DNA of 64,000 nucleotides. Source: a bacterium UBP8_UBA817 (GTDB lineage: Bacteria > Margulisbacteria > Marinamargulisbacteria > SXXA01 > SICP01). How positions within the stretch are numbered: position 1 is the first letter of the stretch; every line of letters starts with the position of its first letter. Where the stretch lies: contig CAMCZW010000008.1 of assembly GCA_945888435.1 (NCBI GenBank), forward strand, positions 2,235 through 66,234. The letters run 5' to 3'. Both the position numbers and the translations under genes were made by a program. Below, piece by piece: positions 1 through 64,000 of the stretch. The notes below the pieces were generated by a model. It was not told the DNA's origin, searched no databases, and worked only from the letters and a program-made list of their open reading frames with translations.

Positions 1-185
1 GGGGGTGGTGGATCGCTTACGCTTTATCTCTTAACGCGAATCCCGATAGGCGAAATGATTAAGAGCTAAATGAAATCTAGGAGAGGATGGCCGAAGCCAA
101 TACGATTGAAGACAGATTAGAACCTATTTTCGCCAAAAACGAAGGCTGGTGGGGGGGTCTTCTTCCTGGATTTATGTTCGGCTTG

Positions 186-3100
186 TTAAACCTCGCCACC
201 CACACCCTTAAACTTCTCAACGAAAGTGGCAATTCTTTGGAAAACACTTTGTTTTTTGCTTAAGTATTGCGGATTAAGCGGGCTTATTTTGGGAAGGATT
301 GCATTTAGCTCTGTGCCATTTTCACTGGCATATTCACGTTTTAATGATGCAGTTATATAACGCTTAGCGGCTTCTGTATTCAGATTTTCAGCACTAATTA
401 ATTCTTCTGCTTCACGTTGTTGTTCAGCTTGAGCAAAGGTAAAGAAAGCATCAATAATGCTGGCTTTGTCGAGAATGTTATCCAAGTTGGTTTGGTTAAT
501 AAAATCAACCAGCAAACTCTCTTTGGCGCGGTTGCCAAGGCTGGCACGAATCACCCGGCGTACATCTTCAACCAGTACTGATTTATCTTTAACCTTTTTA
601 TTGTTTTCAAAAATCAGTTCGAGAATGTAGTCCAGGTTGATCTCTTGTGACTTCAGCAAATCTACCTCAAAGACCACGTCATCCCAATCGATGGCGGATT
701 TTTCTTTTTCAGTGGCAGATTTTTCCCGACGCAGCCAATCGCGAATATCGTTGTAGGTTGAACGGTAGTCCTGAATCTGCCGCTCGGGGGGCATGGCGAT
801 CGCTTGCAGTGTGGCCAAGTCATCATCGTTTAAATAATGCTGCGCCTTAAATGCCTCAACCGCCTGCGGGTCGCTCATATCAACGCTTTGCAAGGCTTTC
901 AGGCTGGCGAATTCATCGTAGTTTTGCAGCACGTTCTCAACGCGCAAATATTCGCCGAACAGTTTCGCGAAGGCCTTTTTGTCCGATTCTTTTTCAATGG
1001 CAGAGGGATCAGGAAAGCGCTGCTCCAGCTCCCTCACAACCTCAACAAAGCCACGCCGTGCCTCACCGGTAAGCAAATCGGTAAAGCCTTCCATGTATTC
1101 CTTGTAGCTTTTTTCCAGCACCACGTTTTTGGTGTTCGTATCGCCAAACAGGGTAATGGCATCAATTGTGGCCTGCTCCAAATCGCGAAAGGTGACGATA
1201 TTGCCAAAGGTTTTGGTGGCATCGTAAATACGGTTGGTACGCGAATAGGCCTGCATCAAACCGTGATAGCGCAGGTTTTTATCCACAAACAAGGTGTTCA
1301 GCGTAGGCGCATCAAAGCCGGTCAGAAACATACCCACTACAATCAGCAAGTCGATTTCCTTGGCTTTTACTTGTTTAGCCAGATCGCGGTAATAGTTTTG
1401 AAAACCATTGCTATCCACACTGAAGTTGGTTTTAAACATCGCGTTATAGTCGGCGATGGCCGCGCTTAAAAACTCTTTGGCGCTGGTGTTCATGGCTGAG
1501 ACATCAAAGCTTTCATCCAGAATATCGCCAACGGCATCTTGTTCTTCATTGGCAGCAAATGAGAAGATGGTGGCCACTTTCAGTGGCTTGCCGCTGCCTT
1601 CTTGTAATTTTTTCAAAGACTCGTAATACAGCTTGGCGGCATCCACACTGCTCACGGCAAACATGGCATTAAAGCCTTTTGCACCAGCCTGCAGGCGATG
1701 GGTTTTTTGCCGGAAGTTATTCAAGATGTACTGCGAAATCTCCCGAATACGGTCTGGGTGAAGCAAAGCTTGTTTGTTTTCCGCCGCGTTGAGTTTTGTC
1801 TCATCCAACTCGGTTTCAAGCGCTTTGAACTGCGGGCGCACATCGTTGTAATCGACCTTGAACTTCAACACCTTTTCGTCACGGATAGCATCGGTGATGA
1901 CATACGAATGCAACTCGCGGCCAAACACGCTGGCAGTGGTTTCTGCACCGAGGGCGTTTTGCGGGAAGATAGGTGTGCCGGTAAAGCCAAACTGATAAAA
2001 CTTTTTAAACTTCTTCTTCAGGGTCTTCTGTGCCTCACCAAACTGGCTGCGGTGACACTCATCAAAAATAAACACCACTTGCTTGTTGTAGATGGGCAGG
2101 TCACATTCACCTTTCATCAGGTTGTTGAGCTTCTGGATGGTGGTGACGATGATTTTGTTGTCGTCCTTATCCAGATTGCGCTTAAGCCCGGCGGTGCTGT
2201 CAGAGCCATTCACACTATCGGGTGAAAAGCGCTGGTATTCCTTCATGGTTTGGTAATCCAGATCCTTACGATCCACCACGAAGAACACCTTGTCGATAAA
2301 ATCCAGCTCAGTCGCCAAACGTGCCGCTTTAAAACTGGTCAGGGTCTTGCCAGAACCTGTGGTGTGCCAGATAAAGCCACCGCCCTCAAGAGCGCTCCAG
2401 CTTTTGGCTTGATAGGCACTTTTGATCTTCCACAAAATGCGCTCGGTGGCGGCAATCTGGTAAGGTCGCATCACCAGCAGCGTGTCGCTCACATCAAACA
2501 CCGAATAATGCAGTAGCACATTGAGCAAGGTGTTTTTCTGGAAAAACGTGGCGGTAAAGTCCTTCAGGTCTTTGATCAGGCCGTTATCAGCCTTCGCCCA
2601 GTTCATGGTGAAGTCGAAGCTGTTTTTGTTGCGCGCCGTGGTGTTGGCAAAATAACGGCTATCGGTGCCATTGGTGATCACAAACAGCTGTAAATACCTG
2701 AATAAAGAATGCTCGCTATTAAAGCTCTCTTTGCTGTAGCGGTGCACCTGATTAAAAGCTTCGCGAATCGCCACACCGCGTTTCTTCAGCTCAACCTGCA
2801 CCAAGGGCAGGCCATTGACCAAAATCGTCACGTCGTAGCGATTGGCGTGGCTGCCGGTTTGCTCAAACTGCTTGATCACTTGCACCTTGTTGCGGGCAAT
2901 GTTCTTTTTGTCCAATAGGTAAATATTCTTAATGCGGCCATCGTCAAACACAAAATCGTAAATATAGTCATCATGGATTTTGCGGGTTTTATCGACGATG
3001 CTATCGCTGGGTTTATCCAGATAGGTTTCTACAAAACGCAGCCACTCGCCGTCAGCAAATTGCATATTGTTCAGGGCTTGCAGCTGCTCGCGCACATTGG

Positions 3101-3341
3101 CGATCAGTTTGTCGGGCGTGTTTAAATCGGGGACATAGCCATAGCCCTGATTCTGTAAATCCTGAATAAATTCCCGCTCCAAGTCATATTCGCTTTGGTA
3201 GCTTTCTCTAACCTTCCATTCCTTGGTGTATTTATCCAGCACGATGAAGCTATTTGATTCGGCGATGGGCGTGGTGTAGTTAATCATTCTTTTTGCCTTT
3301 TTTTGATAACTGCAATTGCCTGGCGTTTTGCGCGCTGACAA
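186..3341 (-). CDS. hsdR: Type I restriction enzyme R subunit (HsdR), SF2 helicase/endonuclease
   Basis: 1051-aa ORF with Walker A (GSGKTLT) and DEAH-like (FDECHRS) helicase motifs, length and architecture typical of HsdR. It is the last gene of the hsdM..hsdS..hsdR operon. The true start may be the internal Met at 3287 (MINYTT, preceded by AAGG), giving an 8-nt overlap with the upstream gene. Confidence 0.93.
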
Positions 3342-4134
3342 CCTGTTTACCCGTTTCTGCTTCTAATTTCAGCTTGGCTTCTTTCGCAACACCGCCCCCA
3401 CGCTTTGCGACATCCTCGTGTTCCGCAAACGACTGCGGGTTCACGACTTCTGAAATCTCTTTGGTGGACAACTCTGCCAGCATATTCATGATCAATTCTT
3501 TATTGGTCATGTTGTCACGCAGGTTTTCTTTTTTAAGCCCTTTATATTGCTTGTATTCCTTAGCGGTTTTCCCTGCCCATGTTTTGTAAATCACATCAGT
3601 CAAAAAGGCGAATTCACCACCTTCTTGCAAGCCGTGTTTTTTCCATTCATCGGTTAATTCTTTGCGGATCTCTATGCTTTTTAGCCGTTGGTTAATCCAG
3701 TTATCCGAATAACCCAGCCGCTTATAATCCAGCATGGCTTGTTCGATGGATAACTCAGGGTCTTGCAGCTGATTCAGTCGTTGATTTGCCACCTCAGCCA
3801 GCCACAGCTTGAAGGGTTCGGCTTTTTTAGATGGAATGGATTGGATGATTCTGAAAACCTGCTGGGTATCCAACACATCGGTGAGGCGTTGCTTTCCGTC
3901 AGGGGCTTCGAGCTTCAACTGGTTAGTGACACTAACCACTTCACTACCTTCTTGTTTAAGCTTGTTTTTTAGCCATTTCCAGTAGTTTCTGGCCTTGGCA
4001 TATTCCGTCTGGTCGGTGAGTGCCGCCACCACGTCCAAGGCAGAAAACCACCATTTTTCCTCAGCCTCATCCCAAGCTGTCCGAACATGGATGGATTCAA
4101 ACAGCTGTAGTTTGACTTTATGATCATTTTGCAT
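3280..4134 (-). CDS. Bro-N domain / DNA-damage-inducible protein D (DinD)-like protein
   Basis: 284-aa ORF between hsdS and hsdR. The mid-region ...[30 protein letters not shown]... resembles the E. coli DinD segment ...RKGLKKNQKILDHMGSTELAANLF..., recalled from memory. It overlaps hsdS by 11 nt and hsdR. Confidence 0.5.
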
Positions 4135-5380
4135 CGGCAGCCCCCTTGAAACTCAGCAGCAAATCGCGGTAATACTCGTATTGCTTTTGCCGCAAGGCAA
4201 TTTCACGAGGCAAGCCTTCGGTGATGGAGTTGGTGAGGGCATCGAATTTATCGAGAACTGACGCGATACGCTCCTGTTCAGAAAGATCAGGAATAGGTAT
4301 TGGCAAAGTCTTAATAATATCTGCATTCAAATTGCTAACCGAACCACTGTTAATTTTCCCTGCCCAGTAGTTCTGCACATTATTCGACGAAAGATAGTGA
4401 TAGAGGTAGTCTGAATTTAGCTTTTTCCGGTAGCCACTGATCGAGGCCCATCCGTCATGAATAGCTCCACTTATACCAAGGATGTAGGGTCGCCCAAAAC
4501 TCATTGAGTTGGACAAAATAAAATCACCTGCATTCAAAATACGTGACTTTCTTGAGCCTTCTAATGTGACCTTTTGAGCTGTGCTATTTACATATTTTGA
4601 GCCTGGCGAAGTATCACCAATTTTAATCCAAGGCACGCCATCCTCATCATCAGTTATGTATTTTGCGATTGGTCTAGGCGATGCTCCGCGTTGCACGTTA
4701 GCAACCTCCCCCAGCGTCTTCCACTCCACTTCCCCTTCTTCAAAACTCAACAACTGATCGCGATAGTAGTTGTATTGTTTTTTGCGGGCGGTCAGCTCGG
4801 CGGTCAGCTCGGCGGTCAGCTCGGCGGTCAGCTCGGTGAAGGCGTCCAGAATGCGGACGATTTCGGCTTGGATTTCAAGCGATTTTTTGGGGTTTTCTGG
4901 GCAGGGGATGGGGATTTGGAGTTTTTTCACAACCCCTGCATTTATATTTGTCTGAGAGCCAGCCCCGAGTGATTTGATATGTTCATATTGGCTAGACAAG
5001 AAATGGAACACATAACGGTAGTTTGCAACATTCTCATTAAGTTGAATATTTGCACACGCCTGATTTGTAGTCATTGGAATTTTGTTAATCCCAATTTTTC
5101 CAACAGTCGCCCCATACATCGCAACAATCACACAGTTTTCAGGTATCCAATTTGCGCTGGAATTTTTCAAGCCAGCTTCTGTGATTTTTACGCCTGTATC
5201 CCAAATTTCTCCAAAATCAACTTCTTGAGTCCGTAACCAAGGAATGTCGCCACCATAATATTCAGGCACACCAGTTCTCGGAGTGCCGCCAGACGAAATT
5301 TTTTTAGCAACCTCTCCCAACGCCTTCCACTCCACCTCAGCGCCATCCAGCAGCTTGTCCATAAAGTTCACGCTGCTCAT
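4124..5380 (-). CDS. hsdS: Type I restriction-modification specificity subunit (HsdS), two target-recognition domains
   Basis: 418 aa. It has a central conserved spacer with (LTAE)x4 and a C-terminal conserved ...ALRQKQYEYYRDLLLSF, both typical HsdS conserved repeats. It sits between hsdM and hsdR. Confidence 0.9.
   Translation of the reverse strand: MSSVNFMDKLLDGAEVEWKALGEVAKKISSGGTPRTGVPEYYGGDIPWLRTQEVDFGEIWDTGVKITEAGLKNSSANWIPENCVIVAMYGATVGKIGINKIPMTTNQACANIQLNENVANYRYVFHFLSSQYEHIKSLGAGSQTNINAGVVKKLQIPIPCPENPKKSLEIQAEIVRILDAFTELTAELTAELTAELTARKKQYNYYRDQLLSFEEGEVEWKTLGEVANVQRGASPRPIAKYITDDEDGVPWIKIGDTSPGSKYVNSTAQKVTLEGSRKSRILNAGDFILSNSMSFGRPYILGISGAIHDGWASISGYRKKLNSDYLYHYLSSNNVQNYWAGKINSGSVSNLNADIIKTLPIPIPDLSEQERIASVLDKFDALTNSITEGLPREIALRQKQYEYYRDLLLSFKGAADAK
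4778..4826 (-). repeat. 12-bp tandem repeat (gcggtcagctcg) x4 inside hsdS, encoding (LTAE)4 in the central conserved region
   Basis: Four perfect direct 12-bp copies are seen directly in the sequence. They are in-frame and lie in the TRD1-TRD2 spacer. Plus-strand GGQL-repeat ORFs are shadows of this repeat. Confidence 0.9.
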
Positions 5381-6417
5381 GCCTCATCCCCTTCCAGCTC
5401 ACGCTCAATCTGCTCAATGCTGGGCAGGTTAGTCTGCAGCGGCTCGGGTAAGGATTCCAGCAGTTTGTATTCGGCAATGCCCATGGGTTGGGTTTTATCG
5501 CCCAAGGCGTATTCCGCCACCACTTTGTTTTTACTCTTGCACAAGAGCAGGCCGATTGTGGGGTTGTCGTCCTCGTTCTTCACTTGCCGGTCTACGGCGG
5601 TGAGGTAAAAGCCCAGTTGCCCCAAATGCTCAGGCTTGAACTTGCCGCCCTTGAGTTCAATCACCACATAGCAGCGCAATTTCAGGTGATAAAACAGCAG
5701 ATCGATAAAAAACTCATCGCCCCCGACTTCTAGCAGCACCTGCCGCCCGACGAATGCAAAGCCCGCTCCCAACTCCAGCAGGAATTCAGTGACATGTTTG
5801 ACCAGTGCATGTTCAACCTCGAGCTCCTGCGCTTCGTCGGTTAAGCCAAGAAAGTCGAAACGGTAAGGGTCTTTTAGTGATTCACGCGCCAGATCGGACT
5901 GGGGTTTAGGCAAGCTGATATCAAAGTTGGTGACGGCTGAGCCGCTGCGCTCCAGTAAGCGGGTTTCGATTTGCATAACCAGCACATTACGCGACCAGTT
6001 GTGCTCAATGGCCTTTGCAGCGTACCAGCGGCGCGCTTCAGGGCTGGATAACTTGTCCAGTAGTGCTAATTGGTGATACCACGGCAATTGTGCAAGCACC
6101 GCTTGCACAAATTCGGCATCGGGCCAAGCCCCCGCAAAAGCGCGCATGTACTTGAGGTTGCGCGGCGAAAATCCTTTCATGTCGGGGAATGTGGTGCGTA
6201 GATCGTGCGCCAAGCGTTCAATGACTTTGGCGCCCCAGCCTTGGTCTGCTTGGCGAGCCAAAATGGCATGGCCAATTTGCCAGTAAAGCGCAATGAGTTC
6301 ATGGTTTACCGCCAGTGTTGCCCGTTGCTGGGCATGGTGAACTTTTATCTTCAACTCGACTAACCAATCGGTATAGCCTTCTGGCGCTTGTATCAGTGAA
6401 ATGGGCTTATCGCTCAC
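5377..6417 (-). CDS. DUF1016 (YhcG-like) PD-(D/E)xK nuclease-family protein
   Basis: 346 aa. C-terminal ...FFIDLLFYHLKLRCYVVIELK... fits a D..(D/E)xK nuclease core. This family commonly sits in Type I RM loci. It overlaps hsdS by 4 nt. Confidence 0.6.
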   Translation of the reverse strand: MSDKPISLIQAPEGYTDWLVELKIKVHHAQQRATLAVNHELIALYWQIGHAILARQADQGWGAKVIERLAHDLRTTFPDMKGFSPRNLKYMRAFAGAWPDAEFVQAVLAQLPWYHQLALLDKLSSPEARRWYAAKAIEHNWSRNVLVMQIETRLLERSGSAVTNFDISLPKPQSDLARESLKDPYRFDFLGLTDEAQELEVEHALVKHVTEFLLELGAGFAFVGRQVLLEVGGDEFFIDLLFYHLKLRCYVVIELKGGKFKPEHLGQLGFYLTAVDRQVKNEDDNPTIGLLLCKSKNKVVAEYALGDKTQPMGIAEYKLLESLPEPLQTNLPSIEQIERELEGDEA

Positions 6418-7023
6418 CTACAGCTCCTCAGTCTTAAATTCGCTATAACCTTCGTAGTAATAGCTCACATCAATCCCCTTCATAAACAGCGCGCGGTCAT
6501 CAATCTGGTCGGTGAGGGCTTGTTTGATCAGGGCGTTTATTTCTAGGTCTTTGACCACGCTGCGTTGCATGGCGGAGAGGTAGTCGTCTTTATCCACGGC
6601 ATTCCAGTCGACTACCTGCTGGATTTCTTTTTTAAGCATCAGATCGAGCCAAATCCGTGTGGCGCGGCCATTGCCTTCGCGGAAGGGGTGGGCGATATTC
6701 ATCTCGACATATTTTTCGATGATTTGGTCAACATTGCTTTGCGGCATGGCGTCTATATGTTTTATCGAGGCTTCAAGGTACATGACCCGCGCAAAAGCGA
6801 TTGTGCCTTTGGCGATATTCACGTCGCGGATTTTTCCCGCAAAGGCGTAAATTTCTTCAAACAAATAGGCGTGGATAAAGACAAGTCCGGCAAATTTACC
6901 CACCTCAGCCTTGTTAATATTGCCAGAATCAAAAAGTTGTTTGGCTTTTTGTTTGCTGATTTTTTCTTCGGCGCGGGCCAGTTCGATTTGATCGGTGATG
7001 TTGAGCTTGTTTGCCAGAATCAT
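6418..7023 (-). CDS. fic: Fic/Doc family protein (AMPylation-type toxin/effector fold)
   Basis: Canonical Fic motif HPFREGNGRATR is present, in a 201-aa protein. Confidence 0.85.
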   Translation of the reverse strand: MILANKLNITDQIELARAEEKISKQKAKQLFDSGNINKAEVGKFAGLVFIHAYLFEEIYAFAGKIRDVNIAKGTIAFARVMYLEASIKHIDAMPQSNVDQIIEKYVEMNIAHPFREGNGRATRIWLDLMLKKEIQQVVDWNAVDKDDYLSAMQRSVVKDLEINALIKQALTDQIDDRALFMKGIDVSYYYEGYSEFKTEEL

Positions 7024-8057
7024 GCTAATTCTCTTTTTTTATCAAGTGTTTTTATCGCTTTATCAAAATCAGATTCATAAAGCCTATCCTGCACAATGCG
7101 GTATTTTTCAAACTCACTTTCGGCATGGGCTTTGGCGATTTCAGCACTCACTTTACCTGCGTCTTGCAAAACCTCCCGATCCGTTGCCGCTATAAAACGA
7201 TTTAAACGATCCTCCCAGTCGGCCATGGTCATGGGTATCTTTCTTAACGCCATGTCTTCTGCCAAATCGAGATAAGCACTCACTAGTCTTTGCAGTTGGG
7301 CAAGCTCAGGGTCGGTTAGGTAATTTTTCGCAATACTGACGTCAAATTTTTGAATCTTACCCTGGGGTGCATCTTTCCATGAGGTTAAGCCCATATTGGT
7401 TTTTTCGGCATCGCAGCGGTTGTGAACCACTTCGGCGGCGGTTTGTCCGTGAATCGCCCAGTGCAATTTATTTTGTACGATCGCAAAGAATCTTTTGGTT
7501 GCAGTGGCTGTTACATCATAGTCAATCGCAGTGGCATAGATGTCGGTAATCTTTTGATAAAACTTACGCTCGCTGAGCCGAATTTCGCGAATACGCGTAA
7601 GTTGTTCTTCAAAATATTTTTTGCCGAGGATACTGCCATCATTTTTAATGCGCTCATCGTCCATAACATAGGCTTTGATGGTGAATTCTTTAATGACGAT
7701 GGTTGCCCATTTACGAAACTGTACTGCACGCTCAGAGTTGACTTTGTAGCCAATTGCGATGATGGCCGAGAGGCTATAGTGCTGGGTGTTATAGTTTTTG
7801 CCGTCTTGGGCAGTTATTCGAAAATTTCGAATAACTGATTCTTTTTCCAGTTCACTATCTGAGAATATTTTTTTTAAATGGTAGTTAACGGTGTGGGTTT
7901 CGACATCGTACAAAACGCCCATCATTTTTTGGCTAAGCCATACATCTTCATCCGCATAGACAGCTTCGACACCGCTCTCGCCGCTGGCTGCGATAAAAGT
8001 TAAATACTCTGCTGCGGACGAGCGAATAGTGGGTACTGTTAGCTTCTTTTTGCTCAT
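7020..8057 (-). CDS. rhuM: RhuM family virulence/defence-island protein
   Basis: 345-aa protein with an N-terminal region typical of RhuM (..[14 protein letters not shown].. ..FRKWATIV..). It overlaps fic and hsdM by 4 nt each. Confidence 0.7.
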
Positions 8058-9604
8058 GATGTGCCCCCTTCAATTTGAGCCACGATGGCGTCGATATCTT
8101 TACGAAGCTGGTCGATCTTAGCAACGGTGGTTTTCAGCGCGGCATTGAGCTGGGTAATAGCCACCACCTCGCGATTGTCCTTGGCTTCGACGTAGCTGCT
8201 GACCGATAGGTTGTAATCGTTAGCAGCGATGGCTTCAAGGCTGACCGATTTGGCAAAGTGCTCAACATCCGCTTTGCTATCGAAGGCCTGCATGATCTGC
8301 TCGATGTGCGTATCGGTAAGCGTGTTGTTATTGGTTTCTTTTTTAAACAGACCACTGGCATCAATAAACTGGGTTTTAGTATCTGTTTTGTGTTTGGATA
8401 GCACGAGAATCGTGACGGCAATGGTGGTGCCAAAAAATAGGTTTGGAGCGAGCGCAATCACGGTTTCGATATAGTCGTTATCAATTAAATACTGGCGTAT
8501 TTTTTGTTCGGCTCCGCCACGGTAAAAAATACCGGGGAAGCAAACAATGGCGGCGCGGCCTTTGCTGGAAAGGTAACTGAGCGCATGCAGCACAAAGGCA
8601 AAGTCAGCTTTGGATTTTGGTGCTAATACACCCGCAGGGGCAAAGCGGTCATCGTTAATCAGGGTGGGGTCGTCTGCGCCTATCCATTTTACCGAGTAAG
8701 GCGGGTTGGAGACGATGGCATCAAAGGGCTTGTCATCACCAAAATGCGGATGTCGCAGCGTATCACCCAGCTGGATATTGAACTTGTCGTAGTTGATGTT
8801 GTGCAAGAACATGTTCATCCGCGCCAGGTTGTAGGTGGTGTGGTTGAGCTCCTGACCAAAAAAACCGTCTTCAATAATGTGGGCGTCAAAGTGTTTTTTG
8901 GCTTGCAGCAGCAGGGAGCCGGAGCCGCAGGCAGGGTCATAAATCTTGTTGACGCTGGTTTGCTTGTGCATGGCGAGCTGCGCAATTAGCTTGGACACGT
9001 GTTGCGGGGTGAAAAACTCGCCACCGGATTTACCGGCATTGGCGGCGTAGTTGGAGATGAGGAACTCATAGGCATCGCCAAACAGGTCGATGTGGCTGCC
9101 CTCAAAGTCACCAAAATCCAGCCCGGCCACGCCTTTGAGCACGGCGGCCAAGCGGGTGTTTTTGTCGCCAACGGTATTGCCGAGCCGATTGCTGGTGGTA
9201 TCAAAATCGGCAAACAGGCCTTTAATGTCACCTTCTGATGGGTAGCCGTTGGCTGAGCTTTCGATGGCCGCAAAGATGGCGGCGAGGTCGGTACTCAAGC
9301 TTTGGTTGGTGTTGGCGCCTGCGGCAATGTTGGCAAATAACTGGCTCGGGTAGATGAAATAGCCCTTGGTTTTAATGGCATCGTCTTTGATTTCCGGGGT
9401 GATGACCTTATCGCCGAGTTGCGCATAGTTGATGCTGTCATCACCGCCTTCAATATAGCTGGCAAAGTTTTCGCTGATAAAGCGATAGAACAAGGTGCTG
9501 AGTACGTATTGCTTGAAATCCCAGCCATCCACTGAACCGCGGACGTCGTTGGCGATTCGCCAGATTGCAGCGTGAAGTGCTGATCGTTCTTGTTCTTTAT
9601 TCAT
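8054..9604 (-). CDS. hsdM: Type I restriction-modification N6-adenine DNA methyltransferase (HsdM)
   Basis: 516 aa. It has the NPPYS catalytic motif (..[11 protein letters not shown]..), a SAM-binding region (DPACGSGS) and an HsdM N-terminal domain. Confidence 0.95.
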
Positions 9605-9605
9605 A

Positions 9606-11876
9606 TCAGCCTAACGGGATTCGCGTTCTTACAAAATTAAGCGCCGATCCCGCCTTAAACCAGTCAATCTGAATATCGTTATAAGTATGCAAAATAGGGA
9701 TCATATCCAAAGTTCCATCCGCATGTCGTGCAATCACTCTCAACTGAGAGGCTGGAGAAAATGTTTCTAATCCTTCAATATCCAAAAGATCATCTTCCCT
9801 AATTTTGTCGTAATCCGTCGGATCCGCAAAAGTCAGGGCCAATAATCCTTGTTTTTTCAAATTGGATTCATGAATTCGCGCAAAAGATTTCACAAGCACC
9901 ACTCTCACCCACAGGTAACGGGGCTCCATAGCCGCATGCTCACGAGAAGACCCCTCTCCATAGTTCTCATCACCAACAACCACAGATCCGCGTCCTTTCG
10001 ACTTATAAAGCCGTGCCGTATCAGGTACCGGTCCGTAAGTCCCTGTCACCTGATTTTTAACCGAATTCGCTTGGCCATTAAATGCATTCATCGCACCAAT
10101 AAACATATTGTTAGAAATATTATCCAAGTGTCCGCGATAGGCCAGCCAAGGCCCTGCCATCGAAATATGGTCAGTCGTGCACTTTCCTTTCGCCTTAAGT
10201 AACAACGGCAATCCACGATAATGGGCAGACTCATACGCATCAAACGCATCAAGTAATTGCAAGCGATCCGATGTCGGACTCACCACAACCTGGATATGTC
10301 CACCGTTCGCAGCTGGTGCAACAAACCCCGCATCCTCAACATCAAAACCCCGTGTCGGAAGCTCATCCCCAGAAGGCGGCGCAAGCTTAACCTGTTGCCC
10401 AGATTCCGTCGTAATCGTGTCTGTCATTGGATTAAATAAAAGTGACCCTGCAAGCGCAAACGCAGTTACAATTTCTGGAGAAGCCACAAACGCACATGTA
10501 TTCGGGTTACCATCATTACGTTTCGCAAAGTTACGATTAAATGAAGTCATAATGGAGTTTTTACGATTAGGATCCGTCGTATGACGTGCCCACTGACCGA
10601 TACAAGGTCCACACGCATTCGCCAACACAACACCGCCAATCTGCTCAAATACACCGAGTATGCCATCGCGCTCTGTTGTAAATCTCACCATTTCTGATCC
10701 TGGAGTAATCGTAAATTCACTTTTGGCTTTAACGCCTTTATCCAAAGCTTGCTGTGCAACAGATGCCGCTCTCGCCATATCTTCATACGACGAATTGGTA
10801 CAAGATCCGATCAATCCAACTTCTAGTTTTTCAGGCCATCCATTTTGGTGCACCGCGTCTTTAAACTGAGATAATGGAGTCGCTAAATCGGGTGTAAAGG
10901 GTCCATTGATATACGGTTCAAGAGTCGATAAATCAATTTCAATCACTTGATCATAGTAGTCATCAGGAGTCGCAACGACTTCGGGATCCGGGCGTAAATG
11001 TTCTCTGATTCCATTGGCCAATGCCGCCACTTCCGCACGTCCGGTGGCGCTTAAGTAGTCCGCCATTCGATCATCAAATCCAAATACAGAAGTTGTGGCC
11101 CCAATCTCCGCACCCATATTACAAATGGTCCCTTTACCCGTACATGACAAGGCATCTGCACCGTCGCCAATATATTCAACAATCGCGCCAGTACCGCCTT
11201 TCACAGTCAAAATACCCGCGACTTTCAAAATAACGTCTTTAGGAGATGCCCAACCAGACAACTTCCCAGTCAATTTAACACCAATAAGTTTAGGAAATTT
11301 AAGCTCCCAAGGAAGTCCGGCCATCACATCCATCGCGTCCGCACCGCCAACCCCAATCGCAAGCATTCCAAGCCCACCCGCATTCGGAGTATGAGAGTCC
11401 GTACCAATCATTAATCCACCCGGAAACGCATAATTCTCAAGAACAACTTGGTGGATAATCCCCGCACCTGGCTTCCAAAATCCGATGCCATATTTATTAG
11501 AAACAGAGGCTAAAAAATTATAAACTTCTTTGTTATCTTTATTCGCAGTTTCCAAATCGGCTTTTGCCCCAACTTTCGCTTGGATTAAGTGATCACAATG
11601 CACAGTCGATGGGACCGACACTTTATCTTTACCGGCTTGCATAAACTGAAGCAACGCCATCTGAGCAGTCGCATCCTGCATGGCCACACGGTCAGGAGAA
11701 AAATTAACATAGTCTTTACCTCGGCCAAATGGACGAAATGGAAATACTTCCTGCAAATGGCTATATAAAACTTTCTCCGACAACGTCAAAGGACGACCCA
11801 ATAATTCGCGAGCCGCAGCCACCTTTTTAGGTAACTCCTGATACACTTTTTTAATCATATCCAAATCAAATACCAT
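9606..11876 (-). CDS. acn: Aconitate hydratase, mitochondrial-type (~750 aa)
   Basis: The ORF extends to 11954, but the Met at 11876 is preceded by AAGGAG. Aconitase family motifs are present (..[12 protein letters not shown].., ..[10 protein letters not shown].., C-terminal swivel domain). Its stop lies 1 nt from the hsdM start codon. Confidence 0.9.
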
Positions 11877-11965
11877 TTTAAGCTCCTTAACTGAACACCA
11901 GGGAATATAGATAATGTAAGCGTATCGATTATAACGCCGCAGAAAAGAAAACAAAATAGATTAAA

Positions 11966-12253
11966 GTGAAATATTTACTTGACAACTTGATAAGAAAAGA
12001 AAATAATAAATATATGGATAAAACAGAATTAAGTGTCGGCGAATTAAAAGCTCATTTTTCAGAAGTCCTAGAAAAAGTACAACAAGGACACCAGATTACG
12101 ATTCTATTTGGAAAGCAAAAAACACCCGTCGCAGAAATCATTCCCTTAACACAAAAAAAATCTCCAATAAGATTAGGGTCCTTATCAAAAAAAGCATCTT
12201 TCAAAATAAATCCAGGATTCAAAATGACCGAAGACGAATTTCTAAATTCATGA
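11966..12253 (+). CDS. Type II antitoxin (Phd/YefM-like), partner of the downstream PIN toxin
   Basis: A small ORF sits immediately upstream of the PIN-domain gene and overlaps it by 4 nt (ATGA). The real start may be the internal Met at 12014. Confidence 0.55.
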   Translation: MKYLLDNLIRKENNKYMDKTELSVGELKAHFSEVLEKVQQGHQITILFGKQKTPVAEIIPLTQKKSPIRLGSLSKKASFKINPGFKMTEDEFLNS

Positions 12254-12648
12254 AAATCCTAATTGATACCCACATATTATTATGGGCAATTTTTGACCCA
12301 TCCAAGCTCTCTAAAAAAGAAAGTGCTATTATAAAAAATCCAGAAAATATCATTCTGGTAAGCGCAGCTTCATTATGGGAAATCAGCCTCAAATATTCAA
12401 AAGGTCAGCTCAACTTAGTCAGGTGTATTCCCACTGCACTACCTTCGATTCTTGTTGAAGACGGTTTTGAGCTAATTGATCTAACCCCTCAAGAAACAGC
12501 CGGAAGTTTTATTCTCCCAAAAACCACACATTCGGACCCATTCGATCGCATGATCATTTGGCAGGCAATATTTCGGCAAATACCCCTACTAACCAGAGAT
12601 GAAAAATTAAAAGAATATACAAACTATGGGCTTCAGCTCGCCTTCTAA
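12250..12648 (+). CDS. vapC: PIN-domain ribonuclease toxin (VapC-like)
   Basis: 132 aa with an N-terminal MKILIDTHILLW.. PIN signature and acidic residues. It is paired with the upstream antitoxin. Confidence 0.8.
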   Translation: MKILIDTHILLWAIFDPSKLSKKESAIIKNPENIILVSAASLWEISLKYSKGQLNLVRCIPTALPSILVEDGFELIDLTPQETAGSFILPKTTHSDPFDRMIIWQAIFRQIPLLTRDEKLKEYTNYGLQLAF

Positions 12649-13439
12649 AGAATTTCCTTAATCTGATAATACAATTCCAAAAACTCGTCCAACGCCAGTA
12701 ATTCACCTCTAATCATCGGATTTTTAATAAAAAATGGGATTGCCTTAATCAATGGCGAAAATTTTGTATGAGGAGATTCAATTAAGCATTTCACCAAAAT
12801 CTTCCGACGCCCCCAAAATGACGCCCTCACAATATTAAAAAAGAAATCCCGATCAATTCCCTCAGGCAACCGGTCATGAGGCACCAAATGCAACATCGCC
12901 GAGTCCACATTGGGCACTGGCCTAAACGATTGCCGCGAAATTAAAAACGAAATCGACGCATCAAAATGCGCCTGGGTATACACCGCCAACGACGTATAAT
13001 CTTTATCCCCTGGCTTGGCCACTAACTTTTTAGCAAATTCCTTTTGCACCATAATCAATGCCGACACCAATCGATGACGATCTTCCACCAACTGCTGGAC
13101 GATTTTAGCCGAAATATAATACGGAATATTGGCCACCAACTTTACTTTAGGCGCTGTCACCTGAGAAAACCCAGTCTTTAAAAAATCACATAAAATATAG
13201 TCAACCGTTTTAATCGGCTCTAGCCTCACTTTTGTTTCAGCCAAAAACCGCTCATCAATTTCAATAATGGCAAGTGACTTAGCCGCTTCCGCTAGCCTAA
13301 ACGACAACCATCCTTCGCCACACCCGATTTCAGCCACATCATCGTCAGCACTAATCCCAGCTTCACGAATAATTTTATCGATAATATTTTTATCTTTAAT
13401 AAACACCTGACCCAAGTGTTTTTTGGTGAAATTTTTCAT
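12645..13439 (-). CDS. rsmA: 16S rRNA (adenine1518/1519-N6)-dimethyltransferase RsmA/KsgA
   Basis: 264 aa with a SAM-binding motif (VAEIGCGEGWLS) and the KsgA family. It lies downstream of pdxA as in the enterobacterial pdxA-ksgA arrangement. Confidence 0.9.
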   Translation of the reverse strand: MKNFTKKHLGQVFIKDKNIIDKIIREAGISADDDVAEIGCGEGWLSFRLAEAAKSLAIIEIDERFLAETKVRLEPIKTVDYILCDFLKTGFSQVTAPKVKLVANIPYYISAKIVQQLVEDRHRLVSALIMVQKEFAKKLVAKPGDKDYTSLAVYTQAHFDASISFLISRQSFRPVPNVDSAMLHLVPHDRLPEGIDRDFFFNIVRASFWGRRKILVKCLIESPHTKFSPLIKAIPFFIKNPMIRGELLALDEFLELYYQIKEIL

Positions 13440-14392
13440 TATGCCATCATCTCCACAGCCAATCGAGCCGCTGCAATAAACGACGACGGATTCGCCTGAT
13501 CCTGATAGGCAATGTCATAAGCCGTCCCATGATCAGGTGACGTCCTCACAAACGGAAGCCCAATCGTGACATTCACAGCATCATGAAATCCAATCAATTT
13601 CACAGGAATCAACCCTTGATCATGATAAAGCGAAATTACCATATCAAATTCACCTTCATAGGCCCTAAAGTACAAGGTATCCGGCGGATAAGGTCCAGAA
13701 ATCGCAATTCCCAATCCCCGCTTCTCAGCCACAAAAGGGATAATAACCTCCTGTTCTTCATCCCCAAACATCCCGCCTTCCCCAGCATGAGGATTAAATC
13801 CCGCTATCGCAATTTTCGGCGATTCAATCCCCAATTGAGCACAAAATAAAATCGCATGGTCCAAAGTCTCAGATAATCGCTGATGAGTCAGCATTTCAGA
13901 CACTTTTTTTAAAGGAACATGAACGGTAGTAAGAACGGTTTTCAGACGAGGAGTATAAAACCCCATCGTCACATAGGGCGCTTTGGCAAGATGCTGTAAA
14001 TAAGTCGTATGCCCCGTATGTTTAATCCCTGCCAATTGAAGCGACATTTTAGAAATCGGCGCCGTCACAATCCCATTCACAATCCCCAGGTCCACCAGTC
14101 TCACAGCGTCTTCAATCGCCGCAGCCGCAGCCTGACCATTATGTGCATCATCCTGCCCAATCACAGGGACATCAAAATGAAATCCAATATCCAAATGATA
14201 AGTTTTGCCCAATTCAAACACCGTATCTGGCGTCCAACTTTCAAAAACCAAGTCACTCAATCGATTAAGCGGCCATCTCGGCCCAATAATCAAAGGAACA
14301 ACCCCCATCGAGTGAACCGCCGAAATCGATTTCACAACGACTTCAGGGCCAATCCCCCCAGGATCACCACAGGTTAATGCCAATACTTTCAT
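13439..14392 (-). CDS. pdxA: 4-hydroxythreonine-4-phosphate dehydrogenase PdxA
   Basis: 317 aa. It has ..LTCGDPGGIGPEV.. and ..GFNPHAGEGG.., which are PdxA signatures. Confidence 0.9.
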   Translation of the reverse strand: MKVLALTCGDPGGIGPEVVVKSISAVHSMGVVPLIIGPRWPLNRLSDLVFESWTPDTVFELGKTYHLDIGFHFDVPVIGQDDAHNGQAAAAAIEDAVRLVDLGIVNGIVTAPISKMSLQLAGIKHTGHTTYLQHLAKAPYVTMGFYTPRLKTVLTTVHVPLKKVSEMLTHQRLSETLDHAILFCAQLGIESPKIAIAGFNPHAGEGGMFGDEEQEVIIPFVAEKRGLGIAISGPYPPDTLYFRAYEGEFDMVISLYHDQGLIPVKLIGFHDAVNVTIGLPFVRTSPDHGTAYDIAYQDQANPSSFIAAARLAVEMMA

Positions 14393-14398
14393 ATCAAG

Positions 14399-14698
14399 TT
14401 AACAGACTTTAATCTGTCCAACCCCTTCCAAGTTAGCCAATCTCTTAAAAAATAAATGCTGAATTAAAGGTGTGGACCGATGTACAACAGTAAAATAAAT
14501 AACATCCTGATGACGAACAAGCGATTTATCAACAACATTCAGCGAAAATCCTCTCAAAATCGAATTCAAGATCTCCAATAATTCGGCAGACTCAAGTTCC
14601 ATCGTAAGTGTATAAACCTCTAATTGAGGAGAATCCCGCTTTTCTCCAAGAAGAATTCCAAAAAGAAGCGCGCCAACTAATAAAAATAACAATTCCAT
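14399..14698 (-). CDS. Hypothetical small protein with N-terminal transmembrane helix
   Basis: 99-aa ORF with a hydrophobic N-terminus (LLFLLVGALLFGILL). No recognisable family. Confidence 0.3.
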   Translation of the reverse strand: MELLFLLVGALLFGILLGEKRDSPQLEVYTLTMELESAELLEILNSILRGFSLNVVDKSLVRHQDVIYFTVVHRSTPLIQHLFFKRLANLEGVGQIKVC

Positions 14699-14790
14699 GA
14701 TTGGTCATTATACCCGACCTTGAAGTAAAAAATACTACAAAGTATTCTCTATCTTAATTTCATCATTAATATAGTAGTACGGAGGCCATT

Positions 14791-16482
14791 ATGACTGCCG
14801 ATTCCAACCAATTTCCACGACCTTTTTCATCCCAAATAGTAGATGGTGCCGACCGTGCCGCCTCTCGAGCTATGCTACGAGCTGTCGGATTTAACGATCA
14901 AGATTTCAAAAAACCTCAAATCGGTATTGCATCAACATGGAGCATGGTCACGCCTTGCAATATGCACATTCACGGCCTCGCCAAAGAAGCCGAAAAAGGC
15001 GCTAATGACGCCGGCGGAAAAGCAGTCATTTTTAACACCATCACTATTTCAGACGGAATTTCCATGGGCACTCAAGGCATGAAATATTCCCTAGTATCCA
15101 GGGAAGTCATCGCCGACTCCATCGAAACCGTCGCTGGTTGCGAAGGCTTTGACGGCATCGTCGCTATCGGTGGCTGCGATAAAAATATGCCTGCCTGTAT
15201 CATGGGTATTACTCGCTTAAATCGCCCATCAGTTTTTGTCTACGGCGGTACAATTTTACCCGGATATCACAATCAAAAAGATATCGACGTCGTTTCAGTA
15301 TTCGAAGCCGTCGGTGCCCATGCCAACCACGCCATCGATGATGAAGAACTCCATAAAATCGAATCTTGCGCCATCCCAGGTCCCGGGGCCTGTGGTGGAA
15401 TGTACACCGCCAACACCATGGCCTCAGCTATCGAAGCCCTCGGAATGAGTCTACCAAATAGCTCAGCCCAGGCCGCAGTATCCGATGCCAAAAAAATAGA
15501 CTGTCAAAATGCCGGTAAAGCAGTGTTAGCCCTGCTCAAAGCCAATATCACTCCAAAAGATATTATGACTAAAAATGCCTTTGAAAACGCCATCACCGTC
15601 GTGACCGCACTCGGTGGCTCAACCAACGCAGTTCTTCACTTACTCGCCATGGCCAAAACAGCCGGCGTCCCACTCAATCTAGACGACTTTACCCGCGTCG
15701 GAAAACGAGTCCCCGTACTCGCAGACTTAAGACCCAGCGGAAAATACGCCATGTCTAAATTAGTGGCGATCGGCGGTGTCACACCTCTCATGAAACGCCT
15801 TCTCGACGCAGGCTTACTTCACGGAGATTGCCTAACAGTTACCGGTAAAACCCTCGCAGAAAACCTAAAAGATGTTCAAGATTACCCAGAAGGGCAAGAT
15901 ATTATTCGCCCCCTCACTGATCCCCTCAAAAAAGATAGTCACTTAGTCATCTGCTACGGAAATCTGGCACCAAAAGGTGCAGTCGCCAAAATTTCCGGTA
16001 AAGAAGGCCTCAAATTTATCGGAAACGCCCGCGTATTTGAATCAGAAGAAATCGCCCTCAAAAAAATCCTAGATGGCACAATCCAAAAACGTGACGTCAT
16101 CGTCATTAGATACGAAGGCCCCAAAGGCGGCCCAGGCATGAGAGAAATGCTCTCCCCTACTTCTGCAGTAATGGGTAAAGGCTTAGGTAAAGACGTCGCC
16201 CTCATCACAGACGGGCGCTTCTCCGGCGGCACCCACGGATTCGTCGTCGGTCACATCACACCAGAAGCCTTTGATGGTGGCCCACTCGCCATCGTCCAAG
16301 ACGGCGACCAAATTACCATTGATGCCGAAAAGCAAGCCCTCACACTTCACATATCCGATGAAGAAATCGCAGCACGTCTCAGCAAATGGGTACAACCAGC
16401 GCCCAATATTACGTATGGGGTTCTCGCCAAATACGCAAAACTGGTCAGCTCCGCATCCGAAGGCGCCGTCACCGACGCATAA
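14791..16482 (+). CDS. ilvD: Dihydroxy-acid dehydratase IlvD
   Basis: 563 aa of the ILVD/EDD family (..CDKNMPA.., ..SGGTHGF..). GGAGG lies 7 nt upstream of the start. Confidence 0.95.
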
Positions 16483-16796
16483 TGACGCCTTACAGTATCG
16501 TCCTCACCACGCTGCCTGATCAAGAAACAGCCAGGCAGCTAGCCTCAGTTATTCTCAACCATCATCTCGGGGCCTGTGTTCAAATTATAGGCCCCATCGA
16601 AAGTCACTATATTTGGGAAGGCAAAGCCGAGCAAAGCACCGAGTTCCAACTTTCCATCAAAACCAAAGAAGTGCTCTACCCAAAACTCGAAGAGCTAATC
16701 AAAACCAACCATCCCTACCAATGTCCCGAAATCATTCAAATCCCAATATCAAGGGGATCAACAGACTACCTTAACTGGATAAAAACAACCGTATAA
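16482..16796 (+). CDS. cutA: Divalent-cation tolerance protein CutA
   Basis: 104 aa starting [12 protein letters not shown].., a CutA1 fold. Its start overlaps the ilvD stop (TAATG). The listed ORF at 16386 is an upstream extension. Confidence 0.8.
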   Translation: MTPYSIVLTTLPDQETARQLASVILNHHLGACVQIIGPIESHYIWEGKAEQSTEFQLSIKTKEVLYPKLEELIKTNHPYQCPEIIQIPISRGSTDYLNWIKTTV

Positions 16797-16798
16797 AA

Positions 16799-16824
16799 GC
16801 CCCTCTTTTGAAAAGAGAGGGGTT
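16799..16824. terminator. GC-rich hairpin between convergent cutA and ppiD-like genes (likely rho-independent terminator, mainly for the minus-strand gene)
   Basis: cccctcttt-tgaaa-agagagggg inverted repeat. On the minus strand it is followed by CTTTTAT. Confidence 0.5.
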
Positions 16825-16853
16825 GGGGTGAGTATTAACCCAGTCTGTATAGG

Positions 16854-18317
16854 TTATTTTTGTTGAGGCTGTTGAACCTGCTTAGCCTGCTGCGCTTTCA
16901 CCGCTTCAGAAATCTTCGCTTCTAAGGCAATGGCCAATTGATTAAATTTGGCCTTCTGAGCATCCGATCCCATTTTTTGGATCAAAGGTTTTAACTGTTG
17001 TAAGGCCAAATAGTCATTCTCAGAAAGAGAAAGCGCTTTATCCAAACTCAATTTAACGTTGCTAGGATCTTTCTCTAAAGAATGAATGTACGCAAGCATC
17101 ATATGGACCGAAGCCAAATCATAAGACGCATTCAATTCACCTTTCACAGAGGCTTTCAATAATTCATCTTTCGCTAAGGCCCCCTGCCCTTCAGAAAGAT
17201 AAATCTGAGCAATAAAGGAATGAGGTAATGCAGAATTTGGCATCAAAGAAACCGCACGTTGATACGCCCCTCTCGCCGCTTCTAATTTCCCTTCGCGCTT
17301 ACGGTGATGCCCTTCTAAAAACGGGTCTGAAAATTCAAATGTTTTACCAGCCAATTGAGTCTGTAAATAAGCTTCAGAAACTTGCTGCCGTTTTTGAGAT
17401 AAAATCGTTTGCTTCTCTCGGTCATAATTCAAGTCCAAAGGACGAAGCCGATCCCGTTTACCAGCCACCTTAATGATATGGTAGCCAAATCGGGTCAAAA
17501 AGGGTTGAGACACTTCGCCAATTTTTAAAGAATGCATCACATCATACATCGCCGGTATCACATCCTGACCTAGCCACCCCAAACGTCCACCAGATTGCTT
17601 AGAAGACTCGTCATCACTATAAAGACGAACTGCCTCATTAAAATCGAGCCCTTGCGCAATTTTAGACCGCACTTCACTAGAAAAAGTAGCCGCCTGAGGT
17701 AATTTACGCTCAGGTGTAATACGAAATAATATATGCTGAACATCCACATCCGTATATTTACGATCCACATCCACATCAGACACTGTGACTTTAGATTGCA
17801 AAAGCCCCATAAATTTTTGGACCTCTAAATCTTGTTTTTGAGAGTTCACAAAATCTTTATACTTCATCTGACGTTCTTTCAGTTTCTTTTTAAATTCACT
17901 TTCAGATTTAAAGCCCATTTGAGGAAGAATCGCGGTCATATGTTGCTTAAGTTCAGCCTTAGTCACTTTAACTTTACTGTCACTCGCACCTTTTTGCATG
18001 ACTAAATATTGAACAGATTTAGAAAACGCATCCATTTGAAGCCATTCCAGAACTTCAGGAGAAGGCACCTGAAAGGGTCGAGAAATCTGAAATGAATAGA
18101 CATTTTCATTGAGATATTGATCATAAATAGATCGATCAACTTGAATATCCCCAGCGACCGCGATCACACCTTCCGATGGTTTGTGAGACATCGATTTACT
18201 CGGCGCATTCCCTGAAAAAAGACCCTGCAATACAATCCCAGAGATCGTAGTTACTAAAAAAATGATAATAATAACCCAAACCACTTTGGTCGAGTGTTTT
18301 CTAAAAAATTCGATCAT
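16854..18317 (-). CDS. Membrane-anchored parvulin-type peptidyl-prolyl isomerase (PpiD/SurA-like chaperone) with C-terminal TPR-like region
   Basis: It has an N-terminal TM helix, a PpiC/parvulin domain (..GGRLGWLGQDV..FGYHIIKV..) and a Q-rich tail. The start is chosen at 18317 (AGGAG upstream); the ORF extends to 18362. Confidence 0.7.
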   Translation of the reverse strand: MIEFFRKHSTKVVWVIIIIFLVTTISGIVLQGLFSGNAPSKSMSHKPSEGVIAVAGDIQVDRSIYDQYLNENVYSFQISRPFQVPSPEVLEWLQMDAFSKSVQYLVMQKGASDSKVKVTKAELKQHMTAILPQMGFKSESEFKKKLKERQMKYKDFVNSQKQDLEVQKFMGLLQSKVTVSDVDVDRKYTDVDVQHILFRITPERKLPQAATFSSEVRSKIAQGLDFNEAVRLYSDDESSKQSGGRLGWLGQDVIPAMYDVMHSLKIGEVSQPFLTRFGYHIIKVAGKRDRLRPLDLNYDREKQTILSQKRQQVSEAYLQTQLAGKTFEFSDPFLEGHHRKREGKLEAARGAYQRAVSLMPNSALPHSFIAQIYLSEGQGALAKDELLKASVKGELNASYDLASVHMMLAYIHSLEKDPSNVKLSLDKALSLSENDYLALQQLKPLIQKMGSDAQKAKFNQLAIALEAKISEAVKAQQAKQVQQPQQK

Positions 18318-18327
18318 CGGTAAGCTC

Positions 18328-19215
18328 CTAATATTTGGTTTTAAGGGTACGGGATACGGCAATAAACGCGCCTACAGTACCTAAAAATATACCAGCACCC
18401 GTAATTGCAAAGTAAACATATCTCAATGTCACCGGATCATAAACCAGCGGGACAAAAGGAACTTTTTTCTGAAATTCAATCGCCAAATAAGAGTACATCG
18501 GCCTCAAAATCCCAACGGATAATAAAGACCCTATCACTCCAATTAAAAACCCTTCAATCAAAAAAGGAGCCCGTATAAACGGATTAGTAGCCCCAACCAA
18601 TTGCATAATTTCAATCTCCGCCTGACGGGCAATGACCGTTAATCGAATCGTATTCATAACAATCATCAAAGTCGCCATCGTCAAAAGCCCAACCAAAATA
18701 TATCCAGAATATCTGCAAAAACGATATAACATTTGGATACGTTCAGCCATAATATCGCCATAAGTCACATCTTCAACATACTCTTCAATCGACGATAAAT
18801 ACTTCGCAAAAGAGACAAATTGAGAGTCATCCACAACAAAGACACGAAATGAATTAGGCAGTGGATTCTGAGTAATCATTTCGCCCAATGCCATCGTCGG
18901 ATAAGACGTCTGGAATTGCTTCCATCCTTCTTCCCGACTTACATATTCTAATTTTTTCACCTGTGGCATAGCTCTTAATCGATCTCTAAACATGGACACA
19001 TCAGATTCGCCAACCGAATCCTTTAAATACACTCTAATTTCAAGTTTAGACGCCATAAAATTAGCCAAATGTGTAATATTGACACTCACTAATAAAAAAA
19101 TACCAAATACCAAAAGAGAAACCGTCACTGTGGCCACTGAAATCACAATCATCATGCCAGACCGTCTCATGCCATTAACGGCTTCAGTCAAAAAGAAAAC
19201 GATATCATTTAACAT
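18328..19215 (-). CDS. ftsX: Cell-division ABC transporter permease FtsX
   Basis: 295 aa with 4 TM segments and the FtsX family N-terminus (..LTEAVNGMRRSG..). It lies immediately downstream of ftsE. Confidence 0.85.
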   Translation of the reverse strand: MLNDIVFFLTEAVNGMRRSGMMIVISVATVTVSLLVFGIFLLVSVNITHLANFMASKLEIRVYLKDSVGESDVSMFRDRLRAMPQVKKLEYVSREEGWKQFQTSYPTMALGEMITQNPLPNSFRVFVVDDSQFVSFAKYLSSIEEYVEDVTYGDIMAERIQMLYRFCRYSGYILVGLLTMATLMIVMNTIRLTVIARQAEIEIMQLVGATNPFIRAPFLIEGFLIGVIGSLLSVGILRPMYSYLAIEFQKKVPFVPLVYDPVTLRYVYFAITGAGIFLGTVGAFIAVSRTLKTKY

Positions 19216-19221
19216 CTAAAG

Positions 19222-19902
19222 TTACCCATCATAAGTACCAAAATGCTTATCTCGGACAATTTTTCCAGATTCCAGTACAACTACACGCTTACGGATATCG
19301 TCCACTATACTCTTGTTATGAGTCGCCACCAACACCGTCGTTTGGCGAGAATTAATCTTGCTCAGTAGCTGCATAATCTCCCAAGAAGTCTCCGGGTCCA
19401 AGCTGCCAGTCGGCTCATCCGCAAGCAAAATCGGAGGATTGTTCACAATCGCCCTGGCAATACAAATACGTTGCTGCTCACCACCCGACAACTCCGCGGT
19501 CACATGGTTTACTTTTTCAGACAATCCAACCAATTCCAACACCTGCGACACATGGCGATGGATCCGTGATCTTGGATAATGCATTACACGTAACGCAAAT
19601 GCCACATTGTCATACACAGTACGACCTGGCAAAAGCTTATAATCCTGAAAAATCATTCCGATATTACGTCTATAATATGGAACTTGAGCAGGCTTAAGAT
19701 GATTGAGCGAAAAATTATCGATATAGATATCACCAGAAGTCGGTAATTCCGATCTAAAAATAACGTCCAGCAAAGTCGATTTGCCAGCACCAGAAGGCCC
19801 AACTAAATAAATAAATTCCCCCTTGCCCACATGTAAATCAATATTATCCAAGGCCAAAAAGCCATTCGGATATTTTTTTACAAGTTTCTTAATCCTAATC
19901 AC
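19222..19902 (-). CDS. ftsE: Cell-division ABC transporter ATPase FtsE
   Basis: 226 aa with Walker A GPSGAGKST, the ABC signature LSGGEQQR and Walker B ILLADEPT. Confidence 0.9.
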   Translation of the reverse strand: MIRIKKLVKKYPNGFLALDNIDLHVGKGEFIYLVGPSGAGKSTLLDVIFRSELPTSGDIYIDNFSLNHLKPAQVPYYRRNIGMIFQDYKLLPGRTVYDNVAFALRVMHYPRSRIHRHVSQVLELVGLSEKVNHVTAELSGGEQQRICIARAIVNNPPILLADEPTGSLDPETSWEIMQLLSKINSRQTTVLVATHNKSIVDDIRKRVVVLESGKIVRDKHFGTYDG

Positions 19903-21896
19903 TAGGCATCCCCTAAAATACGAGCCACTGCGGCCTCCACTGTAAACCCATACTCTTCTCGTAATTGATCAGCCGGTGCACTCGCCCCAAAATGATCCAC
20001 AGAAATACAAATTCCATCGCGGCCAACATATCGGTGCCAGCCAAAAGAGGACTGTGCTTCAAGCGATACATATTTCACTTTTTGAGTTTCAAGCAAAACT
20101 TCATCTCGATATTCTTTCGGTTGAGCATCAAAAAGCTCAAATGAGGGAAGCGATACCACTCTCACCGAGTGACCTTTAGACTCTAAATCCTTCGCAACTT
20201 TCAACGCCAAATCCACTTCAGATCCAGTGGCAATTAAACAAAAATCCACACGAGGATTAGCCCCATGATGCACCACATAGCCGCCCCTACCAACATTCGC
20301 ACTTGAAGTTACTGTTAAATCAGGTGCAGTCAATCGCGTTAAAATCAAAGCCACAGGCCCTTCCACCGTCAATGCCGCAGCCCAAGCTCCACGCACCTCA
20401 TGTGCATCCGCCGGACGAATCACCGTCAATCCAGGCATCGCACGAAGGCCAGCAAGATGTTCAACCGGCTGATGCGTCGGCCCATCTTCACCCAAAAACA
20501 CACTGTCATGAGTAAAATGATAAATGACCTTAACTTTCATCAAGGCCGCTAATCGAATCGCGTTTTTCATATAATCTGAAAAAGTTAAAAATGTTCCGCA
20601 AACCGGTATCGTCATCCCTTGCAACGCAAGTCCAGACGAAATCGCAGCCATCGCAAATTCGCGCACGCCATATTTAATATTTCGTCCGGCATATTGAAAC
20701 GGTTTCACAACACCACCAGACTTCAAAAGTGTATTGTCAGAACAAGACAAATCCGCAGATCCAACAACCAGAGAAGGGATCAAGTCTCCCAACGCTTGCT
20801 GAACGGCATTTGACGATTGTCGAGTCGGGAAATTTGGTTTAATTTCAAGGCGATCAAGAATTTCAAGTAAATTTAAAGGCAGTGAAGGAGATGTAGATCC
20901 CACCAAATCCAAAGCAAGCTCAGGATTTTTCTTCGTCCAGGTTCCAAATGCCACTTCCCATTCACGTCTAAGCAATTCCTGGGCATTTTTTTTCTGTGAA
21001 AAATATTCATACGCTGCATCCGACACCCAAAACGGCATATCCGATGGGATATTATGAAATTTCTTAGTACAAGCCGCTTCATCTGATCCTAAACATTTAC
21101 CATGGACATCAGAAGTCCCCTGAACCGTTGGGGCACCCTTACCAATAATCGTTTTCGCAACAATTAATGACGGCCTATCCGATTTTTTTGCATGATCCAA
21201 TGAGTTTTGAATCTCATCAAAAGAATGCCCATCAATCACCTGAACATCAAATCCATACGCTTCGTATCGTTTTTGAACATCTTCGGTAAAACATTCATCA
21301 ATCGGACCATCTAAGCAAATATCATTAGAATCATAAATAATAACCAGGTTATTCAGTGACAAATGCCCAGCGAATGAAGAGGCTTCAGATGAAATTCCTT
21401 CCATCAAATCTCCATCTCCAGCAAGCACATAAACCTTGGCATCCAAAAGATGCTCAGATGCCAAATGATAACGAGACTCGTTCATCTTAAGACCCAACGC
21501 CATTCCAACCGCCATTGCGATTCCCTGACCCAAAGGTCCAGTCGTCGTTTCAACACCGGGGGTCTCCCGATACTCAGGGTGCCCAGGTGTCTTGGAATGC
21601 AATTTTCTAAACGCTTTAATATCATCGAGGCTTACATCAAATCCAGAGAGATGCAGGGCCGAGTAAAGCACCATGCTGCCATGGCCAGCAGAAAGTACAA
21701 ATCGGTCCCGATTTATCCAGTCCGGCGTACTTGGATCCTGACGCAAACCATTGGCATATAAAACCGCCACAATATCCGCGCACCCAAGAGGCAGCCCAGG
21801 ATGGCCACAACCCGCCGTTTCAACCGCATCAATCGACAACGACCGAATGGACTTCGCAATTTCAGACAAAACAAAATGATTAGCAGTAAGGGACAA
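19902..21896 (-). CDS. tkt: Transketolase
   Basis: 664 aa with a ThDP-binding motif (GDGDLMEG) and transketolase N-terminal, central and C-terminal domains. Confidence 0.95.
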   Translation of the reverse strand: MSLTANHFVLSEIAKSIRSLSIDAVETAGCGHPGLPLGCADIVAVLYANGLRQDPSTPDWINRDRFVLSAGHGSMVLYSALHLSGFDVSLDDIKAFRKLHSKTPGHPEYRETPGVETTTGPLGQGIAMAVGMALGLKMNESRYHLASEHLLDAKVYVLAGDGDLMEGISSEASSFAGHLSLNNLVIIYDSNDICLDGPIDECFTEDVQKRYEAYGFDVQVIDGHSFDEIQNSLDHAKKSDRPSLIVAKTIIGKGAPTVQGTSDVHGKCLGSDEAACTKKFHNIPSDMPFWVSDAAYEYFSQKKNAQELLRREWEVAFGTWTKKNPELALDLVGSTSPSLPLNLLEILDRLEIKPNFPTRQSSNAVQQALGDLIPSLVVGSADLSCSDNTLLKSGGVVKPFQYAGRNIKYGVREFAMAAISSGLALQGMTIPVCGTFLTFSDYMKNAIRLAALMKVKVIYHFTHDSVFLGEDGPTHQPVEHLAGLRAMPGLTVIRPADAHEVRGAWAAALTVEGPVALILTRLTAPDLTVTSSANVGRGGYVVHHGANPRVDFCLIATGSEVDLALKVAKDLESKGHSVRVVSLPSFELFDAQPKEYRDEVLLETQKVKYVSLEAQSSFGWHRYVGRDGICISVDHFGASAPADQLREEYGFTVEAAVARILGDA

Positions 21897-22083
21897 AATA
21901 AACCTCGAAAAAGAGATAAACCGAGTGTACTAAAAAGCCATCAAACTTTAAAGCAAAACTAAAAATTATTTTCAAAAATTCAGTTAAAAAAAGCCGCCAA
22001 TCCTCTCTCAAAAGAAATCCCTCTCAACTTCAAACGATAATTCAACAGAATTAAAGCCGTAACTCAAATCGAGAGATAGCATC

Positions 22084-23130
22084 ATGAATAGAAAAATATT
22101 ATCAAGTTCCATCGCGCCATCAAAACCATTACAGTCCATAGAAATACCAATGGAAGCTTCAAAGGCAATAAAAGCCGCCTTTATGACATTATTTCCAGAT
22201 ACCAGCTTACAGGTCTATGGCAAGCACACCACATTTTCAAAACCAGCAGCCGACATACTTAGAGCCTATCTTCCTACTGCCACTTTAAACACCTTAGAAA
22301 AAGTAAAAAAAGGGGAAATCGATATTATCCATCTGCGAAATTTACCGATTGATGATGTCATCCCTGCCGGTAAAGACATCGAAGAGCGTTTAGCTGCAAA
22401 AACTAGAGTCAGCGAATTAGTCATTATCGGACTAACCGAATTAATGGGCTGCATTTTATGGTCAAATCCAGCCGAACATCAAGGACGTCCAATACACCAA
22501 GTTTCACCCGTAGCGGGAAACCGTGGGTTTTCAAGCCTAAGTAAAGACCCTCAATTCTTTCATGTAGAAATTCCCTATGAAGAAGTTCCTCCTAAATTTT
22601 TGGCCTTGTTTTGCCTGGATTCAGACCCCAATACCAGAACCATCTATATACCAGTTGAAACCTTGCTTCATTACATACCCAAAGATCTCATTGAAATAAT
22701 GAAAAAACCAGACTTCGTCATTAAATCAGGGGCAAGCTATACCACCGGAGCCGTCCAGGGAAATTTCTCCCTAATCGAGGATACAGGTGGGACATTTAGA
22801 TTAAGACTCATGCAAAAATTTGATCGATTTGAAGGCACTACTCCAGAGACAAAACGATGCCTTTATGACCTCTATGTCATTTTAAACAGTCCTGAAGTAG
22901 TAAAGGAAATTAAAGGCGTCGCGCTAAAAGAAGGTGAACTACTTTTATTTAACAATGGAAAAAATACAGATGGAAATACCCCTTGCGGAGTCGTCCATGG
23001 AAGAGATGTTGTTGGAAAAGACGGAAAATCAGATCTAAGCGGAACTCTTAAAGAAGACCGGTGGTTACAAAGAGGTTATCTAATGGCCATAGATAATCTA
23101 ATCCCAACCAGAAATATAGCCGCCAAATAA
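22084..23130 (+). CDS. TauD/TfdA-like Fe(II)/2-oxoglutarate oxygenase (AsnO/VioC-like amino-acid beta-hydroxylase family)
   Basis: 348 aa with a candidate HxE...H facial triad (FHVEIPYEE ... GVVHGRD). This is a motif-level call only. Confidence 0.45.
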   Translation: MNRKILSSSIAPSKPLQSIEIPMEASKAIKAAFMTLFPDTSLQVYGKHTTFSKPAADILRAYLPTATLNTLEKVKKGEIDIIHLRNLPIDDVIPAGKDIEERLAAKTRVSELVIIGLTELMGCILWSNPAEHQGRPIHQVSPVAGNRGFSSLSKDPQFFHVEIPYEEVPPKFLALFCLDSDPNTRTIYIPVETLLHYIPKDLIEIMKKPDFVIKSGASYTTGAVQGNFSLIEDTGGTFRLRLMQKFDRFEGTTPETKRCLYDLYVILNSPEVVKEIKGVALKEGELLLFNNGKNTDGNTPCGVVHGRDVVGKDGKSDLSGTLKEDRWLQRGYLMAIDNLIPTRNIAAK

Positions 23131-23172
23131 GAGAAATATAGACATTCTTAAAATTGACTATAAACTAAGGTC

Positions 23173-24147
23173 ATGAGCAATCATAATCATATTCAAAAAG
23201 CCTATTCGCGCATCGCACCTTATATTCATCAAACACCGATTTTAACGTCATCCATCCTTAATCAAAAAATAGGGCACAAAATCTCCTTTAAGTGGGAAGG
23301 TCATCAAAAAACTGGCTCATTTAAAGTAAGAGGCGCTCTAAACACTTTATTATCGTTAAAAGAAGCAGGCCAACTCCCTCAGGAAGTCATTGCGTTCAGC
23401 TCCGGAAACCACTCTCAAGCCGTCGCTTACGGATCAGCCTTATTAGGGATTAAGTCCACAATATTTATACCCACCAATGTTTCCCCCATCAAAATCCAGG
23501 CTACAAAAGGATATGGCGCCACAGTCGTCCTGACACAAACCCGCCAAGAATCCGAAGACCTCTGCTACCAAAAACAACAACAAGGCGCCTACATGATCCC
23601 ACCATTTGATCATGATAATGTCATCCAAGGCCAAGGCACCGCATGCTACGAAGCCATCGCCATCCAAAAATTGTCTCCAACAGCCATCTTCGCACCCTGC
23701 GGCGGTGGAGGCCTTCTGTCCGGCACCTTTCTAGCTGCAAAAGAAACCCTACCCTCCGCCAAAATCATCGGAGTTGAACCCCTCAACGGAAACGACGCCG
23801 CAACCTCACTCAAAACCGGCGAAATCTTTAGGCTCGCGCACTCTCCCGACACCCTCGCAGACGGCGTAAGAACCCTTGGCATCTCCCCAAGAACTTTCCA
23901 TTACCTCAAACAACTCGACGGCTTCATCGAAGTCGCAGAACAAGACATCATCTACTGGACCCAATGGCTCACTCACCTACTTAAAGTCACAGTAGAGCCC
24001 ACATCCGCCATGAGCATGGCCGCCGTCGTGCAATGGCTCAAATCAGCCACTACACCTCAACACATCCTCGTCATCCTCTCAGGAGGCAACCTAGATCCCT
24101 CCACAGTCACCAAAATCTGGTCCGAGAACCACTTAACTACTACTTAA
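23173..24147 (+). CDS. PLP-dependent fold-type II enzyme (threonine/serine dehydratase - serine racemase - 3-hydroxyaspartate ammonia-lyase family)
   Basis: 324 aa. It has the PLP-lysine motif SFKVRGALN, the SSGNHSQAVA motif and a GGGGL glycine loop. Confidence 0.75.
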   Translation: MSNHNHIQKAYSRIAPYIHQTPILTSSILNQKIGHKISFKWEGHQKTGSFKVRGALNTLLSLKEAGQLPQEVIAFSSGNHSQAVAYGSALLGIKSTIFIPTNVSPIKIQATKGYGATVVLTQTRQESEDLCYQKQQQGAYMIPPFDHDNVIQGQGTACYEAIAIQKLSPTAIFAPCGGGGLLSGTFLAAKETLPSAKIIGVEPLNGNDAATSLKTGEIFRLAHSPDTLADGVRTLGISPRTFHYLKQLDGFIEVAEQDIIYWTQWLTHLLKVTVEPTSAMSMAAVVQWLKSATTPQHILVILSGGNLDPSTVTKIWSENHLTTT

Positions 24148-25198
24148 AGAAAGTATTAAAAAGCGACGACCTCGTCTTCCAAGAAATCGTGTCGTTCCAC
24201 AACGCAAACACCATCATAAAAATTAAAAAGAAAATCCCAACTCGCTGAATCCACATTTGAGTTGCATCTGAAAATGGTTTTCCACGTAAAGTTTCAATCA
24301 CTAAAAGCACTAAGTGCCCACCATCCAATACTGGAAACGGAAGCAAATTAAATACACCCAAACTAATACTAATCAAGGCCACTACACCCATAAAATCCGG
24401 GGTACTTCGATCAAGCCCATGGGACGCAAATTGAACAATCCCAACCGGACCAGACATTTCTTTAAGCGAAACCCTCCCCGTCATTAATAATTGCAAACTC
24501 TTAAAAACACCTTTAGTCACAGACCAGGTTGATTCCGCCCCAAATTTTGCAGACTCTAAAAATTCATACTTTTTAACTGTCCAATCAAACATAACCCCGA
24601 TTTGATACACGCCAGACTTAGAAAGTGCAGGCACAACCGACACATCAATCAGCTCTTCCCCACGACGCACCTGTAGAATCATCGGATTCCCATTTGATGC
24701 TTTAATCGCGCCAATCACATCCGCATGAACTCCCTTAACAGGCTGTCCATTAACCAAAACAACTTCATCTTGAGCTAAAAGACCAGCTTGGGCAGCGACA
24801 CTTGATTCCACAACCGATTTCAGTTTGGAGTTGGCCTCTGGAATACCCGACACCCAAAACACAATCGTAAAAATTAAAAACCCTAAAATAAGATTAAAAA
24901 AAGATCCCGCAACAATAATCGATGCACGGTCATACCAAGGTTTAAGCTGATAATTAAGCTCATCCTTCACAGGCTCTTCAACATCATCCATCCCTGCCAA
25001 CTTTACAAAGCCCCCAAAAGGGAATGCGCGCAAACTATATAAAGTTTCACGTACCTGCTTAGACATTATAATGGGGCCCATTCCAATACTAAATTCCAAA
25101 ACGCCCACACCCGCACGTCGGGCCGCCAACATATGTCCAAGTTCATGGATAACCACAATAATTCCCAATGCAATAATCGTTACTACTACTGAAATCAC
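24140..25198 (-). CDS. rseP: RseP-type site-2 protease (M50 zinc metalloprotease with PDZ domain)
   Basis: HELGHMLAAR zinc motif near the N-terminus, multiple TM segments and a central PDZ-like region. 352 aa. Confidence 0.85.
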   Translation of the reverse strand: MISVVVTIIALGIIVVIHELGHMLAARRAGVGVLEFSIGMGPIIMSKQVRETLYSLRAFPFGGFVKLAGMDDVEEPVKDELNYQLKPWYDRASIIVAGSFFNLILGFLIFTIVFWVSGIPEANSKLKSVVESSVAAQAGLLAQDEVVLVNGQPVKGVHADVIGAIKASNGNPMILQVRRGEELIDVSVVPALSKSGVYQIGVMFDWTVKKYEFLESAKFGAESTWSVTKGVFKSLQLLMTGRVSLKEMSGPVGIVQFASHGLDRSTPDFMGVVALISISLGVFNLLPFPVLDGGHLVLLVIETLRGKPFSDATQMWIQRVGIFFLIFMMVFALWNDTISWKTRSSLFNTFFK

Positions 25199-25977
25199 TC
25201 AAGAGCCTCCTTGGCCAATATCTGCTTTGCTACATTCCAATAGGTTTCTTTCTCTTCTAAAGAAAGTTTACCTATGGCATGTCCATCTTGTTGAATCAAT
25301 TGCCCCATCAGGGCATATCGTTTCATAAATTTTTCATTTGCTTTTTGAAGCGCTTCTTCCGGCAAAACCGATAAATGCCGCGCCACATTTACCATAGAGA
25401 ATAAAACATCGCCCAATTCTTCTTCAATCGTATCAGGATTCTCTAATACCGAACCTTCTAACTCTAAAACTTCTTCTTTTAATTTATCTAACGGACCTTC
25501 AATCGAGTCCCAGTCAAAGCCTTCTCGTGACGCTCGCTTCTGGATTTTCGAAGCCCTCATCAAAGAAGGTAATGCCACAGGGATCGACTCAAAAATAGAA
25601 GTCTGATCGGCCTTTTCCAGGATCTTAATCTGATCCCAATTAGAAATCACATCGTCCGAAGACTTGGCCAAAACATCGCCAAATACATGGGGATGCCTTC
25701 GAATCATCTTTTCAGTCACATCTTCAATAACATCAGAAACCGTAAACCAGCCTTTTTCAGCCGCCATACCTGATAACATGATGACATGGAGCAAGACATC
25801 TCCTAACTCCTCTTGCAATCCAACAGCATCCTCGCGACGCATCACATCTGCAAGCTCATAAGCTTCCTCAATAATATGAGGGGTCAAAGATTCAAAAGTC
25901 TGCTCAATATCCCAAGGACACCCACCGGGCGCCCTAAGCTTGGCAATAATCGCTACAAAGCGATCAAAACACTCCAT
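25195..25977 (-). CDS. mazG: Nucleoside triphosphate pyrophosphohydrolase MazG
   Basis: 260 aa with tandem MazG EExxE-type motifs (..EEAYEL.., ..EELGDVLF..). Confidence 0.85.
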   Translation of the reverse strand: MECFDRFVAIIAKLRAPGGCPWDIEQTFESLTPHIIEEAYELADVMRREDAVGLQEELGDVLLHVIMLSGMAAEKGWFTVSDVIEDVTEKMIRRHPHVFGDVLAKSSDDVISNWDQIKILEKADQTSIFESIPVALPSLMRASKIQKRASREGFDWDSIEGPLDKLKEEVLELEGSVLENPDTIEEELGDVLFSMVNVARHLSVLPEEALQKANEKFMKRYALMGQLIQQDGHAIGKLSLEEKETYWNVAKQILAKEALE

Positions 25978-25980
25978 ACT

Positions 25981-26445
25981 CTAGAAGCTAGCAGTACGGA
26001 AAGAAGAGGTATATCCCCGATCATTAGAATCAGGAATAACCGTATTTTTATCTGATGATTCTGCAATTTGAATGGTAGCTGGAGTAAACAAAAAAATCGT
26101 TTCTCCGATTTTAAGCATATGGCCACTTAACGCATACGCAGTTCCGCATACAAAGTCCACTAAACGCTTTCCAGATTCCGAGTCTAAATATTTCAAGTTT
26201 ACAATCACAGGCTTACCCTCTCTAAGGTTAGTCGCAATATTTAACGAATCTTCGTAAATACGAGGCTCTTCAACCATAATCTCAGCAAATGAAGAACTGT
26301 GATGACGTTGGACAGAAGGCACAGAAACAGAAGCACCTTTAAAGGGTTTAATTGTCGGAGTTTGAAAATCATCCCGTCTCGGACCATGTTCCAACTCATC
26401 TTCCTCCAGCCCAAAAAATACCTTTAATTTTTCTAAAGTACTCAT
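25981..26445 (-). CDS. sepF: Cell-division protein SepF
   Basis: Strong similarity to B. subtilis SepF: MSTLEKLKVFFGLEEDE.. and ..PVIVNLKYLDSESGKRLVDFVCGTAYALSGHMLKIGETIFLFTP. The start is set at 26445 (GGAGG 5 nt upstream); the ORF extends to 26511. Confidence 0.85.
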   Translation of the reverse strand: MSTLEKLKVFFGLEEDELEHGPRRDDFQTPTIKPFKGASVSVPSVQRHHSSSFAEIMVEEPRIYEDSLNIATNLREGKPVIVNLKYLDSESGKRLVDFVCGTAYALSGHMLKIGETIFLFTPATIQIAESSDKNTVIPDSNDRGYTSSFRTASF

Positions 26446-26455
26446 AATGCCTCCA

Positions 26456-27103
26456 TTATTTAAAAATTTTACTTCCAATACGAACCATTGTTGCGCCTTC
26501 TTCAATTGCAATCTGATAGTCTTGGCTCATTCCCATACTCAGAGTATCCATGTGTGGGAAATATCGACAAAGCCACTCAAATTGCTCACGGGATTTCTTA
26601 AAAAAATTCCGTAATTCAGAGTCATTCAAATCAAGGGGCGCAATCACCATTATACCTCTAACCGAAACCCATGAACACTGATTTAATCTCCCAGTTTCCA
26701 CTATGCGTCGAAACTCAGTAACCGACATTCCAAATTTATCAGAATCATCCGCAACATTCACTTGAAGTAACCCAAAAATACGCTTAGAAAGCCGACCTGC
26801 TGCCCCATCAATTTTGATTAAAAGCGATTCAGAGTCAATCGACTGTATCCAATCAAACAAGGCAACGGCAACAGTCACTTTATTTGACTGCAAATGCCCA
26901 ATCAAATGACGAGACACAGATCCAAACCTAATTTGTGGAAATTTCTCTTTCGCCTCCTGCACACGATTTTCGCCAATCGAAATAGCGCCAGCATCCAAAA
27001 TCGACTGAATAAGTGCAGAGGTAACCGTCTTAGTCACCACCACAATTTCTACACGAGAATCAACCTCATGTCTTACTTTTAAAAATTCATCTGAACAATT
27101 CAT
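26456..27103 (-). CDS. yggS: YggS/PLPBP family pyridoxal-phosphate homeostasis protein
   Basis: 215 aa with an alanine-racemase N-terminal-like TIM barrel. It is in the conserved yggS(ylmE)-sepF(ylmF) arrangement. Confidence 0.85.
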   Translation of the reverse strand: MNCSDEFLKVRHEVDSRVEIVVVTKTVTSALIQSILDAGAISIGENRVQEAKEKFPQIRFGSVSRHLIGHLQSNKVTVAVALFDWIQSIDSESLLIKIDGAAGRLSKRIFGLLQVNVADDSDKFGMSVTEFRRIVETGRLNQCSWVSVRGIMVIAPLDLNDSELRNFFKKSREQFEWLCRYFPHMDTLSMGMSQDYQIAIEEGATMVRIGSKIFK

Positions 27104-27268
27104 ATAAAAGGCAGTATATCAACATAGCCGCCTCTGTTAAAATAACAAAATCAATTCAAAATCAGCCTTAAATGCCCCCCAAAAAGAGGTCTATGCAAGA
27201 CATCATGCAAGTTTAAGCCCAATAAGGGACGATATTAGCTTATAACAACAACAAAAGATTGAAAGAAA

Positions 27269-27868
27269 ATGAAAAAAAACAAAACACTCATCACTATCAT
27301 CACAGCACTGGCCCTAATCGGGCACACCCACTTGGTCTCAGCAATCCAAATCGACGAATCAAGCTCTGAAATTACAATGAACCAAATTCTTCACTTCGGG
27401 TCATTCCCAGACGAAGCAATGAGAGATGCCCTCGGAAAAAACAGCTCTACGCTTAGAGGAACAGGTAATGGGCTAACAATCTTAGGTGGGGGATTCCAAG
27501 GGCTTCAACAAGAAATCGGTGACTTCGCAGACGAAGCACTCAACCCTGATGAAGATGTCTCCGCCGCAGCCACTACCCAAGCACTGGTTTACCCAAATCC
27601 ATTTAGACAAGAAACTGGGGCAAAATTAGGCTATGGATTATCCAAAGACTTAGAAATCGAAATCCAATTTTACGACATGCTCGCTCATCGAATTTTAGAA
27701 AAATCGTTTGAAAGAGGGGCTGTCGGTGGAAAAAAGGGATACAACCTGATCAGCATCGACAAAAACGACTTTGGAACCAATATCGATTTATCAGCCGGAG
27801 TTTATTTCTACTTGATCATCAATGAAGGAAAAGTATTGGCGAAAGGTAAAGCGGCAATCATCCCATGA
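27269..27868 (+). CDS. Small secreted protein with type IX secretion system C-terminal sorting domain (Por_Secre_tail-like)
   Basis: It has an N-terminal signal peptide. The C-terminal ~85 aa carry VYPNPF, ..IQFYDMLAHRI.. and ..AGVYFYLII..KVLAKGK.., which are characteristic T9SS type-A CTD motifs. Confidence 0.6.
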   Translation: MKKNKTLITIITALALIGHTHLVSAIQIDESSSEITMNQILHFGSFPDEAMRDALGKNSSTLRGTGNGLTILGGGFQGLQQEIGDFADEALNPDEDVSAAATTQALVYPNPFRQETGAKLGYGLSKDLEIEIQFYDMLAHRILEKSFERGAVGGKKGYNLISIDKNDFGTNIDLSAGVYFYLIINEGKVLAKGKAAIIP

Positions 27869-28818
27869 AAAAACACATTATTCTGTTAATTTTAATACTC
27901 GGACTAATCACACTATTCGCCAAGAATAGCGATGCTCAAGCCCGATTTTTTATGCCCACAGAAGTAGGTAGTTCGGCTGAAATGATCGCACGGGGAAATA
28001 TCGAAGGCTTCAGCAATACAGCCGAAGTCCTTTTAGAAAACCCAGCATCACTTCACACGATCAAACATTTTTCAGTATCCGCATTCACCACAACATTTAT
28101 GGATGAAGTAACTTACCAAGCCGTATCCATCGCCCTCAAAACAAAAAAAGGAGTCATCGGAGCGGCCTATATGTCTGCAGGTGTCGATGACATCACCAAA
28201 ACGTATCAAGATCAAGATGAAATCACAAATCCGCTAGGAATCATTATTCCAGTTGGAACATTTAAATACAGTACCGAAGTCGCTAAATTAAGCTACCAAT
28301 TTTCTCAAACAAAACGTCTTCACTGGGGAATATCTGGTGACTACTACGTCACTACAATCGACACAGTTAGAGGGACGGGATACAACATGGATGCCGGAGT
28401 CAAATATGACGGAAAAAAACTAGACATGGCACTAGCGATTAAAAACTTTTTACCTGGATATGATGTATCATATACGGGTGGCGAGTCAGATGGAAAAGAA
28501 GAAGTCCTACCAGCTGAGATTGTCTTTGTATCAAGATACACACTAGGCCCGATCAATTTATTTGGTCAAATTAAGTCAGGTGGCCGTTACGATCTAGTCA
28601 CGAAATCAGGTGCAATCAGCTATAAACCAGGATTTTTTCCATGGATAGAATTCACCGCTGGTTATAAAGAATTCGGAGTTCTTGATACAATTGAAACGAA
28701 CACGACCTTAGGAGTTGGGTTAACACTAGAAAACGTTAAATTTAATTACGCACTTGAATCAAGCGAGCATATCGAATTTGATAAAAAACATTATTTTTCT
28801 GTGGGGATAAAATTCTAA
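27865..28818 (+). CDS. Outer-membrane beta-barrel protein (possibly T9SS PorP/SprF- or PorQ-like)
   Basis: It has a signal peptide, alternating amphipathic strands and a C-terminal ...GIKF ending in Phe. It overlaps the upstream gene by 4 nt and sits 14 nt upstream of the giant gene. Confidence 0.4.
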   Translation: MKKHIILLILILGLITLFAKNSDAQARFFMPTEVGSSAEMIARGNIEGFSNTAEVLLENPASLHTIKHFSVSAFTTTFMDEVTYQAVSIALKTKKGVIGAAYMSAGVDDITKTYQDQDEITNPLGIIIPVGTFKYSTEVAKLSYQFSQTKRLHWGISGDYYVTTIDTVRGTGYNMDAGVKYDGKKLDMALAIKNFLPGYDVSYTGGESDGKEEVLPAEIVFVSRYTLGPINLFGQIKSGGRYDLVTKSGAISYKPGFFPWIEFTAGYKEFGVLDTIETNTTLGVGLTLENVKFNYALESSEHIEFDKKHYFSVGIKF

Positions 28819-28832
28819 GATATGACAAAAAT

Positions 28833-31800
28833 ATGAAAATAAAATCAATCATTTGGAGTTGTTTTTTAATCTGTTTCCTTTGCAGTCCGATTACTGCAAG
28901 TGTAGAGCTCCAAGTGTCTGGAAGCCTTCCGCCTATTAACGGAACCTTTATTTCAGGTAGTCATGCCGCAACAATTGGGATTTATAAAGGCACTACAGGC
29001 ACCCCCGTATGGTCAGAGCCAATTGCCAGCGTAACATTCAGAAACGGAATGTTTACAACCATTATCGGAAAAGTCACGCCCCTTGAAGCAAGCTATTTAT
29101 ACGTCACAAATCCACATATTGGCATCACTCTCACAGACACCCCTCATACAATTCAATTTGTTAAACTCACCGCATCACCATACGCATTCAAAGCCGCGGT
29201 AGCAGAGCGCGCCCGTAAAGTCTCAGCCAATGTCATCACCGGAACAATGGTTTCAACAGCAAACTTATCAAAAGGGCTATATGTTAAAGCAAGTAGCCAA
29301 AATTACTCCCTATTCGTCAATGCAAATAGCGTAGGGATTGGGAAATCAAATCCAACCACCAAGCTCGATATAAACGGAATCATCAATGCCGACGGATTTA
29401 GAATTAGAGGAGAAGATATCGCAGGAGCTCTCTCCTGGAAACCTAACACCGTCATCACCCAAAATATTTACTTTAATACAGGCCGGGTAGGAATCGGAAC
29501 CTCCATCCCCCGCTACACATTAGAAGTTGCAGGCACCATTAATGCCTCTGAATTATTTACCAAATCTAGAAAAATCTCATCCACATTAGATTGGCAACGA
29601 TCTCCAGTCGCATCAGAAAATTTGTATTTTATTAACCTGGATAAAAAGGTCGGTATTGGAGTAGAAAATCCAAGATCAAAACTTCATGTATTAAACGAGA
29701 TTAGAGTATCCACCAACGTCTATCCTGCGGCGGTTGGTATGATTAGAAGATCCTCTGCAAATAATGAGATTGAAGGTTATACCACCAGGGGCTGGTTACC
29801 CCTCACCGGCGTACGAGGCGGCGGCCAAAAAGATCGTCTAACTTTTTTTACAACTCCTAAAAATATTAGCTCTAGCCCATTATTTCTTCAAAATCATACT
29901 AATTCTTTTGTAGGAGTTGGAGTCTCCGCCCCCAACTCAACACTTCAGATCAAAGAAACCAATTCTAATAAAAAATTATTTCAAGTAACTTCAACACAAA
30001 ATAAAACATTGCTAATGGTTGGCTCTACAGGCAACGTTGGGATCGGAACCCCTACTCCAAACCAAAAGCTAAAAGTAATTGGCAGCCTCGCTGCTGACGA
30101 TATCACACTAAACGGCCTATCTATCCTTCTCGCAGTATCAAAAGACTCTGTATGGCTATTAAACGCAAGTCATAATGTCTACTATATGTTAGGGAATGTC
30201 GGGATTGGCCAAAACAGACCTGAAAGCCTTTTAGAAATTGCCCAAAGAACCAACTCAAATGATGACCCCGCCATTACATTAACCAACGGTAGAAATGTCA
30301 GCTATACCATGGGAGTCGATAACGATAAGCCAGATACATTTAGAGTAGAGTTTGGAACCACGCTTGGATCAACATCTCCATTATTTGTCGCAAAAAATAA
30401 CTTTTTAGGTATTGGCTTAGAAACCCCCTTAGCGCCCCTTCATATCAACGGAAAAATAGGAACTGTTTTTAGCGGGACATTTTACGGAGTCCCAGAAGAA
30501 ACTGCACAAGAACTCGATCCGTTAACCGGTGATGAGCTTATCCCGACTCTTCCAAAAGAAGGTCCTGGGACTCGATTTTTATGGCAACCTCAAAGGGCAA
30601 TATTCAGAGCTGGCCAAGTGGAATCAACATCCCCTTACCTAAGAGGAGAAAATTGGGATAATGAAAACTCAGGCAAATTTTCAAACGCATTTGGACTAAA
30701 TAGTATCGGTAGCGGTAATTACACCACCGTCGCCGGTGGAAAAAATAATATCGGCAGTGGCGCCTATTCGACCGTAGCTGGTGGAGAAAATAACATTTCA
30801 GAAGGAGACTTTTCACTTGCTGTCGGTAAAAATGCGACCGCACTTCACGAAGGATCTTTTATTTTTCTCGACTCATCAGCAGCCCCAACATCAACTATTA
30901 AACACAGTCAATTTTTAGTATTCGCGTCACGAGGTATGGGGATTGGAACAACCCTAACCACGGTAGACGGCATCAGATCAGGCTTAACTATTAAACGAGA
31001 TAAAAGTAGTGGGAACATTCTAAGATTTATCGGTTACCCCACAGAAAATACAGGAACCGCCCTATCATCATCTGGAAATATGATTATCGGATCACTCACT
31101 CCGGGAAACGCCAAATTATCCATAATGGGGGCAATGAACATCGGCGGAACACCAAGAACCCCCTCAGGCAATATTATTACGGCCAATATTAAGCTCAGCG
31201 TCAACCGTGACACCCCCGGTCTTTACAATACCTTCATAAAATCGATTGAAGCCATCACAACACCTGGCATGGCCATTTTAAGTGGCCCAGGGCACATCGG
31301 CATGGCCATTATTCCAAATATGTTTACAGCAGCAGACCTATTAACCGGACTTCAAGTAGGAAGCGGAAGTGTATTAGCTAGTGAGTACATTCAACCCGAC
31401 GGAACCCGCCTTGGAAAAGAAGCCGTCATTGTGTGGTTAGAAAATTCAGACGGAGATGTTTACTTCGTCTCTGGAAACACAGGAATTGGGATGGCATCAC
31501 CAAATAGTATGTTGGAACTATCTAATATCGGGAATACATTGTTTGCAAACCCACAAAATCCGGCAATTAGCTTCACCTCCTCACCCATTAGCTACAGTAT
31601 AGGGGTCAAAAGATCCGGAAACTCAGCACTCCGTATCATTAACGGCATCAATCTAACGACAGACACACCAGCATTTGCAATCCATGATAATAAAATCGGG
31701 ATTAAAACAGATACCCCGCTCGCCATGCTCCATGTCAACGGAAACGCAATTTTTAGAAGTGGCCTTGCTGTTGGAACCACCAATCAACAAGCCAATCAAT

Positions 31801-34800
31801 TGACTGTCCCTAGCGTTATGACCCGAGGCCTTAATATCAGAGGCGACGTCGTCACCTCTAGCGGAGACAAATGGAGCATAACTGGCAATACAGTCTACAA
31901 ATCATTACTTGATCCAGTAGGGATTGGAACAAGCACTCCAAGAACTGACCTTGAAGTCATTGGAATAGTCTCTGCAAACAGTTTTGTAGTTAAAAACCAA
32001 TTCGATGTTTTAGGGAATACCAAAGTCAATCGAATTGATTTCAATCTCGACGAATCTGAATTTAGATTTGAAGTACAAAATGAAAAACTATTTTTGGATG
32101 ATGTTCCTCTATCCGATATTTTATCGAGAGGGTTACCATCCGATACCAGCATTGGCCCGATCGTCATTTGGGTAGTAGATCCAACTCGAGATACTGATCA
32201 AATATTAAGCGAAACCGACATGATCTGGTATTCAGAAACCCCAAGAAGAATTGGCACTTTAGTCTCATCTCATAACATCAATATCGGAAATACCATAAAA
32301 GACTCAAGCACCTCCTTCGAAAAAACAATCCAAGTTAAAGTAGGCACCCAAAGCATACTTGATGGCCTCAGTTTACAGGGCAATATCACTCACGACGGAA
32401 CTCTCTCTCATTCTAAAAATTTCACGCTTAGATCAAGCAGATTAGTAATTGATGAAAGATGGTCAACACCGAGCACGACCAATGTTCAATATGCAAATCA
32501 TATATTTGATATCTACGGAAAATCCGTCAAATTAAAAAATTCCAACGATGGCGCAGGTACCACTAGCATGATTAACCAAGCACCCGCCACGGGAGTTCGA
32601 GTCAACGTCAGCGATGTAAAACCTCAAACCAGCGCAGAAAAAGTATATTCAGCGATCTTTATGGGGGATGTCGGGATTAAAAAATTCCCAGCTGCAATCA
32701 CTGGTGAATATATATTAGACGTTAAAGGGATCGTTTCTGCAAATCGATTTATCATTTCAAAACGACTCAGAATCACTACCATCAATGCCAACAACATTCT
32801 ATTTATTAATGAAGCAACCAATGCAATTGGAATTGGGACATCAACCCCAACCACAACACTAGAAGTAAAAAATGAAATTAAAACAACACATCTTAGAGCA
32901 AGAAGCCTAGATACCAACAAATTAGTAGTCCAAACAAAAAGCTTATATGTCGATAATCAAAAAGTCGGTATGGGCACAATTACACCTGAAAGTTTACTCC
33001 ACATCAGTAAAACACTCACAAGAACACCCACTACTGAATATATTAACTTTTTAATCACAACCAACATCCAAACTACCCAAAAAAATAATAAAGGACTAGA
33101 AATCGTCTTAGCTACTAGCGCCAACTCCACATTTGGGACACTCACAACACCAAAAACGGTTAAAGGTATGGACATCACAATGGCCAATTTTAATAGTCAT
33201 GACAGTGGTCAAGTCATTGGGATTAGCGCCGAAACCAAAAGACAAAACAATGCCTACTCTGCAATTTTCAAAGGGGGTAACGTTGGTATCGGAGTTCCAA
33301 ATCCGGTTTACCCTCTCCAAGTATCAGGGACGATTCGAGCCGACAATGTCCTTCAAATCAACCTCTTAACCCGACAAGAAGCTGCGTCATTTAATTATCT
33401 AAATGTCCTTTCACCAACTGATAATACAATGATTTCAGGGACAGCAATTGCTCGAAATATGGTTGTTCGGAAAATGAAACAAAGCAGCCGTTCTTTTATA
33501 GTGAATAATCAAATTAATCTACCGACTATCACACTTCAGGTCACCGCGAATGGATTTCTTGAAGCCATCAATTTAATTGCAAGCGAAAGCATAAAAACAA
33601 AAGACATGACATCAAGCAGACTACTATCGGGTAAAGATGCTGAGTTTCAAGGCCTTACCATCGGGATTGCCGAAGAAACCTTAGACACAGTGAGAGTTCA
33701 GACAAGCGCAAATGCCACGCAAATAATCGCAGATAAAAGCATTCTCGCAGGCGCTGCAAAAATCAACTCAACTACGCTCAGTGTTCTTCCATATGGATTT
33801 GTCGGAATCAATGAAGCGACACCGAGAGCCATCCTAGACGTCAAACTCACTAACGACACGTTCGTTACACTTCATAACAATAGCAATACCGAAAATACCA
33901 GCGTCGGGATTATCTTCACCCCAGCATCCGCAACCAATATTCGAAATATTGGTTCAGGGATTGTTGCTATCAAGACAACCGCAGATATATCCGCTTCAGA
34001 ATTAGCGTTCATGACAAATCCAGTAAGTAACACACCTCAAGAGAGAATGAGGATGTTTAACGAGGGCGGTATCCGAATCGGAGCCCCGACGGTCTCTGAA
34101 ATAGCCCCTAAAAAGAGTCATCTGCTCGTTAAAGGCACCGCCTTAGTTTCAGGGATAAGTACGGTAAATCTATACGTAAACACAGAAACCATTCGAAACA
34201 ACGGTAATATTCGAATTGCAAACTCAATCAAAATTTTTGACCAAGATTTTATCGTCTCAAGAAATTTAATGACCAATACGGTTCAGCTTCAAGAATTATC
34301 AAGTCATCCCGTCACAAGCAATCAAAAATCAATTTTATACGCCTTCAATAATGGTAGCGCAGCCGGGATTTACTATGGAACCATATTAGAAGACGGAGTA
34401 TTCGCAACAGGAAATATGGAAGATACCTTTACCGGAACAAGAAAAGTAATCCCTGCATTTAATAGTAGCCACAGCATCGTCGATACCAATGTCATGCACT
34501 GGACTACAAGCAATATCAACTCGGTCGGTATTGGAAAATTAACCGTCGGATCTCATATCACATCAAACGTAGTGGGATCAGAAGCATCTCAGTTACATGT
34601 AGCAGGTGTCACCAACTCAGTATTAGCCGATAAAACCCTTAAAAAATTGCAATTAGAATTTAAAGACAGAAACACAGCAGGCTTCAGAACATTCCAAGGC
34701 TATAAATTAACCTCCACATTCGCCACATCAAAGTTAGCCGAAAATGAACAAATGATTGGATTAGACGTCAATCTCACTACACTTGCAAGTGAAAGTAGAC

Positions 34801-37800
34801 GGTTTGGCAACGGCACTATCCTAAGAGGTACAAAATACGCAGCTCTATTCCGAGGTGCTCCAGTAGGAATTGGGAATGCCACACCAAGCAGCCAGCTTCA
34901 TGTAGTAGAAACAACATCAATCAACGCCTTTATCGTAGATGGCCATCAAGCCGGAGTAACGACCAATGCACTCACATTAAAATCAAATGGATACCTTGGA
35001 TTTGGAACCAATGCCCCGGAAGCAAAAGTGAGCATAAAAACACCAGCAACAGATACCACATTTAAAATACAAGGGGTAACAGAAAATATACTGATGCTCA
35101 TCACTAACGGCGGTAAAATCGGAATTAATCAATCTAACCCAACCTATAATCTAGATATTTTGGGGACACTAAAAGCAAAGAAAGCAACCTCAAATATACT
35201 ACTTGGAAAAACAATGAATATTAGAAATCAAGCCCTCGTAGTAGATCAAAACGGCTACGTAGGGATTAATAATTCATCTCCCGCCGCACAATTAGACCTG
35301 ATCAAAACATTCACTACATCTGATAGTAATGCTCTATATAATCTTCAAAAAATAAACTTAACCACATCAGGTGCCATAAGCAAAGGCATCACCGGCGTCG
35401 AGTACAAAATCGCAGTAAACACCAATACTATCGTAGGAATTCCGGCCCAAAGTAAAACAGTCACAGGAGCAAAATTTAACCTCTCTAACCTTGCTGCACA
35501 GTCCATCTCAGCAAAAATCATTGGTCTCCAAGTGCTAGTCACCAGAAATACCAGCCCTGTCGCAATCTTCAATGGAGGAAAAGTAGGAATTGGGGTTACA
35601 GAGCCTACTTATATGCTTCATGTTAATGGCGGCATAAAAGCACGGCATGTCACCCTAAATTCAAGCAGCAGAACACAAGCAACTGCAATCACAACCAACA
35701 CACTGAGTGCAATTAATGCAGGCCTCGGTAATATGACTATTAATAATAATAAACATATCATTATTCGGGGGACACTCCAGGCCGCAAACTTTATCAAAGA
35801 ATTTCCCTTTTTAAATCGAGCCCCAACTGCAAACCCTGTATTTTTACTTGCACAGGTTGTCACTGCAAACCGACTTCGAATCGGAACAAGTAGTATTTCA
35901 ACAACCACCCCAGTCATCATTCAAGGAACTTCCATATTTACGGGCGGAAGCTTAGTGATTAAGGACACTCCAGGAATCCTACAAAATCCATCTGCAAATC
36001 TACACATCTATGGCAACAGCGAGACGAGCCAGAAAGTGGCATTATTGGTTCTTAAAAATAACATTCCTATTCTAAGAGTCGATAAAGTCGGAAATGTGGG
36101 CTCATTTGCTGCCACTCCAGGTGGAAACGTTAACCCAACAGCCAATTTATACCTACAAAGTGATTTTGGAAGAGTAGTCAGCATCGAAGATCCCGTATCA
36201 AAAGTATTTATCGTCAGTCAAAACACATTAGTTACACTCGGAAATCAACGAATAGGACCAATGAGTGTTCTCTCCATCAAACAAAAAACAGCAGATACAC
36301 CAATCCTAAGAGTAGAAAGTGCACAAGTCCCCTACACAATGTTCATTCCAGCATCCCAATTAATAGGGCTAGGAACATCCCTGCCTCTAGCAGCGCTTCA
36401 TGTATCAGGATCCATGATCATCGATAAAGTTGGAACGCCAAAACTCGTTCAAATCAGCCCCACTGGAAGTATTGGCTTAGGAACTCCGGCAACACGTTTC
36501 ACTCTAAGTACATTAGAAAATATGCAACTCTCAAGCAGCAATATGTCTGGAGGAAGTGTCCCAACTGAAATCTCAACATTTACCGGAAATGGAACCCTAA
36601 TGAGAATTGGAACACGCCATCTCTTTTTTGGATTACAACCACATCCAACATTGGTCAACACTTACGACACTCATATTCAAGCATCTTCAGCAAGTGATAG
36701 CCAATATATTTTCAGAAATGGAGATACTGAAATCATGCGTTTAGTCGATACAAAATTAGGAGTTGGAACTTCTCGCCCTTCCGCTAATATTCATGTCGTC
36801 GGAGCATCTGGATCGCTGACTCCATTGTTTAATGTCAGCAGAGGTACCTCCAAAAACATTTTATTTATCAATGCCACCGGAGAAATTGTCATTAATGGGA
36901 CAAGGGCATCAGCAGACATCGATGTAAACGGAAATGTAAGCAGTTTAGGATTCCAAAATCATCCAGATGGAACTGAGTTCACAGCCCCCACCCTCAACGT
37001 AACGAATGCTAAATTTGCAGCAAGAAGTATATTCGATATCATCAAAACAACGAGCGCCAATAAAACTCATAAACTTGAAACGATTCGAATCAATTTAGAG
37101 AGAGACCATTCAAAAGCACTCACTGCATTTGATTTTGGGATTACAGGTGGATCTACATTCCGCAACATCGGAACTAACGCAAATGCTTATGGTCTCCGCA
37201 TCGATGTCAACGGAATCAAATTACCAGATCCAACATTCCAAAATCAAACAGCCTTCAAATATGCAGCGATCTTTAGAGGTGGAAACGTTGGGATTGGAAC
37301 ACTCACCCCAGACGAAGCCACCCTCAACGTAGTAATTACAACAACCAATGGCACAGTACTTCAGTCTGGAATCGTAGTTTCAATGAGAACTACCCCCAAT
37401 ATCATACCAGGAGGGATAGCTGATAGAGGAAGTCAACTTCAATTCGTCATTAACCCATCCTATAACATTCCACTCACTCAACGATTCGCAGTGCCTACAG
37501 ACAGTTTTAAAAGTATTGTCTACACATTAGGACAAGGCCAATTCTACCTTGGAGGATCCACATTTTATGCAACCACCGCAATCTCAAATCAGGTCATGAA
37601 ATCACTTAAAGACAACGGAGTCTTAACCTCCGATGGACGAGTCGACGGAGTGATTACATCATATGCAAACCTTCTCACTCAGCTTAGGAATAAATATTTA
37701 AGTGGATTTGTGCAAGATTACATTACAACCAGTGACGTTGCGAAAGTATTAACTCCGTTTATCATCGAAAACTCATTCACACTTAAAACAAAAAATCTGG

Positions 37801-39209
37801 ATAGTGACGCAAATAAAATCAACTCACCCCTCACCCTATATTCAGGTACCTATCCAATCATCCCGATTACAACAGGGTCCGAAGACTCCATCCAAAAACA
37901 AGCCTTCCAATTTGTAGGCCGTGTCTTAATTAACGCAGGCCCAATTAGTGGAAGCGCACTCGATAATGAAGGCCCTGACAGCTATGGAAACCGAATGCCC
38001 GTATTAATTGTCAGCGGCGACATGAGAGTCGGAGCTAAAGTAAATAAAACTGAAACAGAATTTGCAGGCCAAGGAAAAAAACTAATTTTCTCAGGGGGAT
38101 ATCTTATCAATAGCAGTACGACCGATGGTAATAACGAAGATCCAATGCATATCACAAGAGTCAACACCAACGACCAGGCATCAGACCTGCAAATTTCGAT
38201 TGGAGAAGATCACACCATTAACAATGCCGCATTCAAAATAGGGGTTTCCGAAATAACCAATCAAAAATGGCATACATCCCTTGTCGCAAGAACTTTTTCA
38301 GAAACCTCAAATGCAAATACATCAATGGTCGGTATCGGATTAAACAATCCAACCACAGCCTTCTATGTTAAAGGGGTTGCCTCATTTAATATGAGACCGG
38401 ATGTCACCTCAAATACTACTACATTTGTAACCAACAACATCGCTCACCGCGCTCTCGTTCTCTTTGAAAACACGACTGCCAATGCCAACTCCCTTCTCAT
38501 CAAACATAGTGCGGAAGCTTCTAACGGGGTTGTCGGATCCGACTCTAATTTTATTAGCTTCAAATCATCAATATCACCCACAGGAGCACTGATCAGCTTA
38601 GGCGCAATTGAAGGGAACGGAGAAACAGGGGTTCAGCTCACATCTCCAGAAGCGGACTATGCAGAGTATTTACCAAAACTCTATAACAGCGAAGAAATTA
38701 GCTCAGGTCAAATTGTCGGGGTATTTAACGGCAAAGTCAGCAAGGTCACCAAGGGCGCAGATCAAATCATGGTCACCAGTGTGGCTCCAATTATCGCGGG
38801 TAACTGGCAAGGGGACACTAAAACCAAACAAGTCCTCGTCGCATTCCTAGGCCAAGTTCCAATTAAAATCAGAGGAGCAGTATCAGCAGGAGACTATGTC
38901 ATCCCATCAGGACTTAATGACGGGACTGGAATTGCCATTAAACCCAATGAAATCAACGCCAAAAATAGTGATCTCATTTTAGGCCGTGCCTGGGGGATTA
39001 ATTCAGTCGATAAAGTGAGCACCGTAACAGTGTTACTTGGATTAACAAAATCTCCAGCCCACACTATTTCGTCACAAAAAGTAGAAACATTGGCCGAAAA
39101 ATTAATCACTTTAGAAAGTAATATCGCTCAACTAGAAACAACATATCAAAATGTTCTTCAAAAACAACGTGATCAAATTAAACTTCTTAAAGCAAAGGTA
39201 AAAAAATAA
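28833..39209 (+). CDS. Giant secreted fibre-like repeat protein 1 (3458 aa): signal peptide, ~29 (V/I)GIGTxxPxxxLHVxG-core repeats, conserved C-terminal module + coiled coil
   Basis: It is an uninterrupted 10.4-kb ORF with a signal peptide ([22 protein letters not shown]|S). Repeat cores recur every ~40-150 aa (for example [34 protein letters not shown]). It is paralogous to the 40137 gene. Confidence 0.85.
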
Positions 39210-39211
39210 AA

Positions 39212-40147
39212 ATGATCAAATCTGCAATAAGTGGGTTTTTTAATTACCTCCAATATGAGAAAAAACTCTCAAAAAATTCGCTTGCCGCGTATCAAGTAGA
39301 TTTAGAGCAATTTACAATATATTGTCCAGAAGCAATTTCATCTTCCGTAGATTGTGAAAAATATATCTCGTATATTCAAAATCAAGTCTACAAACCAGCC
39401 ACGCTCAAAAGAAAAGCTTCCTCCATACAACAGTTTTTAGACTACCTCTATCATGATTCTTGGATCACTTCCAAAATTGAACTTCCAATAACCACACCAA
39501 AAATTCCAAAGACACTTCCAAAAGTAATGACCAAAGTCCAAATCGATTCCATTATTTCAGGCCTATTAAAAGTAAGTAAAACCCCATTGAGGGACCAGAT
39601 CGTCATCAACTTACTCTACAAATGTGGCCTCAGAGTTGATGAATGCGTTCATATCACGATAGAAAATATTAATCGCAATCTCACCATCAAAGTAATTGGA
39701 AAACGATCTAAAGAACGGATTATTCCAATCAGCAAAGAAACACTTAAACTTATTAAAAGTTATATCAAAAAAGAACGTACCTCACTTGAGAAATCGCCGT
39801 CTCCGTACTTGATTTTAAACCGGAGAGGCACGAACTTAACCAGGCAAGGGATTACCTTCATAATCAACAAAAATACTTTGGGGCCACTCACAACCCCTCA
39901 TATATTCAGACATAGTTTTGCCACTCATCTTTTAGAACGGGATGCGTCAATCCGAGAAGTACAAGAACTATTAGGTCACAGCTCCATAATTACCACACAA
40001 AAATACACACAGGTATCCACTAAAAAAAGAAGAAGTATCTATGATATCGCACATCCAAGAAGTCGCCATGCAAGAAAATTATTAGATTCAACGATGATAT
40101 GTTTAATGGAAGAACAAAGGAAAAATAAGGTACAATATGGCAAATAG
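39212..40147 (+). CDS. Tyrosine site-specific recombinase, XerD/XerC-like
   Basis: 311 aa with an N-terminal SAM-like core-binding domain (..[15 protein letters not shown]..). Catalytic-domain residues R (GLRVDE), H-x-x-R ([12 protein letters not shown]) and Y (..[15 protein letters not shown]) are present. It starts 2 nt after the stop of giant gene 1 and overlaps giant gene 2. Confidence 0.85.
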
Positions 40148-40172
40148 ATTTCCCACCATTAATTGGAGTCCC

Positions 40173-43100
40173 ATGAGAAAAATTTGCCTCGCATTTTTGA
40201 CAGCACTTTTGTTCACTGCCGGTGCGCATGCACAAAACACACCTGCGTATATTACATTCCAAGGAAGCATGTCTACCGCAACCGGCGGACTTGTAGAAGG
40301 CTCAAAAGAAATCAACTTGGCAATTACAGAAGGTAAAAACGGTCGTAAAACTTATGAGAAAACCGGAGTTACCACACTATTCGTCAATGGAAGTTGTAGT
40401 GTCGTCCTCGGTCCATTAACCACAACACAACTCGACATTGTATCTCCACACCTTCAAATTACATTAGATGGCTTATCCGCCTCATTTCCAATTCCAGCAT
40501 CGGCCTACGCAATTCAAGCCAGACTGGCCGACACTGTTAAAGCAGTTGATGCAGGAACAATCACAGGCACATTTACTTCCACTGTAAATATCAACAGCAA
40601 TTTATTTGTTAAAACCAATGTATTAACCGTTGTCAGCAGAAATGTAGGTATCGGTACAAGCGCACCTGCATACCCATTAGATGTAGTCGGAGAAGTCAAC
40701 GCTACAGGATTCAAAGTCAACGGAAGAGATATTGAAAGCGTCTTATCATGGCAAAAAAATGGAAGTACCCTCTATTACAACACAGGCAGAGTCGGAATCG
40801 CTTCAACAAATCCAACCACCCTACTAGATGTCGCCGGGACCATAAATGCGCGTGAATATCGACTCAATGGCGTCGAGCTCTCTAAAGCACTTGCTAACGA
40901 ACTCGCATGGAAACCAGCAATTAGAGACGGAGATATCTACTTTAACGACGGGAAACCAAATTCATCAGGAAGAATTGTAGGCAGCGTCGGTATCGGGACT
41001 AGTCAACCAGAAAGCCGTCTTGATGTCCGAGGTGAAATTAGAATTGGGGAAGCTGCTTTCGCACCAGGCTTAGGTACCATCCAATATGTCGGGGACGACT
41101 TTTTAGGGTATACCCCAGACGGTTGGGTATCCTTAATCGGGTTACAAGGTCAAGGAAATGCCAACCAAATTACCTACTGGACTGACACAGATAATATCGG
41201 AGGATCCGATAGCTTAGTCTGGGATTATACCAATCAAAAAATGGGGATTGGAACAAGCAATCCAACTGCACAATTAACCGTCAAATCAGTATCTGACAAC
41301 CGAGCAGTACTCAATGTCACAGATAAAAATAATAAAAGCTTACTCTATATCTCGTCTCGAAACGTCGGGATTGGAACAACCACCTCTAACGTTGCACTTA
41401 AAGTTAAAGGGACTGTAGATGCAGAAAATTACTTTTTAAATGGCGTCCCTATTGCGGCCGCATTACGATCATCCTCATTATGGAATTTCCAAAACGATGG
41501 ACGAATTTTTTATAGTAATGGCAACGTTGGTATCGGGACCACAGAGCCTCGAAATTTACTCGAATTAGCCTCTAGTCCATCAGTAAATCCAATCATTACC
41601 TTTGACATTAAAGACGTTAATTTATTTAGTATGGGGATTGATAGCAGAACCCCTTCAGCATTTATTTTGTCTCAAGGAAGTGACCTGTCAAAACCAATTT
41701 TCGTATTCAAAGAAAATAAAATCGGTGTCGGATTAAATAATCCAAGCGCTAATCTTCAAGTCAGCGGCAATGGCGGCATCTTGTTCACGGGAGAATTTGG
41801 ATCGAACGATCAAGTACAAGCGAGCGGAGCCGGGACCAGACTTATGTGGATACCTTCCAAAGCAGCCTTTAGAGCTGGCCACGTCGTCGCAAATCAATGG
41901 GACCATGCCAATATTGGTAATCATTCCGTTGCATTAGGTTACAACGTCACGGCCAATGGGCTCGCATCAACCGTCGTCGGGGGATACGAAAACTGGGCAA
42001 AGGGGGATTACTCCAGTGTCCTAGGAGGATTCCAAAATAGAGCTGAAGGCAATTATTCATTCGCTGCTGGCTACAAAGCCCTTGCTAACCAAATCGGCAC
42101 CTTCGTATGGGCCGATTATTCTCCAACCGCTCCCGTTCAAACATTTTCATCCACACAACGAGACCAGTTCCTAGTCCGCGCAAGTAATGGGGTCGGAATT
42201 AACACCAACCAAACCAATCAGACCTCCTTAACCGTCGCAAGAAAAATTCCAAGCGAATACATATTTAGAGCCATCGGAAATACGAATGCCCCAAATGCAT
42301 TAGTCGTCACAACTTCAGGCAATATCGGAATTGGGACTTCTGACCCTGGCACAGCAAAACTAGCAGTTATTTCTGGAAGAGTAGGAATCGGAACGACAGA
42401 CCCAATTGCCCCACTTACCATAAGTCCTAATGCAACTGATCAATATGTCTTTGTGGCCTACAGAGAAGATGGTAATCCAGCAATGTTTATTAGACGAGAT
42501 GGAAGAATTGCCATCGGTCATGCATTAAACTTCACATTCCCAGACGATGTGACAGTTGCGGTTGCTGGCAGTTTTGGTGGCCCTACATTCAAAAAAGTAG
42601 ACCCTCGTAATCCAAGTGCATCCGTCATTATTGGTGGTAACGCCGGTTCTCCATGGCTAGTTCCATCAGAGAACAACAACAACACCTTCTTCAACAGAGG
42701 ACGAGTAGGGATAGGAACCTCCGCCCCAAGATCACTTCTTGAATTATCAAACGCCAATGGAATCGCTCCAGTTATGACTTTTAATGTTGATAACTCCACA
42801 TTTTATAGTATGGGGGTTACCAAAAATAAATTTACTATTCAACCAACCCGTGGACTAAATGCAAGCTCTCCCCTATTTACGTTAGACGGTAATGGCATCG
42901 GTATTGGAATTGGGTATAAAACACCAAGCGCCTCCCTACATGTCGCAGGATCTTCAATTTTATCTGGAAATATCGCAGTAGGAACCAGCAATGTAAGCTC
43001 TATATTCAATATCAACGTCGGCGGCCGATTAAATACACAGCAACTATTTATCGACGGAGTCGAATACAATCCAGTTCCATCTAAATGGTTAACAGGCGCA

Positions 43101-46100
43101 GGCTCACAAATCTACTATAACGATGGAAACATTGGGATTGGAACATCCACACCAAGATCCAAATTAGAAGTACTAGGAACAATCTCTGCTAATGCCATCG
43201 TCCACTCCGGGACATTCACATTAAATGGTCGTCTAAGAACAACTGAGCTCCACCTGAGAGATACAGTCGCGCCTACACTTAAATACGGTAGAGTTATCGT
43301 TGACGATGATGAATTAATTTATATCGACCCAAGCGATCGAAGAAAAGTACTATCATCTCCACTTCAAAGAGACCGAAGCCTTACCAATTCAGGATATCTC
43401 GCTCACTGGTCAAGTGATTCAGATATAGGAGTCACCAATATTTTATGGGATCGCAGCAAAAAATCGCTTGATGTCTCAGGAAACATTGATTTAAGCAGTA
43501 CATTTTCAGAACCAAACGGAATCAAGATCAAGAGTAAATTATTAATGGGTGTCCCTTCAGGAATCAGCCTAACCACAACACTTAACCATAGTGGCGACTT
43601 AAGAAGAATTAAAGGTTATACAGGTGAAGACATAACCCTGAATATCAACCAAAACTGGGGCAACTCAACCGAAATCGTCACCATTAAAGGGATGAATTTA
43701 GAAATCACACAAGAAGATGCTAGTTTACTCCTTAACAGAGCCCGAGTCGTGGGATTACATGTCGATGTATCCAGCGTCAACGTTAATACCGCACAACGAG
43801 CATCCAAAGCAGCCGCTGTCTTTTTAGGTGGAAACGTTGGTATCGGATTAGAAAACCCGAGAGAAGCCCTTGAAGTTAATGGAACAGTCTCTGCGAACTA
43901 CTTCAACCTAACGGGTGGATTATTTGTTCCAGAATTATCCGTCAACACAAACGCTCTCGTTGCCTATCGAGATTCACTATCATTACTACCAAGAGTGGGA
44001 ATTGGACTCACAAATCCTTCAACCGAACTTGAAGTAAGAGGAACCACATCAACTAACATCATGACAATCACCGGCGGATTAACAGCCACCACGCTCAACG
44101 TTAACAGCGGAACCCTATTCGTAAATAGCGCTGGCCAAATCGGGATCGGAACCACCCTACCCAATGGGCAAATCGAAATTAAAAAAACATTACTATCAAC
44201 CACAGCAGATCCATTTATTGGTGAGAAAATAAACATTGTCATCGATGGCGCAGGGACGGACCAAACGTTTTCATTTAATCAAAATTTATCTGGGTTAAAA
44301 ATTAACTTTGCAAGTAATACAGGCAGCCAAATTGGAAGTGGCAAAAAAGCCATTGGTACTGACATTAATGCAACAAGAATGACCGTCGTAACCCAAAATA
44401 CATTAATTGGGCTTAATGTTGATGTAACAGGCACTGGCGGAAAACGATATGCAGGATTATTTTTAGGCGGAAAAGTGGGGATTGGAGTCACTCAGCCTCT
44501 CGCAGAATTACATGTCAGCGGAAGCATTTTAGCCGATAACCTATTCTTAAATGGAACTTTAGAATCCGAAAGAGCCACCTTTAATAGATTGACCGTCAAC
44601 ACGCTCGCACGCTTCAACGGATCCGTCACAATCAACCAATTAGAAGTACTGGGAACACTCACCGCAAATACATTTGTACTTGAAACAGCCCTTGAAGCCC
44701 AAAATGCAAATTTTGCAACAATTAATGCAAAATCAGCATCAATCAACACCCTTACCAAAACTCGGGATTTAACTATCAGAAGAAAACTAACTGCCCCTCA
44801 AGGAATATTTTCAGGCGGAGTCGGAATTGGAACCCCCGCACCAAGTAGCGGATTAAGTGTTAACGGCCCCCTACTCGCAACCAACATTGCAGCCTCCGAA
44901 ACTCTAAGTCTTACATCCGGCACAATGAATATCCTTGCGGGGACTCTATACGCCATCAATGGAAAAGTAGGGATTGGAACCACTCAACCACAAAACCTAC
45001 TTCACATTAAAACATCACGTGCTACAGAGTTTGATCCAACAGATACTCAAACATGGAATGCAATGAGAATTCAAAATGCAAACGACACTCTTAATACAGC
45101 CGCAAGTCTTTTATTTTTAGTCGATACCAATAGCCCCTCAATTAATATCGGGTCCGCCATTGGTGCGTTGCGTAGCACAGCTTCAAGGGGTGAACACGGA
45201 TCATCCCTATACTTCGCAACTGACCCCGCAACGGATGTCCCCACCATTAGAATGTTCATTTCATCAGAAGGGAATGTCGGGATTGGAACAACGACTCCAA
45301 CATCCATGCTTCATGTCAACGGAAGTTTAAAAGTAGACAATGTGGCGACTCTAAACACTTTAGCAACATCTCTCATTAGATCATCCGGAGAATTGGTCTT
45401 TAGACCATCTGACACCATCATCGTTGAAGGGTATGTCAGTACCAACCAAGTCATTCAAGTTAATAATGGATTAAGCTTCAAACACGCAACAACTATCCCA
45501 ACCCAAAGGACAGGGTATGGAACCCTTTACGTCGATGGAAGAAGTAACGATTTATTCTTCTTAAAACCAAGCGGAGCTTCAGTCAACATTACCCGAGGCT
45601 TTACGGGTAAAGCCTATAGAATCCCATTCTTCAACTCTCAAGGTCAACTTGACGATGACACAGAGCTATACTGGAATAACGCCACAAAAACATTCAGAAT
45701 CGGTACAGCCAATGTAGTAGCAATCGTTGAACACCGAGTAACAGTTGATAATCTAATCAATCAAAGTCTTGCCGCAGAAAAAATCACAATGGACTTTGGA
45801 GATCGAACCACTGCCAGCTCAGCGATATTTAGAGGGCTCCAAATTAATCTCACAGGACAAACACCCTCAGATCCAGATAATTTTGGAAGACTCGCTCAAA
45901 ATGAAACAGCCATCGGACTAGATATCGATCTATCGACACTAAGATCTGAAAGAAGCACTTCCCAATCACTTGGTGGGGTTGTTTTACAAGGATTTAAATA
46001 CGCAGCCCTATTTAGAGGTGGAAGCGTCGGAGTAGGCACTGCAACTCCAATAGCAGGCCTCCATGTAGTCAGCGAAACTGCCGGAAAAGCAGCCTTTAGA

Positions 46101-49100
46101 GTCGATACTACTCGAAAAGATTCTGTAGTTATGACCAATGCATTAGTCGTGAGTTCCAACAGCTTAGTCGGTATCGGAATAGCAGATCCAACCGCTAAAC
46201 TTCATATCAAAGCCAATGATGATCCATTTATTAATGACGCTGACGAAGCGGTTTTCAAAGCAACAAAAACAGATGGTAGTCCACTATTCATCGTTAAAAA
46301 TAATGGAAGAGTCGGAATCGGAACAACATCTCCTGTATCAGCACTCACTGTTTCAGGAAACTTGTTTGCGACCACAGCATCCTTTAATGAAATCACCGCG
46401 ACCACTCTCAACGTCTCCAACGGTGGTTTATTTGTAAACGCAGCAGGAGAAGTCGGATTTGGAACAACTCAACCTCAAGGAAATCTCAGCTTCTCAAAAA
46501 CGATTAATGCCGCCAATATTCCGGCAGCAGGCTTTATCTCTCAAAAAATGTTACTTAACCTCAACGGAGGAACTGACTCGTTAACATTTAACCTTAACCG
46601 AGATATTACCGGCATGGATATCGCTATCCAATCCGCTGCAGCCAGTCAATTAGGCTCAGGAAGCACAGCCCGAGGGCTTTCAATCGATCTAAGGCAAGTC
46701 GCTCTAGACACCAGTAGTAAGATTGTCGGGTTAGACATCGATGTCACAGGCGCAACAGGAACAAGATACGCCGCAATTTTGAATGGGGGACGCGTCGGTA
46801 TCGGGGTAACAAACCCAACCACCACATTAGACGTCTCTGGAGATATTAAAGCAACCGATCTTGATTTAACTGGTCGATTAACCGCAGGTCAAATTACTGC
46901 AAATCAGTTAGTCGTTCTCCAAACATCTATATTTAATGGATCCATTACAGCCAATAATTTAGTCGCCACCACCATTTCTGCAAATAACATCACATTAAGT
47001 GGCTTGTTTAGAATTTCAACCGCATCCATTACAACGCTTAATGCCAATATCGCAACGTTCAATAAATTAGGGATACGAGTCAGCTCCCCACGACAACCAT
47101 TAGATGTCTCTGGAAATGCCATCATCTCAGGCGGATTATTAGGGGTAGGCGTCACTAACCCAACCGCACTCCTTCATATCGGGACATCAACATCAGCAAG
47201 CCCACTCAGAGTCCAAATTAACAATGGCTTCTCAAACCCATACGCACTAGTAGTCAGTGGAAACGGACGTATCGGGATCAGCACTTCAAACCCAGTCGCA
47301 AAATTAAGTATTTCTAAAGTACTAGGAGATACCGATGATTTATTGTTAATCGAAAAATCAGACGCAACCCCTCTGATGAAAATTACCAATGCAGGTCTCG
47401 CAGGGATTGGGACCGCAGTTCCAGTAGCTCAGTTACATATCAAGTCAACCGCAAGCGTATCGCCATTAAGAATTGATGGATCAACATCAAATCCCCTACT
47501 TCATATCGGGCCTACAGGGAACGTCGGGGTAGGAATTAGTAATCCAGCAGCAACGCTCCATGTTAGCGGGAATATCCCTCTGATTGTTGGAAACGCCACC
47601 AACCCATATTCACTCTATGTTGGAGACACCGGACGTGTCGGGGTTGGAACGTCAGCATTAACCTACCGATTCAATGTCAACGGCAAAATGTTAATGGGAT
47701 CATTAGGATCAATCACATTACCAAGTTGGATTGAGTCTAATAACAATATTGGATTAATTTCAGCAAAAGGAGCTGATTTTTCAATCCTAGGTCTAGAAAG
47801 ACGAAGTGGAGGCACCACTGACTATGACTCCGTAATTCAGTGGGGATCAAGTTCAGATGACAGCCTTTTATTTAAAAACAATGCAAATCAAACTATCATG
47901 CAACTCATTGGAAGCGGAAAACTAGGGATTAATGCCACTCCAACCGCAGCACTTCATGTCAGTGGTAATACACCTCTTATCATTCAAAGTGCAAGCCGAC
48001 CATTTGCATTAATCGTCTCAAGCAACGGATTTGTAGGGATTAATACCAATCGTCCTCTAGTTGCCCTCGATGTTAACGGAACCATTCGTGCAAAAGGATT
48101 TAGTGTCACTCATGAAAGTCTGAACGCATCAACCGTCAATATTACAAAACAAATGTCACTTCTAAGAACCGTCACAACTAACATCGCAGTTACAATGCAA
48201 AATATTAGATTAAATCTTGAAAATGATATTAACAATGAAGTAGTAGGCCTAGATATCGTCCTCGACTCTCTGCCAAACGCAGCCCTCGGTGGCGCACGGG
48301 ATTACTCATTATTTAATACCAATGCCTATGGACTTAAAGTCGACATGACGGGGCTTCTAACCACAGACCCCACATTAGGTGGAAGTTCAAATGGCAAAAA
48401 ATACGCAGCCGCTTTCTTAGGTGGCGCAGTGGGGATTGGATTAACTAACCCAGATACCACTCTACAAGTCGTAGGTCCTGCCGGCGGCAATATTGCAAAA
48501 TTTGGAAGTATAGCAGCAGACTTAACAATTAAAGACGAGAATAACGGTACCATCCTTATGTCAATAAGAAATCTAATTAGCCGTGATACGGAAGCGCAAA
48601 AAACACTCTATCTTTCTGGAGATAAAGTAGGGATTGGAGTCGATCCACAAACCGATGAGGCTAGTGTTAAATTTGTAGTCAATGGAGATATTAGAGTTGG
48701 GATGAAAACCAGCGCATCAACCAGCAGTGGTAACCGAGTTTACTTCTCTGGCGGACCAGATTTGAGCCTTACCCAAGACAATGACAACAATAGCCCATTA
48801 TGGATTGGACGAAGCAACGTCAGAGCCAACCAATCTGAATTACTAGTCAATGCCGGTAACGGTGACGGGTTAGATCGATTTGTGGTTGGGTTTACAAAAA
48901 GTACAACATTCAGACCGGTCTTACAGGTTATCCCATCTGTAAATGCCGCGGGTACTCTATATAAAAGTAGAGTGGGTATCAGTGATGGATCTAGCACAAC
49001 ATTTAAACCATCTGCACAGCTCCATGTATTTGGATCAACAAGTGGCAGTGCAAGCAGTATTTCAAGCCACCTTGTCACGTTTGAGAACAACGGCGGTGAA

Positions 49101-49814
49101 GATGCCGATTCTCTCGTCATCTGGCATACCGGCTATGCAAATGCGTCCGCAGTTCCAACCGGATCTAACTTTATTACATTCGCCGACCAAACCCACATCT
49201 TAGGTGAAATCGAAGGCAGTGGAGATAACGGTATCCGATTCAAAACCAACGGTGCGGACTATGCAGAGTATCTTCCTAAAATTAATCCAACTGAAGTCAT
49301 TGCCAAAGGGGATATCGTCGGTGTTTATAACGGTAAAATCAGCCTAAAAACAAGCGGCGCATCTCAAGTACTCGTCAGAAGTTCGGCCGCAAGTATCGCA
49401 GGAAACTGGCCAGGTGAAGAAAAAGAAAAAGAATATGAACTTATCGCTTTCTTTGGACAAGTTAAAGTAAAGGTAACCGGCCCAATTAATGAAGGTGATT
49501 ATATTATCCCATCCAGTCAAAATGACGGAACTGGTATTGCAATCCCTAAAGAAGCGATTACCCCTAAGGACTTCTCAAATATCGTTGGTCAAGCATGGCA
49601 AACTAACCTTAGCAAAGAAACTAAATTAGTTTTAGCCGGTGTCGGATTCAACTTCACAATGCCAAAAATTGGAAGTTATCTTGAAAGAATAGATTCTCTA
49701 GAAATAAAAATGAAAGAGTTAGAAAATAAACAAATTCAAATTGAAACCAACTTCAAATCAGAATTTGAACGTCAATCAAAAGAAATCGATAAATTACTTA
49801 AAAAGTTAAACTAA
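40173..49814 (+). CDS. Giant secreted fibre-like repeat protein 2 (~3213-3225 aa), paralogue of protein 1
   Basis: The ORF begins at 40137, but the signal peptide MRKICLAFLTALLFTAGAHA|Q starts at 40173, which has GGAG upstream. It has the same repeat cores (for example RVGIGTSAPRSLLELS, NVGIGTTTPTSMLHVNGS) and the same C-terminal module as protein 1. Confidence 0.85.
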   Translation: MRKICLAFLTALLFTAGAHAQNTPAYITFQGSMSTATGGLVEGSKEINLAITEGKNGRKTYEKTGVTTLFVNGSCSVVLGPLTTTQLDIVSPHLQITLDGLSASFPIPASAYAIQARLADTVKAVDAGTITGTFTSTVNINSNLFVKTNVLTVVSRNVGIGTSAPAYPLDVVGEVNATGFKVNGRDIESVLSWQKNGSTLYYNTGRVGIASTNPTTLLDVAGTINAREYRLNGVELSKALANELAWKPAIRDGDIYFNDGKPNSSGRIVGSVGIGTSQPESRLDVRGEIRIGEAAFAPGLGTIQYVGDDFLGYTPDGWVSLIGLQGQGNANQITYWTDTDNIGGSDSLVWDYTNQKMGIGTSNPTAQLTVKSVSDNRAVLNVTDKNNKSLLYISSRNVGIGTTTSNVALKVKGTVDAENYFLNGVPIAAALRSSSLWNFQNDGRIFYSNGNVGIGTTEPRNLLELASSPSVNPIITFDIKDVNLFSMGIDSRTPSAFILSQGSDLSKPIFVFKENKIGVGLNNPSANLQVSGNGGILFTGEFGSNDQVQASGAGTRLMWIPSKAAFRAGHVVANQWDHANIGNHSVALGYNVTANGLASTVVGGYENWAKGDYSSVLGGFQNRAEGNYSFAAGYKALANQIGTFVWADYSPTAPVQTFSSTQRDQFLVRASNGVGINTNQTNQTSLTVARKIPSEYIFRAIGNTNAPNALVVTTSGNIGIGTSDPGTAKLAVISGRVGIGTTDPIAPLTISPNATDQYVFVAYREDGNPAMFIRRDGRIAIGHALNFTFPDDVTVAVAGSFGGPTFKKVDPRNPSASVIIGGNAGSPWLVPSENNNNTFFNRGRVGIGTSAPRSLLELSNANGIAPVMTFNVDNSTFYSMGVTKNKFTIQPTRGLNASSPLFTLDGNGIGIGIGYKTPSASLHVAGSSILSGNIAVGTSNVSSIFNINVGGRLNTQQLFIDGVEYNPVPSKWLTGAGSQIYYNDGNIGIGTSTPRSKLEVLGTISANAIVHSGTFTLNGRLRTTELHLRDTVAPTLKYGRVIVDDDELIYIDPSDRRKVLSSPLQRDRSLTNSGYLAHWSSDSDIGVTNILWDRSKKSLDVSGNIDLSSTFSEPNGIKIKSKLLMGVPSGISLTTTLNHSGDLRRIKGYTGEDITLNINQNWGNSTEIVTIKGMNLEITQEDASLLLNRARVVGLHVDVSSVNVNTAQRASKAAAVFLGGNVGIGLENPREALEVNGTVSANYFNLTGGLFVPELSVNTNALVAYRDSLSLLPRVGIGLTNPSTELEVRGTTSTNIMTITGGLTATTLNVNSGTLFVNSAGQIGIGTTLPNGQIEIKKTLLSTTADPFIGEKINIVIDGAGTDQTFSFNQNLSGLKINFASNTGSQIGSGKKAIGTDINATRMTVVTQNTLIGLNVDVTGTGGKRYAGLFLGGKVGIGVTQPLAELHVSGSILADNLFLNGTLESERATFNRLTVNTLARFNGSVTINQLEVLGTLTANTFVLETALEAQNANFATINAKSASINTLTKTRDLTIRRKLTAPQGIFSGGVGIGTPAPSSGLSVNGPLLATNIAASETLSLTSGTMNILAGTLYAINGKVGIGTTQPQNLLHIKTSRATEFDPTDTQTWNAMRIQNANDTLNTAASLLFLVDTNSPSINIGSAIGALRSTASRGEHGSSLYFATDPATDVPTIRMFISSEGNVGIGTTTPTSMLHVNGSLKVDNVATLNTLATSLIRSSGELVFRPSDTIIVEGYVSTNQVIQVNNGLSFKHATTIPTQRTGYGTLYVDGRSNDLFFLKPSGASVNITRGFTGKAYRIPFFNSQGQLDDDTELYWNNATKTFRIGTANVVAIVEHRVTVDNLINQSLAAEKITMDFGDRTTASSAIFRGLQINLTGQTPSDPDNFGRLAQNETAIGLDIDLSTLRSERSTSQSLGGVVLQGFKYAALFRGGSVGVGTATPIAGLHVVSETAGKAAFRVDTTRKDSVVMTNALVVSSNSLVGIGIADPTAKLHIKANDDPFINDADEAVFKATKTDGSPLFIVKNNGRVGIGTTSPVSALTVSGNLFATTASFNEITATTLNVSNGGLFVNAAGEVGFGTTQPQGNLSFSKTINAANIPAAGFISQKMLLNLNGGTDSLTFNLNRDITGMDIAIQSAAASQLGSGSTARGLSIDLRQVALDTSSKIVGLDIDVTGATGTRYAAILNGGRVGIGVTNPTTTLDVSGDIKATDLDLTGRLTAGQITANQLVVLQTSIFNGSITANNLVATTISANNITLSGLFRISTASITTLNANIATFNKLGIRVSSPRQPLDVSGNAIISGGLLGVGVTNPTALLHIGTSTSASPLRVQINNGFSNPYALVVSGNGRIGISTSNPVAKLSISKVLGDTDDLLLIEKSDATPLMKITNAGLAGIGTAVPVAQLHIKSTASVSPLRIDGSTSNPLLHIGPTGNVGVGISNPAATLHVSGNIPLIVGNATNPYSLYVGDTGRVGVGTSALTYRFNVNGKMLMGSLGSITLPSWIESNNNIGLISAKGADFSILGLERRSGGTTDYDSVIQWGSSSDDSLLFKNNANQTIMQLIGSGKLGINATPTAALHVSGNTPLIIQSASRPFALIVSSNGFVGINTNRPLVALDVNGTIRAKGFSVTHESLNASTVNITKQMSLLRTVTTNIAVTMQNIRLNLENDINNEVVGLDIVLDSLPNAALGGARDYSLFNTNAYGLKVDMTGLLTTDPTLGGSSNGKKYAAAFLGGAVGIGLTNPDTTLQVVGPAGGNIAKFGSIAADLTIKDENNGTILMSIRNLISRDTEAQKTLYLSGDKVGIGVDPQTDEASVKFVVNGDIRVGMKTSASTSSGNRVYFSGGPDLSLTQDNDNNSPLWIGRSNVRANQSELLVNAGNGDGLDRFVVGFTKSTTFRPVLQVIPSVNAAGTLYKSRVGISDGSSTTFKPSAQLHVFGSTSGSASSISSHLVTFENNGGEDADSLVIWHTGYANASAVPTGSNFITFADQTHILGEIEGSGDNGIRFKTNGADYAEYLPKINPTEVIAKGDIVGVYNGKISLKTSGASQVLVRSSAASIAGNWPGEEKEKEYELIAFFGQVKVKVTGPINEGDYIIPSSQNDGTGIAIPKEAITPKDFSNIVGQAWQTNLSKETKLVLAGVGFNFTMPKIGSYLERIDSLEIKMKELENKQIQIETNFKSEFERQSKEIDKLLKKLN

Positions 49815-49818
49815 GTCA

Positions 49819-50319
49819 TTGCAAGCATCACGAATATTGACCATCGTTAGCTTACTCGATCGATTAAATGAAACACTACTCCAGTCCAAAAAAATAGAGG
49901 ACTGGTTATGGGAATGGGTTAAGATTGAAGGCTTTAAAATCACAGGTCAATGTCAGCATACTGGCCGCTGCTGTAAAAAGATCATGATCTATACTCAAAA
50001 TAGGGCCATCCAAACACAAAAAGAATTTATCCAATTTCAAGAAAATAAAAATCCCCTGCCCTTCATTCCCAATTACAATCAAAAAAACTCAGAAAAAATC
50101 GACTCATTTGACTGTCAAAATCTTAGCCAATACAATACCTGCAAAGATTATCAAAATCGTCCCTTAGCCTGCAAAAATTACCCTCAAAGCAATATTTTAT
50201 CCGAAACACCTCTCTACGAAGGCTGTGGCTACCGCATCCAAAGTAGCTCTCCACCCAAATGGGCACATCCCAAGTTAATTCAAAAAATCAAAGTGCTACA
50301 AAAAAAACTAGAACTTTGA
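49819..50319 (+). CDS. Cys-rich protein, putative Zn/Fe-chelating CxxCxxCC (YkgJ-like) domain
   Basis: 166 aa with a CQHTGRCC cluster plus further Cys (CQN..C..C..C). It starts 5 nt after giant gene 2. Confidence 0.35.
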   Translation: MQASRILTIVSLLDRLNETLLQSKKIEDWLWEWVKIEGFKITGQCQHTGRCCKKIMIYTQNRAIQTQKEFIQFQENKNPLPFIPNYNQKNSEKIDSFDCQNLSQYNTCKDYQNRPLACKNYPQSNILSETPLYEGCGYRIQSSSPPKWAHPKLIQKIKVLQKKLEL

Positions 50320-50410
50320 CACAAAATCCTGCTATCATACTAGGTTCGGAGACTGCCTATAACAGGCACTTTTTGTAAGACTATTTCAAAAAAAGTCGGA
50401 GGCTAACCTA

Positions 50411-50866
50411 ATGTATGTTAATCGCGCGGTAGAGCTCAATTCGGACAATATGCATCGATTTCAATGCTTTATTGTATTTGATCCCGCATCATCACGAATC
50501 AATGAAACAGATGTCTTAGTACGAGGCTCAAAGATTTTAGAAATGTACGAAAAAGTGGCATCTGGAATTGAAGATAATCAATCAATCAAAGCCCTCACCC
50601 TCAGAAACAGACTCTCCAAAATTGGCCAAATGCTCGATTTACTCGTCACTCATGATAACCTCATTGTGACAAAGTTTTTTGACAGAATCTGGAGAAGATA
50701 CTCATATGTCAGCAATATTAGTGAATTATTTTTAGACTACCCAACATTCATTAAATTTTTCCCAGAATACGAAAAAGAAAACTTGCTCGCCCAACGTATC
50801 GATGGAAGCGAAGATGATGAAGATTGTGAAACAGTCGCTGATGGGGCTCCAATAGCCGAAGAATAA
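50411..50866 (+). CDS. Hypothetical protein with acidic C-terminus
   Basis: 151-aa ORF with GGAGG upstream. No recognisable family. Confidence 0.3.
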   Translation: MYVNRAVELNSDNMHRFQCFIVFDPASSRINETDVLVRGSKILEMYEKVASGIEDNQSIKALTLRNRLSKIGQMLDLLVTHDNLIVTKFFDRIWRRYSYVSNISELFLDYPTFIKFFPEYEKENLLAQRIDGSEDDEDCETVADGAPIAEE

Positions 50867-50874
50867 ACAATTAT

Positions 50875-51969
50875 ATGGGACTCGCTGTTGGAATCGTTGG
50901 ACTGCCAAATGTAGGGAAATCAACCCTATTTAATGCCATTACAAATGCAGGGATTGCCGCAGAAAACTACCCATTTTGCACTATCGATCCTAATTCAGGA
51001 ATAGTTGAAGTACCCGATCACCGGCTTCAAGTCCTATCTGATATCTCCAAGTCCGAAAAACTAATTCCGGCCACCATCGAATTCACCGATATCGCCGGGT
51101 TAGTCAAAGGGGCATCTAAAGGTGAAGGTCTAGGAAATCAATTTCTAAGCCATATCCGAGAATGTAATGCCATTGCACATATCGTACGATGCTTTGATGA
51201 TCCCAATATTATTCACGTGGAAGGACGCATCAACCCACTTGAAGATATCGAGATTATCAATGTGGAGCTCATTTTATCTGACCTGCAAAGTATCGATAAG
51301 GCCATAGACACCCAACGAAAAAAGGCCAAAGGCACCAACAAAGAAGAAATCGACAAATTAGCCTTATTTGAAAAGATAAAAACTCACCTATCCTATTCAA
51401 AACCAGTAAGACAATTGGAACTAACGCCTGCAGAAAATGAACTTCTTAAAAGCAACCCCTTAATTACCAACAAAAAAGTCATTTATGTCGCAAACGTATC
51501 AGAATCAGAAGTTACAACTGGTAACAATTACAGCAAAATCGTCGAAGAGTTCGCCAGATCTGAGGGCGATGAATTCACGCTCATCAGCGCAAAAATAGAA
51601 GAAGAAATCGCCGGTCTCTCCAAAGAAGACCAACCAATGTTTTTACAAGAAATTGGACTTACTGAATCGGGCCTCAATAAATTAGCAAAGAGCTGCTACT
51701 TTCTATTAGGGCTACAAACATATCTCACCACCGGTCAAAAAGAGACCCGAGCATGGACCATTCCAGTAGGATTCAAAGCCCCCCAAGCCGCAGGCGCCAT
51801 CCATACTGATTTTGAAAAAGGATTTATCCGCGCCAACATCATCTCATTTGAAGAGTATGTCAGCCATAATGGATTAAAAAACGCAAAAGAAAAGGGTGCC
51901 CTACGACAAGAAGGCAAAGACTACATAATGAAAGACGGCGATGTAGTCGAATTTTTATTTAATGTTTAG
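50875..51969 (+). CDS. ychF: Ribosome-binding ATPase YchF (Obg family)
   Basis: 364 aa with the G1 motif GIVGLPNVGKST, YchF-specific coiled-coil and TGS domains. Confidence 0.95.
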   Translation: MGLAVGIVGLPNVGKSTLFNAITNAGIAAENYPFCTIDPNSGIVEVPDHRLQVLSDISKSEKLIPATIEFTDIAGLVKGASKGEGLGNQFLSHIRECNAIAHIVRCFDDPNIIHVEGRINPLEDIEIINVELILSDLQSIDKAIDTQRKKAKGTNKEEIDKLALFEKIKTHLSYSKPVRQLELTPAENELLKSNPLITNKKVIYVANVSESEVTTGNNYSKIVEEFARSEGDEFTLISAKIEEEIAGLSKEDQPMFLQEIGLTESGLNKLAKSCYFLLGLQTYLTTGQKETRAWTIPVGFKAPQAAGAIHTDFEKGFIRANIISFEEYVSHNGLKNAKEKGALRQEGKDYIMKDGDVVEFLFNV

Positions 51970-52759
51970 ACCCCTCAAATTAATCATCTCTGGAATATAT
52001 ATCGGTATTGCAAGCTTACTTCCTGGAATAAGAAGTGGCATAATCACAACTAAACTAGGACTCTCTACTCATATTAATGAAGCACTAGGCTATGTCCTCA
52101 GAACCCCATTTAGAGCAAAAAAACATCTTCATATTCTTATTCCCATTGCTATAGGATTCATAATTGCCCTTAAAACGGGTTCTTCAACGCTAAATTATTG
52201 GCTAATCACCTATACCAACCCCACATTATGGTTATTTATTGGGTTAGTCGTAGCAAGCGTCCCAAGCCTGCTCAGAAAACACCGTCACATGAGAATGACA
52301 CCAGGACGATTTGTAGCCCTAATCATCCCGCTACTCATCATGATGGCACTCACCCTAATCAAAGCACCCGAACAATATGGAACCGTCCATAACACCCCGC
52401 TTCTCATGCTCGTAGCATCTGGAATAATCATCGCCTCAGCTATAGTCATCCCAGGAATGAGCGCAACCCCCCTTCTACTCTTGATGGGGACCTATTCAGA
52501 TCTAGTTGAATCAATGATCCATATTAATTTAAAAATCATCTTTATCGTTGGATTAGGCACCCTTATCGGGCTTCCAATTTTATCTAAACTCATTAATTAT
52601 TGGATTAAAAGCTATCCAGCCACAAGTTACTACGCCATAGTAGGCTTGGTATTAGGCTGTGTCTTTTCAATGTATCCAGGAATATCCTTCAGCTTCGAAG
52701 GGATCGTTCATATCCTACCCGTCTTTGCGGGCTACTCAATCGCCAGAAGACTTAGCTAG
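51962..52759 (+). CDS. Polytopic membrane protein, DUF368-like (possible polyprenyl-phosphate translocase family)
   Basis: 265 aa with ~7 TM helices. It has an N-terminal ..LLPGIRSGIITT.. motif and a second ..IPGMSATPLLLLMG.. motif. It overlaps ychF by 8 nt. Confidence 0.35.
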   Translation: MFRPLKLIISGIYIGIASLLPGIRSGIITTKLGLSTHINEALGYVLRTPFRAKKHLHILIPIAIGFIIALKTGSSTLNYWLITYTNPTLWLFIGLVVASVPSLLRKHRHMRMTPGRFVALIIPLLIMMALTLIKAPEQYGTVHNTPLLMLVASGIIIASAIVIPGMSATPLLLLMGTYSDLVESMIHINLKIIFIVGLGTLIGLPILSKLINYWIKSYPATSYYAIVGLVLGCVFSMYPGISFSFEGIVHILPVFAGYSIARRLS

Positions 52760-55359
52760 GGTTTAGCCAAGGTCCCCACAAAATCAAAGACTTGAGGGTT
52801 CACTAAAATCCGCTTGGCCATTGCCTGGATATCTTCTTGTGTCACTTCAGAAAGATATTTCTCTGATTGACCCAAGGAATAGCGATACCCCAACCCATAT
52901 AACTCATCAGTCACGCACAAAGCCCCTCTAGACTCCAGTGGCTCTACTTGATCCTTATAGGCATACCGTAACTGTGCAACGGCTTCTTTAAACTCAACCT
53001 CTGTGATCAAGCGCGTCTGTAAATCTTTGATTTGGTCAAAAACAATCTTTTTGACATCTTCTTTGGATTTTTGATTCGTCAGCGCATAAATTAAATAGTG
53101 ACCAGGTTCAATCCCAACTTGAGAACTTGCGTGAACCATATACACGTACCCTTTATCTCTCAACAGGTTATGAAGCCGTCCGCCAGGGTAATTTGCCCCA
53201 GACAAAACTGTATCCATTAAATCCAAAACGATCAGATCCTTAGGCGTGGCATAATTAAGTCCATCATATCCAATTAACACCCCCACCACATCCTGAGGAA
53301 TCGTAAATACCTGAGCAGAAGAAGTCTTATGGAGAGGTCGAGCTAAAGGAGTAAATGCATTTCCAGAAATAGGCTTAATATGAGCAAATGCTTTCTCTAA
53401 TTTAGAAAGTGCCTCTGCTTCATCAAATTGACCTACAACACTAATCACAACATCTACAGAAGAAAATAATGACTGATAATACTCATTAACATTCTTTAAG
53501 GTCAGCTTAGACACTGTATCCGCTTCTCCAAGGAAAGAGGATCCATAAGGATGTCCTTGATAAAAAGACTGCTTAAACTGATACATCGCATATCTCATCC
53601 AATCATCTTTACGGCTAGAAATCGATTTAAGCATTTGACGGCGGGTTTCCTCTACATCTTCAGAGTCAAACTCCGCATGTAAAAGAGTTTCTAAAAATAC
53701 AGGAAATAACTCTTTAAAATCTTCAGAAAGAGTATCAAGACTATAATAAAGCGTATTATTTCCAAGCGATGCAGATAAGTCGGCACCTTGATCTTCAATT
53801 AAATTTCTAATTTGCTTTTTAGAATATTTTTTAGACCCTTTTCCGAGTAAATCAGACACCATATAGGCAAGTCCTTGAGTTTCAGGGCGATCCGTCCGGA
53901 TTCCGCCCGTCACAAATACTTTGGCGAATACCTTTGGAAGAGCAGAATTCTGTTCAAAAATAACCCGTATCCCATTCGACAACGTCACCATGCGAGGCCC
54001 CACTTCCGCAGGAGCAGTCGCTGTAACAGAAGCAGTTGGCACTATCTCAGACTTAGGCGTCATCATTGTCACAACCAATCGCTGAGGAGTTAAATATTGT
54101 TTAGATACTCGCTCAACATCCGCTAAAGACACCGCTTTAAAATGGATCAAATAGTCTTCAAAAAAATGGGCACTATGACCATACATAAATCCAAGTCCAA
54201 ACCGGGATACTTTATCTTCAATCGTTGAAATTGAAAAAATATCCTCAGCTACCTTTTGTTTTTTAGCCCGAATAACCAAACTCTTATCTAAACGGCCATG
54301 TTGAATCTCATCGATAATCCGAAACACTTCTGCCTGGGCTTTATCGCGATTGGCCTCGTCTAATTCAAGCGTAATTTCAAAATATCCAGTCGATGTCGAC
54401 GGCGTATAAGAGGATGCCCTGACTGAATACGCAAGCTGAGTATCCTCAACTAAACGGCGATGCAAAATAGAGTCCTCTCCATTAGATAAAATAAATTCAA
54501 GTAAATCCAAGGGGTATAAGTCCGCAGAAAATAAATCCACAGTCGGAAATCGGAAACTAAGATAAGTCACCGATGTATCACCAACTCCCTCTGAAAACCG
54601 GGATGTAAAAGGAAGCGGCTCTGGTGTATACACATGAAGGGGAGAAGATGACTCTACAATCTTGCCAAAGGTGGACTGGATTTGACCCATGACTTTATCC
54701 TGATCAAATGCCCCCCCAATGACCAGTACCATATTAGACGGCACATATCTGGAGTGGTAGTAATCAAGCAATTGCTCCCGAGTCACTTTTTTAAAGTTAT
54801 CCAAATACCCAATCACCGGATACCTGAGTGGGCTTATTTTATAAAAATTATCGCTGCAAAGCTGATAAAATTGACGCCCCACATTGGCATCACTTTTTTC
54901 AATTTCTCGCGTAATAACCTCGCGTTCACGAGCAAATTCACTTTGCTTAAAGTCGCAAAAAAACATCCATTCATACACAATATTAATCGCAGTACTCAGC
55001 TCTTCTGGAACCGTATTTAAAAAATAAGAAGTATGATCCAGAGTCGTATACGCATTATAAGCGCCACCCAATGTCGCGATGAGCCGTTTATACTCTTCCT
55101 CAGGCCGTTTAGAAGTCGATCCGCCCGCAACAAGATGCTCCAGGTAATGAGAAAGCCCACTTCCTAAGTGAGGAGCTTCATCAATAGATCCAGCTTTAAC
55201 AAAGGTACGTACAGATACCAAGGATGACGACGGGTCATTTACTAAAACGATTGTTAAGCCATTATCGAGTCGCTTTGTAACCATATTCAAACTCCATAAA
55301 CTACCTGAAAATAAAAAAAAGAAAGCAAAAATCCAAAAACCCCATTGTCTCATCATCAA
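52756..55359 (-). CDS. Secreted M16-family zinc peptidase (fused tandem pitrilysin-like domains)
   Basis: 867 aa with a signal peptide and the inverted zinc motif HYLEHLVAGGS (HxxEH). The second half is an inactive-type M16 domain. Confidence 0.85.
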   Translation of the reverse strand: MMMRQWGFWIFAFFFLFSGSLWSLNMVTKRLDNGLTIVLVNDPSSSLVSVRTFVKAGSIDEAPHLGSGLSHYLEHLVAGGSTSKRPEEEYKRLIATLGGAYNAYTTLDHTSYFLNTVPEELSTAINIVYEWMFFCDFKQSEFAREREVITREIEKSDANVGRQFYQLCSDNFYKISPLRYPVIGYLDNFKKVTREQLLDYYHSRYVPSNMVLVIGGAFDQDKVMGQIQSTFGKIVESSSPLHVYTPEPLPFTSRFSEGVGDTSVTYLSFRFPTVDLFSADLYPLDLLEFILSNGEDSILHRRLVEDTQLAYSVRASSYTPSTSTGYFEITLELDEANRDKAQAEVFRIIDEIQHGRLDKSLVIRAKKQKVAEDIFSISTIEDKVSRFGLGFMYGHSAHFFEDYLIHFKAVSLADVERVSKQYLTPQRLVVTMMTPKSEIVPTASVTATAPAEVGPRMVTLSNGIRVIFEQNSALPKVFAKVFVTGGIRTDRPETQGLAYMVSDLLGKGSKKYSKKQIRNLIEDQGADLSASLGNNTLYYSLDTLSEDFKELFPVFLETLLHAEFDSEDVEETRRQMLKSISSRKDDWMRYAMYQFKQSFYQGHPYGSSFLGEADTVSKLTLKNVNEYYQSLFSSVDVVISVVGQFDEAEALSKLEKAFAHIKPISGNAFTPLARPLHKTSSAQVFTIPQDVVGVLIGYDGLNYATPKDLIVLDLMDTVLSGANYPGGRLHNLLRDKGYVYMVHASSQVGIEPGHYLIYALTNQKSKEDVKKIVFDQIKDLQTRLITEVEFKEAVAQLRYAYKDQVEPLESRGALCVTDELYGLGYRYSLGQSEKYLSEVTQEDIQAMAKRILVNPQVFDFVGTLAKP

Positions 55360-55397
55360 ATCTCCTACACAACTGGTATCGCAATCATCCCACTTCG

Positions 55398-56150
55398 ATG
55401 ACGTTCAAGCAACAATATGAAATAATATCCGACACAATGAATAGCGAAAAAGACCACTTATTTACATCCCCTAGGCCCAGGTTTCAATTTAACCAGGAAG
55501 TTGCCAATGTCTTTGATAACATGATCAACAGAAGCGTTCCTCACTATAGTGAAATTCAGCAGGAATTAGCCTGGCTAGTAGACCATCTAATCCAAGGCAA
55601 CACCACACTATATGATTTAGGATGCTCCACAGGAGCTACCTATCACGCCCTTCTCCCGACCTTAAATCAAAAAAAAATCCAATATATCGGTATAGACAAC
55701 TCAGACGCCATGCTCACCAAAGTACAGCATCTCCCAAGTACAAACCGACCACCAAAATGGCTAAATCATGACCTCAATAGCCCATTTGAGTTTCAACCAT
55801 CCCAAATCGTCATTCTTAATTTAGTGCTTCAATTTATTCAGCCCAAAAATAAACTCGCGCTTCTAACTGATATCCGAAAGTCGCTTCTCCCATCAGGACA
55901 TCTTCTCCTGGTCGAGAAAATTACACCCGCCCACTATGACTTATTTACAAATCGGTATTATCAGTTCAAAACACATAATGGATACAGCCAAGACGAAATT
56001 ATCAATAAACAAAATGCCCTCAAAGATGTCCTCGTCCCCCAATCTCTCGCAGACCATCATGCCCAACTTAAAGAAGCCGGCTTCACATCTACAGACGTCT
56101 TTTTCCAATGGTACAATTTCGCAGGGATTTTAGCGTCTACTGGACAATAA
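55398..56150 (+). CDS. cmoA: Carboxy-S-adenosyl-L-methionine synthase CmoA-like methyltransferase
   Basis: 250 aa, collinear with E. coli CmoA (..FDNMINRSVPHYSEI.., YDLGCSTGAT, ..IDNSDAML.., C-terminal ..FFQWYNFAGILA). Confidence 0.75.
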   Translation: MTFKQQYEIISDTMNSEKDHLFTSPRPRFQFNQEVANVFDNMINRSVPHYSEIQQELAWLVDHLIQGNTTLYDLGCSTGATYHALLPTLNQKKIQYIGIDNSDAMLTKVQHLPSTNRPPKWLNHDLNSPFEFQPSQIVILNLVLQFIQPKNKLALLTDIRKSLLPSGHLLLVEKITPAHYDLFTNRYYQFKTHNGYSQDEIINKQNALKDVLVPQSLADHHAQLKEAGFTSTDVFFQWYNFAGILASTGQ

Positions 56151-56484
56151 CATTCTCTAAATGGGTAATATCAAAAGCCGTCTTAACCACGATGGCATCA
56201 AACCGACAGGCAATATCTGGATTACCCAATCGCTTCAAATAAAGTTCCGCGGATCTAATCAAGCGGCGTTGCTTTGTGGGAGTAATGGCTTCTAAAGGAT
56301 GAACCAGTGATCCTAGTGCATAATATTTTACTTCACAAAACACCAATGTCCCATCTGGTGCTTTAGCAACAATATCCAGCTCTCCACCCTTCATCACAAC
56401 ATTTCTCGCTAAAATCGAGTACTTCTGCCGCTCCAAATAAGCGGTCGCAATATCCTCACCCAACTGACCTTTTAAACGAGACAC
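56137..56484 (-). CDS. yraN: YraN-family (UPF0102) endonuclease
   Basis: 115 aa with ..GEDIATAYLERQKYSILARN..GELDIVA..CEVKYY. It lies in the conserved rnhB-yraN pair. Confidence 0.8.
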   Translation of the reverse strand: MSRLKGQLGEDIATAYLERQKYSILARNVVMKGGELDIVAKAPDGTLVFCEVKYYALGSLVHPLEAITPTKQRRLIRSAELYLKRLGNPDIACRFDAIVVKTAFDITHLENVIVQ

Positions 56485-57059
56485 CTTAATTTCTCCTCAA
56501 TCAACTCAAGCTGGCGACTCACATTAAATGTCATGCGGTGCACCGAGGTCTGTCCATGGTCAAAAATCGCCTGAAAATGCGCACAAGTGCCATACCCTTT
56601 ATGAATCGCAAATCCATATTCAGGAAATTTAGAATGAAGTGCGCACATAATCCGATCCCGAGTTACCTTAGCCACAATCGACGCTGCAGAAATACAAGTC
56701 ACTGTCGCATCCCCATCCACAATTGCTTCACATAAAATACCCCCCAAATCTGGAGAACGATTACCATCAATTAAAACCTTGGAGGGTATCTCTCCAATAG
56801 CAAAAACACTTCGTCGCATAGCTTCCATCGTCGCTTGTAAAATATTAACCTGATCAATATAGCGATGGCTTAATACCCCGACTCCAATACGAGCATCAGA
56901 CTCTACTAATAGCTGAAATAAAAATTCACGCCGAGCAGGCGATAACACCTTAGAATCCTTAAAACACTGATCATCCATATCAGGAGGTAACCAAACCGCA
57001 GCCGCAACTACAGGCCCTGCCAACGCTCCTCGTCCCGCTTCATCTACACCAACAATCAA
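56472..57059 (-). CDS. rnhB: Ribonuclease HII
   Basis: 195 aa starting MIVGVDEAGRGALAGPVVAAAV, with the RNase HII DEDD motif. Confidence 0.9.
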   Translation of the reverse strand: MIVGVDEAGRGALAGPVVAAAVWLPPDMDDQCFKDSKVLSPARREFLFQLLVESDARIGVGVLSHRYIDQVNILQATMEAMRRSVFAIGEIPSKVLIDGNRSPDLGGILCEAIVDGDATVTCISAASIVAKVTRDRIMCALHSKFPEYGFAIHKGYGTCAHFQAIFDHGQTSVHRMTFNVSRQLELIEEKLRCLV

Positions 57060-57062
57060 AAA

Positions 57063-57869
57063 TTACTCCAAAACTTCCTTAAAAAATCGCTGCATATCTC
57101 TAAATGATCGGCCATCTGTTAATCGGTTATAAGTAGCGCCAGAAGCACCCAAACGATCCTTAGAAGGAGGCTCAGTAAATGCATGCCCAGAATTCCCGTA
57201 AACACTCACCTGCCAATCACAGATAGAATGTTGCATTTCATGTCGAAATATCTCCAATTGCCCCCAAGATACAGTCGTATCCTCTGCACCATGGATAATT
57301 AAAATAGCACTCTTAATATTTTTAGCATCCTGAGGTATAGGAGAATCTAGATCTCCATAAAAACTAATAACCCCTTTAATCTCCGCCCCACTCCGAGCCA
57401 ATTCTAACGCTGTTGTCCCCCCAAACCCATATCCGATGGCTCCAATAAGATGAGTATCTGTCCATTTTTGGCGATTGAGTGTCGCCAATGCCAATTGAGC
57501 CCGACGACGCATCAGCGATCGATCACTTTTAAATGCTTTCACCATCGAAGACGCCTTAGCCGCATTAGACGGATTTGCACCGCGCCCATAAACATCAGCA
57601 ACAAGCACCCCATAACCCAGTCGAGCCAACTGCTCAGCCCGCTTACGCTCATAGCGCGAAATACCCATAGATTGGGGGAAAATCAAAATACCAGGACGAA
57701 CATCATCCAAACTATCGTCATACGCCAAAAAGCCTTCTAAAGGAAATCCTTTGTCTGAATAAGTCACAGACTTACCCATAATTTTGGCATCATTTAAAGA
57801 AGTCAGGGAAAATAAGAAAGTAGCAACCAGACCACCGATGAAGGCATACCGTGGCACTTTAATATGCAT
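57063..57869 (-). CDS. Dienelactone hydrolase-family alpha/beta hydrolase (secreted)
   Basis: 268 aa with a signal peptide and a DLH-like nucleophile region (..GYGFGG..), His near the C-terminus. Confidence 0.65.
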   Translation of the reverse strand: MHIKVPRYAFIGGLVATFLFSLTSLNDAKIMGKSVTYSDKGFPLEGFLAYDDSLDDVRPGILIFPQSMGISRYERKRAEQLARLGYGVLVADVYGRGANPSNAAKASSMVKAFKSDRSLMRRRAQLALATLNRQKWTDTHLIGAIGYGFGGTTALELARSGAEIKGVISFYGDLDSPIPQDAKNIKSAILIIHGAEDTTVSWGQLEIFRHEMQHSICDWQVSVYGNSGHAFTEPPSKDRLGASGATYNRLTDGRSFRDMQRFFKEVLE

Positions 57870-57876
57870 CAGTCGA

Positions 57877-59109
57877 CTAACCTAGTTTTTGAATCGCCAG
57901 AACCGCATTGTGACCACCAAATCCAAAAGAATTGGACAAAATAGTGGAAACTTCCCGTTTAATTGCTTTATTGGGAGTGTAGTTCAAATCACAGTTAGGA
58001 TCCTGAGTAAAACAATTAATCGTCGGAGGGATAATCCCTTCCTGAATAATAAGTGCAGAAGCAACCAATTCAATCGCACCAGCAGCACCCAATAAATGCC
58101 CTGTCATGGATTTTGTTGAGCTGATCGCTAGCTTATAGGCATGATCACCAAATACAGCCTTAATGGCTTCCGTTTCATTTTTATCGTTTAATTCTGTAGA
58201 AGTCCCATGTGCATTAATATAATCCACATCTTTTGGGGTAAGCCCAGCCATTTTAAGCGCCATTTTCATTGCACGTTGAGCACCTTCTCCTTGAGGAGCG
58301 GGAGCAGTTAAATGGTAAGCATCTCCGGTGGATCCAAATCCAACCACTTCCGCATAAATTTTAGCCCCACGAGCTTTCGCATGCTCATAATCTTCAAAAA
58401 TCAAAATCCCAGCACCTTCACCCATTACAAAGCCATCTCGATCTAAATCAAAAGGACGCGATGCAGTAGAAGGATCATCGTTACGGCTAGAAAGTGAGCG
58501 GGCCGCACAAAAACTACCCAACCCAAGAGGGGTAATACACGCCTCAGATCCACCAACAATCATTGCATCTGCAAGACCGCGTTGAATCAAAGAAAATCCA
58601 TTGGCCATCGAATGCGCAGAAGATGCACATGCGGTTACCGTACATGCATTAGGGCCTTTCGCCCCAGTCCTCATTGCAACCTGACCAGCCGCCATGTCAC
58701 AAATCATCATCGGAACGGTAAACGGACTAATTCGAGAAGGCCCACGAGTCGCAATCATCGTGCAAGCTTCTTCTAAAAATTCAATCCCACCAATTCCAGA
58801 TCCAATTTCAACACCTACTCGTTCAGGGTTAAGGGCGATCTGAAGTCCAGAATCCTTCACCGCTTCCTGAGCAGCTAAAAGAGCAAACAGAATAAATCGA
58901 GATGTTTTTCTTATTTCTTTTTTGTCAAAGTGAGCTTCAAAATCTAATCCTCTAACTTGCGCTGCAAATCGAGTAGAAAATTGAGAGACATCAAACGTAT
59001 CAATATTTTGAACGCCGGATTGACCAGAAATAAGACCATTCCAATACTGAGAAACTGTATGCCCAATGGCAGTAACCGCTCCCAATCCTGTAATTACAAC
59101 TCGATTCAT
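57877..59109 (-). CDS. fabF: 3-oxoacyl-ACP synthase II FabF
   Basis: 410 aa with active-site Cys (..ACASSAHS..) and His-His motifs. It lies downstream of acpP. Confidence 0.95.
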   Translation of the reverse strand: MNRVVITGLGAVTAIGHTVSQYWNGLISGQSGVQNIDTFDVSQFSTRFAAQVRGLDFEAHFDKKEIRKTSRFILFALLAAQEAVKDSGLQIALNPERVGVEIGSGIGGIEFLEEACTMIATRGPSRISPFTVPMMICDMAAGQVAMRTGAKGPNACTVTACASSAHSMANGFSLIQRGLADAMIVGGSEACITPLGLGSFCAARSLSSRNDDPSTASRPFDLDRDGFVMGEGAGILIFEDYEHAKARGAKIYAEVVGFGSTGDAYHLTAPAPQGEGAQRAMKMALKMAGLTPKDVDYINAHGTSTELNDKNETEAIKAVFGDHAYKLAISSTKSMTGHLLGAAGAIELVASALIIQEGIIPPTINCFTQDPNCDLNYTPNKAIKREVSTILSNSFGFGGHNAVLAIQKLG

Positions 59110-59133
59110 AAAGAGTCCTTAGAAAAAATCAAT

Positions 59134-59382
59134 CTATTTAACTGTGCTAAGAATAAAATCAACTGTTTTACCAACAGTAGTCAATTTTTCAGCATCTTCG
59201 TCAGAAATTTCAGTTCCAAACTCTTCTTCAAGAGCCATAACCAATTCAACTGTGTCTAAAGAATCTGCACCCAAATCATCTGTGTAAGATGCTTCACGAG
59301 TAACTTCATCTTCAGAAACCCCTAGTTGTTCAACAATAACGTTTTTAACCTTCTGCATAACTTCCTGTTCTGATAGTGCCAT
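59134..59382 (-). CDS. acpP: Acyl carrier protein
   Basis: It has the ..[19 protein letters not shown].. phosphopantetheine-attachment motif. The true start is probably the internal Met (MQKVKNV..). Confidence 0.9.
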
Positions 59383-59439
59383 TATATTATCTCCTTCGCT
59401 TAAAAAATAAAAAGATGCAAGCAGTATACACGATACAAC

Positions 59440-60183
59440 CTACATATGCATTCCACCATCGACACCGATTACTTGGCCAGTCACATAAGCAGACATATCC
59501 GAGCTGAGAAACAATACAACTCCTGAAACATCTTCTACGCTACCAAGTCGTCTCTGGGGAACAAGGGCTATTATATTATCAATATATTCCGCAGGTAAAG
59601 TCGCAATCATATCCGTATCAATAAATCCTGGGGCAACCACATTACAAGTAATTCCCTTAGCCCCAATTTCCTTCGCAATTGATTTACTAAATCCAATGAT
59701 TCCAGCCTTAGAAGCCGCATAATTCGCCTGCCCAGGATTACCCATAACACCCACAACAGATGAGATATTAACGATACGACCTTTCTTTTGCTTAAGCATG
59801 GGACGTAGCACTGCTTTAGTACAATTAAACACTGAGTTTAAATTGACGTTAACAACTTGCTGCCATTCATCATCAGACATTCTTAATACTAAATTATCTC
59901 GGGTAATCCCTGCGTTATTAATCAAAATATCCACATGTCCAAATTTTTCAACAACTGCCTTCACCATCGCCTGCACAGACACTGACGACGAGACATCGCA
60001 TGCAAGGCCAATACTTTGAGTTCCATACTGCGTGGCAAGAGAAGCGGCGACTTCATCACATTTAGCTTGCTGAGTCGCCACTACAACCACATGGACGCCC
60101 TCACGAGACAGCGCCTCAGCGATACCTAAACCAATCCCTCTCGACCCACCCGTAACAATTGCAACTTGATCTTTTAAATTCAT
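59440..60183 (-). CDS. fabG: 3-oxoacyl-ACP reductase FabG
   Basis: 247 aa SDR with TGGSRGIG and YAASKAG motifs. Confidence 0.9.
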   Translation of the reverse strand: MNLKDQVAIVTGGSRGIGLGIAEALSREGVHVVVVATQQAKCDEVAASLATQYGTQSIGLACDVSSSVSVQAMVKAVVEKFGHVDILINNAGITRDNLVLRMSDDEWQQVVNVNLNSVFNCTKAVLRPMLKQKKGRIVNISSVVGVMGNPGQANYAASKAGIIGFSKSIAKEIGAKGITCNVVAPGFIDTDMIATLPAEYIDNIIALVPQRRLGSVEDVSGVVLFLSSDMSAYVTGQVIGVDGGMHM

Positions 60184-60192
60184 TTTTTCCCT

Positions 60193-61107
60193 CTATGAAA
60201 GTGATAATTGACTAACGTCATCCATGGTAGATACCGAAAATACTGGGAAATCCGGGACAATTTTTTTACATAAGCCAGACAAAACCTTTCCAGCACCGCA
60301 TTCAATAATGACATCCACCTGAGTCGCAAGATATCGAACAGACTCAATCCACTGCACCGGTGACACCACCTGCAAGACCACATTACTCTTAAGCGCCAAC
60401 GCATCCGTTTCAGGCACAGCCAAGCGATTAAGCACAACTGGGATAGTCGCATCAGAAAACGAAAATTGATCCAATTTTGAAGCAAGTTGATCAGCCCCTT
60501 TTTGCATTAAAGGCGAATGGAATGCGCCACTCACTGGCAGAGGGATTAAGCGCCCACCCTTTTCAGCCAACAGCTTACCAGCTGCCTCCACGCCAGATTT
60601 AGTTCCAGAAATCACAATTTGCCCAGGACAATTTAAGTTAGCCGCAACCACTGGTACGTCTTTAAAATCAGCCAAAATTTCTTGAATCACATCTAAATCC
60701 AGCTTCATCACCGCCGCCATCGCAGATTGATCCGATGGGTAACTGGAGGACATCGCCTCAGAGCGAGCCTGGATCAATTTTAACGACTGCTCCAGAGTAA
60801 GCACTCCAGCCGCATAATAAGCAGTTAATTCACCCAAACTATGGCCAGCCACAATAGAAGGAAATATCCCTTTTTTTGCCAAGGCATCCAATAACACTGC
60901 AGACACCATAAATAGCCCAGGTTGCGCATTACGAGTATCCTTCAAAGCCTCTTCAGGCCCTTCAAAACAAATATTAGAAATCGAATATCCTAAAGTCTGA
61001 TCTGCCTTTTCAAATAAAGTTTTCGCATGAGGAGACGCAACAACGACATCCGCACCCATCCCCACTTTTTGAGAGCCTTGACCAGGAAACACAATTGCAA
61101 TTTTCAT
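60193..61107 (-). CDS. fabD: Malonyl-CoA:ACP transacylase FabD
   Basis: 304 aa with the GHSLGE active-site motif. Confidence 0.9.
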   Translation of the reverse strand: MKIAIVFPGQGSQKVGMGADVVVASPHAKTLFEKADQTLGYSISNICFEGPEEALKDTRNAQPGLFMVSAVLLDALAKKGIFPSIVAGHSLGELTAYYAAGVLTLEQSLKLIQARSEAMSSSYPSDQSAMAAVMKLDLDVIQEILADFKDVPVVAANLNCPGQIVISGTKSGVEAAGKLLAEKGGRLIPLPVSGAFHSPLMQKGADQLASKLDQFSFSDATIPVVLNRLAVPETDALALKSNVVLQVVSPVQWIESVRYLATQVDVIIECGAGKVLSGLCKKIVPDFPVFSVSTMDDVSQLSLS

Positions 61108-62097
61108 TTAACAACTCCAACGTAAAAGGGTCACGCCCCAAGTAAATCCAGCACCAAAACCAACTAAAACAACCAAATCTCCACGAGACAAACGTCCTTC
61201 AGAAACAGCCTCGCAAAGCGCAATCGGAATTGAAGACGCTGATGTATTACCATATTTAGGTAATGTAATGACGACTTGATCAGGCGTAAATCCTAACCGT
61301 TCACATGCCGCATCAATAATTCTTAAATTAGCCTGATGAAACACCAATAATTTGACATCTGAAACTGCGATTTGATTAGCCGCGAGCACAGACTCAACCG
61401 CAGGAACCACGGTATTCACCGCTACTTTAAAGACCGCACGACCTTCCATACTCACCAAAGGACGTGTTGGGTTATCCATCGAAATCGGATTTCGAGACCC
61501 ACCTTCTTTCGCATATAAAATCTCAGCCAGTTCGCCTCGACTAAATAAATCAGATGCAATAATCCCAAGGCCAGGATCTACTTCCCCCAAAACAACAGCA
61601 CCTGCGCCATCTCCAAACAAAATACAGGTCGATCGATCCGTCCAATCTAAAAATTTACTTAAAAGATCCGCGGCAACGACCAAGACTTTCTTCGCTGCTC
61701 CAGAAGCCACATACTGAGCCCCCGCAGACAATGCGTAATTAAACCCAGTACACGCCGCAGACATATCAAATGCCGGAATCGGACGAGTACATCCCAATCG
61801 ATGCTGCACAATACAAGCAGTAGACGGAAATAAAAAATAATCAGGAGTAGAGGTTGCTACGATAATCAAATCCAAGTCATCCGCAGTAATCCCCGCCGAT
61901 TCAAGGGCTTGTACCGAGGCATGATAGGCCAAATCCGAAGTCGCCTGACCAACAGCCGCAATACGTCGCTCCTCAATACCAGTTCTTTCTCGGATCCATT
62001 CATCAGAAGTATCCAACCCCATGGCTTGGATATCATGATTGGTCATGACATGGTCGGGCAAATACCGACCAATGCCAATTACACCAACCGGCTTCAT
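61108..62097 (-). CDS. fabH: 3-oxoacyl-ACP synthase III FabH
   Basis: 329 aa with active-site Cys (..AACTGF..) and ..FHQAN.. motifs. Confidence 0.9.
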   Translation of the reverse strand: MKPVGVIGIGRYLPDHVMTNHDIQAMGLDTSDEWIRERTGIEERRIAAVGQATSDLAYHASVQALESAGITADDLDLIIVATSTPDYFLFPSTACIVQHRLGCTRPIPAFDMSAACTGFNYALSAGAQYVASGAAKKVLVVAADLLSKFLDWTDRSTCILFGDGAGAVVLGEVDPGLGIIASDLFSRGELAEILYAKEGGSRNPISMDNPTRPLVSMEGRAVFKVAVNTVVPAVESVLAANQIAVSDVKLLVFHQANLRIIDAACERLGFTPDQVVITLPKYGNTSASSIPIALCEAVSEGRLSRGDLVVLVGFGAGFTWGVTLLRWSC

Positions 62098-63092
62098 TGT
62101 GAAATAGCCTTATTAATTTTATCAACGACATTGGTTCTGACATCGTTAGACGCCAATCGAATCGCATTTTTAATAGCTACAGCGCTAGATCTACCATGAG
62201 AAATAATTGAAACTCCATTAACACCAAGTAAAGGGGCTCCACCATATTCCTCATAATCATATTGACGATAAATTTGTTTTAATAACGGTTTTAAAAATAA
62301 AAGTCCAAGTTTAGATCGAATCGATCCTGAACGAGCGGCCTCTTTAAAATGGCCAAATAATGCCGAAGAAATTCCTTCTCCAAATTTTAAAAGGACATTT
62401 CCTACAAAGCCATCGCAGACCACAACATCCACATCGCCCTCTAAAATATCCCGACCTTCCACATTACCAACAAAATTAATGGGTAATGCTTTAATCAATT
62501 CAAAGGCAGCATGAACCGCTTGATTCCCTTTTTCTGGTTCTTCACCAATACTCAAAAGGCCAACACGAGGAGACTCTTTTTGTAGGACAGATTGAGCGAA
62601 GTAATATCCCATTGTTGCAAACTGAGCCAAATGCTCCGGCTTACAATCAACAGATGCGCCCATATCCAATACCACCACGGGACGCTTTGCCTTAGTAGGG
62701 ATCAAAGAGGCAATCGCAGGTCGCTCCACACCAGGGATACGCCCAAGTATAAGCGTAGACGCCATCATAACCGCGCCCGTATTACCCGCAGAGACAAACC
62801 CATTTGCATGGCCGTCCTTAACAAGTTTTAATCCAATTTGGATTGAGGAATTTTTCTTTTGGCGAAATGAGAGAGCCGGAGATTCAGACATTCCCACCAC
62901 ATCAGGGGCATGAGAAATCGAAATAAGATCTTTGGGATATCCAGGAAAACGAGAAAGCTCTGAGGATATGACATCCTCAGGCCCAACAAGTACAACACAC
63001 ACCCCAAGCTGCTGGGCTGCTAAAACAGCACCCTCAACAACGACTGAAGGAGCATGATCACCGCCCATGGCATCAAGGGCAATGCGGATCAA
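62094..63092 (-). CDS. plsX: Phosphate acyltransferase PlsX
   Basis: 332 aa starting MIRIALDAMGGDHAP.., the PlsX family. It overlaps fabH by 4 nt. Confidence 0.9.
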   Translation of the reverse strand: MIRIALDAMGGDHAPSVVVEGAVLAAQQLGVCVVLVGPEDVISSELSRFPGYPKDLISISHAPDVVGMSESPALSFRQKKNSSIQIGLKLVKDGHANGFVSAGNTGAVMMASTLILGRIPGVERPAIASLIPTKAKRPVVVLDMGASVDCKPEHLAQFATMGYYFAQSVLQKESPRVGLLSIGEEPEKGNQAVHAAFELIKALPINFVGNVEGRDILEGDVDVVVCDGFVGNVLLKFGEGISSALFGHFKEAARSGSIRSKLGLLFLKPLLKQIYRQYDYEEYGGAPLLGVNGVSIISHGRSSAVAIKNAIRLASNDVRTNVVDKINKAISQ

Positions 63093-63093
63093 C

Positions 63094-63303
63094 TTATGCG
63101 TCCTTAGAAGCGTCCTCGGTAGTTACGGACGCAACCGATAGTACAGGCTTTCCGTTATAGAAACCGCAAGTCGTACATGCTCGGTGCGAATGAGACAAAA
63201 TACCGCAGTTAGAACATGGTCTTAACTCTGGCATAATGACTTTCCACGCAGCATGCCGAGTTCGTTTTTTTGATTTTGATCGTCGATGCTTTGGAACTGG
63301 CAT
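63094..63303 (-). CDS. rpmF: 50S ribosomal protein L32 (bL32) with C-terminal extension
   Basis: N-terminal MPVPKHRRSKSKKRTRH.. and a CxxC...CxxC zinc ribbon. It lies upstream of plsX as in rpmF-plsX-fab clusters. Confidence 0.85.
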   Translation of the reverse strand: MPVPKHRRSKSKKRTRHAAWKVIMPELRPCSNCGILSHSHRACTTCGFYNGKPVLSVASVTTEDASKDA

Positions 63304-63514
63304 AATTAACCTTCTTTAAATTTTAAATATCCTATCAAATTGCAAGGGTGCAAATGACAAAAGAGAGACAAATGATAAAAAATCAACCCATAATTGTCAA
63401 GCAACTTCCCAAAAAGAAGAAGCCTAATCTTAAAAAGGATGGGCTGTGTAATTTATCGCGAAGGGAGTTTATTGAAATAAATGACCAAAGCGAAAATTGC
63501 ACAGAACTCCTTTT

Positions 63515-64000
63515 TTAAACGTCGTAGTATAAGGCAAACTCCCAAGGATGTGGCCGTAAGTCCATCTCTTTCACTTCTTTACGAAGCTTATAAGAAATCC
63601 ACTCTTCAATCACATCTTCTGTAAACACATCGCCTTTTAGTAAAAATTCATGATCTTTCTGAAGGGCCCCCAAGGACTCATGAAGAGACCCGGGAGTTTG
63701 AGGCACCAATAGTAACTCTTCTGGTGGAAGATCATAAATATCCTTATCCAGAGGCTCACCAGGATGAATCTTATTCACAATCCCATCCACTGCCGCCATC
63801 AAAATTGCACTAAAGGCTAAGTATGGGTTTGCAGATGGATCTGGACAGCGGAACTCAAAACGCTTGGACTTCTCGGATGAATGCACCATTGGGATCCGAA
63901 TCGCAGCACTTCGATTACGACGAGAATACGCCAAATTAACTGGAGCCTCATATCCTGGAACCAATCGTTTATAGCTATTGGTCGTTGGATTAGTAAATGC
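63515..64000 (-). CDS. glnA: Glutamine synthetase type I, C-terminal portion (gene continues past window end)
   Basis: The C-terminal GS catalytic-domain sequence ends ..[11 protein letters not shown]. The ORF is open to the window edge, so the annotated Met is internal. Confidence 0.8.

Follow-up and report, generated by a model that had tools for sequence, protein, structure and literature searches.

A seven-gene EcoR124-like restriction-modification cassette, probably a discrete foreign insertion, at the 3′ end of the aconitase gene in a Bacteroidota

The closest described relatives of the locus analyzed here are the Type IC restriction-modification (RM) systems EcoR124I/II and EcoprrI, which are plasmid-borne or enterobacterial. 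EcoR124I/II have the gene order hsdM-hsdS-hsdR and an HsdR with an EcoR124_C domain, and the number of copies (two or three) of a 12-nt TAEL repeat in the center of hsdS fixes the spacer length of the recognition site (PMC3874165). EcoprrI has one additional gene within its operon. Genes embedded in Type I RM, BREX and DISARM systems have been used to define the PADLOC phage defense candidates (PDC) by "guilt-by-embedding" (Payne et al. 2024; 10.1101/2024.01.29.577857). RM units without a transposase, flanked by inverted repeats and by target duplications of a few base pairs, also have precedent (Furuta, Abe & Kobayashi 2010; PMC2853133). The verified cases were Type II/IIG systems with 26-65-bp repeats and 8-bp duplications.

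The window, which is the whole stretch of 64,000 nucleotides that was analyzed, opens with a comparable locus that is chromosomal in a Bacteroidota (Table 1). Seven genes lie on the minus strand in the order hsdM-RhuM-Fic-DUF1016-hsdS-BroN-hsdR. A preliminary description had read them as a Type I RM operon in which four accessory genes are embedded; Pfam, NCBIfam and PADLOC confirmed the order and identities of the genes, and the operon is tightly packed. Like EcoprrI, the locus has additional genes within the operon, but there are four instead of one, and no anticodon nuclease or ABC ATPase is among them. We consider it likely that the block is a discrete foreign insertion at the 3′ end of the aconitase gene (acn), including the expression and defense roles proposed below. 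The insertion into acn is a clear instance of an event type already known, and the system is not of a new kind.

Table 1. Features of the inserted block and its flanks (positions in the window)
Feature	Position	Strand	Size or sequence	Basis or remark
Outer end (terminal inverted repeat) of IS66-family element	1..20	-	GTAAGCGATCCACCACCCCC	Neighbor of island, separate from it
Left target duplication	30..32		3 bp; CTT on + strand, AAG on acn strand	L109 empty-site comparison
Insert (foreign DNA block)	33..9627		9,595 bp (~9.6 kb)	Both boundaries inside window
Left terminal inverted repeat	33..51	+	AACGCGAATCCCGATAGGC	Inverted-repeat search
Spacer, left repeat to hsdR stop	52..185		134 nt	GC 44%
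hsdR, Type IC restriction subunit	186..3287	-	1033 aa	Pfam HSDR_N, SWI2_SNF2, T1R_D3-like, EcoR124_C
Bro-N-domain protein, slot 2	3280..4134	-	284 aa	PADLOC PDC-S13 6e-122; Pfam Bro-N 1.2e-10
hsdS, specificity subunit	4124..5380	-	418 aa, two target-recognition domains	Pfam Methylase_S, two stretches
Four tandem copies of 12-nt unit, hsdS central conserved region	4787..4834	-	GAGCTGACCGCC	Encodes (T)AEL repeat; repeat search
DUF1016_N + YhcG_C PD-(D/E)xK nuclease-fold protein, slot 1	5377..6417	-	346 aa, GTG start	PADLOC PDC-S02 5.4e-167
Class III Fic AMP-transferase, slot 1	6418..7023	-	201 aa	PADLOC PDC-S04; NCBIfam NmFic equivalog
RhuM-family protein, slot 1	7020..8057	-	345 aa	PADLOC PDC-S05 1.5e-148; Pfam Virulence_RhuM 1.4e-106
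hsdM, methyltransferase subunit	8054..9604	-	516 aa	TIGR00497 639.7 bits
Chimeric aconitase stop (TGA)	9606..9608	-	From ancestral hsdM codons 2-3 (TCT GAT)	Homology to L104/L116/L119
Host aconitase, mitochondrial-type	9606..11876	-	756 aa; C-terminal tail replaced by insert sequence	TIGR01340 1125 bits
Right terminal inverted repeat	9609..9627	-	AACGCGAATCCCGTTAGGC (minus strand)	Codes final six aconitase residues, TRIPLG
Right target duplication	9628..9630		3 bp	Sequence and L109 comparison

The RM core can be assigned to the EcoR124-like (Type IC) hsdM-hsdS-hsdR systems by gene order, by the EcoR124_C domain of HsdR, and by 75-85% nucleotide identity to plasmid-borne loci of the EcoR124 (EcoR124II) type. 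HsdR scored 682.6 bits against TIGR00348 (NCBIfam) and 1512.8 bits against REase_I (PADLOC), and its gene shares 80-89% nucleotide identity with the hsdR genes of related loci and of Aeromonas plasmids. HsdS matched PADLOC Specificity_I at 3.5e-171, and its alignment to related loci was restricted to conserved regions. For hsdR the ATG at 3287 was taken as the start, and public assemblies call the same 1033-aa product; a TTG at 3341 from a mechanical ORF list was set aside. The island genes are intact and constrained, with full-length Pfam domain matches, dN/dS values of 0.06-0.30, and both the catalytic and the inhibitory motif preserved in Fic. The M2S complex would methylate host DNA, and R2M2S would restrict unmethylated incoming DNA.

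The composition of the block differs from that of the rest of the window. The preliminary description had guessed 48-50% GC against 42-44%; the computed values are 47.6% for 33-9627 and 42.3% for 9628-64000. GC3 was not uniform, being 0.44-0.62 (mean 0.545) in the seven island genes and 0.376 ± 0.048 in the remaining ORFs 150 aa or longer (n = 32; Mann-Whitney p = 2.5e-6). Coding-strand GC3 skew was +0.17 to +0.67 in host minus-strand genes versus -0.45 to +0.13 in the island genes, which are also on the minus strand. Protein similarities also speak for a foreign origin. HsdM has 88-94% amino-acid identity to proteobacterial HsdM (Sideroxydans, Acinetobacter, Nitrosomonas and others), and Fic is 85-97% identical to Fic of Gallionellaceae, Methylomonas and Nitrosomonas. 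The host aconitase has at most 75% identity to any named organism, all of these being Bacteroidota; its GC3 (0.392) and skew are typical of the host, and its dN/dS is 0.04. By sequence similarity, the cassette is nearest to proteobacterial cassettes.

Horizontal acquisition, proposed earlier from composition, is shown directly by L109, a close relative in which the site is empty. There the sequence is TTTGT[GAG]AGATAAAGCC; with the block in place it is TTTGT[AAG]-insert-[AAG]AGATAAAGCC. The L109 aconitase allele is 91.2% identical to the window acn in nucleotides and 97% in amino acids, and the same convergent neighbor gene lies directly beyond it. Deleting 33-9630 from the window was forecast to give an aconitase ending in ...FVRDKARA*, which is precisely the C-terminus of P0125 (97% identical, 755 aa), the aconitase encoded on L109. 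In a second relative, with an 85% identical aconitase, acn is followed by convergent ~317-aa genes and then gltX and a carbohydrate kinase, without RM genes. The RM block is absent downstream of acn in both relatives, and the synteny in the second also shows horizontal acquisition. The ends of the block are marked by the duplicated 3 bp and by terminal inverted repeats of 19 nt, found in a repeat search of the window, which match at 18 of 19 positions (95% complementary). The 19-nt repeat has two copies only in the 64 kb, compared to 0.01 expected by chance.

These boundaries correct the preliminary description, in which the island was thought to run past the left edge of the window with its other boundary out of view. 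Such a block could be a portion of a larger integrase-borne genomic island, as RM systems often lie within integrative islands (PMC2853133) and the window opens inside mobile-element sequence. That sequence, previously counted as island, is an unrelated IS66-family end. It occurs once in the window as a 20-mer, and L001 runs on leftward from it into an IS66-type transposase ORF. The element is missing from L086 and L095 of the same population, both of which pass straight into native flank. Directly left of position 21, L086 has a U-box-like ORF, gltX, a carbohydrate kinase and phosphoglucomutase. These native genes flank acn in relatives without the RM block, and the order agrees with that in the relative with the 85% identical aconitase. 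A search for the integrase and flanking direct repeats that had been suggested returned no integrase, tRNA or direct att repeats for the block, and the signature is instead transposon-like. L086 and L109, together with the synteny seen on the contig of P0127, refute the larger island, which we regard as extremely improbable.

Another possible explanation for the inverted repeats is that they are not transposon ends but sites at which recombination inverts the 9.6-kb segment, which would turn the operon on or off with respect to read-through from acn. The repeats bracket a promoter-less operon exactly, the flipped state, as read from the sequence, would keep an in-frame aconitase ending (…TRIPIGEMIKS*), and programmed inversions often occur in the surroundings of Type I RM loci (PMC9881135). 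However, no recombinase gene lies within or beside the block, and all contigs retrieved, from several samples, have one orientation only. Insertion accounts for both the duplicated 3 bp and the clean empty site, neither of which an invertase site requires. We consider an invertible segment very unlikely.

The spacer raises a further possibility, namely that the RM cassette entered a pre-existing ~170 bp MITE in the acn 3′ end by illegitimate recombination, so that the repeats and duplication record the insertion of the MITE and not that of the cassette. Homology of the cassette to its relatives has sharp limits, the hsdR stop on one side and a point 5 nt upstream of the hsdM ATG on the other. 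In related RM loci, DNA homology to the window ends at 186/187 and so excludes the spacer. No RM locus is related to the spacer or the repeats, no homologue of the spacer was found in related RM loci, plasmids or any fetched locus, and its GC lies nearer the host value than the cassette value. Its predicted RNA structure was not significant (z = 0.36). The spacer holds the start of a 58-codon plus-strand ORF (87-263) that overlaps the hsdR 3′ end and is preceded by the RBS-like AGGAGAGG. This strong Shine-Dalgarno-like sequence is presumably foreign to Bacteroidota, which counts against a MITE. In addition, neither ~90 kb of this genome nor any searched collection contained a further MITE copy, and no contig has the repeats without the cassette. 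Overall, prior insertion of a MITE is unlikely, though less so than the two explanations above.

We favor direct insertion of the block as a unit. No transposase or integrase lies inside the insert, which makes it a non-autonomous, transposon-like RM unit. Like the units of Furuta, Abe and Kobayashi (PMC2853133), it has imperfect terminal inverted repeats unique to the unit, no internal transposase, and a short target duplication verified by an empty site. Unlike their verified cases, it is a Type I system with 19-bp repeats and a 3-bp duplication, it has embedded cargo, and the target gene has its end rebuilt by the insertion. Neither the inverted repeat nor the 134-nt spacer had a second copy in the JGI metagenome collection (six unrelated chance matches), viral contigs, plasmids or fetched loci, and the unit can thus be assigned neither to a family nor to a cognate transposase. 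From this one insertion, we infer that this exact unit was mobile. The right repeat may be a truncated remnant because its apparent inner end coincides with the hsdM junction; the present structure may then have arisen by a later deletion and not be the form that moved.

At the right junction, native aconitase, as in P0125, ends in ...ALNFVRDKARA, and the window aconitase instead closes with the insert-encoded residues. The window becomes homologous to L104, L116 and L119 at 9609. At the start of hsdM these three loci read ...aagagtgagagcaagccATGTCTGAT(ATG)AATAAAG, of which the window retains CTGATATGAATAAAG alone, and the present hsdM start corresponds to Met4 of the ancestral ORF. The junction took away the hsdM promoter, ribosome-binding site and first four bases, including the start codon. 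Unlike in EcoR124I/II and EcoprrI, hsdM has no promoter or ribosome-binding site of its own and is fused behind a housekeeping gene. No promoter- or terminator-like signal above chance was found at the acn/hsdM junction; a Bacteroidota -7-like box, TAATTTTG, lies at 9632-9639, 28 nt upstream of the hsdM ATG, and is as frequent as expected by chance. Transcription of the seven genes would come from the aconitase transcription unit or else depend on a cryptic signal within the last codons of acn. The spacing noted in the preliminary description was borne out on reading the sequence. hsdM starts 1 nt past the aconitase stop (TGA T ATG), and within the operon every junction overlaps by 4-11 nt or abuts: hsdM/rhuM, rhuM/fic and DUF1016/hsdS by 4 nt (ATGA each), hsdS/BroN by 11 nt, and BroN/hsdR by 8 nt (ATGATTAA, with the hsdR ATG at 3287), with fic/DUF1016 abutting (TAG GTG). 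These overlaps suggest translational coupling, in which termination-reinitiation would carry ribosomes across the 1-nt gap and the overlaps.

RhuM, Fic and DUF1016/YhcG lie between hsdM and hsdS, and Bro-N between hsdS and hsdR; all belong to families found repeatedly within Type I RM loci. All four match PADLOC candidates (PDC-S02, S04, S05 and S13) nearly end to end, with E values of 1e-100 to 1e-167, and each is co-directional inside a Type I RM locus, as in the context that defines them. The window stacks four candidates, compared to one to three in the related loci retrieved. The DUF1016 protein matched Pfam DUF1016_N (1.8e-63) and YhcG_C (7.1e-44). Fic scored 296.8 bits against the NmFic equivalog (cut-off 230) and matched PDB 5nv5 (E = 4.9e-90); like class III NmFic/EfFic, it has the HPFREGNGRATR active site and the C-terminal inhibitory helix motif SYYYEG (SxxxEG) in the alignment. 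Unlike those, its gene is embedded in an RM operon. The Bro-N protein has the Bro-N domain and a weak DdrC-like C-terminal match, with no further domain found, and its gene occupies the same slot in L105-L108 and L112. For RhuM, no solved structural homologue was found.

On the model of PrrC in EcoprrI, the four proteins would be co-transferred, co-expressed second-line defenses. Fic would AMPylate gyrase, for example, leading to arrest of infected cells, and the PD-(D/E)xK protein would cut nucleic acid. It is possible, though we think it doubtful, that they are not defense effectors but selfish passengers, addiction modules (Fic toxin) or RM-establishment regulators (Bro-N DNA binding) carried along in permissive slots, in line with the "genomic sink" idea discussed by Payne et al. 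Related loci have other gene combinations in the same two slots, which differ freely; phage genomes, too, have homologues of Bro-N and DUF1016 (phrog_15286, at 1.8e-103 for Bro-N, and phrog_22762); and our literature search found experimental defense data, including anti-phage activity, for none of the four families. In contrast, all four genes are under purifying selection, with dN/dS of 0.10 for RhuM (versus L104 and L119), 0.17 for Fic (versus L119) and 0.30 for DUF1016, the last from very few changes. They share the strand of the hsd genes and are tightly coupled to them, such genes are strongly associated with RM loci statistically (PMC9881135, Table 2), and PrrC, from the same Type IC family, provides a precedent. 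The hsdM-RhuM-Fic-DUF1016-hsdS order recurs in L119, where patches of ~100% and ~80% identity to the window form a mosaic; over 6512-5253, which includes the DUF1016 gene, the nucleotide identity is 99.3%.

The specificity subunit also varies within the population. As in EcoR124I and II, the center of hsdS has a 12-nt TAEL repeat of variable copy number, here translating as FTELTAELTAELTAELTAR, and the population has three or four units as opposed to two or three. Slippage in this repeat would alter the spacer of the recognition site. Four copies are present in the window, L083 and L088 and three in L001 and L087, with otherwise zero differences over 13.3 kb.

The preliminary description gave this region as seven tightly packed minus-strand genes ending beside aconitase, and the ORF list, the profile searches and the junctions in the sequence bore this out.

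Genes of the insert and the adjoining aconitase gene
Feature	Position	Strand	Basis or remark
hsdR	186-3287	minus	ORF list and profile searches; Pfam, NCBIfam, PADLOC
Bro-N-domain gene	3280-4134	minus	ORF list and profile searches
hsdS	4124-5380	minus	ORF list and profile searches
DUF1016_N/YhcG_C PD-(D/E)xK gene	5377-6417	minus	ORF list and profile searches
fic	6418-7023	minus	ORF list and profile searches
rhuM	7020-8057	minus	ORF list and profile searches
hsdM	8054-9604	minus	ORF list and profile searches
Mitochondrial-type aconitase (acn)	9606-11876		next after hsdM

Within the operon there are three ATGA overlaps of 4 nt, one exact abutment (TAG GTG), one 11-nt overlap and one 8-nt overlap. 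The 8-nt overlap assumes an hsdR ATG at 3287, which gives a HsdR of 1033 aa, as in public assemblies. One nucleotide separates acn from hsdM (TGA T ATG). HsdM (N6-adenine methyltransferase), HsdS (two target-recognition domains) and HsdR (nuclease and SF2 motor) were all matched in Pfam, NCBIfam and PADLOC, with HsdR matching EcoR124_C at 2.2e-72. The core is predicted to be a standard Type IC (EcoR124-like) enzyme.

A repeat search of the window found a 19-nt inverted repeat, AACGCGAATCCCGWTAGGC, at 33-51 and 9609-9627, with 18/19 positions complementary; the motif occurs twice in 64 kb versus 0.01 copies expected. The right arm forms the final six aconitase codons (TRIPLG). CTT lies directly outside each arm (30-32 and 9628-9630), corresponding to a 3-bp AAG target duplication. 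With 33-9630 removed, the aconitase was predicted to end in ...ALNFVRDKARA*, a tail resembling those of 80 Bacteroidota aconitases. A later homologue search returned a 97% identical aconitase (P0125, 755 aa) with exactly this tail. The empty site on its contig (L109) reads TTTGT[GAG]AGATAAAGCCCGGGCTTAATGA..., and the occupied site reads TTTGT[AAG]-AACGCGAATCCCGTTAGGC...GCCTATCGGGATTCGCGTT-[AAG]AGATAAAGCCCGCGC... In the gene table of a second relative, whose aconitase is 85% identical, acn is followed by convergent genes of ~317 aa, gltX and a carbohydrate kinase, with no RM genes; the left flank on L086, a contig of the window's own population, carries those same genes. The repeats, the duplication and the empty site together define the insert as 33-9627: it measures 9,595 bp, its terminal inverted repeats are 19 bp long, and 3 bp of the target are duplicated. 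Two marks of a transposon-like RM unit were thus seen, since each end carries a terminal inverted repeat and the comparison with an empty site bears out the target duplication. The absence of the block beside acn in both relatives also upholds the horizontal acquisition proposed earlier.

Another expectation gave way. The island had been thought to continue past the left edge of the window, where an integrase or flanking direct repeats might be sought; its left boundary is at 33, inside the window, and the search revealed the inverted repeats and 3-bp duplication instead. Neither an integrase (all seven ORFs were assigned), flanking direct att repeats (repeat search) nor a tRNA (tRNA scan) was found, and native genes lie on both sides of the insert on L086 and in the relatives. 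The lack of a recombinase, direct repeats and a tRNA, together with these native flanks, excludes an integrase-mediated genomic island.

Positions 1-20 are the terminal repeat (GTAAGCGATCC..., GTAAGCGATCCACC...) of an IS66-family element (13288-14864 on L001, from the same population), whose transposase lies just beyond the window. Its insertion point is 12 nt to the left of the target duplication of the island, and two contigs of the population, L086 (9925-9945) and L095, lack the element. We also considered whether the left repeat is the 3' remnant of a second convergent aconitase cut by IS66, and this was ruled out since the IS-free L086 has a U-box-like ORF there. That ORF, convergent with aconitase (L086 9100-9928; L109 3917-4321), encodes tandem U-box-like repeats, e.g. 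CTDPIYEVPINKAIITPYGNTFDESAL, and matched no Pfam model. It is intact in the empty-site relative and frameshifted in the island-bearing lineage. Such eukaryote-like U-box proteins suggest a host-associated lifestyle.

The composition of the insert agrees with a foreign origin. GC is 47.6% within the insert versus 42.3% outside, and GC3 is 0.545 (range 0.44-0.62) in the island genes versus 0.376 +/- 0.048 in 32 other ORFs (Mann-Whitney p = 2.5e-6), so the increase first judged by eye was right in direction and roughly right in size. Host minus-strand genes carry a strand-linked GC3 skew of +0.17 to +0.67, whereas the seven island genes on the same strand range from -0.45 to +0.13. Since they lack the host skew, the block appears too recent in the replicon to have taken on the host mutational bias. 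The host skew is strong (absolute 0.17-0.73) and keeps one sign per strand over 54 kb (every ORF of 150 aa or more in window 9628-64000), which implies a single replication arm with strong mutational asymmetry. It is because of this skew that the foreign block stood out.

HsdM is 88-94% identical to proteins of Sideroxydans, Steroidobacter, Acinetobacter, Methylococcaceae, Geobacter and Nitrosomonas, and Fic is 85-97% identical to proteins of Gallionellaceae, Methylomonas, Sulfuriferula and Nitrosomonas. At the nucleotide level, hsdM and hsdR are 75-85% identical to plasmid loci of Aeromonas, Azotobacter and Klebsiella, some of which carry the annotation EcoR124II. No named organism has an aconitase more than 75% identical to that of the host, and all of those matched are Bacteroidota; the host-linked proteins have no neighbours at 90% identity among 15 billion sequences. 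Judged by these identities, the Type IC cassette is a proteobacterial-type one transferred across phyla into a Bacteroidota chromosome.

The right junction was compared with sister loci that hold related Type IC cassettes. Upstream of hsdM, three of these (L104, L116 and L119) share ...aagagtgagagcaagccATGTCTGAT(ATG/AGG)AATAAAG. L116 has AGG in place of the window's hsdM start codon, so that only the upstream ATG can serve as its hsdM start; the shared sequence suggests that the sub-family has the same ancestral hsdM start. In the window only CTGATATGAATAAAG is left, joined to the inverted repeat, so the promoter, ribosome-binding site and ATGT have been lost from the cassette. The present hsdM start is the former Met4, and the TGA stop of aconitase is built from former hsdM codons 2-3 (TCT GAT). 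Scans of 1-12600 for sigma-70-type promoters and intrinsic terminators gave counts at or below the shuffled expectation, the RNA fold downstream of hsdR gave no terminator (z = 0.36), and the Bacteroidota-type pattern TTTG-N17-23-TAnnTTTG was not found near the junction. We infer that the operon would be transcribed from the aconitase transcription unit and translated by reinitiation.

Within the native aconitase codons (LNFV), 28 nt upstream of the hsdM ATG, TAATTTTG at 9632-9639 (minus) fits the Bacteroidota -7 box TAnnTTTG; in the empty-site allele this stretch reads TAACTTTG. The box could serve the operon as a cryptic promoter, but the motif occurs in the window at chance frequency. At the other end of the insert, a plus-strand ORF of 58 codons (87-263), which has a strong AGGAGAGG site, begins within the 134-nt spacer and overlaps the 3' end of the opposite-strand hsdR by 78 nt. 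It is called as a gene in public assemblies and matches no family; it may be a spurious call, or else a stump left by a gene that the original element has lost.

No further copy of the repeat ends and no cognate transposase turned up in the window, the fetched loci, the JGI metagenomes, the viral contigs or the plasmids. The repeat had six matches in the JGI metagenome collection, with unrelated flanks and, thus, due to chance. Viral contigs held no match to the repeat and plasmids none to window 21-190, the repeat search of all fetched loci returned only the same locus, and around the sister cassettes L104-L106 there was nothing beyond 9-mers by way of inverted or direct repeats. When the 15 billion sequences are clustered at 90% identity, acn, hsdM and rhuM each form a cluster of one member; the empty-site allele came from the broader homologue search. 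Because the inner end of the right repeat coincides with the hsdM junction, it may be that the repeat was once longer. A deletion that removed a transposase after insertion may have produced the structure seen today; alternatively, the cassette may have landed within a small pre-existing element. It is improbable, in our estimate, that the unit belongs to a yet undescribed family of non-autonomous cargo transposons, which would ferry whole promoter-less defence operons across phyla and express them via the 3' end of a constitutively expressed housekeeping gene. On this reading, the element here rewrites the aconitase tail and supplies its stop codon, and the expression of restriction and of four back-up effectors would then keep pace with that of a TCA-cycle gene.

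Next, the four embedded genes were considered. The PADLOC matches run nearly end to end: RhuM to PDC-S05 (E = 1.5e-148), Fic to PDC-S04 (2.5e-100), the DUF1016 protein to PDC-S02 (5.4e-167) and the Bro-N protein to PDC-S13 (6e-122). PDCs are defined by embedding in Type I RM, BREX or DISARM loci, and the guilt-by-embedding survey gives all 145 as candidates (Payne et al. 2024, 10.1101/2024.01.29.577857); the PDC names do not occur in the accessible parts of the text and supplements of that preprint. As the PDC definition requires, all four genes are co-directional and lie between hsd genes. Class III Fic proteins were recognized by an HxFx(D/E)GNGRxxR active site, by an inhibitory (S/T)xxxE(G/N) helix at the C-terminus and by scoring above the equivalog cut-off. 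The window's Fic scored 296.8 bits with NF046029, the NmFic equivalog (cut-off 230), and aligned to PDB 5nv5 at E = 4.9e-90, the alignment showing HPFREGNGRATR at the active site and the inhibitory motif SYYYEG at the C-terminus. It is a predicted class III, NmFic-type AMP-transferase. The AMPylation target of NmFic is GyrB. The DUF1016 protein has DUF1016_N and YhcG_C PD-(D/E)xK domains, both full-length. A sequence search of solved structures gave no match for RhuM or DUF1016 and only marginal DdrC matches for the Bro-N protein, and single-sequence AlphaFold2 models of RhuM (pLDDT 34.5) and the Bro-N protein (46.4) were too poor for fold comparison.

In the model that we adopt, the embedded proteins would form a second line of effectors, transferred and expressed together with the RM enzyme. 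The closest mechanistic parallel is PrrC, which is embedded in the Type IC system EcoprrI and released when a phage inhibits the restriction enzyme (PMC3874165). The likeness is one of functional analogy only: PrrC/RloC is an ABC-ATPase/anticodon nuclease inside a Type IC operon, and the window locus has no AAA_13 or ABC ATPase. In the main rival explanation, the embedded genes would be selfish passengers or regulators. Annotations of DUF1016 and RhuM are strongly enriched beside genes targeted by programmed inversions, and the S and M subunits of Type I RM are likewise enriched in the programmed-inversion set (PMC9881135). We consider the chances of the second-line effector model to be about evenly balanced. 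With four of the commonest embedded defence candidates stacked in one operon, the locus is a handy construct for testing RhuM, class III Fic, DUF1016 and Bro-N as RM-linked back-up defences.

Related loci, fetched via exact-protein look-up, keep the hsdM...hsdS...hsdR frame with different cargo in two slots, one between hsdM and hsdS and one between hsdS and hsdR. L119 (M-RhuM-Fic-DUF1016-S) has the same first-slot module as the window. The others are L104 (M-RhuM-S-(RhuM/Fic fusion)-R), L105-L108 (M-S-AAA_13-BroN-R, with the AAA_13 gene in the second slot), L112 (M-75aa-Fic-S-88aa-BroN-R), L113 (M-75aa-Fic-S-DUF559-R), L116 (M-Fic-RhuM-S) and Aeromonas plasmids (M-DUF1016-S-RhuM-R and M-S-RhuM/Fic-R). 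At the DNA level, the window is homologous to all of these loci from 9609 to the hsdR stop codon (186/187); within hsdS the homology is confined to conserved regions. Compared with L119 the window is a mosaic, in which 0-1 mismatches per 150 nt alternate with 17-36; DUF1016 is 99.3% identical and rhuM has a dS of ~0.5. Over window 7712-6513 the differences from L119 lie in short patches between identical stretches, and strain differences from L086 are clustered in patches at 2763-2877, 3093-3162 and 3524-3601 (hsdR and the Bro-N gene). This patchy identity indicates gene conversion, or frequent recombination, among Type IC cassette alleles in the same freshwater environment. All genes are under purifying selection (dN/dS 0.06-0.30).

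A 12-nt repeat, GAGCTGACCGCC, translated FTELTAELTAELTAELTAR, occurs four times in the central conserved region of hsdS (window 4787-4834, minus). Such a TAEL-coding 12-bp repeat is a feature of family IC, and in EcoR124I versus EcoR124II its number sets the recognition-site spacer, N6 or N7 (PMC3874165). Four copies are present in the window, L083 and L088, and three in L001 (8465-8500) and L087, contigs from another sample that are otherwise identical over 13.3 kb. By the EcoR124I/II rule the population is, therefore, predicted to be polymorphic for specificity and would have a like spacer-length switch by TAEL copy number.

Horizontal transfer and deviant GC3 of RM genes have long been known. 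Embedded genes in Type I RM systems, RM horizontal transfer and transposon-like RM units are all documented already, and current concepts are unchanged. Precedents for embedded genes in type IC are PrrC and the 2024 guilt-by-embedding survey, and Furuta et al. 2010 (PMC2853133) described RM units that lack a transposase, are bounded by imperfect terminal inverted repeats and show a short target duplication when compared with an empty site. What is particular here is the stacking of four candidates, compared to one to three in the sister loci, and the 19-bp repeats with a 3-bp duplication that match no nameable family. Also particular are the cross-phylum origin and a junction that rewrites the aconitase C-terminus and would leave the operon dependent on host signals. 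The locus is a well-resolved case of a defence operon moving between distant bacteria, with an occupied site, an empty site, exact junctions and population variants (IS66 present or absent, 3 or 4 TAEL repeats) on hand. A proteobacterial-type Type IC cassette in a Bacteroidota chromosome has here lost its own expression signals and become attached to a host gene.

Elsewhere in the window, Pfam gave no domain above cut-off for two giant plus-strand ORFs (28833-39209, 3458 aa; 40137-49814, 3225 aa), the sole match being a sub-threshold bactofilin-like stretch in the second. Between aconitase and rsmA lies a VapBC-like pair, a PIN-domain toxin with a 79-88-aa partner (window 11966-12648, plus; L083 4195-4856). 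The pair is also present in the 85% relative, and the 97% relative has ~105 nt instead (L109 1545-1652), which makes it a second presence/absence polymorphism adjoining the island.

Follow-up and report, generated by a model that had tools for sequence, protein, structure and literature searches.

Candidate Defense Genes Nested in a Type IC Restriction-Modification Operon of a Marinamargulisbacterial Genome

Type I R-M Operons with Embedded Genes

The described systems closest to the locus include: (i) the EcoprrI/prr locus of Escherichia coli, which shares with it a type IC hsd operon and a co-expressed accessory effector gene embedded among the hsd genes (in EcoprrI the anticodon nuclease PrrC, which is triggered by inhibition of the restriction enzyme), (ii) restriction-modification (R-M) neighborhoods with PrrC-like HEPN, Fic/DOC and RhuM-like genes, which were described as multilevel defense in 2013 (PMC3710099), and (iii) the PADLOC entries PDC-S05 (RhuM), PDC-S04 (Fic), PDC-S02 (DUF1016) and PDC-S13 (Bro-N), which are catalogued as separate single-gene candidates, with a positive phage assay reported for PDC-S05 only.

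The locus lies in a stretch of 64,000 nucleotides (contig CAMCZW010000008.1, assembly GCA_945888435.1) from the bacterium UBP8_UBA817 of the Marinamargulisbacteria, referred to here as the window. In most cases, close relatives of the window HsdM have a PrrC-like AAA_13 gene in the slot that separates hsdS from hsdR (PrrC is found in 33 of 47 hsdS-hsdR slots of the HsdM-anchored sample described below). By contrast, the window has no PrrC, carries a Bro-N gene in that slot and has three extra genes between hsdM and hsdS. The window also differs from the neighborhoods of Anantharaman 2013 (PMC3710099) in that it combines RhuM with Fic, also has DUF1016 and Bro-N, and lacks HEPN. Each of the four accessory proteins matches its PDC-S model end to end (E 1e-100 to 1e-167), and the set of four in a single operon represents a particular combination rather than a catalogued system. 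The locus adds a further case to a known pattern, in which candidate defense genes are nested in type I R-M operons, and not a new system. A sequence-only reading had presented RhuM, Fic and DUF1016 as a candidate uncharacterized module; this novelty falls away, as each gene is already a single-gene PADLOC candidate and the underlying idea is found in Anantharaman 2013 and in a guilt-by-embedding preprint (10.1101/2024.01.29.577857).

Operon Organization and Type IC Assignment

The operon is a seven-gene unit of the minus strand (hsdM, RhuM, Fic, DUF1016/YhcG, hsdS, Bro-N and hsdR) in which every junction is an overlap or an abutment. The hsdM gene (8054..9604) encodes a type I methyltransferase subunit of 516 aa (TIGR00497, 639.7 bits; PF02384; PF12161), with its ATG 1 nt after the stop codon of an aconitase gene. 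The RhuM, Fic and DUF1016 open reading frames are all intact and fill the interval 5377-8057 between hsdM and hsdS, and the tight coupling noted in the sequence-only reading is real: ATGA overlaps form the hsdM/RhuM, RhuM/Fic and DUF1016/hsdS junctions, and the TAG of Fic directly abuts the GTG start of DUF1016. Overlaps of 11 nt and 8 nt join hsdS to Bro-N and Bro-N to hsdR, respectively. A promoter scan detected fewer promoter-like sites than in shuffled sequence. The GC3 of hsdM, Fic (0.58), DUF1016 (0.62) and hsdR is 0.58-0.62, compared to 0.44 for RhuM and 0.39-0.48 for host genes; thus, the operon appears foreign and mosaic in its make-up.

The restriction subunit HsdR (186..3287, ~1033 aa; TIGR00348, 682.5 bits) has an EcoR124-type C-terminal domain (PF12008 EcoR124_C, 244.2 bits), and its gene stands last in the order hsdM-hsdS-hsdR, both as in type IC systems. 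The hsdR start is placed at the ATG at 3287 based on the Bro-N/hsdR junction and on relatives of 1032-1033 aa. The specificity subunit gene hsdS (4124..5380, 418 aa; PF01420) includes a tandem repeat at 4787-4836 (period 12 bp, 4.2 copies, 100% match by TRF) that encodes the TAEL repeats of the central conserved region (peptide TELTAELTAELTAELTA). Repeats of this 12-bp, TAEL-encoding type set the spacer length in EcoR124I and EcoR124II. Since HsdR carries EcoR124_C and HsdS the TAEL repeats, the operon is assigned to type IC, in the EcoR124/EcoprrI family, a class that the sequence-only reading had not mentioned.

RhuM, DUF1016/YhcG and Bro-N

The RhuM-family protein (7020..8057, minus strand, 345 aa) belongs to PDC-S05 and is covered by PF13310 (355.8 bits, with the cutoff at 33.7; positions 1-249 of the 252 in the profile) and PDLC04851 (model positions 3-337 of 342). 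RhuM has an N-terminal winged-helix/Bro-N-like DNA-binding domain and an all-helical C-terminal domain, for which fold analysis gave no enzyme fold and no confident match. RhuM was earlier proposed as a toxin that occupies the same position as DOC (PMC3710099), whereas the fold analysis here gives a DNA-binding domain with no recognizable enzyme fold. One cold-seep RhuM (PDC-S05) homolog is reported to lower the plating efficiency of T7 and T5 by ~1000-fold when present alone. The window RhuM is proposed to be a Bro-N-like DNA-binding protein able to block phage on its own.

The DUF1016/YhcG protein (5377..6417, minus strand, 346 aa; PDC-S02) combines a DUF1016_N domain (PF17761, 149.7 bits) with a YhcG_C domain of the PD-(D/E)xK nucleases (PF06250, 213.5 bits) and matches PDLC04831 at E 5.4e-167. 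The nuclease core claimed in the sequence-only reading is present as D239 and E254-L255-K256, of which the catalytic D239 and K256 do not vary among 10-11 relatives. The protein is proposed to be a DNA-binding PD-(D/E)xK DNase. One reported test of PDC-S02 found no protection against T4, T5 or T7.

A fourth accessory gene, which the sequence-only reading had passed over, encodes a Bro-N domain protein (3280..4134, minus strand, 284 aa; PDC-S13; PF02498; PDLC04920, E 6e-122; PHROG 15286) between hsdS and hsdR, the slot filled by PrrC in most relatives. A PrrC-type guard gene, which would encode an ABC-ATPase/HEPN anticodon nuclease, is rejected for this slot, as the Bro-N protein has no AAA_13 or HEPN match. 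The C-terminal part of the protein is weakly DdrC-like (weak matches to NF033622 and to DdrC in the PDB). Sequence identity to Deinococcus radiodurans DdrC and to phage Bro-N, KilA-N and Ant proteins is ~10%; a DNA-break-binding function is only an analogy. Away from R-M operons, viral contigs also commonly carry relatives of RhuM, DUF1016 and Bro-N.

Fic

The Fic protein (6418..7023, minus strand, 201 aa; PF02661) is a class III AMP-transferase of PDC-S04 that scores 296.8 bits with NCBIfam equivalog NF046029 ('protein adenylyltransferase Fic'), above the cutoff of 230, and matches PDLC04842 at E 2.5e-100. Its active site is HPFREGNGRATR, and the translation reads H112-PFREGNGRATR-123, which fits HxFx(D/E)GNGRxxR and confirms the HPFREGNGR motif reported from the sequence-only reading. 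An inhibitory motif is located in cis at the C-terminus (S187-YYY-E191-G192, followed by Y193) and is conserved with PDB 5nv5; this SYYYEG helix went unmentioned in the sequence-only reading. The window Fic aligns with 5nv5 at E 4.9e-90 and with entries of NmFic, from Neisseria meningitidis, at ~1e-60. PDB 5nv5/6ep0 represents the Enterococcus faecalis enzyme. Similarly to the window protein, NmFic and the Fic of 5nv5 are ~200 aa in length with a single FIC domain, a canonical motif and a C-terminal SxxxEG helix with flanking tyrosines; unlike these entries, the window Fic is embedded in an R-M operon. The self-inhibition and GyrB target of NmFic are summarized in PMC12894286, with auto-AMPylation and GyrB AMPylation known for NmFic only. 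Class III Fic enzymes are inactive as the tetramer formed at high concentration and active as the monomer (PMC12894286).

Two other Fic systems are rejected. A class I FicT/FicA type II toxin-antitoxin is not supported, as the inhibitor is in cis, the RhuM-Fic junction includes no small ORF and, hence, no separate antitoxin gene, and the score with the VbhT model (58.7) is below its cutoff of 800. Likewise, the SoFic system (Fic_N, Fic and a SoFic-like C domain, ~360 aa) matches only at E 0.0015 over 25 residues in PADLOC; a true SoFic-type gene is present in a relative (L170).

Fic of this subfamily is 74-90% identical across many phyla, whether partners are present or absent. Free-standing forms adjoin the housekeeping genes fmt, valS and prmC, and others occur on ~800 Enterococcus plasmid records, where partition and resolvase genes are the neighbors. 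In a native-host study, PDC-S04 gave no protection.

Co-occurrence in Related Loci

The survey spans 80 species genomes anchored on Fic, 80 metagenome loci anchored on HsdM and 4 genomes anchored on RhuM, annotated by jackhmmer seeded with the window proteins and by simple ORF tiling, such that divergent family members may be missed. The RhuM-Fic-DUF1016 arrangement recurs once in ~160 related loci, in Acidithiobacillus sulfurivorans (L031). Among the 32 evaluable hsdM-hsdS slots of the Fic-anchored sample, 25 hold Fic alone, two Fic and DUF1016, one RhuM, Fic and DUF1016, and one RhuM, Fic and KilA-N. The 73 hsdM-hsdS slots of the HsdM-anchored sample are mostly empty (55); the others include RhuM (seven), Fic (two), Fic with RhuM in reversed order (two), DUF1016 (one) and DUF1016 with RhuM (one), and Fic is absent from eight of the 10 slots with RhuM. 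Intact window-type Fic and DUF1016 are both absent from the four RhuM-anchored genomes. When only window-type genes (at least 70% identity) are considered, six of the seven non-empty presence/absence combinations are seen. Other gene orders include Fic-RhuM, DUF1016-RhuM and hsdM-DUF1016-hsdS-Fic. RhuM adjoins Fic in five loci (L013, L017, L031, L112 and L155) and as remnants in two more (L008 and L074). Within Fic-containing R-M loci, RhuM and DUF1016 co-occur somewhat above independence (Fisher odds ratio 9.3, p = 0.043), in a sample that is small and phylogenetically non-independent.

In PADLOC, single-gene PDC-S models are matched and no multi-gene (PDC-M) model is; with PDC-S matches only and co-occurrence in 1 of ~160 loci, a catalogued three-gene system is rejected. 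PADLOC model PDLC04841 (292 aa), a Bro-N-Fic fusion, aligns with the Bro-N N-terminus and with the window Fic, and RhuM-DOC fusions are reported (PMC3710099). Such fusions point to a possible functional link between Bro-N-type modules and Fic.

Probable Layered Immunity and Its Alternatives

The genes of the locus are identified, have intact motifs, are coupled and assort independently. The operon is probably a horizontally acquired type IC system with independent, separately gained second-line cassettes, and not a three-protein machine. Two variable slots of an EcoR124/EcoprrI-family operon would hold four promoterless single-gene cassettes (RhuM, Fic and DUF1016 between hsdM and hsdS; Bro-N between hsdS and hsdR), which would have been gained separately, would all be translated from the hsd transcript via overlapping stop/start codons and most likely each work on their own, as a second line of effectors behind restriction. 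Fic would be a self-inhibited class III AMP-transferase that is freed by release of its own inhibitory helix and, by analogy with NmFic, may then AMPylate GyrB to stop DNA replication and growth. We infer such targets and triggers, and likewise the contribution of each gene to phage defense in the host. The defense role claimed in the sequence-only reading stands insofar as the genes are defense-associated, lie within a type I R-M operon with which they are co-expressed and each match a PADLOC candidate model, and a RhuM homolog is active alone; the joint module does not stand. One obligate three-component sensor/toxin/nuclease system of abortive infection, with phage or loss of methylation as the trigger, is highly improbable: while the three genes adjoin one another with translational coupling, keep their order in A. 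sulfurivorans and show a modest RhuM-DUF1016 association, the arrangement recurs just once, each gene is common without the other two and in several gene orders, Fic of 74-90% identity spans many phyla with or without partners and also stands free, GC3 is mosaic (0.44/0.58/0.62 for RhuM/Fic/DUF1016) and the multi-gene PADLOC models go unmatched.

A smaller unit, in which RhuM and Fic are the split form of a Bro-N-Fic or RhuM-DOC fusion, RhuM senses DNA and licenses Fic, and DUF1016 is an unrelated neighbor, draws on the PDLC04841 alignment, the reported fusions and the RhuM-Fic adjacencies and remnants, yet is quite unlikely given that most Fic-anchored slots (25 of 32) have Fic without RhuM, most RhuM slots lack Fic, the order relative to Fic varies and the Fic inhibitor is in cis. 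It is likewise unlikely, if less so, that the cassettes are not primarily anti-phage and instead stabilize or regulate a mobile R-M island. Fic would here be a one-protein addiction module that becomes active as its concentration falls, such that loss of the operon poisons gyrase, and RhuM and Bro-N would be DNA-binding controllers, possibly via their own intragenic palindromes. The concentration-dependent tetramer of class III Fic, the spread of this Fic on plasmids near partition and resolvase genes, the lack of defense by PDC-S04 and PDC-S02 in reported tests, the DNA-binding folds of RhuM and Bro-N with no enzyme fold detected, and the palindromes within both genes are consistent with such a role. 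By contrast, a RhuM homolog alone protects strongly against T5 and T7, the families are defined by embedding in several unrelated defense systems, and the viral-contig relatives of RhuM, DUF1016 and Bro-N lie outside R-M operons.

Intragenic Palindromes

Perfect palindromes with arms of 9-13 bp are found at a fixed codon position in each of the RhuM, DUF1016 and Bro-N genes. The RhuM palindrome (7811..7837; sense strand CAGTTATTCGAA-ATT-TTCGAATAACTG) spans codons 74-83, a 10-residue peptide; in a covariation test 92.5% of cells are paired versus 65% in shuffles (0 of 500 shuffles as high), and the element is found in 46 of 65 members of an independent viral sample. The DUF1016 palindrome (6088..6110; sense strand TTGTGCAAGC-GGT-GCTTGCACAA) spans codons 103-110, just before the invariant W113/H115, with 83.3% paired versus 54.8% in shuffles (0 of 500 as high) and at most 42% in slid controls. 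The Bro-N palindrome (3920..3938, 19 bp; sense strand TGGTTAGTG-T-CACTAACCA) has counterparts at that site, with arms of 7 bp or more, in 30 of 34 viral-contig relatives. The palindromes are conserved family-wide with strong covariation, and their density in these genes is 8-30 times that of the other gene classes tested. No description of these intragenic palindromes was found in the searchable literature or in Rfam.

Between subfamilies, the arm sequences vary with compensatory changes on both arms, while the position within each gene family is fixed; the protein is bent to fit the palindrome through reverse-complement-coupled pairs such as K/L, R/R, A/A and S/E; and the arm motif CAGTTG...CAACTG is common to the RhuM and Bro-N genes but read in different frames. 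Together, these three features argue for selection on the palindromes, and we tentatively give slightly less than even weight to the view that those of RhuM, Bro-N (PDC-S13) and DUF1016 are selected cis-acting nucleic-acid elements rather than mutational by-products. Candidate roles include: (i) a recombination hotspot for swapping N-terminal DNA-binding and C-terminal modules between lineages, and (ii) an operator within the gene, or an RNA hairpin, by which a cassette without a promoter would bring its own control to any new site.

The locus provides a compact natural construct, in which the PDC-S02, S04, S05 and S13 candidates share a single co-translated operon that includes an intact type IC system, and lends itself to asking if embedded genes work by themselves or, like PrrC, are guarded by the restriction complex. 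The palindrome common to three of the four cassette families is a more interesting outcome than the locus itself. If functional, it would represent a novel type of cis-signal within defense genes and might account for the regulation or shuffling of these promoterless cassettes; if it is no more than a self-perpetuating quasi-palindrome, mutation at the DNA level would, strikingly, have dictated protein sequence across large evolutionary distances.

Operon layout and the restriction system

Seven minus-strand genes fill positions 186-9604 of the window with zero intergenic space: hsdM (9604..8054), encoding the type I methyltransferase subunit, RhuM (8057..7020, 345 aa), Fic (7023..6418, 201 aa), DUF1016/YhcG (6417..5377, 346 aa), hsdS (5380..4124), encoding the specificity subunit, a Bro-N protein gene (4134..3280, 284 aa) and hsdR (about 3287..186), encoding the restriction subunit. 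All seven assignments have Pfam and NCBIfam scores far over the curated cutoffs. The sequence-only reading had placed RhuM, Fic and DUF1016 as a tightly coupled trio between hsdM and hsdS, and was correct on both location and coupling: in the sequence, the hsdM/RhuM, RhuM/Fic and DUF1016/hsdS junctions are ATGA overlaps, TAG is followed directly by GTG at the Fic/DUF1016 junction, and hsdS/Bro-N and Bro-N/hsdR overlap by 11 nt and 8 nt, respectively. A promoter/terminator scan for an internal promoter gave no signal over shuffles within the operon, with promoter-like sites fewer than in shuffled sequence (consensus scan). Since the junctions are coupled and promoter-like sites are rarer than in shuffled sequence, the simplest reading is that all seven genes would be transcribed together, as one translationally coupled unit.

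Ahead of the R-M operon there is neither an intergenic region nor a promoter recognisable as belonging to it, and the TGA stop of an aconitase gene (9608-9606) lies 1 nt before the hsdM ATG at 9604 (window 9602-9608). The GC3 of hsdM (0.62), Fic (0.58) and DUF1016 (0.62) flanks a value of 0.44 in RhuM, and host genes have 0.39-0.48; the R-M operon is at 0.58-0.62 compared to 0.39 for the aconitase gene. On the plus strand, positions 11966-12648 carry what looks like a VapBC-type toxin-antitoxin pair: a small ORF (11966-12253) overlaps the start of a PIN-domain gene (12250-12648, 132 aa; assigned from the gene table of L001, a fetched locus identical to the window). The pair is flanked by the aconitase gene and by a gene for an rRNA adenine dimethylase of the RrnaAD family (PF00398).

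The HsdR subunit has an EcoR124_C domain (Pfam), and hsdS includes a perfect tandem repeat (4787-4836, 12-bp x 4.2) that codes for TAEL repeats in the central region. TAEL-coding repeats are a hallmark of type IC enzymes (e.g., EcoR124I and EcoR124II), a family that also includes EcoprrI and in which prrC is the classical effector gene embedded in an hsd operon. Because changes in repeat copy number alter the recognition-site spacer of EcoR124I and EcoR124II, the hsdS repeat is a possible specificity switch here. HsdM and HsdR are about 75-92% identical over many bacterial phyla (80-92% in most R-M loci, from several phyla), while in fetched loci L008-L087 and L088-L167 HsdS is about 30-40% identical against about 75-92% for HsdM, HsdR and Fic. 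These identities indicate that the operon backbone has undergone a very wide and recent horizontal spread, with the specificity subunit swapped.

The slot between hsdS and hsdR differs from that of most relatives, which have a PrrC-like anticodon nuclease (33 of 47 such slots in an HsdM-anchored sample). The window instead encodes the Bro-N protein (3280-4134), an end-to-end match to the PADLOC single-gene phage defence candidate PDC-S13 that is assigned to PHROG 15286 and is weakly DdrC-like in its C-terminal part. Further genes embedded in related operons include Schlafen/AlbA_2, RelA_SpoT-like, GIY-YIG, KilA-N and a second Fic type.

Proteins of the trio

The Fic protein is of class III, with the active site H112-PFREGNGRATR and the cis inhibitory motif S187-YYY-E191-G192. 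It scores over the NmFic equivalog cutoff and matches the PDB 5nv5 Fic at E 4.9e-90 and NmFic entries at about 1e-60. NmFic is self-inhibited, is released by auto-AMPylation and monomerisation, and targets GyrB (PMC12894286). Both family domains are found in the DUF1016 protein. Its relatives share D239 and K256 without exception, and in the window protein the D...ExK core is completed by E254. The Fic motif and the nuclease core are, as the earlier reading held, intact.

No solved structure of any RhuM relative is detectable by sequence, and in an AlphaFold model (36-sequence alignment as input, pLDDT 78) the predicted all-helical C-terminal domain of RhuM matched no enzyme fold. Relatives of RhuM with N-terminal Bro-N or Cro/CI-type HTH fusions exist; the RhuM-family representatives P0248 and P0345, with C-terminal phosphorylase or PTA domains, appear to be gene-call artefacts and were left out of account. 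RhuM and the Bro-N protein match at an E of only about 0.01 (BLASTP, hhalign); their homology is based on fold and a common palindrome motif, not on sequence statistics. A literature search on DdrC, DinD, RhuM and Bro-N together turned up nothing relevant.

The trio had been put forward as uncharacterised candidate defence genes. The association with defence stands, while the genes are already catalogued: RhuM (PDC-S05), Fic (PDC-S04) and DUF1016 (PDC-S02) match PADLOC models end to end, and their embedding in R-M operons is published. The PDC families were defined by embedding in BREX, DISARM or type I RM systems (bioRxiv 10.1101/2024.01.29.577857). A PDC-S05 gene alone lowers T7 and T5 plating about 1000-fold, and PDC-S02 was not among the protective systems of the same study (bioRxiv 10.1101/2024.09.26.614923); a native-host study saw no defence by PDC-S04. 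RhuM-like and Fic/DOC genes were noted with PrrC in R-M operons by Anantharaman et al. 2013, who proposed multilevel defence (PMC3710099), and DUF1016 and RhuM genes are enriched alongside phase-variable hsdS genes (PMC9881135).

A conserved intragenic palindrome

Perfect inverted repeats lie within three of the accessory genes: a 12-bp stem in RhuM (7811-7837), first flagged by the terminator scan, a palindrome in DUF1016 (6088-6110) directly ahead of the invariant W113/H115, and one in Bro-N (3920-3938). At the homologous codon position, a stem of 9-17 bp is present in 31/31 distinct RhuM-family genes of the fetched loci (21-100% protein identity), with perfect stems mostly of 10-16 bp compared to a longest of 5-8 bp elsewhere in the same genes. 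The arm sequences vary by subfamily, both arms together and the protein changing with them across a range of motifs; within the RhuM clade of the window, ATT CGA...TTT CGA becomes ATC CGG...TTC CGG, two compensatory pairs that are synonymous. In a gapless alignment of 30 RhuM sequences, 92.5% of cells are paired, compared to 65% when shuffled (0/500 as high) and 17-43% for slid partners; 12/12 pairs have changed on both sides, and the covariation score is 0.78 vs 0.25. For DUF1016 (49 sequences, anchored on the W codon), 83.3% are paired vs 54.8% shuffled (0/500) and at most 42% slid, with a score of 0.66 vs 0.19. The sequences used in the covariation tests are also those from which the structures were derived, a circularity that the slid controls and independent viral samples argue against: a perfect stem of at least 9 bp occurs in 46/65 distinct viral-contig RhuM sequences (median 12), and arms of at least 7 bp occur at the same site in 30/34 distinct viral-contig relatives of Bro-N.

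Perfect stems of at least 9 bp reach 0.80 per kb in RhuM, 0.99 in Bro-N and 0.65 in DUF1016, compared to 0.03 in HsdM, 0.03 in HsdR, 0.06 in PrrC, 0.08 in other ORFs, 0.09 in Fic and 0.13 in HsdS, a density 8-30x that of the other gene classes tested. The 64-kb window has five such stems vs 1.9 expected, three of which are the RhuM, DUF1016 and Bro-N palindromes. One of the other two (33932-33954) lies in a single ORF of 3458 aa (28833-39209), whose highly repetitive product starts with a hydrophobic stretch resembling a signal peptide. In the fetched locus L136 (1520-1929), RhuM is represented by two tandem partial genes, and a palindrome is present in both.

The outer arms CAGTTG...CAACTG (or the reverse) are common to the RhuM and Bro-N palindromes. 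Read from the sequences, the palindrome is centred on the third codon position in RhuM and on the second in Bro-N genes; it is therefore one DNA motif read in different frames. An antisense terminator is rejected for the RhuM palindrome, as the T-rich tail is unconserved in homologues and absent from the DUF1016 palindrome, and so is a LexA box (CTGT...ACAG), where the spacing is about 13 nt and LexA needs 8. The palindrome has no Rfam match, and no paper linking RhuM with palindromes surfaced in a full-text search.

The palindrome might be a hotspot for recombination and module swapping. Consistent with this, different lineages combine the N-terminal (residues 15-72) and C-terminal (85-340) parts of RhuM independently of each other: identities are 31% vs 77% for the pair L045/L109 and 52% vs 21% for L011/L032. 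The switch in identity is close to the palindrome, and truncated RhuM remnants in L008 (6105-6332), L074 and L088 end or diverge about 5-20 codons past it. Alternatively, it might serve as an operator within the gene, or as a hairpin in the mRNA, through which a cassette that lacks a promoter could be controlled separately; RhuM, DUF1016 and Bro-N are all predicted to bind DNA. G-U pairs number 8 in the sense and 11 in the antisense direction, and 306/330 inner pairs are Watson-Crick; with almost all pairs Watson-Crick and no strand bias, the pairing fits the DNA and RNA readings equally. A third explanation is a self-perpetuating quasi-palindrome, kept by template-switch correction, that would be functionless. 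Selection on the palindromes is tentatively favoured over such neutrality, given their fixed position, their presence throughout each family even where identity falls to about 20%, their enrichment in just RhuM, DUF1016 and Bro-N, and the independence of frame.

Association of the trio with type IC operons

The occurrence of the three genes was compared in three samples of fetched loci, annotated by own ORF tiling and jackhmmer profile searches seeded from the window proteins and six extra; the samples are ranked by similarity and their members are phylogenetically non-independent. Sample (a) covers 80 species-representative genomes with a close relative of the window Fic (70-90% identical; Proteobacteria, Cyanobacteria, Spirochaetes, Planctomycetota, Fibrobacterota, Bacteroidota and others). 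Type I R-M operons hold Fic in 41/80 of these loci, directly after hsdM in 29/41 and directly before hsdS in 25/41, and include an intact RhuM in 8 and an intact DUF1016 in 4-5. Among 32 evaluable hsdM-hsdS slots, 25 have Fic alone, 2 have Fic and DUF1016, 1 has RhuM, Fic and KilA-N, and 1 (Acidithiobacillus sulfurivorans, L031) has the RhuM-Fic-DUF1016 arrangement of the window. The other 39 loci are outside R-M operons, 24/39 without truncation near Fic, and the neighbours among those examined include fmt, valS, prmC, Mrr and HepT. An apparent strain variant, L006, with an identical Fic and another downstream gene, proved to be the same locus with a scaffold N run.

Sample (b), 80 metagenome loci anchored on HsdM (77-92% identity), has 73 evaluable hsdM-hsdS slots, of which 55 are empty, 7 have RhuM only, 2 Fic only, 2 Fic then RhuM (the reverse order), 1 DUF1016, 1 DUF1016 and RhuM, and 1 each Bro-N, KilA-N and Fic-HTH. 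In sample (c), four genomes anchored on a window-type RhuM (86-88% identity), RhuM follows hsdM in 4/4 and an intact window-type Fic or DUF1016 is found in 0/4; a Fic fragment occurs in one of the four, and a second carries, at other places in the operon, a Fic of SoFic type and a fragment of DUF1016. A blastn search of 5,426 E. coli genomes found no trio. The same Fic subfamily is present, at about 70% identity, in about 800 Enterococcus plasmid records; in the one inspected (L168, NZ_LR135347.1), Fic adjoins a recombinase gene without an R-M system. Plasmid hit H11, an apparent 2.2-kb Fic-only plasmid, is an assembly fragment.

The proposal of a dedicated joint module is not upheld: the arrangement occurs once in sample (a), 6/7 non-empty presence/absence combinations occur among window-type genes (at least 70% identity), the orders vary and the GC3 is mosaic. 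Against complete independence, Bro-N-Fic fusions exist, and RhuM and DUF1016 co-occur slightly over expectation in Fic-containing R-M loci (odds ratio 9.3, p = 0.043, kinship ignored). The trio is thus a set of intact, defence-associated cassettes that, judged by their coupling, are probably co-expressed. On sequence comparison they appear to be independent single-gene modules, piled up in the variable slots of a type IC operon that has been transferred widely, with no dedicated triad. By analogy with the PrrC paradigm, it is plausible that each cassette would stand in a guard relation with the restriction complex.

Follow-up and report, generated by a model that had tools for sequence, protein, structure and literature searches.

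An in-frame 12-nt repeat in a predicted Type IC specificity subunit and its three- and four-unit alleles in an uncultured bacterium

The gene for the specificity subunit (hsdS) of a Type I restriction-modification system from an uncultured environmental bacterium carries a perfect 12-nt repeat. This raises the question if the number of repeat units sets the target of the enzyme, if this number varies within the organism, and which purpose such a variation might serve. A previous reading, made from the letters of the DNA only, had regarded the repeat as a likely slipped-strand switch of specificity that governs a phase-variable methylation regulon. We analyzed the locus on the 64-kb stretch of DNA on which it was noticed (hereafter the window), on contigs of the same organism from metagenome assemblies, and in related systems of other bacteria.

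The repeat tract and the paired helices of HsdS

Tandem Repeats Finder assigned to the hsdS tract a period of 12 nt and 4.2 copies with 100% matches. Its score of 100 makes it the top tandem repeat of the window by a wide margin (runner-up 54). The tract comprises 50 nt, is perfectly periodic and lies within a gene on the minus strand (Table 1). The perfect 12-bp repeat in four copies claimed by the sequence-only reading is therefore present; its coordinates, given as 4778-4826, were about 10 nt too far left, and the unit, gcggtcagctcg on the plus strand, sits in four copies at 4788-4835. In the reading frame of hsdS, the tract consists of the codons GAG CTG ACC GCC, repeated four times at 4787-4834 and encoding residues 183-198. 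The run of identity at a lag of 12 nt extends over 38 nt, compared to a mean of 7.8 and a maximum of 13 in 200 shuffles. If up to one mismatch was allowed, the repeat unit was found at four sites in the 64 kb, all of them within the tract (chance expectation 0.11). Hypermutable simple-sequence tracts contain many copies of a 1-5-nt unit; with a 12-nt unit, 4.2 copies and a length of 50 nt, the hsdS tract falls outside this class. An Rfam scan of the window did not find any RNA genes.

Table 1. Features of the hsdS locus, in coordinates of the window
Feature	Position	Strand	Description
hsdR, Type IC restriction subunit	186..3287	-	1033 aa from ATG at 3287; longest ORF to 3341; Pfam HSDR_N, SWI2_SNF2, T1R_D3-like, EcoR124_C 2.2e-72
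Bro-N-domain gene	3280..4134	-	Pfam Bro-N 1.2e-10; PADLOC PDC-S13 6e-122; between hsdS and hsdR, in the place of prrC in EcoprrI
hsdS, Type I specificity subunit	4124..5380	-	418 aa; Pfam Methylase_S in 2 stretches, E 5.7e-46; two target-recognition domains
Distal conserved region (helix D2/CR2)	4148..4285	-	aa 366-411, ...VLDKF-DALTNSITEGLPREIAL-RQKQYEYYRDLLLSF; linker 17 aa
Central conserved region (helix D1/CR1)	4742..4882	-	aa 167-213, SLEIQAEIVRILDAF-TELTAELTAELTAELTA-RKKQYNYYRDQLLSF; linker 17 aa
Period-12 tract	4787..4836	-	four in-frame GAGCTGACCGCC (ELTA) units at 4787-4834 plus 2 more periodic bases; HsdS aa 183-198
YhcG/DUF1016 PD-(D/E)XK nuclease gene	5377..6417	-	Pfam YhcG_C 1.8e-63, DUF1016_N; PADLOC PDC-S02 5.4e-167; directly upstream of hsdS, 4-nt overlap
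Fic/DOC-family gene	6418..7023	-	Pfam Fic 3.5e-12; PADLOC PDC-S04 2.5e-100
RhuM-family gene	7020..8057	-	Pfam Virulence_RhuM 1.4e-106; PADLOC PDC-S05; 4-nt overlap with the end of hsdM
hsdM, N6-adenine methyltransferase subunit	8054..9604	-	516 aa; Pfam N6_Mtase 3.9e-121, HsdM_N

The HsdS protein was aligned to the HsdS chain of the solved EcoR124 structure (7bst_A; E 7.7e-70), and the alignment covers the N-terminus as well as the central and the C-terminal conserved regions. In the 418-aa protein, the repeat is located between the two target-recognition domains, as had been proposed. The peptide around it, ...ILDAF-TELTAELTAELTAELTA-RKKQYNYYRDQLLSF, had been read as (LTAE)4. It is better described as F-T-(ELTA)4-R and holds three complete TAEL/LTAE units and some incomplete ones rather than four complete LTAE. 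The count of 4.2 at the DNA level is reached only because the unit also encodes the residues on either side (TEL..., ...TA). In the EcoR124 chain, the corresponding sequence is F-TALTAELTAELNM-RKKQ, a linker of 13 aa with two TAEL, and the HMMER alignment shows a 4-aa gap in TALTAELTAELNM facing the F-TELTAELTAELTAELTA-RKKQ (17 aa) of the window. Judged by linker length, the window allele is of EcoR124II/EcoDXXI ("3 TAEL") length and not one step past it, and a three-copy variant would represent the EcoR124I state. The sequence-only reading had set the four copies beside the two and three of EcoR124I and EcoR124II. It was right in that the same gap-setting helix repeat is concerned, but four was not compared like for like with two or three, since 17 aa correspond to EcoR124II and 13 aa to EcoR124I.

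A sequence comparison showed that the central and the distal conserved region of HsdS are similar to each other. The distal linker, in context VLDKF-DALTNSITEGLPREIAL-RQKQY, shares with the central one a Leu or Ile at linker positions 3, 7, 11, and 15. With four DNA units, both linkers comprise 17 aa, and the antiparallel central and distal helices are therefore predicted to be equal in length. Because the period-4 hydrophobic stripe is present on both helices, gain or loss of one 4-aa unit would shift the packing by one rung while the pairing is kept.

In our view, the tract most probably represents the gap-length module of a Type IC specificity subunit, in which units are gained or lost in frame, the gap changes by 1 bp, and specificity is thereby diversified (probability about 0.8). 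This interpretation builds on the observed anatomy, family membership, and natural three- and four-copy alleles on an identical background. One 12-nt unit would account for four residues, or about one helical turn of the central helix, which pairs antiparallel with the distal helix and keeps the target-recognition domains apart. Four units would result in the 17 aa of the distal helix and of EcoR124II/EcoDXXI, and loss of one unit in the 13 aa of EcoR124I. The identical units may allow occasional in-frame gain or loss by replication slippage or unequal sister-strand exchange. By analogy to known enzymes, activity should be maintained in either state, and the non-specific gap of the bipartite target should differ by 1 bp: the extra TAEL parts the domains by about one base-pair step, and the recognition sequence changes from GAAN6RTCG in EcoR124I to GAAN7RTCG in EcoR124II (PMC3874165). 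On this analogy, the window allele would recognize the same half-sites as the three-unit alleles described below (L004 and L006), with a gap that is 1 bp longer. Such a change would redraw both the methylation pattern and what gets restricted. An ON/OFF state is not expected, because every copy-number change is in frame.

Alleles of the repeat in the same organism and in other bacteria

No match to the exact 418-aa HsdS was found in the protein cluster table. The locus was recovered from metagenome assemblies by exact look-up of the neighbouring genes, with hsdS identified by its position. The window contig itself is also contained in the NCBI MAGs GCA_947445385.1 and GCA_947493445.1. For IlvD, the best named relatives reach 77-79% identity and come partly from Margulisbacteria MAGs and partly from Methylococcaceae. 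On contigs of this organism with a complete hsdS, only three and four units were seen. The alleles were read from consensus contigs of short-read assemblies: four units are present on three contigs, namely L001 (GROS21-1, SAMEA9561196), L007 (ERZ27280278), and one further contig, while the three-unit state comes from two metagenome assemblies only, with one contig each, L004 (GROS21-1, SAMEA9560364) and L006 (ERZ27280265). Both states thus occur in each of the two contig series, ERZ272802xx and GROS21-1. L007 is 100% identical to the window over 10,134 nt. For L006, 10,146 nt could be aligned to the window with 0 mismatches and a single 12-nt gap, and its HsdS equals that of the window minus one ELTA. 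The HsdS of L004 carries two additional exchanges in the first target-recognition domain, Y121F and E133D, and the three-copy state is therefore found on two hsdS haplotypes.

Between the window and other contigs of the population, the divergence amounts to 0.01-0.3%, with 46 SNPs over 17.2 kb, 18 over 18.5 kb, and 6 over 2.75 kb. Because L006 shows 0 SNPs in 10 kb against this background, we assign it to the clone-level lineage of the window, with the repeat as the only difference. As in the pair EcoR124I/II, the alleles of L006 and the window are identical but for the number of 12-nt units. Variation of the copy number in the population had been predicted from the repeat alone, and three- and four-copy contigs on identical or near-identical backgrounds agree with this prediction: the repeat number is not invariant.

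As a benchmark, we analyzed Type IC alleles of E. coli. The plasmids pAPHA_2019 and pECAZ161_3 carry one such allele; over 3.2 kb they differ in nothing but one 12-nt unit (TAEL x2 versus x3), resulting in the linkers TALTAELTAELNM and TALTAELTAELTAELNM. A 561-nt query specific for this allele gave 323 full-length matches in complete E. coli genomes, about 147 in one state and roughly 175 in the other; the states were separated by identity, about 147 records having at least 99%, and the rest being listed with 97.7-97.9% and a span that is 12 nt longer. For several other E. coli Type IC alleles (P0087, P0058, P0092), the 21-91 contigs that carry each of them all encode one and the same protein sequence. 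Because several alleles are invariant on that many contigs, the module can stay stable for a long time. Taken together, these comparisons indicate that the repeat module varies naturally, without obvious signs of hypermutability.

The central linkers of the 120 best HsdS homologues are quantised, with lengths of 5, 9, 13, and 17 aa, of which 13 aa is the commonest. The homologues P0001, P0002, P0004 (E. coli), and P0009, in which both target-recognition domains are 76-83% identical to those of the window, all have a linker of 13 aa. An exact 30-nt anchor, made up of the end of ILDAFT and one unit, identified 19 loci in diverse taxa, including Nitrosomonas, Hydrogenophaga, Marinagarivorans, an Anaerolineae MAG, and a Desulfuromonadaceae MAG. 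At these loci the identical unit is present in one, two, three, or four perfect copies, never in more than four. With a synthetic six-unit query, the matches to which were mostly short fragments, so that this search for longer linkers was not exhaustive, the longest linkers were 17 aa except for one fragment with 21 aa. The 17-aa allele of the window is thus at the usual upper limit, which is also the length of the partner helix.

These data would also allow a more far-reaching interpretation, which we regard as tentative. The module could work as a "rheostat" with four states (5, 9, 13, and 17 aa), all of which would consist of a single DNA unit, conserved at the nucleotide level across phyla, and be capped by the length of the partner helix, itself a degenerate four-unit copy of the period-4 motif. 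In this freshwater-type bacterium, the top two states would interconvert often enough for both to recur in independent environmental sample series. If true, a wild population of a non-pathogen would provide in-situ evidence for the switching of Type I specificity.

The operon and alternative explanations

The gene hsdS is part of a seven-gene operon on the minus strand, in the order hsdM, RhuM, Fic, YhcG/DUF1016, hsdS, Bro-N, hsdR, in which most adjoining genes overlap by a few bases. The order hsdM-hsdS-hsdR is kept, but three inserted genes separate hsdM from hsdS, and another one separates hsdS from hsdR. All Pfam domains of hsdR score above the cut-offs; the extent of the gene agrees with gene calls on related contigs, and its start codon was checked. 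From the EcoR124_C domain of HsdR, the two-domain layout of HsdS, its central 12-nt/4-aa TAEL-type repeat, and the gene order, the system is classified by sequence as Type IC (EcoR124 family), a class originally defined by subunit complementation or antibody cross-reaction with EcoR124 (PMC3874165). All four embedded genes match phage-defence-candidate families of PADLOC (PDC-S13, PDC-S02, PDC-S04, PDC-S05). The GC content of the operon is 0.47-0.49 with a skew near zero, compared to 0.40-0.45 and a strongly negative skew in the rest of the window, and the DNA of hsdM and hsdR is 79-87% identical to loci of unrelated Proteobacteria. The operon thus looks horizontally acquired. A shufflon-type switch was considered and rejected: a search over 1-12.5 kb revealed neither extra hsdS cassettes nor inverted repeats nor a recombinase, and the window contains no further copy of the unit outside the tract.

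The embedded defence-candidate genes, the distinct composition, and the identity of hsdM and hsdR to proteobacterial loci favour defence, and the module more likely serves restriction specificity and phage defence than epigenetic regulation. The benefit would most probably be a diversification of restriction specificity against phages and mobile DNA within the population. Type IC enzymes show a ClpXP-independent restriction alleviation (PMC3874165), by which a cell could survive the change of specificity.

According to the sequence-only reading, the tract would be a contingency locus that switches reversibly and at high frequency by slipped-strand mispairing, retunes the methylome, and controls a phase-variable regulon (phasevarion). 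A copy-number difference on an identical background fits this idea, and so do four units that are identical down to the codon level, suggesting ongoing turnover. Moreover, a survey by Atack et al. raises the possibility that length variation next to TAEL switches specificity (PMC7383803). We nevertheless consider a phasevarion unlikely: all changes are in frame, without ON and OFF, the tract is short and its unit long. Compared with classical contingency loci and their long tracts of 1-5-nt units, four copies of a 12-nt unit are a far poorer substrate for slippage. The host, an uncultured environmental bacterium, also differs from the host-adapted pathogens in which phasevarions are documented. 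The operon, full of phage-defence-candidate genes and apparently acquired horizontally, points to defence instead. For E. coli, methylation by non-variable Type I systems is reported to be without regulatory effect (PMC8287963). With respect to slipped-strand mispairing in particular, the change between EcoR124I and EcoR124II is ascribed to unequal crossing-over at the 12-bp repeat (PMC3874165).

Alternatively, the repeat could be a static structural feature of the coiled coil, and the two states could reflect an assembly artefact or an old polymorphism of two stable sublineages instead of ongoing change. This would agree with the two states observed, with the lack of variation of some E. coli alleles among many contigs, and with the difficulty of short-read assemblers at this site, where four Logan contigs (L002, L008, L009, L011; k=31) break inside the tract. 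Such breaks were rejected as a sign of heterogeneity, since any perfect tract of at least 42 nt forms a cycle in a graph with k=31, independent of the population. In line with this, L002 stops after exactly 30 nt of the tract. Collapse of the tract is unlikely for the complete alleles, because the k141_ names of their contigs suggest a final k-mer of 141, which exceeds the 50-nt tract. Furthermore, two independent contig series each contain both states, L004 is a real haplotype with two linked amino-acid changes, and finished E. coli plasmids also differ by one unit. An old split is at odds with the 0 SNPs that L006 shows over 10.1 kb against a background of 0.01-0.3%, which points to a recent event. 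Altogether, a static repeat or an artefact appears quite improbable. The chance is very small that Type IC hsdS DNA arriving from other bacteria altered the copy number through homologous recombination or gene conversion. The DNA of the central conserved region is near-identical across phyla, as illustrated by L015, which matches the window at 95 of 95 nt, and by the exact 30-nt anchor at 19 loci, and the similarity of hsdM and hsdR to proteobacterial loci would agree with such an exchange. However, the sequence on either side of the changed repeat in L006 is free of substitutions, and a patch restricted to the perfect repeat looks like slippage, which is the simpler explanation. A second copy of hsdS or an inverted repeat was not found in the 64-kb window.

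Significance and comparison with known systems

The mechanism, its structural basis, and natural polymorphism of the module have already been described, and the locus opens no new question. It does provide a clean natural case of a textbook mechanism beyond enterobacterial plasmids and Neisseria: one helical turn would retune the target, and a single near-clonal lineage contains both states in its environmental populations. If the sites methylated by the two alleles indeed have gaps that are 1 bp apart in length, the population would consist of two mutually restricting, differently methylated subpopulations, which, if true, would bear on phage-host dynamics and on gene flow within the species. 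It also follows that methylation motifs derived from metagenome bins have to be treated with caution, as they may be mixtures.

Simple-sequence-repeat phasevarions (Type III mod; Type I hsdS/hsdM with 1-5-nt tracts) resemble the window locus in having a repeat within the gene whose length alters methylation. They are characterized by long tracts of short units, frameshifts leading to ON/OFF switching, high rates, and demonstrated regulons, whereas changes at the window locus are in frame and would affect specificity alone, probably at a much lower rate. NgoAV of Neisseria gonorrhoeae, also Type IC, shares with the window a central 4-aa repeat that varies from strain to strain (0-3 LEAT). Motifs determined by PacBio sequencing were GACN6TGC with one and GACN7TGC with two LEAT (PMC6789123). 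In NgoAV, additionally, a poly-G tract truncates HsdS and alters its specificity, and the host is a host-adapted pathogen; the window locus is without a homopolymer switch.

The plasmid allele of E. coli described above (IncF-type; pAPHA_2019/pECAZ161_3) shows the same kind of one-unit polymorphism as the window, with both states being common in complete genomes. It differs from the window in the sequence of the unit, in the target-recognition domains, in its location on a plasmid, and in that its host is a cultured and heavily sampled species. EcoDXXI and EcoprrI, with three TAEL repeats, the apparent optimum (PMC3874165), have the equivalent of the 17-aa linker of the window. EcoprrI also contains an embedded foreign gene, prrC, coding for an anticodon nuclease, instead of which the window operon harbours genes for RhuM, Fic, YhcG, and a Bro-N protein.

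Extra repeats may relax the specificity for the gap, and Gubler and Bickle are reported to have engineered variants with one to four repeats in 1991. EcoR124I/II and the window system have in common an HsdR with an EcoR124_C domain and a 12-nt/4-aa unit (in TAEL register) at the equivalent site of the central helix. Like the window and L006, EcoR124I and EcoR124II represent two states on an identical background that are one unit apart, with linkers of 13 versus 17 aa. The DNA unit of EcoR124 is CTTACCGCTGAG, compared to GAGCTGACCGCC in the window. In the window, 16 of the 17 linker residues belong to the perfect repeat, which includes the flanks (4.2 DNA copies, 50 nt), while EcoR124I/II contain 2-3 copies. 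EcoR124 is located on plasmid R124, whereas the window locus is chromosomal, resides in an uncultured bacterium, and combines other target-recognition domains with four extra genes in its operon.

Composition of the hsd operon and its embedded genes

The hsd operon is probably a horizontally acquired island adjoining the aconitase gene, judging from its sequence. This part of the window (1-10000) has a GC content of 0.47-0.49, a GC skew of about 0, and a negative AT skew; in the remainder (10000-64000), GC content is 0.40-0.45, GC skew lies between -0.1 and -0.3, and AT skew is positive. In addition, the DNA of hsdM and hsdR is 79-87% identical to loci of unrelated Proteobacteria.

All four extra genes embedded in this operon match phage-defence-candidate families of PADLOC, and few-base overlaps exist between most of them and their neighbours in the window. 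Subsets of the Bro-N, YhcG, Fic, and RhuM genes are also carried by other Type IC loci (L022, L026, L028, L031). The position of the Bro-N gene in the operon corresponds to that of prrC in EcoprrI. We compared the window with L044, another contig of this locus (SAMEA9560434; corresponding to window 6272-7679), and found only 92.7% identity, with indels, across the RhuM/Fic genes, but 99.6% in the adjoining YhcG gene. This difference in identity suggests that L044 is a mosaic, a recombinant variant of the embedded genes within the population.

Features of the window and their coordinates
Feature	Position	Strand	Remarks
Bro-N gene	3280-4134	minus	within hsd operon; PADLOC PDC-S13
YhcG/DUF1016 nuclease gene	5377-6417	minus	within hsd operon; PADLOC PDC-S02
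Fic gene	6418-7023	minus	within hsd operon; PADLOC PDC-S04
RhuM gene	7020-8057	minus	within hsd operon; PADLOC PDC-S05
Small ORF and PIN-domain gene	about 11966-12640		between aconitase gene and ksgA, beside the putative hsd island
Region holding both giant ORFs	27865-49814	+	
Giant ORF, 3458 aa	28833-39209	+	without Pfam match
Tyrosine recombinase gene	39212-40147	+	Phage_integrase 7e-37; between the two giant ORFs
Giant ORF, 3225 aa	40137-49814	+	bactofilin-like stretch only, sub-threshold (Pfam)

The small ORF and the PIN-domain gene are likely a toxin-antitoxin pair. The called length of the small ORF varies by contig (79 versus 88 aa in the gene calls of L001 and L033).

Conserved helices of HsdS

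Between very different taxa, the DNA of the central conserved region of Type IC hsdS is conserved down to single nucleotides: 19 loci (L014-L032, genome and metagenome contigs) share an exact 30-nt anchor, and a Marinagarivorans MAG is identical to the window over 95 of 95 nt of this region. The flanking target-recognition domains are unrelated. Conservation of the central region at the DNA level between unrelated domains fits a role of the Type IC conserved regions as recombination handles for domain shuffling.

The linker of the distal conserved helix (window 4148-4285), DALTNSITEGLPREIAL, comprises 17 aa, equal to the four-unit central linker (4742-4882), and its Leu/Ile spacing follows the same period-4 pattern. 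It resembles a degenerate version of the central repeat with four units, which may be the reason why natural linkers end at 17 aa.

Allelic variants of hsdS

The 3-copy allele of L004, a metagenome contig (SAMEA9560364), carries two non-synonymous changes in the first target-recognition domain, Y121F and E133D (window 4982 and 5019). Therefore, the 3-copy state is present on two hsdS haplotypes. Two E. coli plasmids (L048, NZ_CP051610.1; L049, NZ_CP019009.1) represent the TAEL x2 and x3 forms of one Type IC hsdS allele in an otherwise identical 3.2-kb background. This allele is widespread, with roughly 147 records of one TAEL form and about 175 of the other among complete genomes.

In one 2.4-kb contig, L011 (ERZ18672290), hsdS is broken into two ORFs because 2 nt are deleted within its second target-recognition domain (window 4618-4619). 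This deletion could be an assembly error, or it could be a natural truncation of the type giving a homodimeric, palindrome-recognising HsdS, as in EcoR124I(delta50), EcoDXXI, and NgoAV.

Follow-up and report, generated by a model that had tools for sequence, protein, structure and literature searches.

Phage-type trimeric fibres that act as their own chaperones have recently been recognised in Bdellovibrio, and outer-membrane modules of the CTD/PorV type are, to our knowledge, thought to be specific to type IX secretion systems (T9SS) of Bacteroidota and their relatives. The mosaic adhesive trimeric (MAT) fibres of Bdellovibrio bacteriovorus possess an N-domain believed to attach to some as yet unnamed element of the cell surface (Caulton et al., 2024; PMC10769870). 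The gp12 appendages of phi29 are homotrimers whose intramolecular chaperone (IMC) domain is missing from the virion (PMC9863714). T9SS has been described in the Fibrobacteres-Chlorobi-Bacteroidetes (FCB) superphylum (PMC11205867); substrate CTDs are bound by loops of PorV (PMC10994853), the giant adhesin SprB is bound by SprF and a type-B CTD protein by PorP (PMC9143113).

Here we analyse a locus from a marine member of the Candidatus Margulisiibacteriota, probably of the Marinamargulisbacteria, that lies within a 64-kb stretch of DNA, hereafter the window (Table 1). Margulisbacteria are an uncultured sister lineage of the cyanobacteria. We found no publications on their cell surface, and the Margulisbacteria genome paper makes no mention of secretion, adhesins, pili or S-layers. 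The locus contains two giant genes, g3 and g5 (fibres A and B), which together occupy about 20 kb, roughly 1% of a ~2-Mb genome. We conclude that it probably encodes two anciently duplicated surface fibres of the phage-tail-fibre/MAT class together with a cognate outer-membrane module.

Table 1. Features of the fibre locus (nucleotide positions are those of the window).
Feature	Nucleotides	Residues	Strand	Description
Intergenic region upstream of g1	27104..27268		.	165 nt, divergent (ORF map)
g1	27269..27868	199 aa	+	Secreted protein, type-A-CTD-like C-terminus
g1 C-terminal domain	27581-27865	~105-199	+	T9SS type-A-CTD-like beta-sandwich
g2	27865..28818	317 aa	+	PorV/PorQ/PorP-like (FadL-fold) outer-membrane beta-barrel
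g3 (fibre A)	28833..39209	3458 aa	+	Fibre precursor
g3 N-terminal domain	28881-29261	17-143	+
g3 chaperone	38655..39206	3275-3458	+	Peptidase_G2-type; terminal ~50 aa coiled coil
g4	39212..40147	311 aa	+	Xer-type tyrosine recombinase
g5 (fibre B)	40137..49814	3225 aa	+	Fibre precursor
g5 N-terminal domain	40233-40586	33-150	+
g5 repeat patch	41859-42116	~575-660	+	YadA-head-like, left-handed
g5 chaperone	49257..49811	3041-3225	+	Peptidase_G2-type; terminal ~47 aa coiled coil (49668-49811)
g6	49819..50319	166 aa	+	CxxCxxCC (YkgJ-type) putative Zn/Fe-chelating protein

Giant fibre precursors and their terminal domains

Both precursors consist of a Sec-type signal peptide, an N-domain of ~120 aa, a beta-rich stalk of ~3000 aa and a C-terminal domain of ~185 aa. 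The signal peptide of g3 covers approximately residues 1-22 and its stalk carries 22 VGIGT-type motifs, while g5 has a YadA-head-like patch and a beta-helical stalk with 30 such motifs. An earlier, sequence-only reading of this DNA had regarded the two proteins as paralogues with signal peptides, and both points hold: they are 30% identical over about 2900 aa, and signal-peptide-like N-termini are found on both and likewise on nearly all homologues. The proposed resemblance of these presumably secreted proteins to phage tail fibres is supported by matches of the stalks to PHROG tail-fibre families (g3 to phrog_9942, E 1.2e-18; g5 to phrog_9942, E 2.9e-31, and phrog_18345, E 1.3e-16). The (V/I)GIGTxxPxxxLxV motif is also genuine, since fewer than one copy is seen in shuffled sequences, but the earlier view that repeats make up nearly all of the giant proteins does not hold: the motif accounts for 10-13% of residues at irregular spacings of about 40-500 aa, and BLASTP of each protein against itself detected no internal repeats. 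Pfam gave only faint matches of the g5 stalk to YadA_head and UspA1 repeats (E 0.04-0.07), and a YadA anchor, RTX and cadherin repeats, a sortase motif and any further adhesin family were all absent from the Pfam results, in line with the reported lack of an autotransporter barrel, RTX, cadherin or LPXTG features.

Homologues of the fibres are proteins of 2.3-4.8 kaa from Candidatus Margulisbacteria and Marinamargulisbacteria. g3 groups in an A-type lineage with P0048 and P0059, the latter being syntenic in L010, and the C-terminal ~315 aa of g5 are 40-56% identical to distant B-type orthologues as against 38% to g3. Sequence comparison indicates that the g3/g5 duplication is ancient.

The description of these proteins as novel and without a known family does not stand, given a large N-domain family, a C-terminal module homologous to phi29 gp12 and an overall design like that of MAT fibres. 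The N-domain is conserved in nearly all homologues of the fibres, and its family comprises 22,322 cluster representatives, in which the domain almost always occupies residues ~20-150; it directly follows the signal peptide in thousands of proteins ranging from 130 to 4800 aa, some of which end in Peptidase_S74 or G2 (S74 in three of eight sampled). A profile search of the PDB with the N-domain gave no significant match.

The C-terminal module shared by g3 and g5 ends in a long helix in both, which bears out the coiled coil seen previously, and the module itself, for which no known family had been recognised, is by homology an intramolecular chaperone of the Peptidase_G2 type. Single sequences match PF11962 below its cut-off of 25 bits (14.4 bits for full-length g5, 21.8 bits for its C-terminal fragment), but across the family a match is obtained for 33 of 37 homologues (best E 1e-9). 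A profile of the C-terminal family searched against the PDB recovered gp12 chains (3gqh, 6qz9 and 3suc) and the chaperone domain of Dpo31; gp12 was seen by this family profile only, a single-sequence search with the last 399 aa of g5 returning nothing useful. The auto-chaperone fold found is that of Peptidase_G2 and phi29 gp12, and by these profile matches the C-terminal domains are homologous to the gp12 auto-chaperone. PF13884 (S74) had no match in either protein, the C-terminus being of the G2 type instead. Self-cleavage is predicted between A3274 and D3275 in g3 (PEA/DYAEY) and between A3040 and D3041 in g5 (NGA/DYAEY). The sequence A-D-Y-A-E-Y is invariant in ~55 homologues and aligns to D-F-A-E-Y at residue 1 of 3gqh, so that the acidic D-x-x-E motif at the predicted cleavage point, whose residues we take to be catalytic (MEROPS G2), lines up with the start of the gp12 fragment that is released.

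A putative outer-membrane pair beside the fibre genes

The first gene of the locus, g1, encodes a signal peptide, LHFGS and LTILGGGF motifs (LHFGSG and LSILS.GF in the family consensus), a variable linker and a C-terminal beta-sandwich. Its designation as a T9SS-CTD protein is upheld by TIGR04183, which g1 matches at 23.6 bits against a cut-off of 23 and which is matched by 19 of 20 family members (best E 7e-10); 15 of the same 20 match the PorU CTD and three match PorZ. The match of g1 to PF18962 (15.7 bits) is under the cut-off of 27. YPNPFRQ, AGVYFY and KGK motifs are seen in the family alignment. All but one of the 21 homologues found are 185-214 aa long, the full range being 133-214 aa, and the sole match in a PDB profile search with the family, to the C-terminus of a chain from an ice-binding protein, was insignificant.

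The identification of g2 as an outer-membrane barrel is likewise supported. Its AF2 model (pLDDT 92.2) is a 14-strand PorV-like barrel, for which the nearest solved structures found by Foldseek against the PDB are PorV chains (8gl6_F, E 2.6e-11, TM 0.73, and 6h3i_F; TM 0.71-0.73), followed by TodX and FadL. In NCBIfam g2 matches the PorV/PorQ family (E 1.1e-11; 44.9 bits, cut-off 90) and PorQ (E 1.7e-9; 37.2 bits, cut-off 220), and in Pfam it reaches 17.7 bits against PorP_SprF (cut-off 22.3), while all 38 members of its family match PorV_fam (best E 6e-23). Because these matches are significant yet fall below the curated cut-offs, g2 is on sequence grounds a superfamily relative rather than an equivalog.

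In related genomes g1 lies immediately upstream of g2 at every locus with a g1 homologue, and g2 is followed by an ORF with the fibre N-domain in all ten loci with readable downstream sequence. A stand-alone paralogue of g2, which adjoins LpxB, Pdf, Dcd and RNase T genes, has neither g1 nor a fibre N-domain beside it in nine of nine loci. On a distant contig of 1.92 Mb, g1, g2 and the fibre are kept, the ends of the fibre being the same, its stalk completely different and the flanks otherwise different, and one genome holds three separate triads.

We propose that three fibre chains would, by homology, trimerise from the C-terminus on the chaperone, which would then cut itself off at A/DYAEY in each protein, giving mature fibres that might be very roughly at least 100 nm long with their N-terminal domains proximal to the cell. 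Conserved adjacency and analogy with the binding of CTDs by PorV, PorQ, PorP and SprF in T9SS suggest that the g2 barrel binds the CTD of g1, and that the pair may act as an outer-membrane dock, or possibly an export aid, for the fibre N-termini. Fibre B is without a g1/g2 pair of its own, and one pair probably serves both fibres. The fibres would mediate adhesion to, or contact with, particles, hosts or other cells. We also considered whether the fibre N-domain might be a disguised CTD bound by g2; CTD mimicry was rejected because the hhalign probability was 0.6%.

It is conceivable, but in our view unlikely, that a genuine or cryptic T9SS-like system is at work and exports the fibres, a route that the earlier reading had suggested. 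Its motor and SprA/Sov-type translocon would be encoded at another place in the genome, with g1 as CTD cargo or adaptor and g2 as PorV-type shuttle. A folded trimeric fibre would require a large translocon, g1 has a type-A CTD-like domain, the structures nearest to g2 are PorV chains inside T9SS translocon complexes, and homologues in Margulisbacteria MAGs have been named 'T9SS type A sorting domain-containing protein' and 'PorP/SprF' by PGAP. However, the fibres bear neither a type-A nor a type-B CTD. The absence of a type-B CTD had been noted before, and NCBIfam indeed gave no family for g3 or g5 at E <= 0.1, with TIGR04183, TIGR04131 and Por_Secre_tail all unmatched (NCBIfam at that threshold; Pfam). 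No core gene (SprA/Sov, PorK/L/M/N (GldK-N), PorU or PorW/SprE) was present in the window or in any flank examined, and the g1 search, of limited sensitivity, gave orthologues of the lengths above and no other CTD-tagged cargo. Moreover, T9SS is described in the FCB superphylum (PMC11205867), and a literature search on Margulisbacteria and T9SS or type IX secretion found nothing relevant and no paper tying the two together. Bdellovibrio displays its MAT fibres, and the paper describing them names no secretion system (PMC10769870). Advanced here tentatively is the reading that a PorV-like barrel and a CTD-bearing partner may constitute a self-contained docking/export module for trimeric phage-like fibres outside the FCB group.

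It is quite unlikely that g1 and g2 are instead a separate outer-membrane pair, for example a FadL-like channel and a lid protein, with no tie to fibre A beyond synteny. The whole neighbourhood from g1 to the M16 gene is syntenic in distant Margulisbacteria, clearly unrelated housekeeping genes included, and because of this strong overall synteny adjacency is weaker evidence in this lineage than elsewhere. The g2 paralogue can also stand alone, and since genome L032 has a fibre N-domain without adjacent g1 or g2, the pair is no universal requirement for that domain. Nevertheless, g1 and the fibre N-domain flank the linked type of g2 in ten of ten readable loci and the stand-alone type in none of nine, the triad persists where the stalk has been wholly exchanged, in a very distant genome with otherwise different flanks, three triads coexist in a single genome, and the overlapping or 14-nt junctions fit co-translation.

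Inheritance of the neighbourhood and the recombinase gene

The six co-oriented, tightly spaced genes are present exactly as first described (ORF map): adjoining genes overlap by 4 nt (g1/g2) and 11 nt (g4/g5) and are otherwise 14 nt (g2/g3), 2 nt (g3/g4) and 4 nt (g5/g6) apart. Genes in this direction extend beyond 50319, where the earlier reading had placed the end of the locus, as far as 52759 through g7, YchF and a VCA0040-like gene. That the genes form one transcription unit is suggested by this spacing rather than seen, a scan for promoter and terminator consensus sites being uninformative, with sites no more frequent, or rarer, than in shuffled sequence; the region upstream of g1 is the sole sizeable non-coding gap preceding the cluster and is likely to be its promoter region. 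No tRNA or Rfam family was detected in the window, and the flanking genes are housekeeping genes (SepF, MazG, an RseP-like M50, YchF, M16 and fatty-acid synthesis genes). At least six independent assemblies contain the ORFs of the locus at identical length, which excludes both pseudogenes and an assembly artefact. The gene set, whose co-occurrence in other genomes had been suggested as a check, is conserved across the phylum, and both fibre paralogues are found in the same order in every distant Margulisbacteria genome examined.

The product of g4 has Phage_integrase (E 7e-37) and SAM-like N-terminal (E 3e-10) domains, and the catalytic residues R, K, HxxR, H and Y can be made out by eye; its equivalog scores for XerC (242.8 bits, cut-off 335) and XerD (241 bits, cut-off 330) are both below cut-off. 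In distant Margulisbacteria an Xer orthologue shares the interval between the fibre genes with NUDIX, Peptidase_M50 and in some cases Rrf2 and epimerase genes, and in L007, L009, L010 and L011 the orthologue (38-40% identity) is found between the NUDIX and M50 genes. It is most likely that g4 is a conserved syntenic housekeeping gene and no functional part of the fibre system. The g6 product matches PF03692 at 30 bits (cut-off 23); in some genomes its gene keeps this place downstream of fibre B, with an orthologue present in L007 and L011 and absent in L009, and any link to the fibres is hypothetical. Taken by sequence and gene order, g4, g6 and the genes downstream appear to be vertically inherited neighbours outside the fibre machine.

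The locus had been credited with its own recombinase, and a tyrosine recombinase gene does sit exactly between the paralogous giant genes, with a 2-nt gap on one side and an 11-nt overlap on the other. That the locus is a shufflon, a phase-variation system or an integrative element, its fibre genes being rearranged, inverted or mobilised by this recombinase, is nonetheless very improbable and largely refuted. A search of the DNA for repeats that could serve as substrate turned up no long ones, direct or inverted, only 20-60-nt motif-level matches at 60-80% identity and one 21-nt imperfect inverted pair, and the shufflon and phase-variation reading was dropped on this result. The paralogues are just 30% identical in protein, the orthologue is flanked by NUDIX and M50 in the same interval elsewhere, the chromosomal neighbourhood is the same in the distant genomes examined, no tRNA, att-like repeat or compositional island was found, and six assemblies carry the locus in identical form.

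A prophage or tailocin remnant with domesticated or residual tail fibres, to which the PHROG matches of the stalks and the phage-type chaperone might point, is scarcely credible, as the window holds no capsid, portal, terminase, tail-tube or sheath gene and there are no neighbouring baseplate genes, the fibres carry signal peptides, and vertical inheritance in a housekeeping neighbourhood predates the divergence of the sampled lineages. A current prophage is thus refuted; an ancient phage origin of the fibre domains is likely, and is compatible with duplicated surface fibres served by an outer-membrane module.

Comparison with known systems

Because both paralogues are kept in the same order in all of the distant genomes examined, the fibres probably have a central part in the contacts of these cells with particles, hosts or other microbes. 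The locus connects two fields, phage-type trimeric fibres and CTD/PorV outer-membrane modules, and the g1-g2-fibre triad is a testable candidate for holding fibres on, or moving them across, the outer membrane. Were the self-contained module to prove real, it would mean that the CTD-PorV interaction is older or more widely spread than T9SS itself, or that a cryptic T9SS-like machine exists in relatives of the cyanobacteria, and it would provide the first concrete candidate for a surface anchor of MAT-type fibres.

MAT fibres and g3/g5 are alike chromosomally encoded bacterial proteins of phage-tail-fibre character. In both, the signal peptide is followed at once by a conserved beta-rich N-domain of ~120-130 aa, the N-domains being likened by layout, and then by a stalk that is long, trimeric and beta-helical and a C-terminal chaperone that cleaves itself, trimer and cleavage being predictions for g3/g5. 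The chaperone of MAT fibres is S74, whereas that of g3/g5 is of the Peptidase_G2 type (phi29 gp12-like) with a coiled-coil tail, although their roles are equivalent. MAT fibres are roughly 0.6-1.2 kaa in length and form a variable repertoire of 21 members; g3 and g5, at 3.2-3.5 kaa, are 3-4 times longer and are two conserved paralogues. Unlike MAT fibre genes, those described here adjoin genes for a PorV-like barrel and a CTD-like protein. VGIGT-type motifs, YadA-head-like patches, the N-domain and an intramolecular chaperone at the C-terminus also occur in the Peptidase_S74 'tail fiber domain-containing proteins' of Patescibacteria and other uncultured bacteria, but the chaperones of these proteins are S74 and not G2, and the example from L032 has no adjacent g1 or g2.

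The pre-neck appendage gp12 of phi29 (tailspike; 3gqh, 3suc) belongs to the virion, has 854 aa and carries an enzymatic beta-helix, whereas g3 and g5, each above 3200 aa, are proteins of the cell that are exported by Sec and have another stalk and N-terminus, and their self-cleavage is predicted. In T9SS, PorV serves as carrier or anchor for cargo with a type-A CTD, PorQ for PorZ, and SprF/PorP for SprB or type-B CTD proteins (PMC10994853, PMC9143113), PorP-like barrels holding their cognate cargo at the cell surface. Shared with these pairs is the presence of a gene for a FadL-fold, PorV-family barrel and one for a type-A CTD-like protein beside a giant filament gene, and g2 next to a fibre gene recalls sprF next to sprB. 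The present locus differs in that its host is outside the FCB superphylum, no translocon or motor genes are seen, the giant proteins lack a CTD, the barrel gene precedes the fibre gene, and g2 scores below the curated PorV/PorQ cut-off.

Giant fibre proteins and their C-terminal chaperone

The decisive part of the evidence on the two giant proteins, fibre A (g3) and fibre B (g5), is their C-terminus. A profile of the last ~315 amino acids matches the C-terminal fragment of phi29 gp12 (3gqh), the aligned Asp of DFAEYFE being residue 1 of that structure, and it also matches full-length gp12 and the chaperone domain of the tailspike Dpo31. The motif A-D-Y-A-E-Y is invariant in ~55 homologues, ~185-190 residues before the C-terminal end, and 33 of 37 family members match Pfam Peptidase_G2 (‘IMC autoproteolytic cleavage domain’), so that the sequence-only reading was wrong in stating that no known families can be recognised here. 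Since gp12 appendages are homotrimers and the mature virion lacks the IMC domain (PMC9863714), we infer that g3 and g5 would trimerise on this chaperone domain, which would then be cut off before D3275 in g3 and D3041 in g5.

The two proteins are paralogues, with 30% identity across ~2900 aa. Their signal-peptide-like starts, and a stalk that matches the PHROG tail-fibre families phrog_9942 (E 2.9e-31) and phrog_18345, bear out the earlier view of secreted, fibre-like giant proteins (both E value and phrog_18345 match being those of g5); faint YadA-head and bactofilin-like beta-helix signals are also seen in the stalk. Shuffled sequence contains fewer than one copy of the motif [VI]G[IV]G-x2-5-P-x3-6-L-x-V, whereas g3 has 22 copies and g5 has 30. 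However, the description of both proteins as almost entirely repeats was overstated, because VGIGT-type motifs are irregularly spaced and account for only 10-13% of the sequence, and BLASTP found no internal repeats in either protein.

In nearly all family members the signal-peptide-like segment is followed by a conserved N-domain of ~120 aa. No Pfam or NCBIfam model matched this domain, Pfam leaving the corresponding region of g5 uncovered, and no relative of solved structure was found by sequence. An exhaustive HMMER search with it returned 22,322 cluster representatives at E <= 1e-3 and 1,577 at E <= 1e-10, in host proteins of 130-4800 aa where it nearly always occupies residues ~20-150, directly after the signal peptide. 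Eight N-domain proteins were scanned, of which three carried a C-terminal Peptidase_S74 and one a Peptidase_G2.

The gene cluster and its chromosomal setting

An ORF scan reproduced all six co-directional ORFs at the coordinates first proposed for them, with successive junctions from g1 to g6 of a 4-nt overlap, a 14-nt gap, a 2-nt gap, an 11-nt overlap and a 4-nt gap. Beyond g6 the same orientation continues through g7, YchF and a VCA0040-like gene. Six or more independent assemblies, GCA_947445385.1 and GCA_947493445.1 among them, have the exact g4 protein between giant ORFs of the same length; the giant ORFs are therefore not assembly artefacts, and the idea that they are disrupted pseudogenes is ruled out.

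Features of the fibre cluster, the restriction-modification region and related loci
Feature	Position	Strand	Basis or remark
HsdR	186-3341	-	Type I restriction-modification
Bro-N	3280-4134	-	extra gene, interleaved
HsdS	4124-5380	-	Type I restriction-modification
YhcG/DUF1016 PDDEXK nuclease	5377-6417	-	extra gene, interleaved
Fic/DOC	6418-7023	-	extra gene, interleaved
RhuM	7020-8057	-	extra gene, interleaved
HsdM	8054-9604	-	Type I restriction-modification
g1	27269-27868	+	ORF scan
g2	27865-28818	+	ORF scan
g3	28833-39209	+	ORF scan
N-domain of g3 (aa 17-143)	28881-29261	+	family conservation
g4	39212-40147	+	ORF scan
g5	40137-49814	+	ORF scan
N-domain of g5 (aa 33-150)	40233-40586	+	family conservation
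g6	49819-50319	+	ORF scan
g7	50411-50866	+	co-directional, downstream of g6
YchF	50875-51969	+	co-directional, downstream of g7
VCA0040-like gene	51962-52759	+	end of co-directional run
Stand-alone g2 paralogues	loci L013, L016, L017, L018, L020, L021, L023, L026, L031		~40% identical to g2

The window is ordinary chromosome, with SepF, MazG and an RseP-like M50 protease upstream of the cluster and YchF, an M16 peptidase and fatty-acid synthesis genes downstream; no phage structural genes, tRNA or Rfam families were found within its 64 kb. For the ORFs at 26456-27103 (-) and 22084-23130 (+, 348 aa), Pfam gave nothing at E <= 1e-3; by eye the former shows the YggS-like motifs GENRVQE and IGHLQSNK, below threshold. 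At 186-9604 on the - strand, a Type I restriction-modification system has four interleaved extra genes and a GC content of 0.47-0.49, slightly above that of the remaining window, and the region resembles a small defence island. Nearly all 2-kb bins have a negative GC skew, and beyond ~10 kb the AT skew is positive, both irrespective of gene strand; if this skew is replication-derived, the 23-kb + strand fibre cluster would be transcribed counter to the direction of replication.

Between the fibre genes, g4 encodes an Xer-type tyrosine recombinase with strong XerC/XerD scores that stay under the equivalog cut-offs. Its orthologue occupies the same interval in distant genomes, there among NUDIX and M50 genes, and the interval in the window looks like a streamlined form of this arrangement. 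Given that syntenic orthologue, and with neither signs of mobility at the locus nor long direct or inverted repeats linking g3 with g5 or flanking the locus, the proposal that the fibres have their own recombinase is unsupported; this and the missed families are where an otherwise largely correct earlier observation was misinterpreted. The product of g6 is a CxxCxxCC (YkgJ-type) protein above the Pfam cut-off. Of three distant genomes, two have its orthologue downstream of fibre B and one lacks it, and any functional link to the fibres is putative.

The CTD-like protein, the barrel and fibre export

The claims of a CTD protein and an outer-membrane barrel at the head of the cluster both stand. 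In the 199-aa g1 protein a signal peptide is combined with a C-terminal domain scoring 23.6 where the TIGR04183 cut-off is 23, and its homologues match TIGR04183 (19 of 20), the PorU CTD (15 of 20) and PorZ (3 of 20), their alignment containing the classical YPNPF, GVYFY and KGK motifs. The 317-aa g2 protein matches the PorV/PorQ family at E 1e-11, under the curated cut-off; all 38 of its homologues match the family too. Its AF2 model is a predicted barrel (pLDDT 92.2); among solved structures it is closest to PorV in the F. johnsoniae translocon complexes 8gl6 and 6h3i (TM 0.71-0.73), with TodX and FadL behind. In the T9SS, the CTD of substrates is bound by PorV loops (PMC10994853), and PorP/SprF-type barrels keep type-B CTD proteins, among them the giant adhesin SprB, at the cell surface (PMC9143113).

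It is possible that a T9SS-like translocon encoded elsewhere in the genome carries the fibres across the outer membrane. However, the fibres are without any CTD, T9SS core genes were seen in none of the fetched sequences, and the system is described in the FCB superphylum (PMC11205867, PMC9170169); literature searches found no paper linking it to Margulisbacteria. Sequence and structure comparison establishes the domain identities, the conserved cleavage motif, the chaperone and barrel folds, the CTD-like domain and the conserved triad, and the proposed mechanism builds on these. According to the model that we favour, the fibres would undergo Sec export and the homotrimer would nucleate from the C-terminus and then self-cleave at A|DYAEY, with the N-terminal end of the fibre cell-proximal. 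The loops of g2 may bind the CTD of g1, the pair docking the fibres or aiding their export, and a single g1/g2 pair could serve both fibre A and fibre B, which would act in adhesion or contact. Scaled from the tip of Bdellovibrio Bd2133, where ~370 aa span 150 A (PMC10769870), the mature fibres would, as a rough extrapolation, be of the order of 100 nm.

Conservation across Margulisbacteria and comparison with MAT fibres

Homologues of g5 are 2.3-4.8 kaa long, and all named ones come from Candidatus Margulisbacteria or Marinamargulisbacteria, a phylum placed within the Cyanobacteriota/Melainabacteria group. Three distant Margulisbacteria genomes share the order g1-like, g2-like, fibre A, [Rrf2, epimerase], NUDIX, Xer, Peptidase_M50, fibre B, CxxCxxCC, g7-like, YchF, VCA0040-like and M16, in which g1, g2 and Xer are 38-40% identical to the proteins of the window, g7 and YchF 51-63%. 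Over the C-terminal ~315 aa, g5 is 40-56% identical to the distant B-type fibres and 38% identical to g3, so the fibre duplication is older than the divergence of those genomes. The g7 protein (151 aa, with an acidic tail), for which no match was found in Pfam, NCBIfam or PHROG, is 51-63% identical in these three genomes and thereby exceeds the recombinase, g1 and g2 in conservation; its gene always has fibre B (or the CxxCxxCC gene) on one side and YchF on the other. The same synteny (fibre A, NUDIX, Xer, M50, fibre B, CxxCxxCC, YchF, M16), fully bacterial and Margulisbacterial, is seen in GCA_042576685.1 (JBHPEX010000003.1, L011), whose record labels the proteins ‘Thermoproteota archaeon’; this MAG is probably mislabelled or mis-binned.

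A g2-profile scan with one genome per species gave 18 loci, and those whose records name a taxon all belong to Margulisiibacteriota or Marinamargulisbacteria. HMM searches of 20 fetched g2 loci (L012-L031) divided them into two classes. In the linked class (11 of 20) a g1 homologue lies directly upstream of g2, and in all ten with readable downstream sequence g2 is followed by an ORF that carries the fibre N-domain, while the stand-alone class (9 of 20) has a g2 paralogue without adjacent g1 or fibre. The stand-alone barrel has a conserved neighbourhood of its own: LpxB, peptide deformylase (Pdf), dCTP deaminase (Dcd), RNase T, the barrel, FdhD and SpoIIE-like.

The triad of g1, g2 and fibre gene is thus conserved, and occurs three times within one genome. 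On a very distant 1.92-Mb contig (L012), g1 and g2 are retained together with a fibre (10915-14982) that has this N-domain and also the G2 chaperone (GADYAEYIE), that fibre being 1355 aa long with an entirely different stalk of ~49-aa tandem repeats. The stalk is built of about a dozen such repeats (DTDQIADKAVTVNKIADGTAAQKELLFWNGSNWASEATGNLFGSLAYMDQV), whose near-identity suggests recent expansion or homogenisation. Upstream of this triad (L012 3889-9385), one gene encodes a protein of 1169 aa that contains a coiled coil of ~500 aa and gives faint SLH and FlgD_ig-like signals. Two other proteins there are rich in Cys, Gly and Ser and end in hydrophobic tails, and all three may be additional parts of the envelope or surface.

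The N-domain is also found in a fibre without nearby g1/g2, and the pair is therefore not a universal requirement. In JGI metagenome 3300072015, the locus of the N-domain protein P0080 has two adjacent giant fibres of 3505 and 3623 aa, preceded by 225-aa and 311-aa genes with a 4-nt overlap. In gene sizes and order this layout is like g1-g2-fibre, but the fibres end in Peptidase_S74 instead of the G2 chaperone.

The arrangement is found again in distant lineages of this uncultured phylum, which lies beyond the known T9SS range, and its interest lies mainly in the testable idea that a CTD/PorV-type pair is an anchor or export aid of such fibres. In the mosaic adhesive trimeric (MAT) fibres of Bdellovibrio, a conserved N-domain follows the signal peptide, and a trimeric stalk leads on to a C-terminal chaperone that cleaves itself off; the N-domain is presumed to bind a not-yet-identified surface element (PMC10769870). 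The overall design predicted for g3 and g5 is the same, although their chaperone is of the G2 rather than the S74 type, they are 3-4-fold longer and their gene neighbours differ. Judged from its sequence, the locus encodes giant, G2-chaperoned, MAT-like fibres together with a cognate PorV-like/CTD-like pair.
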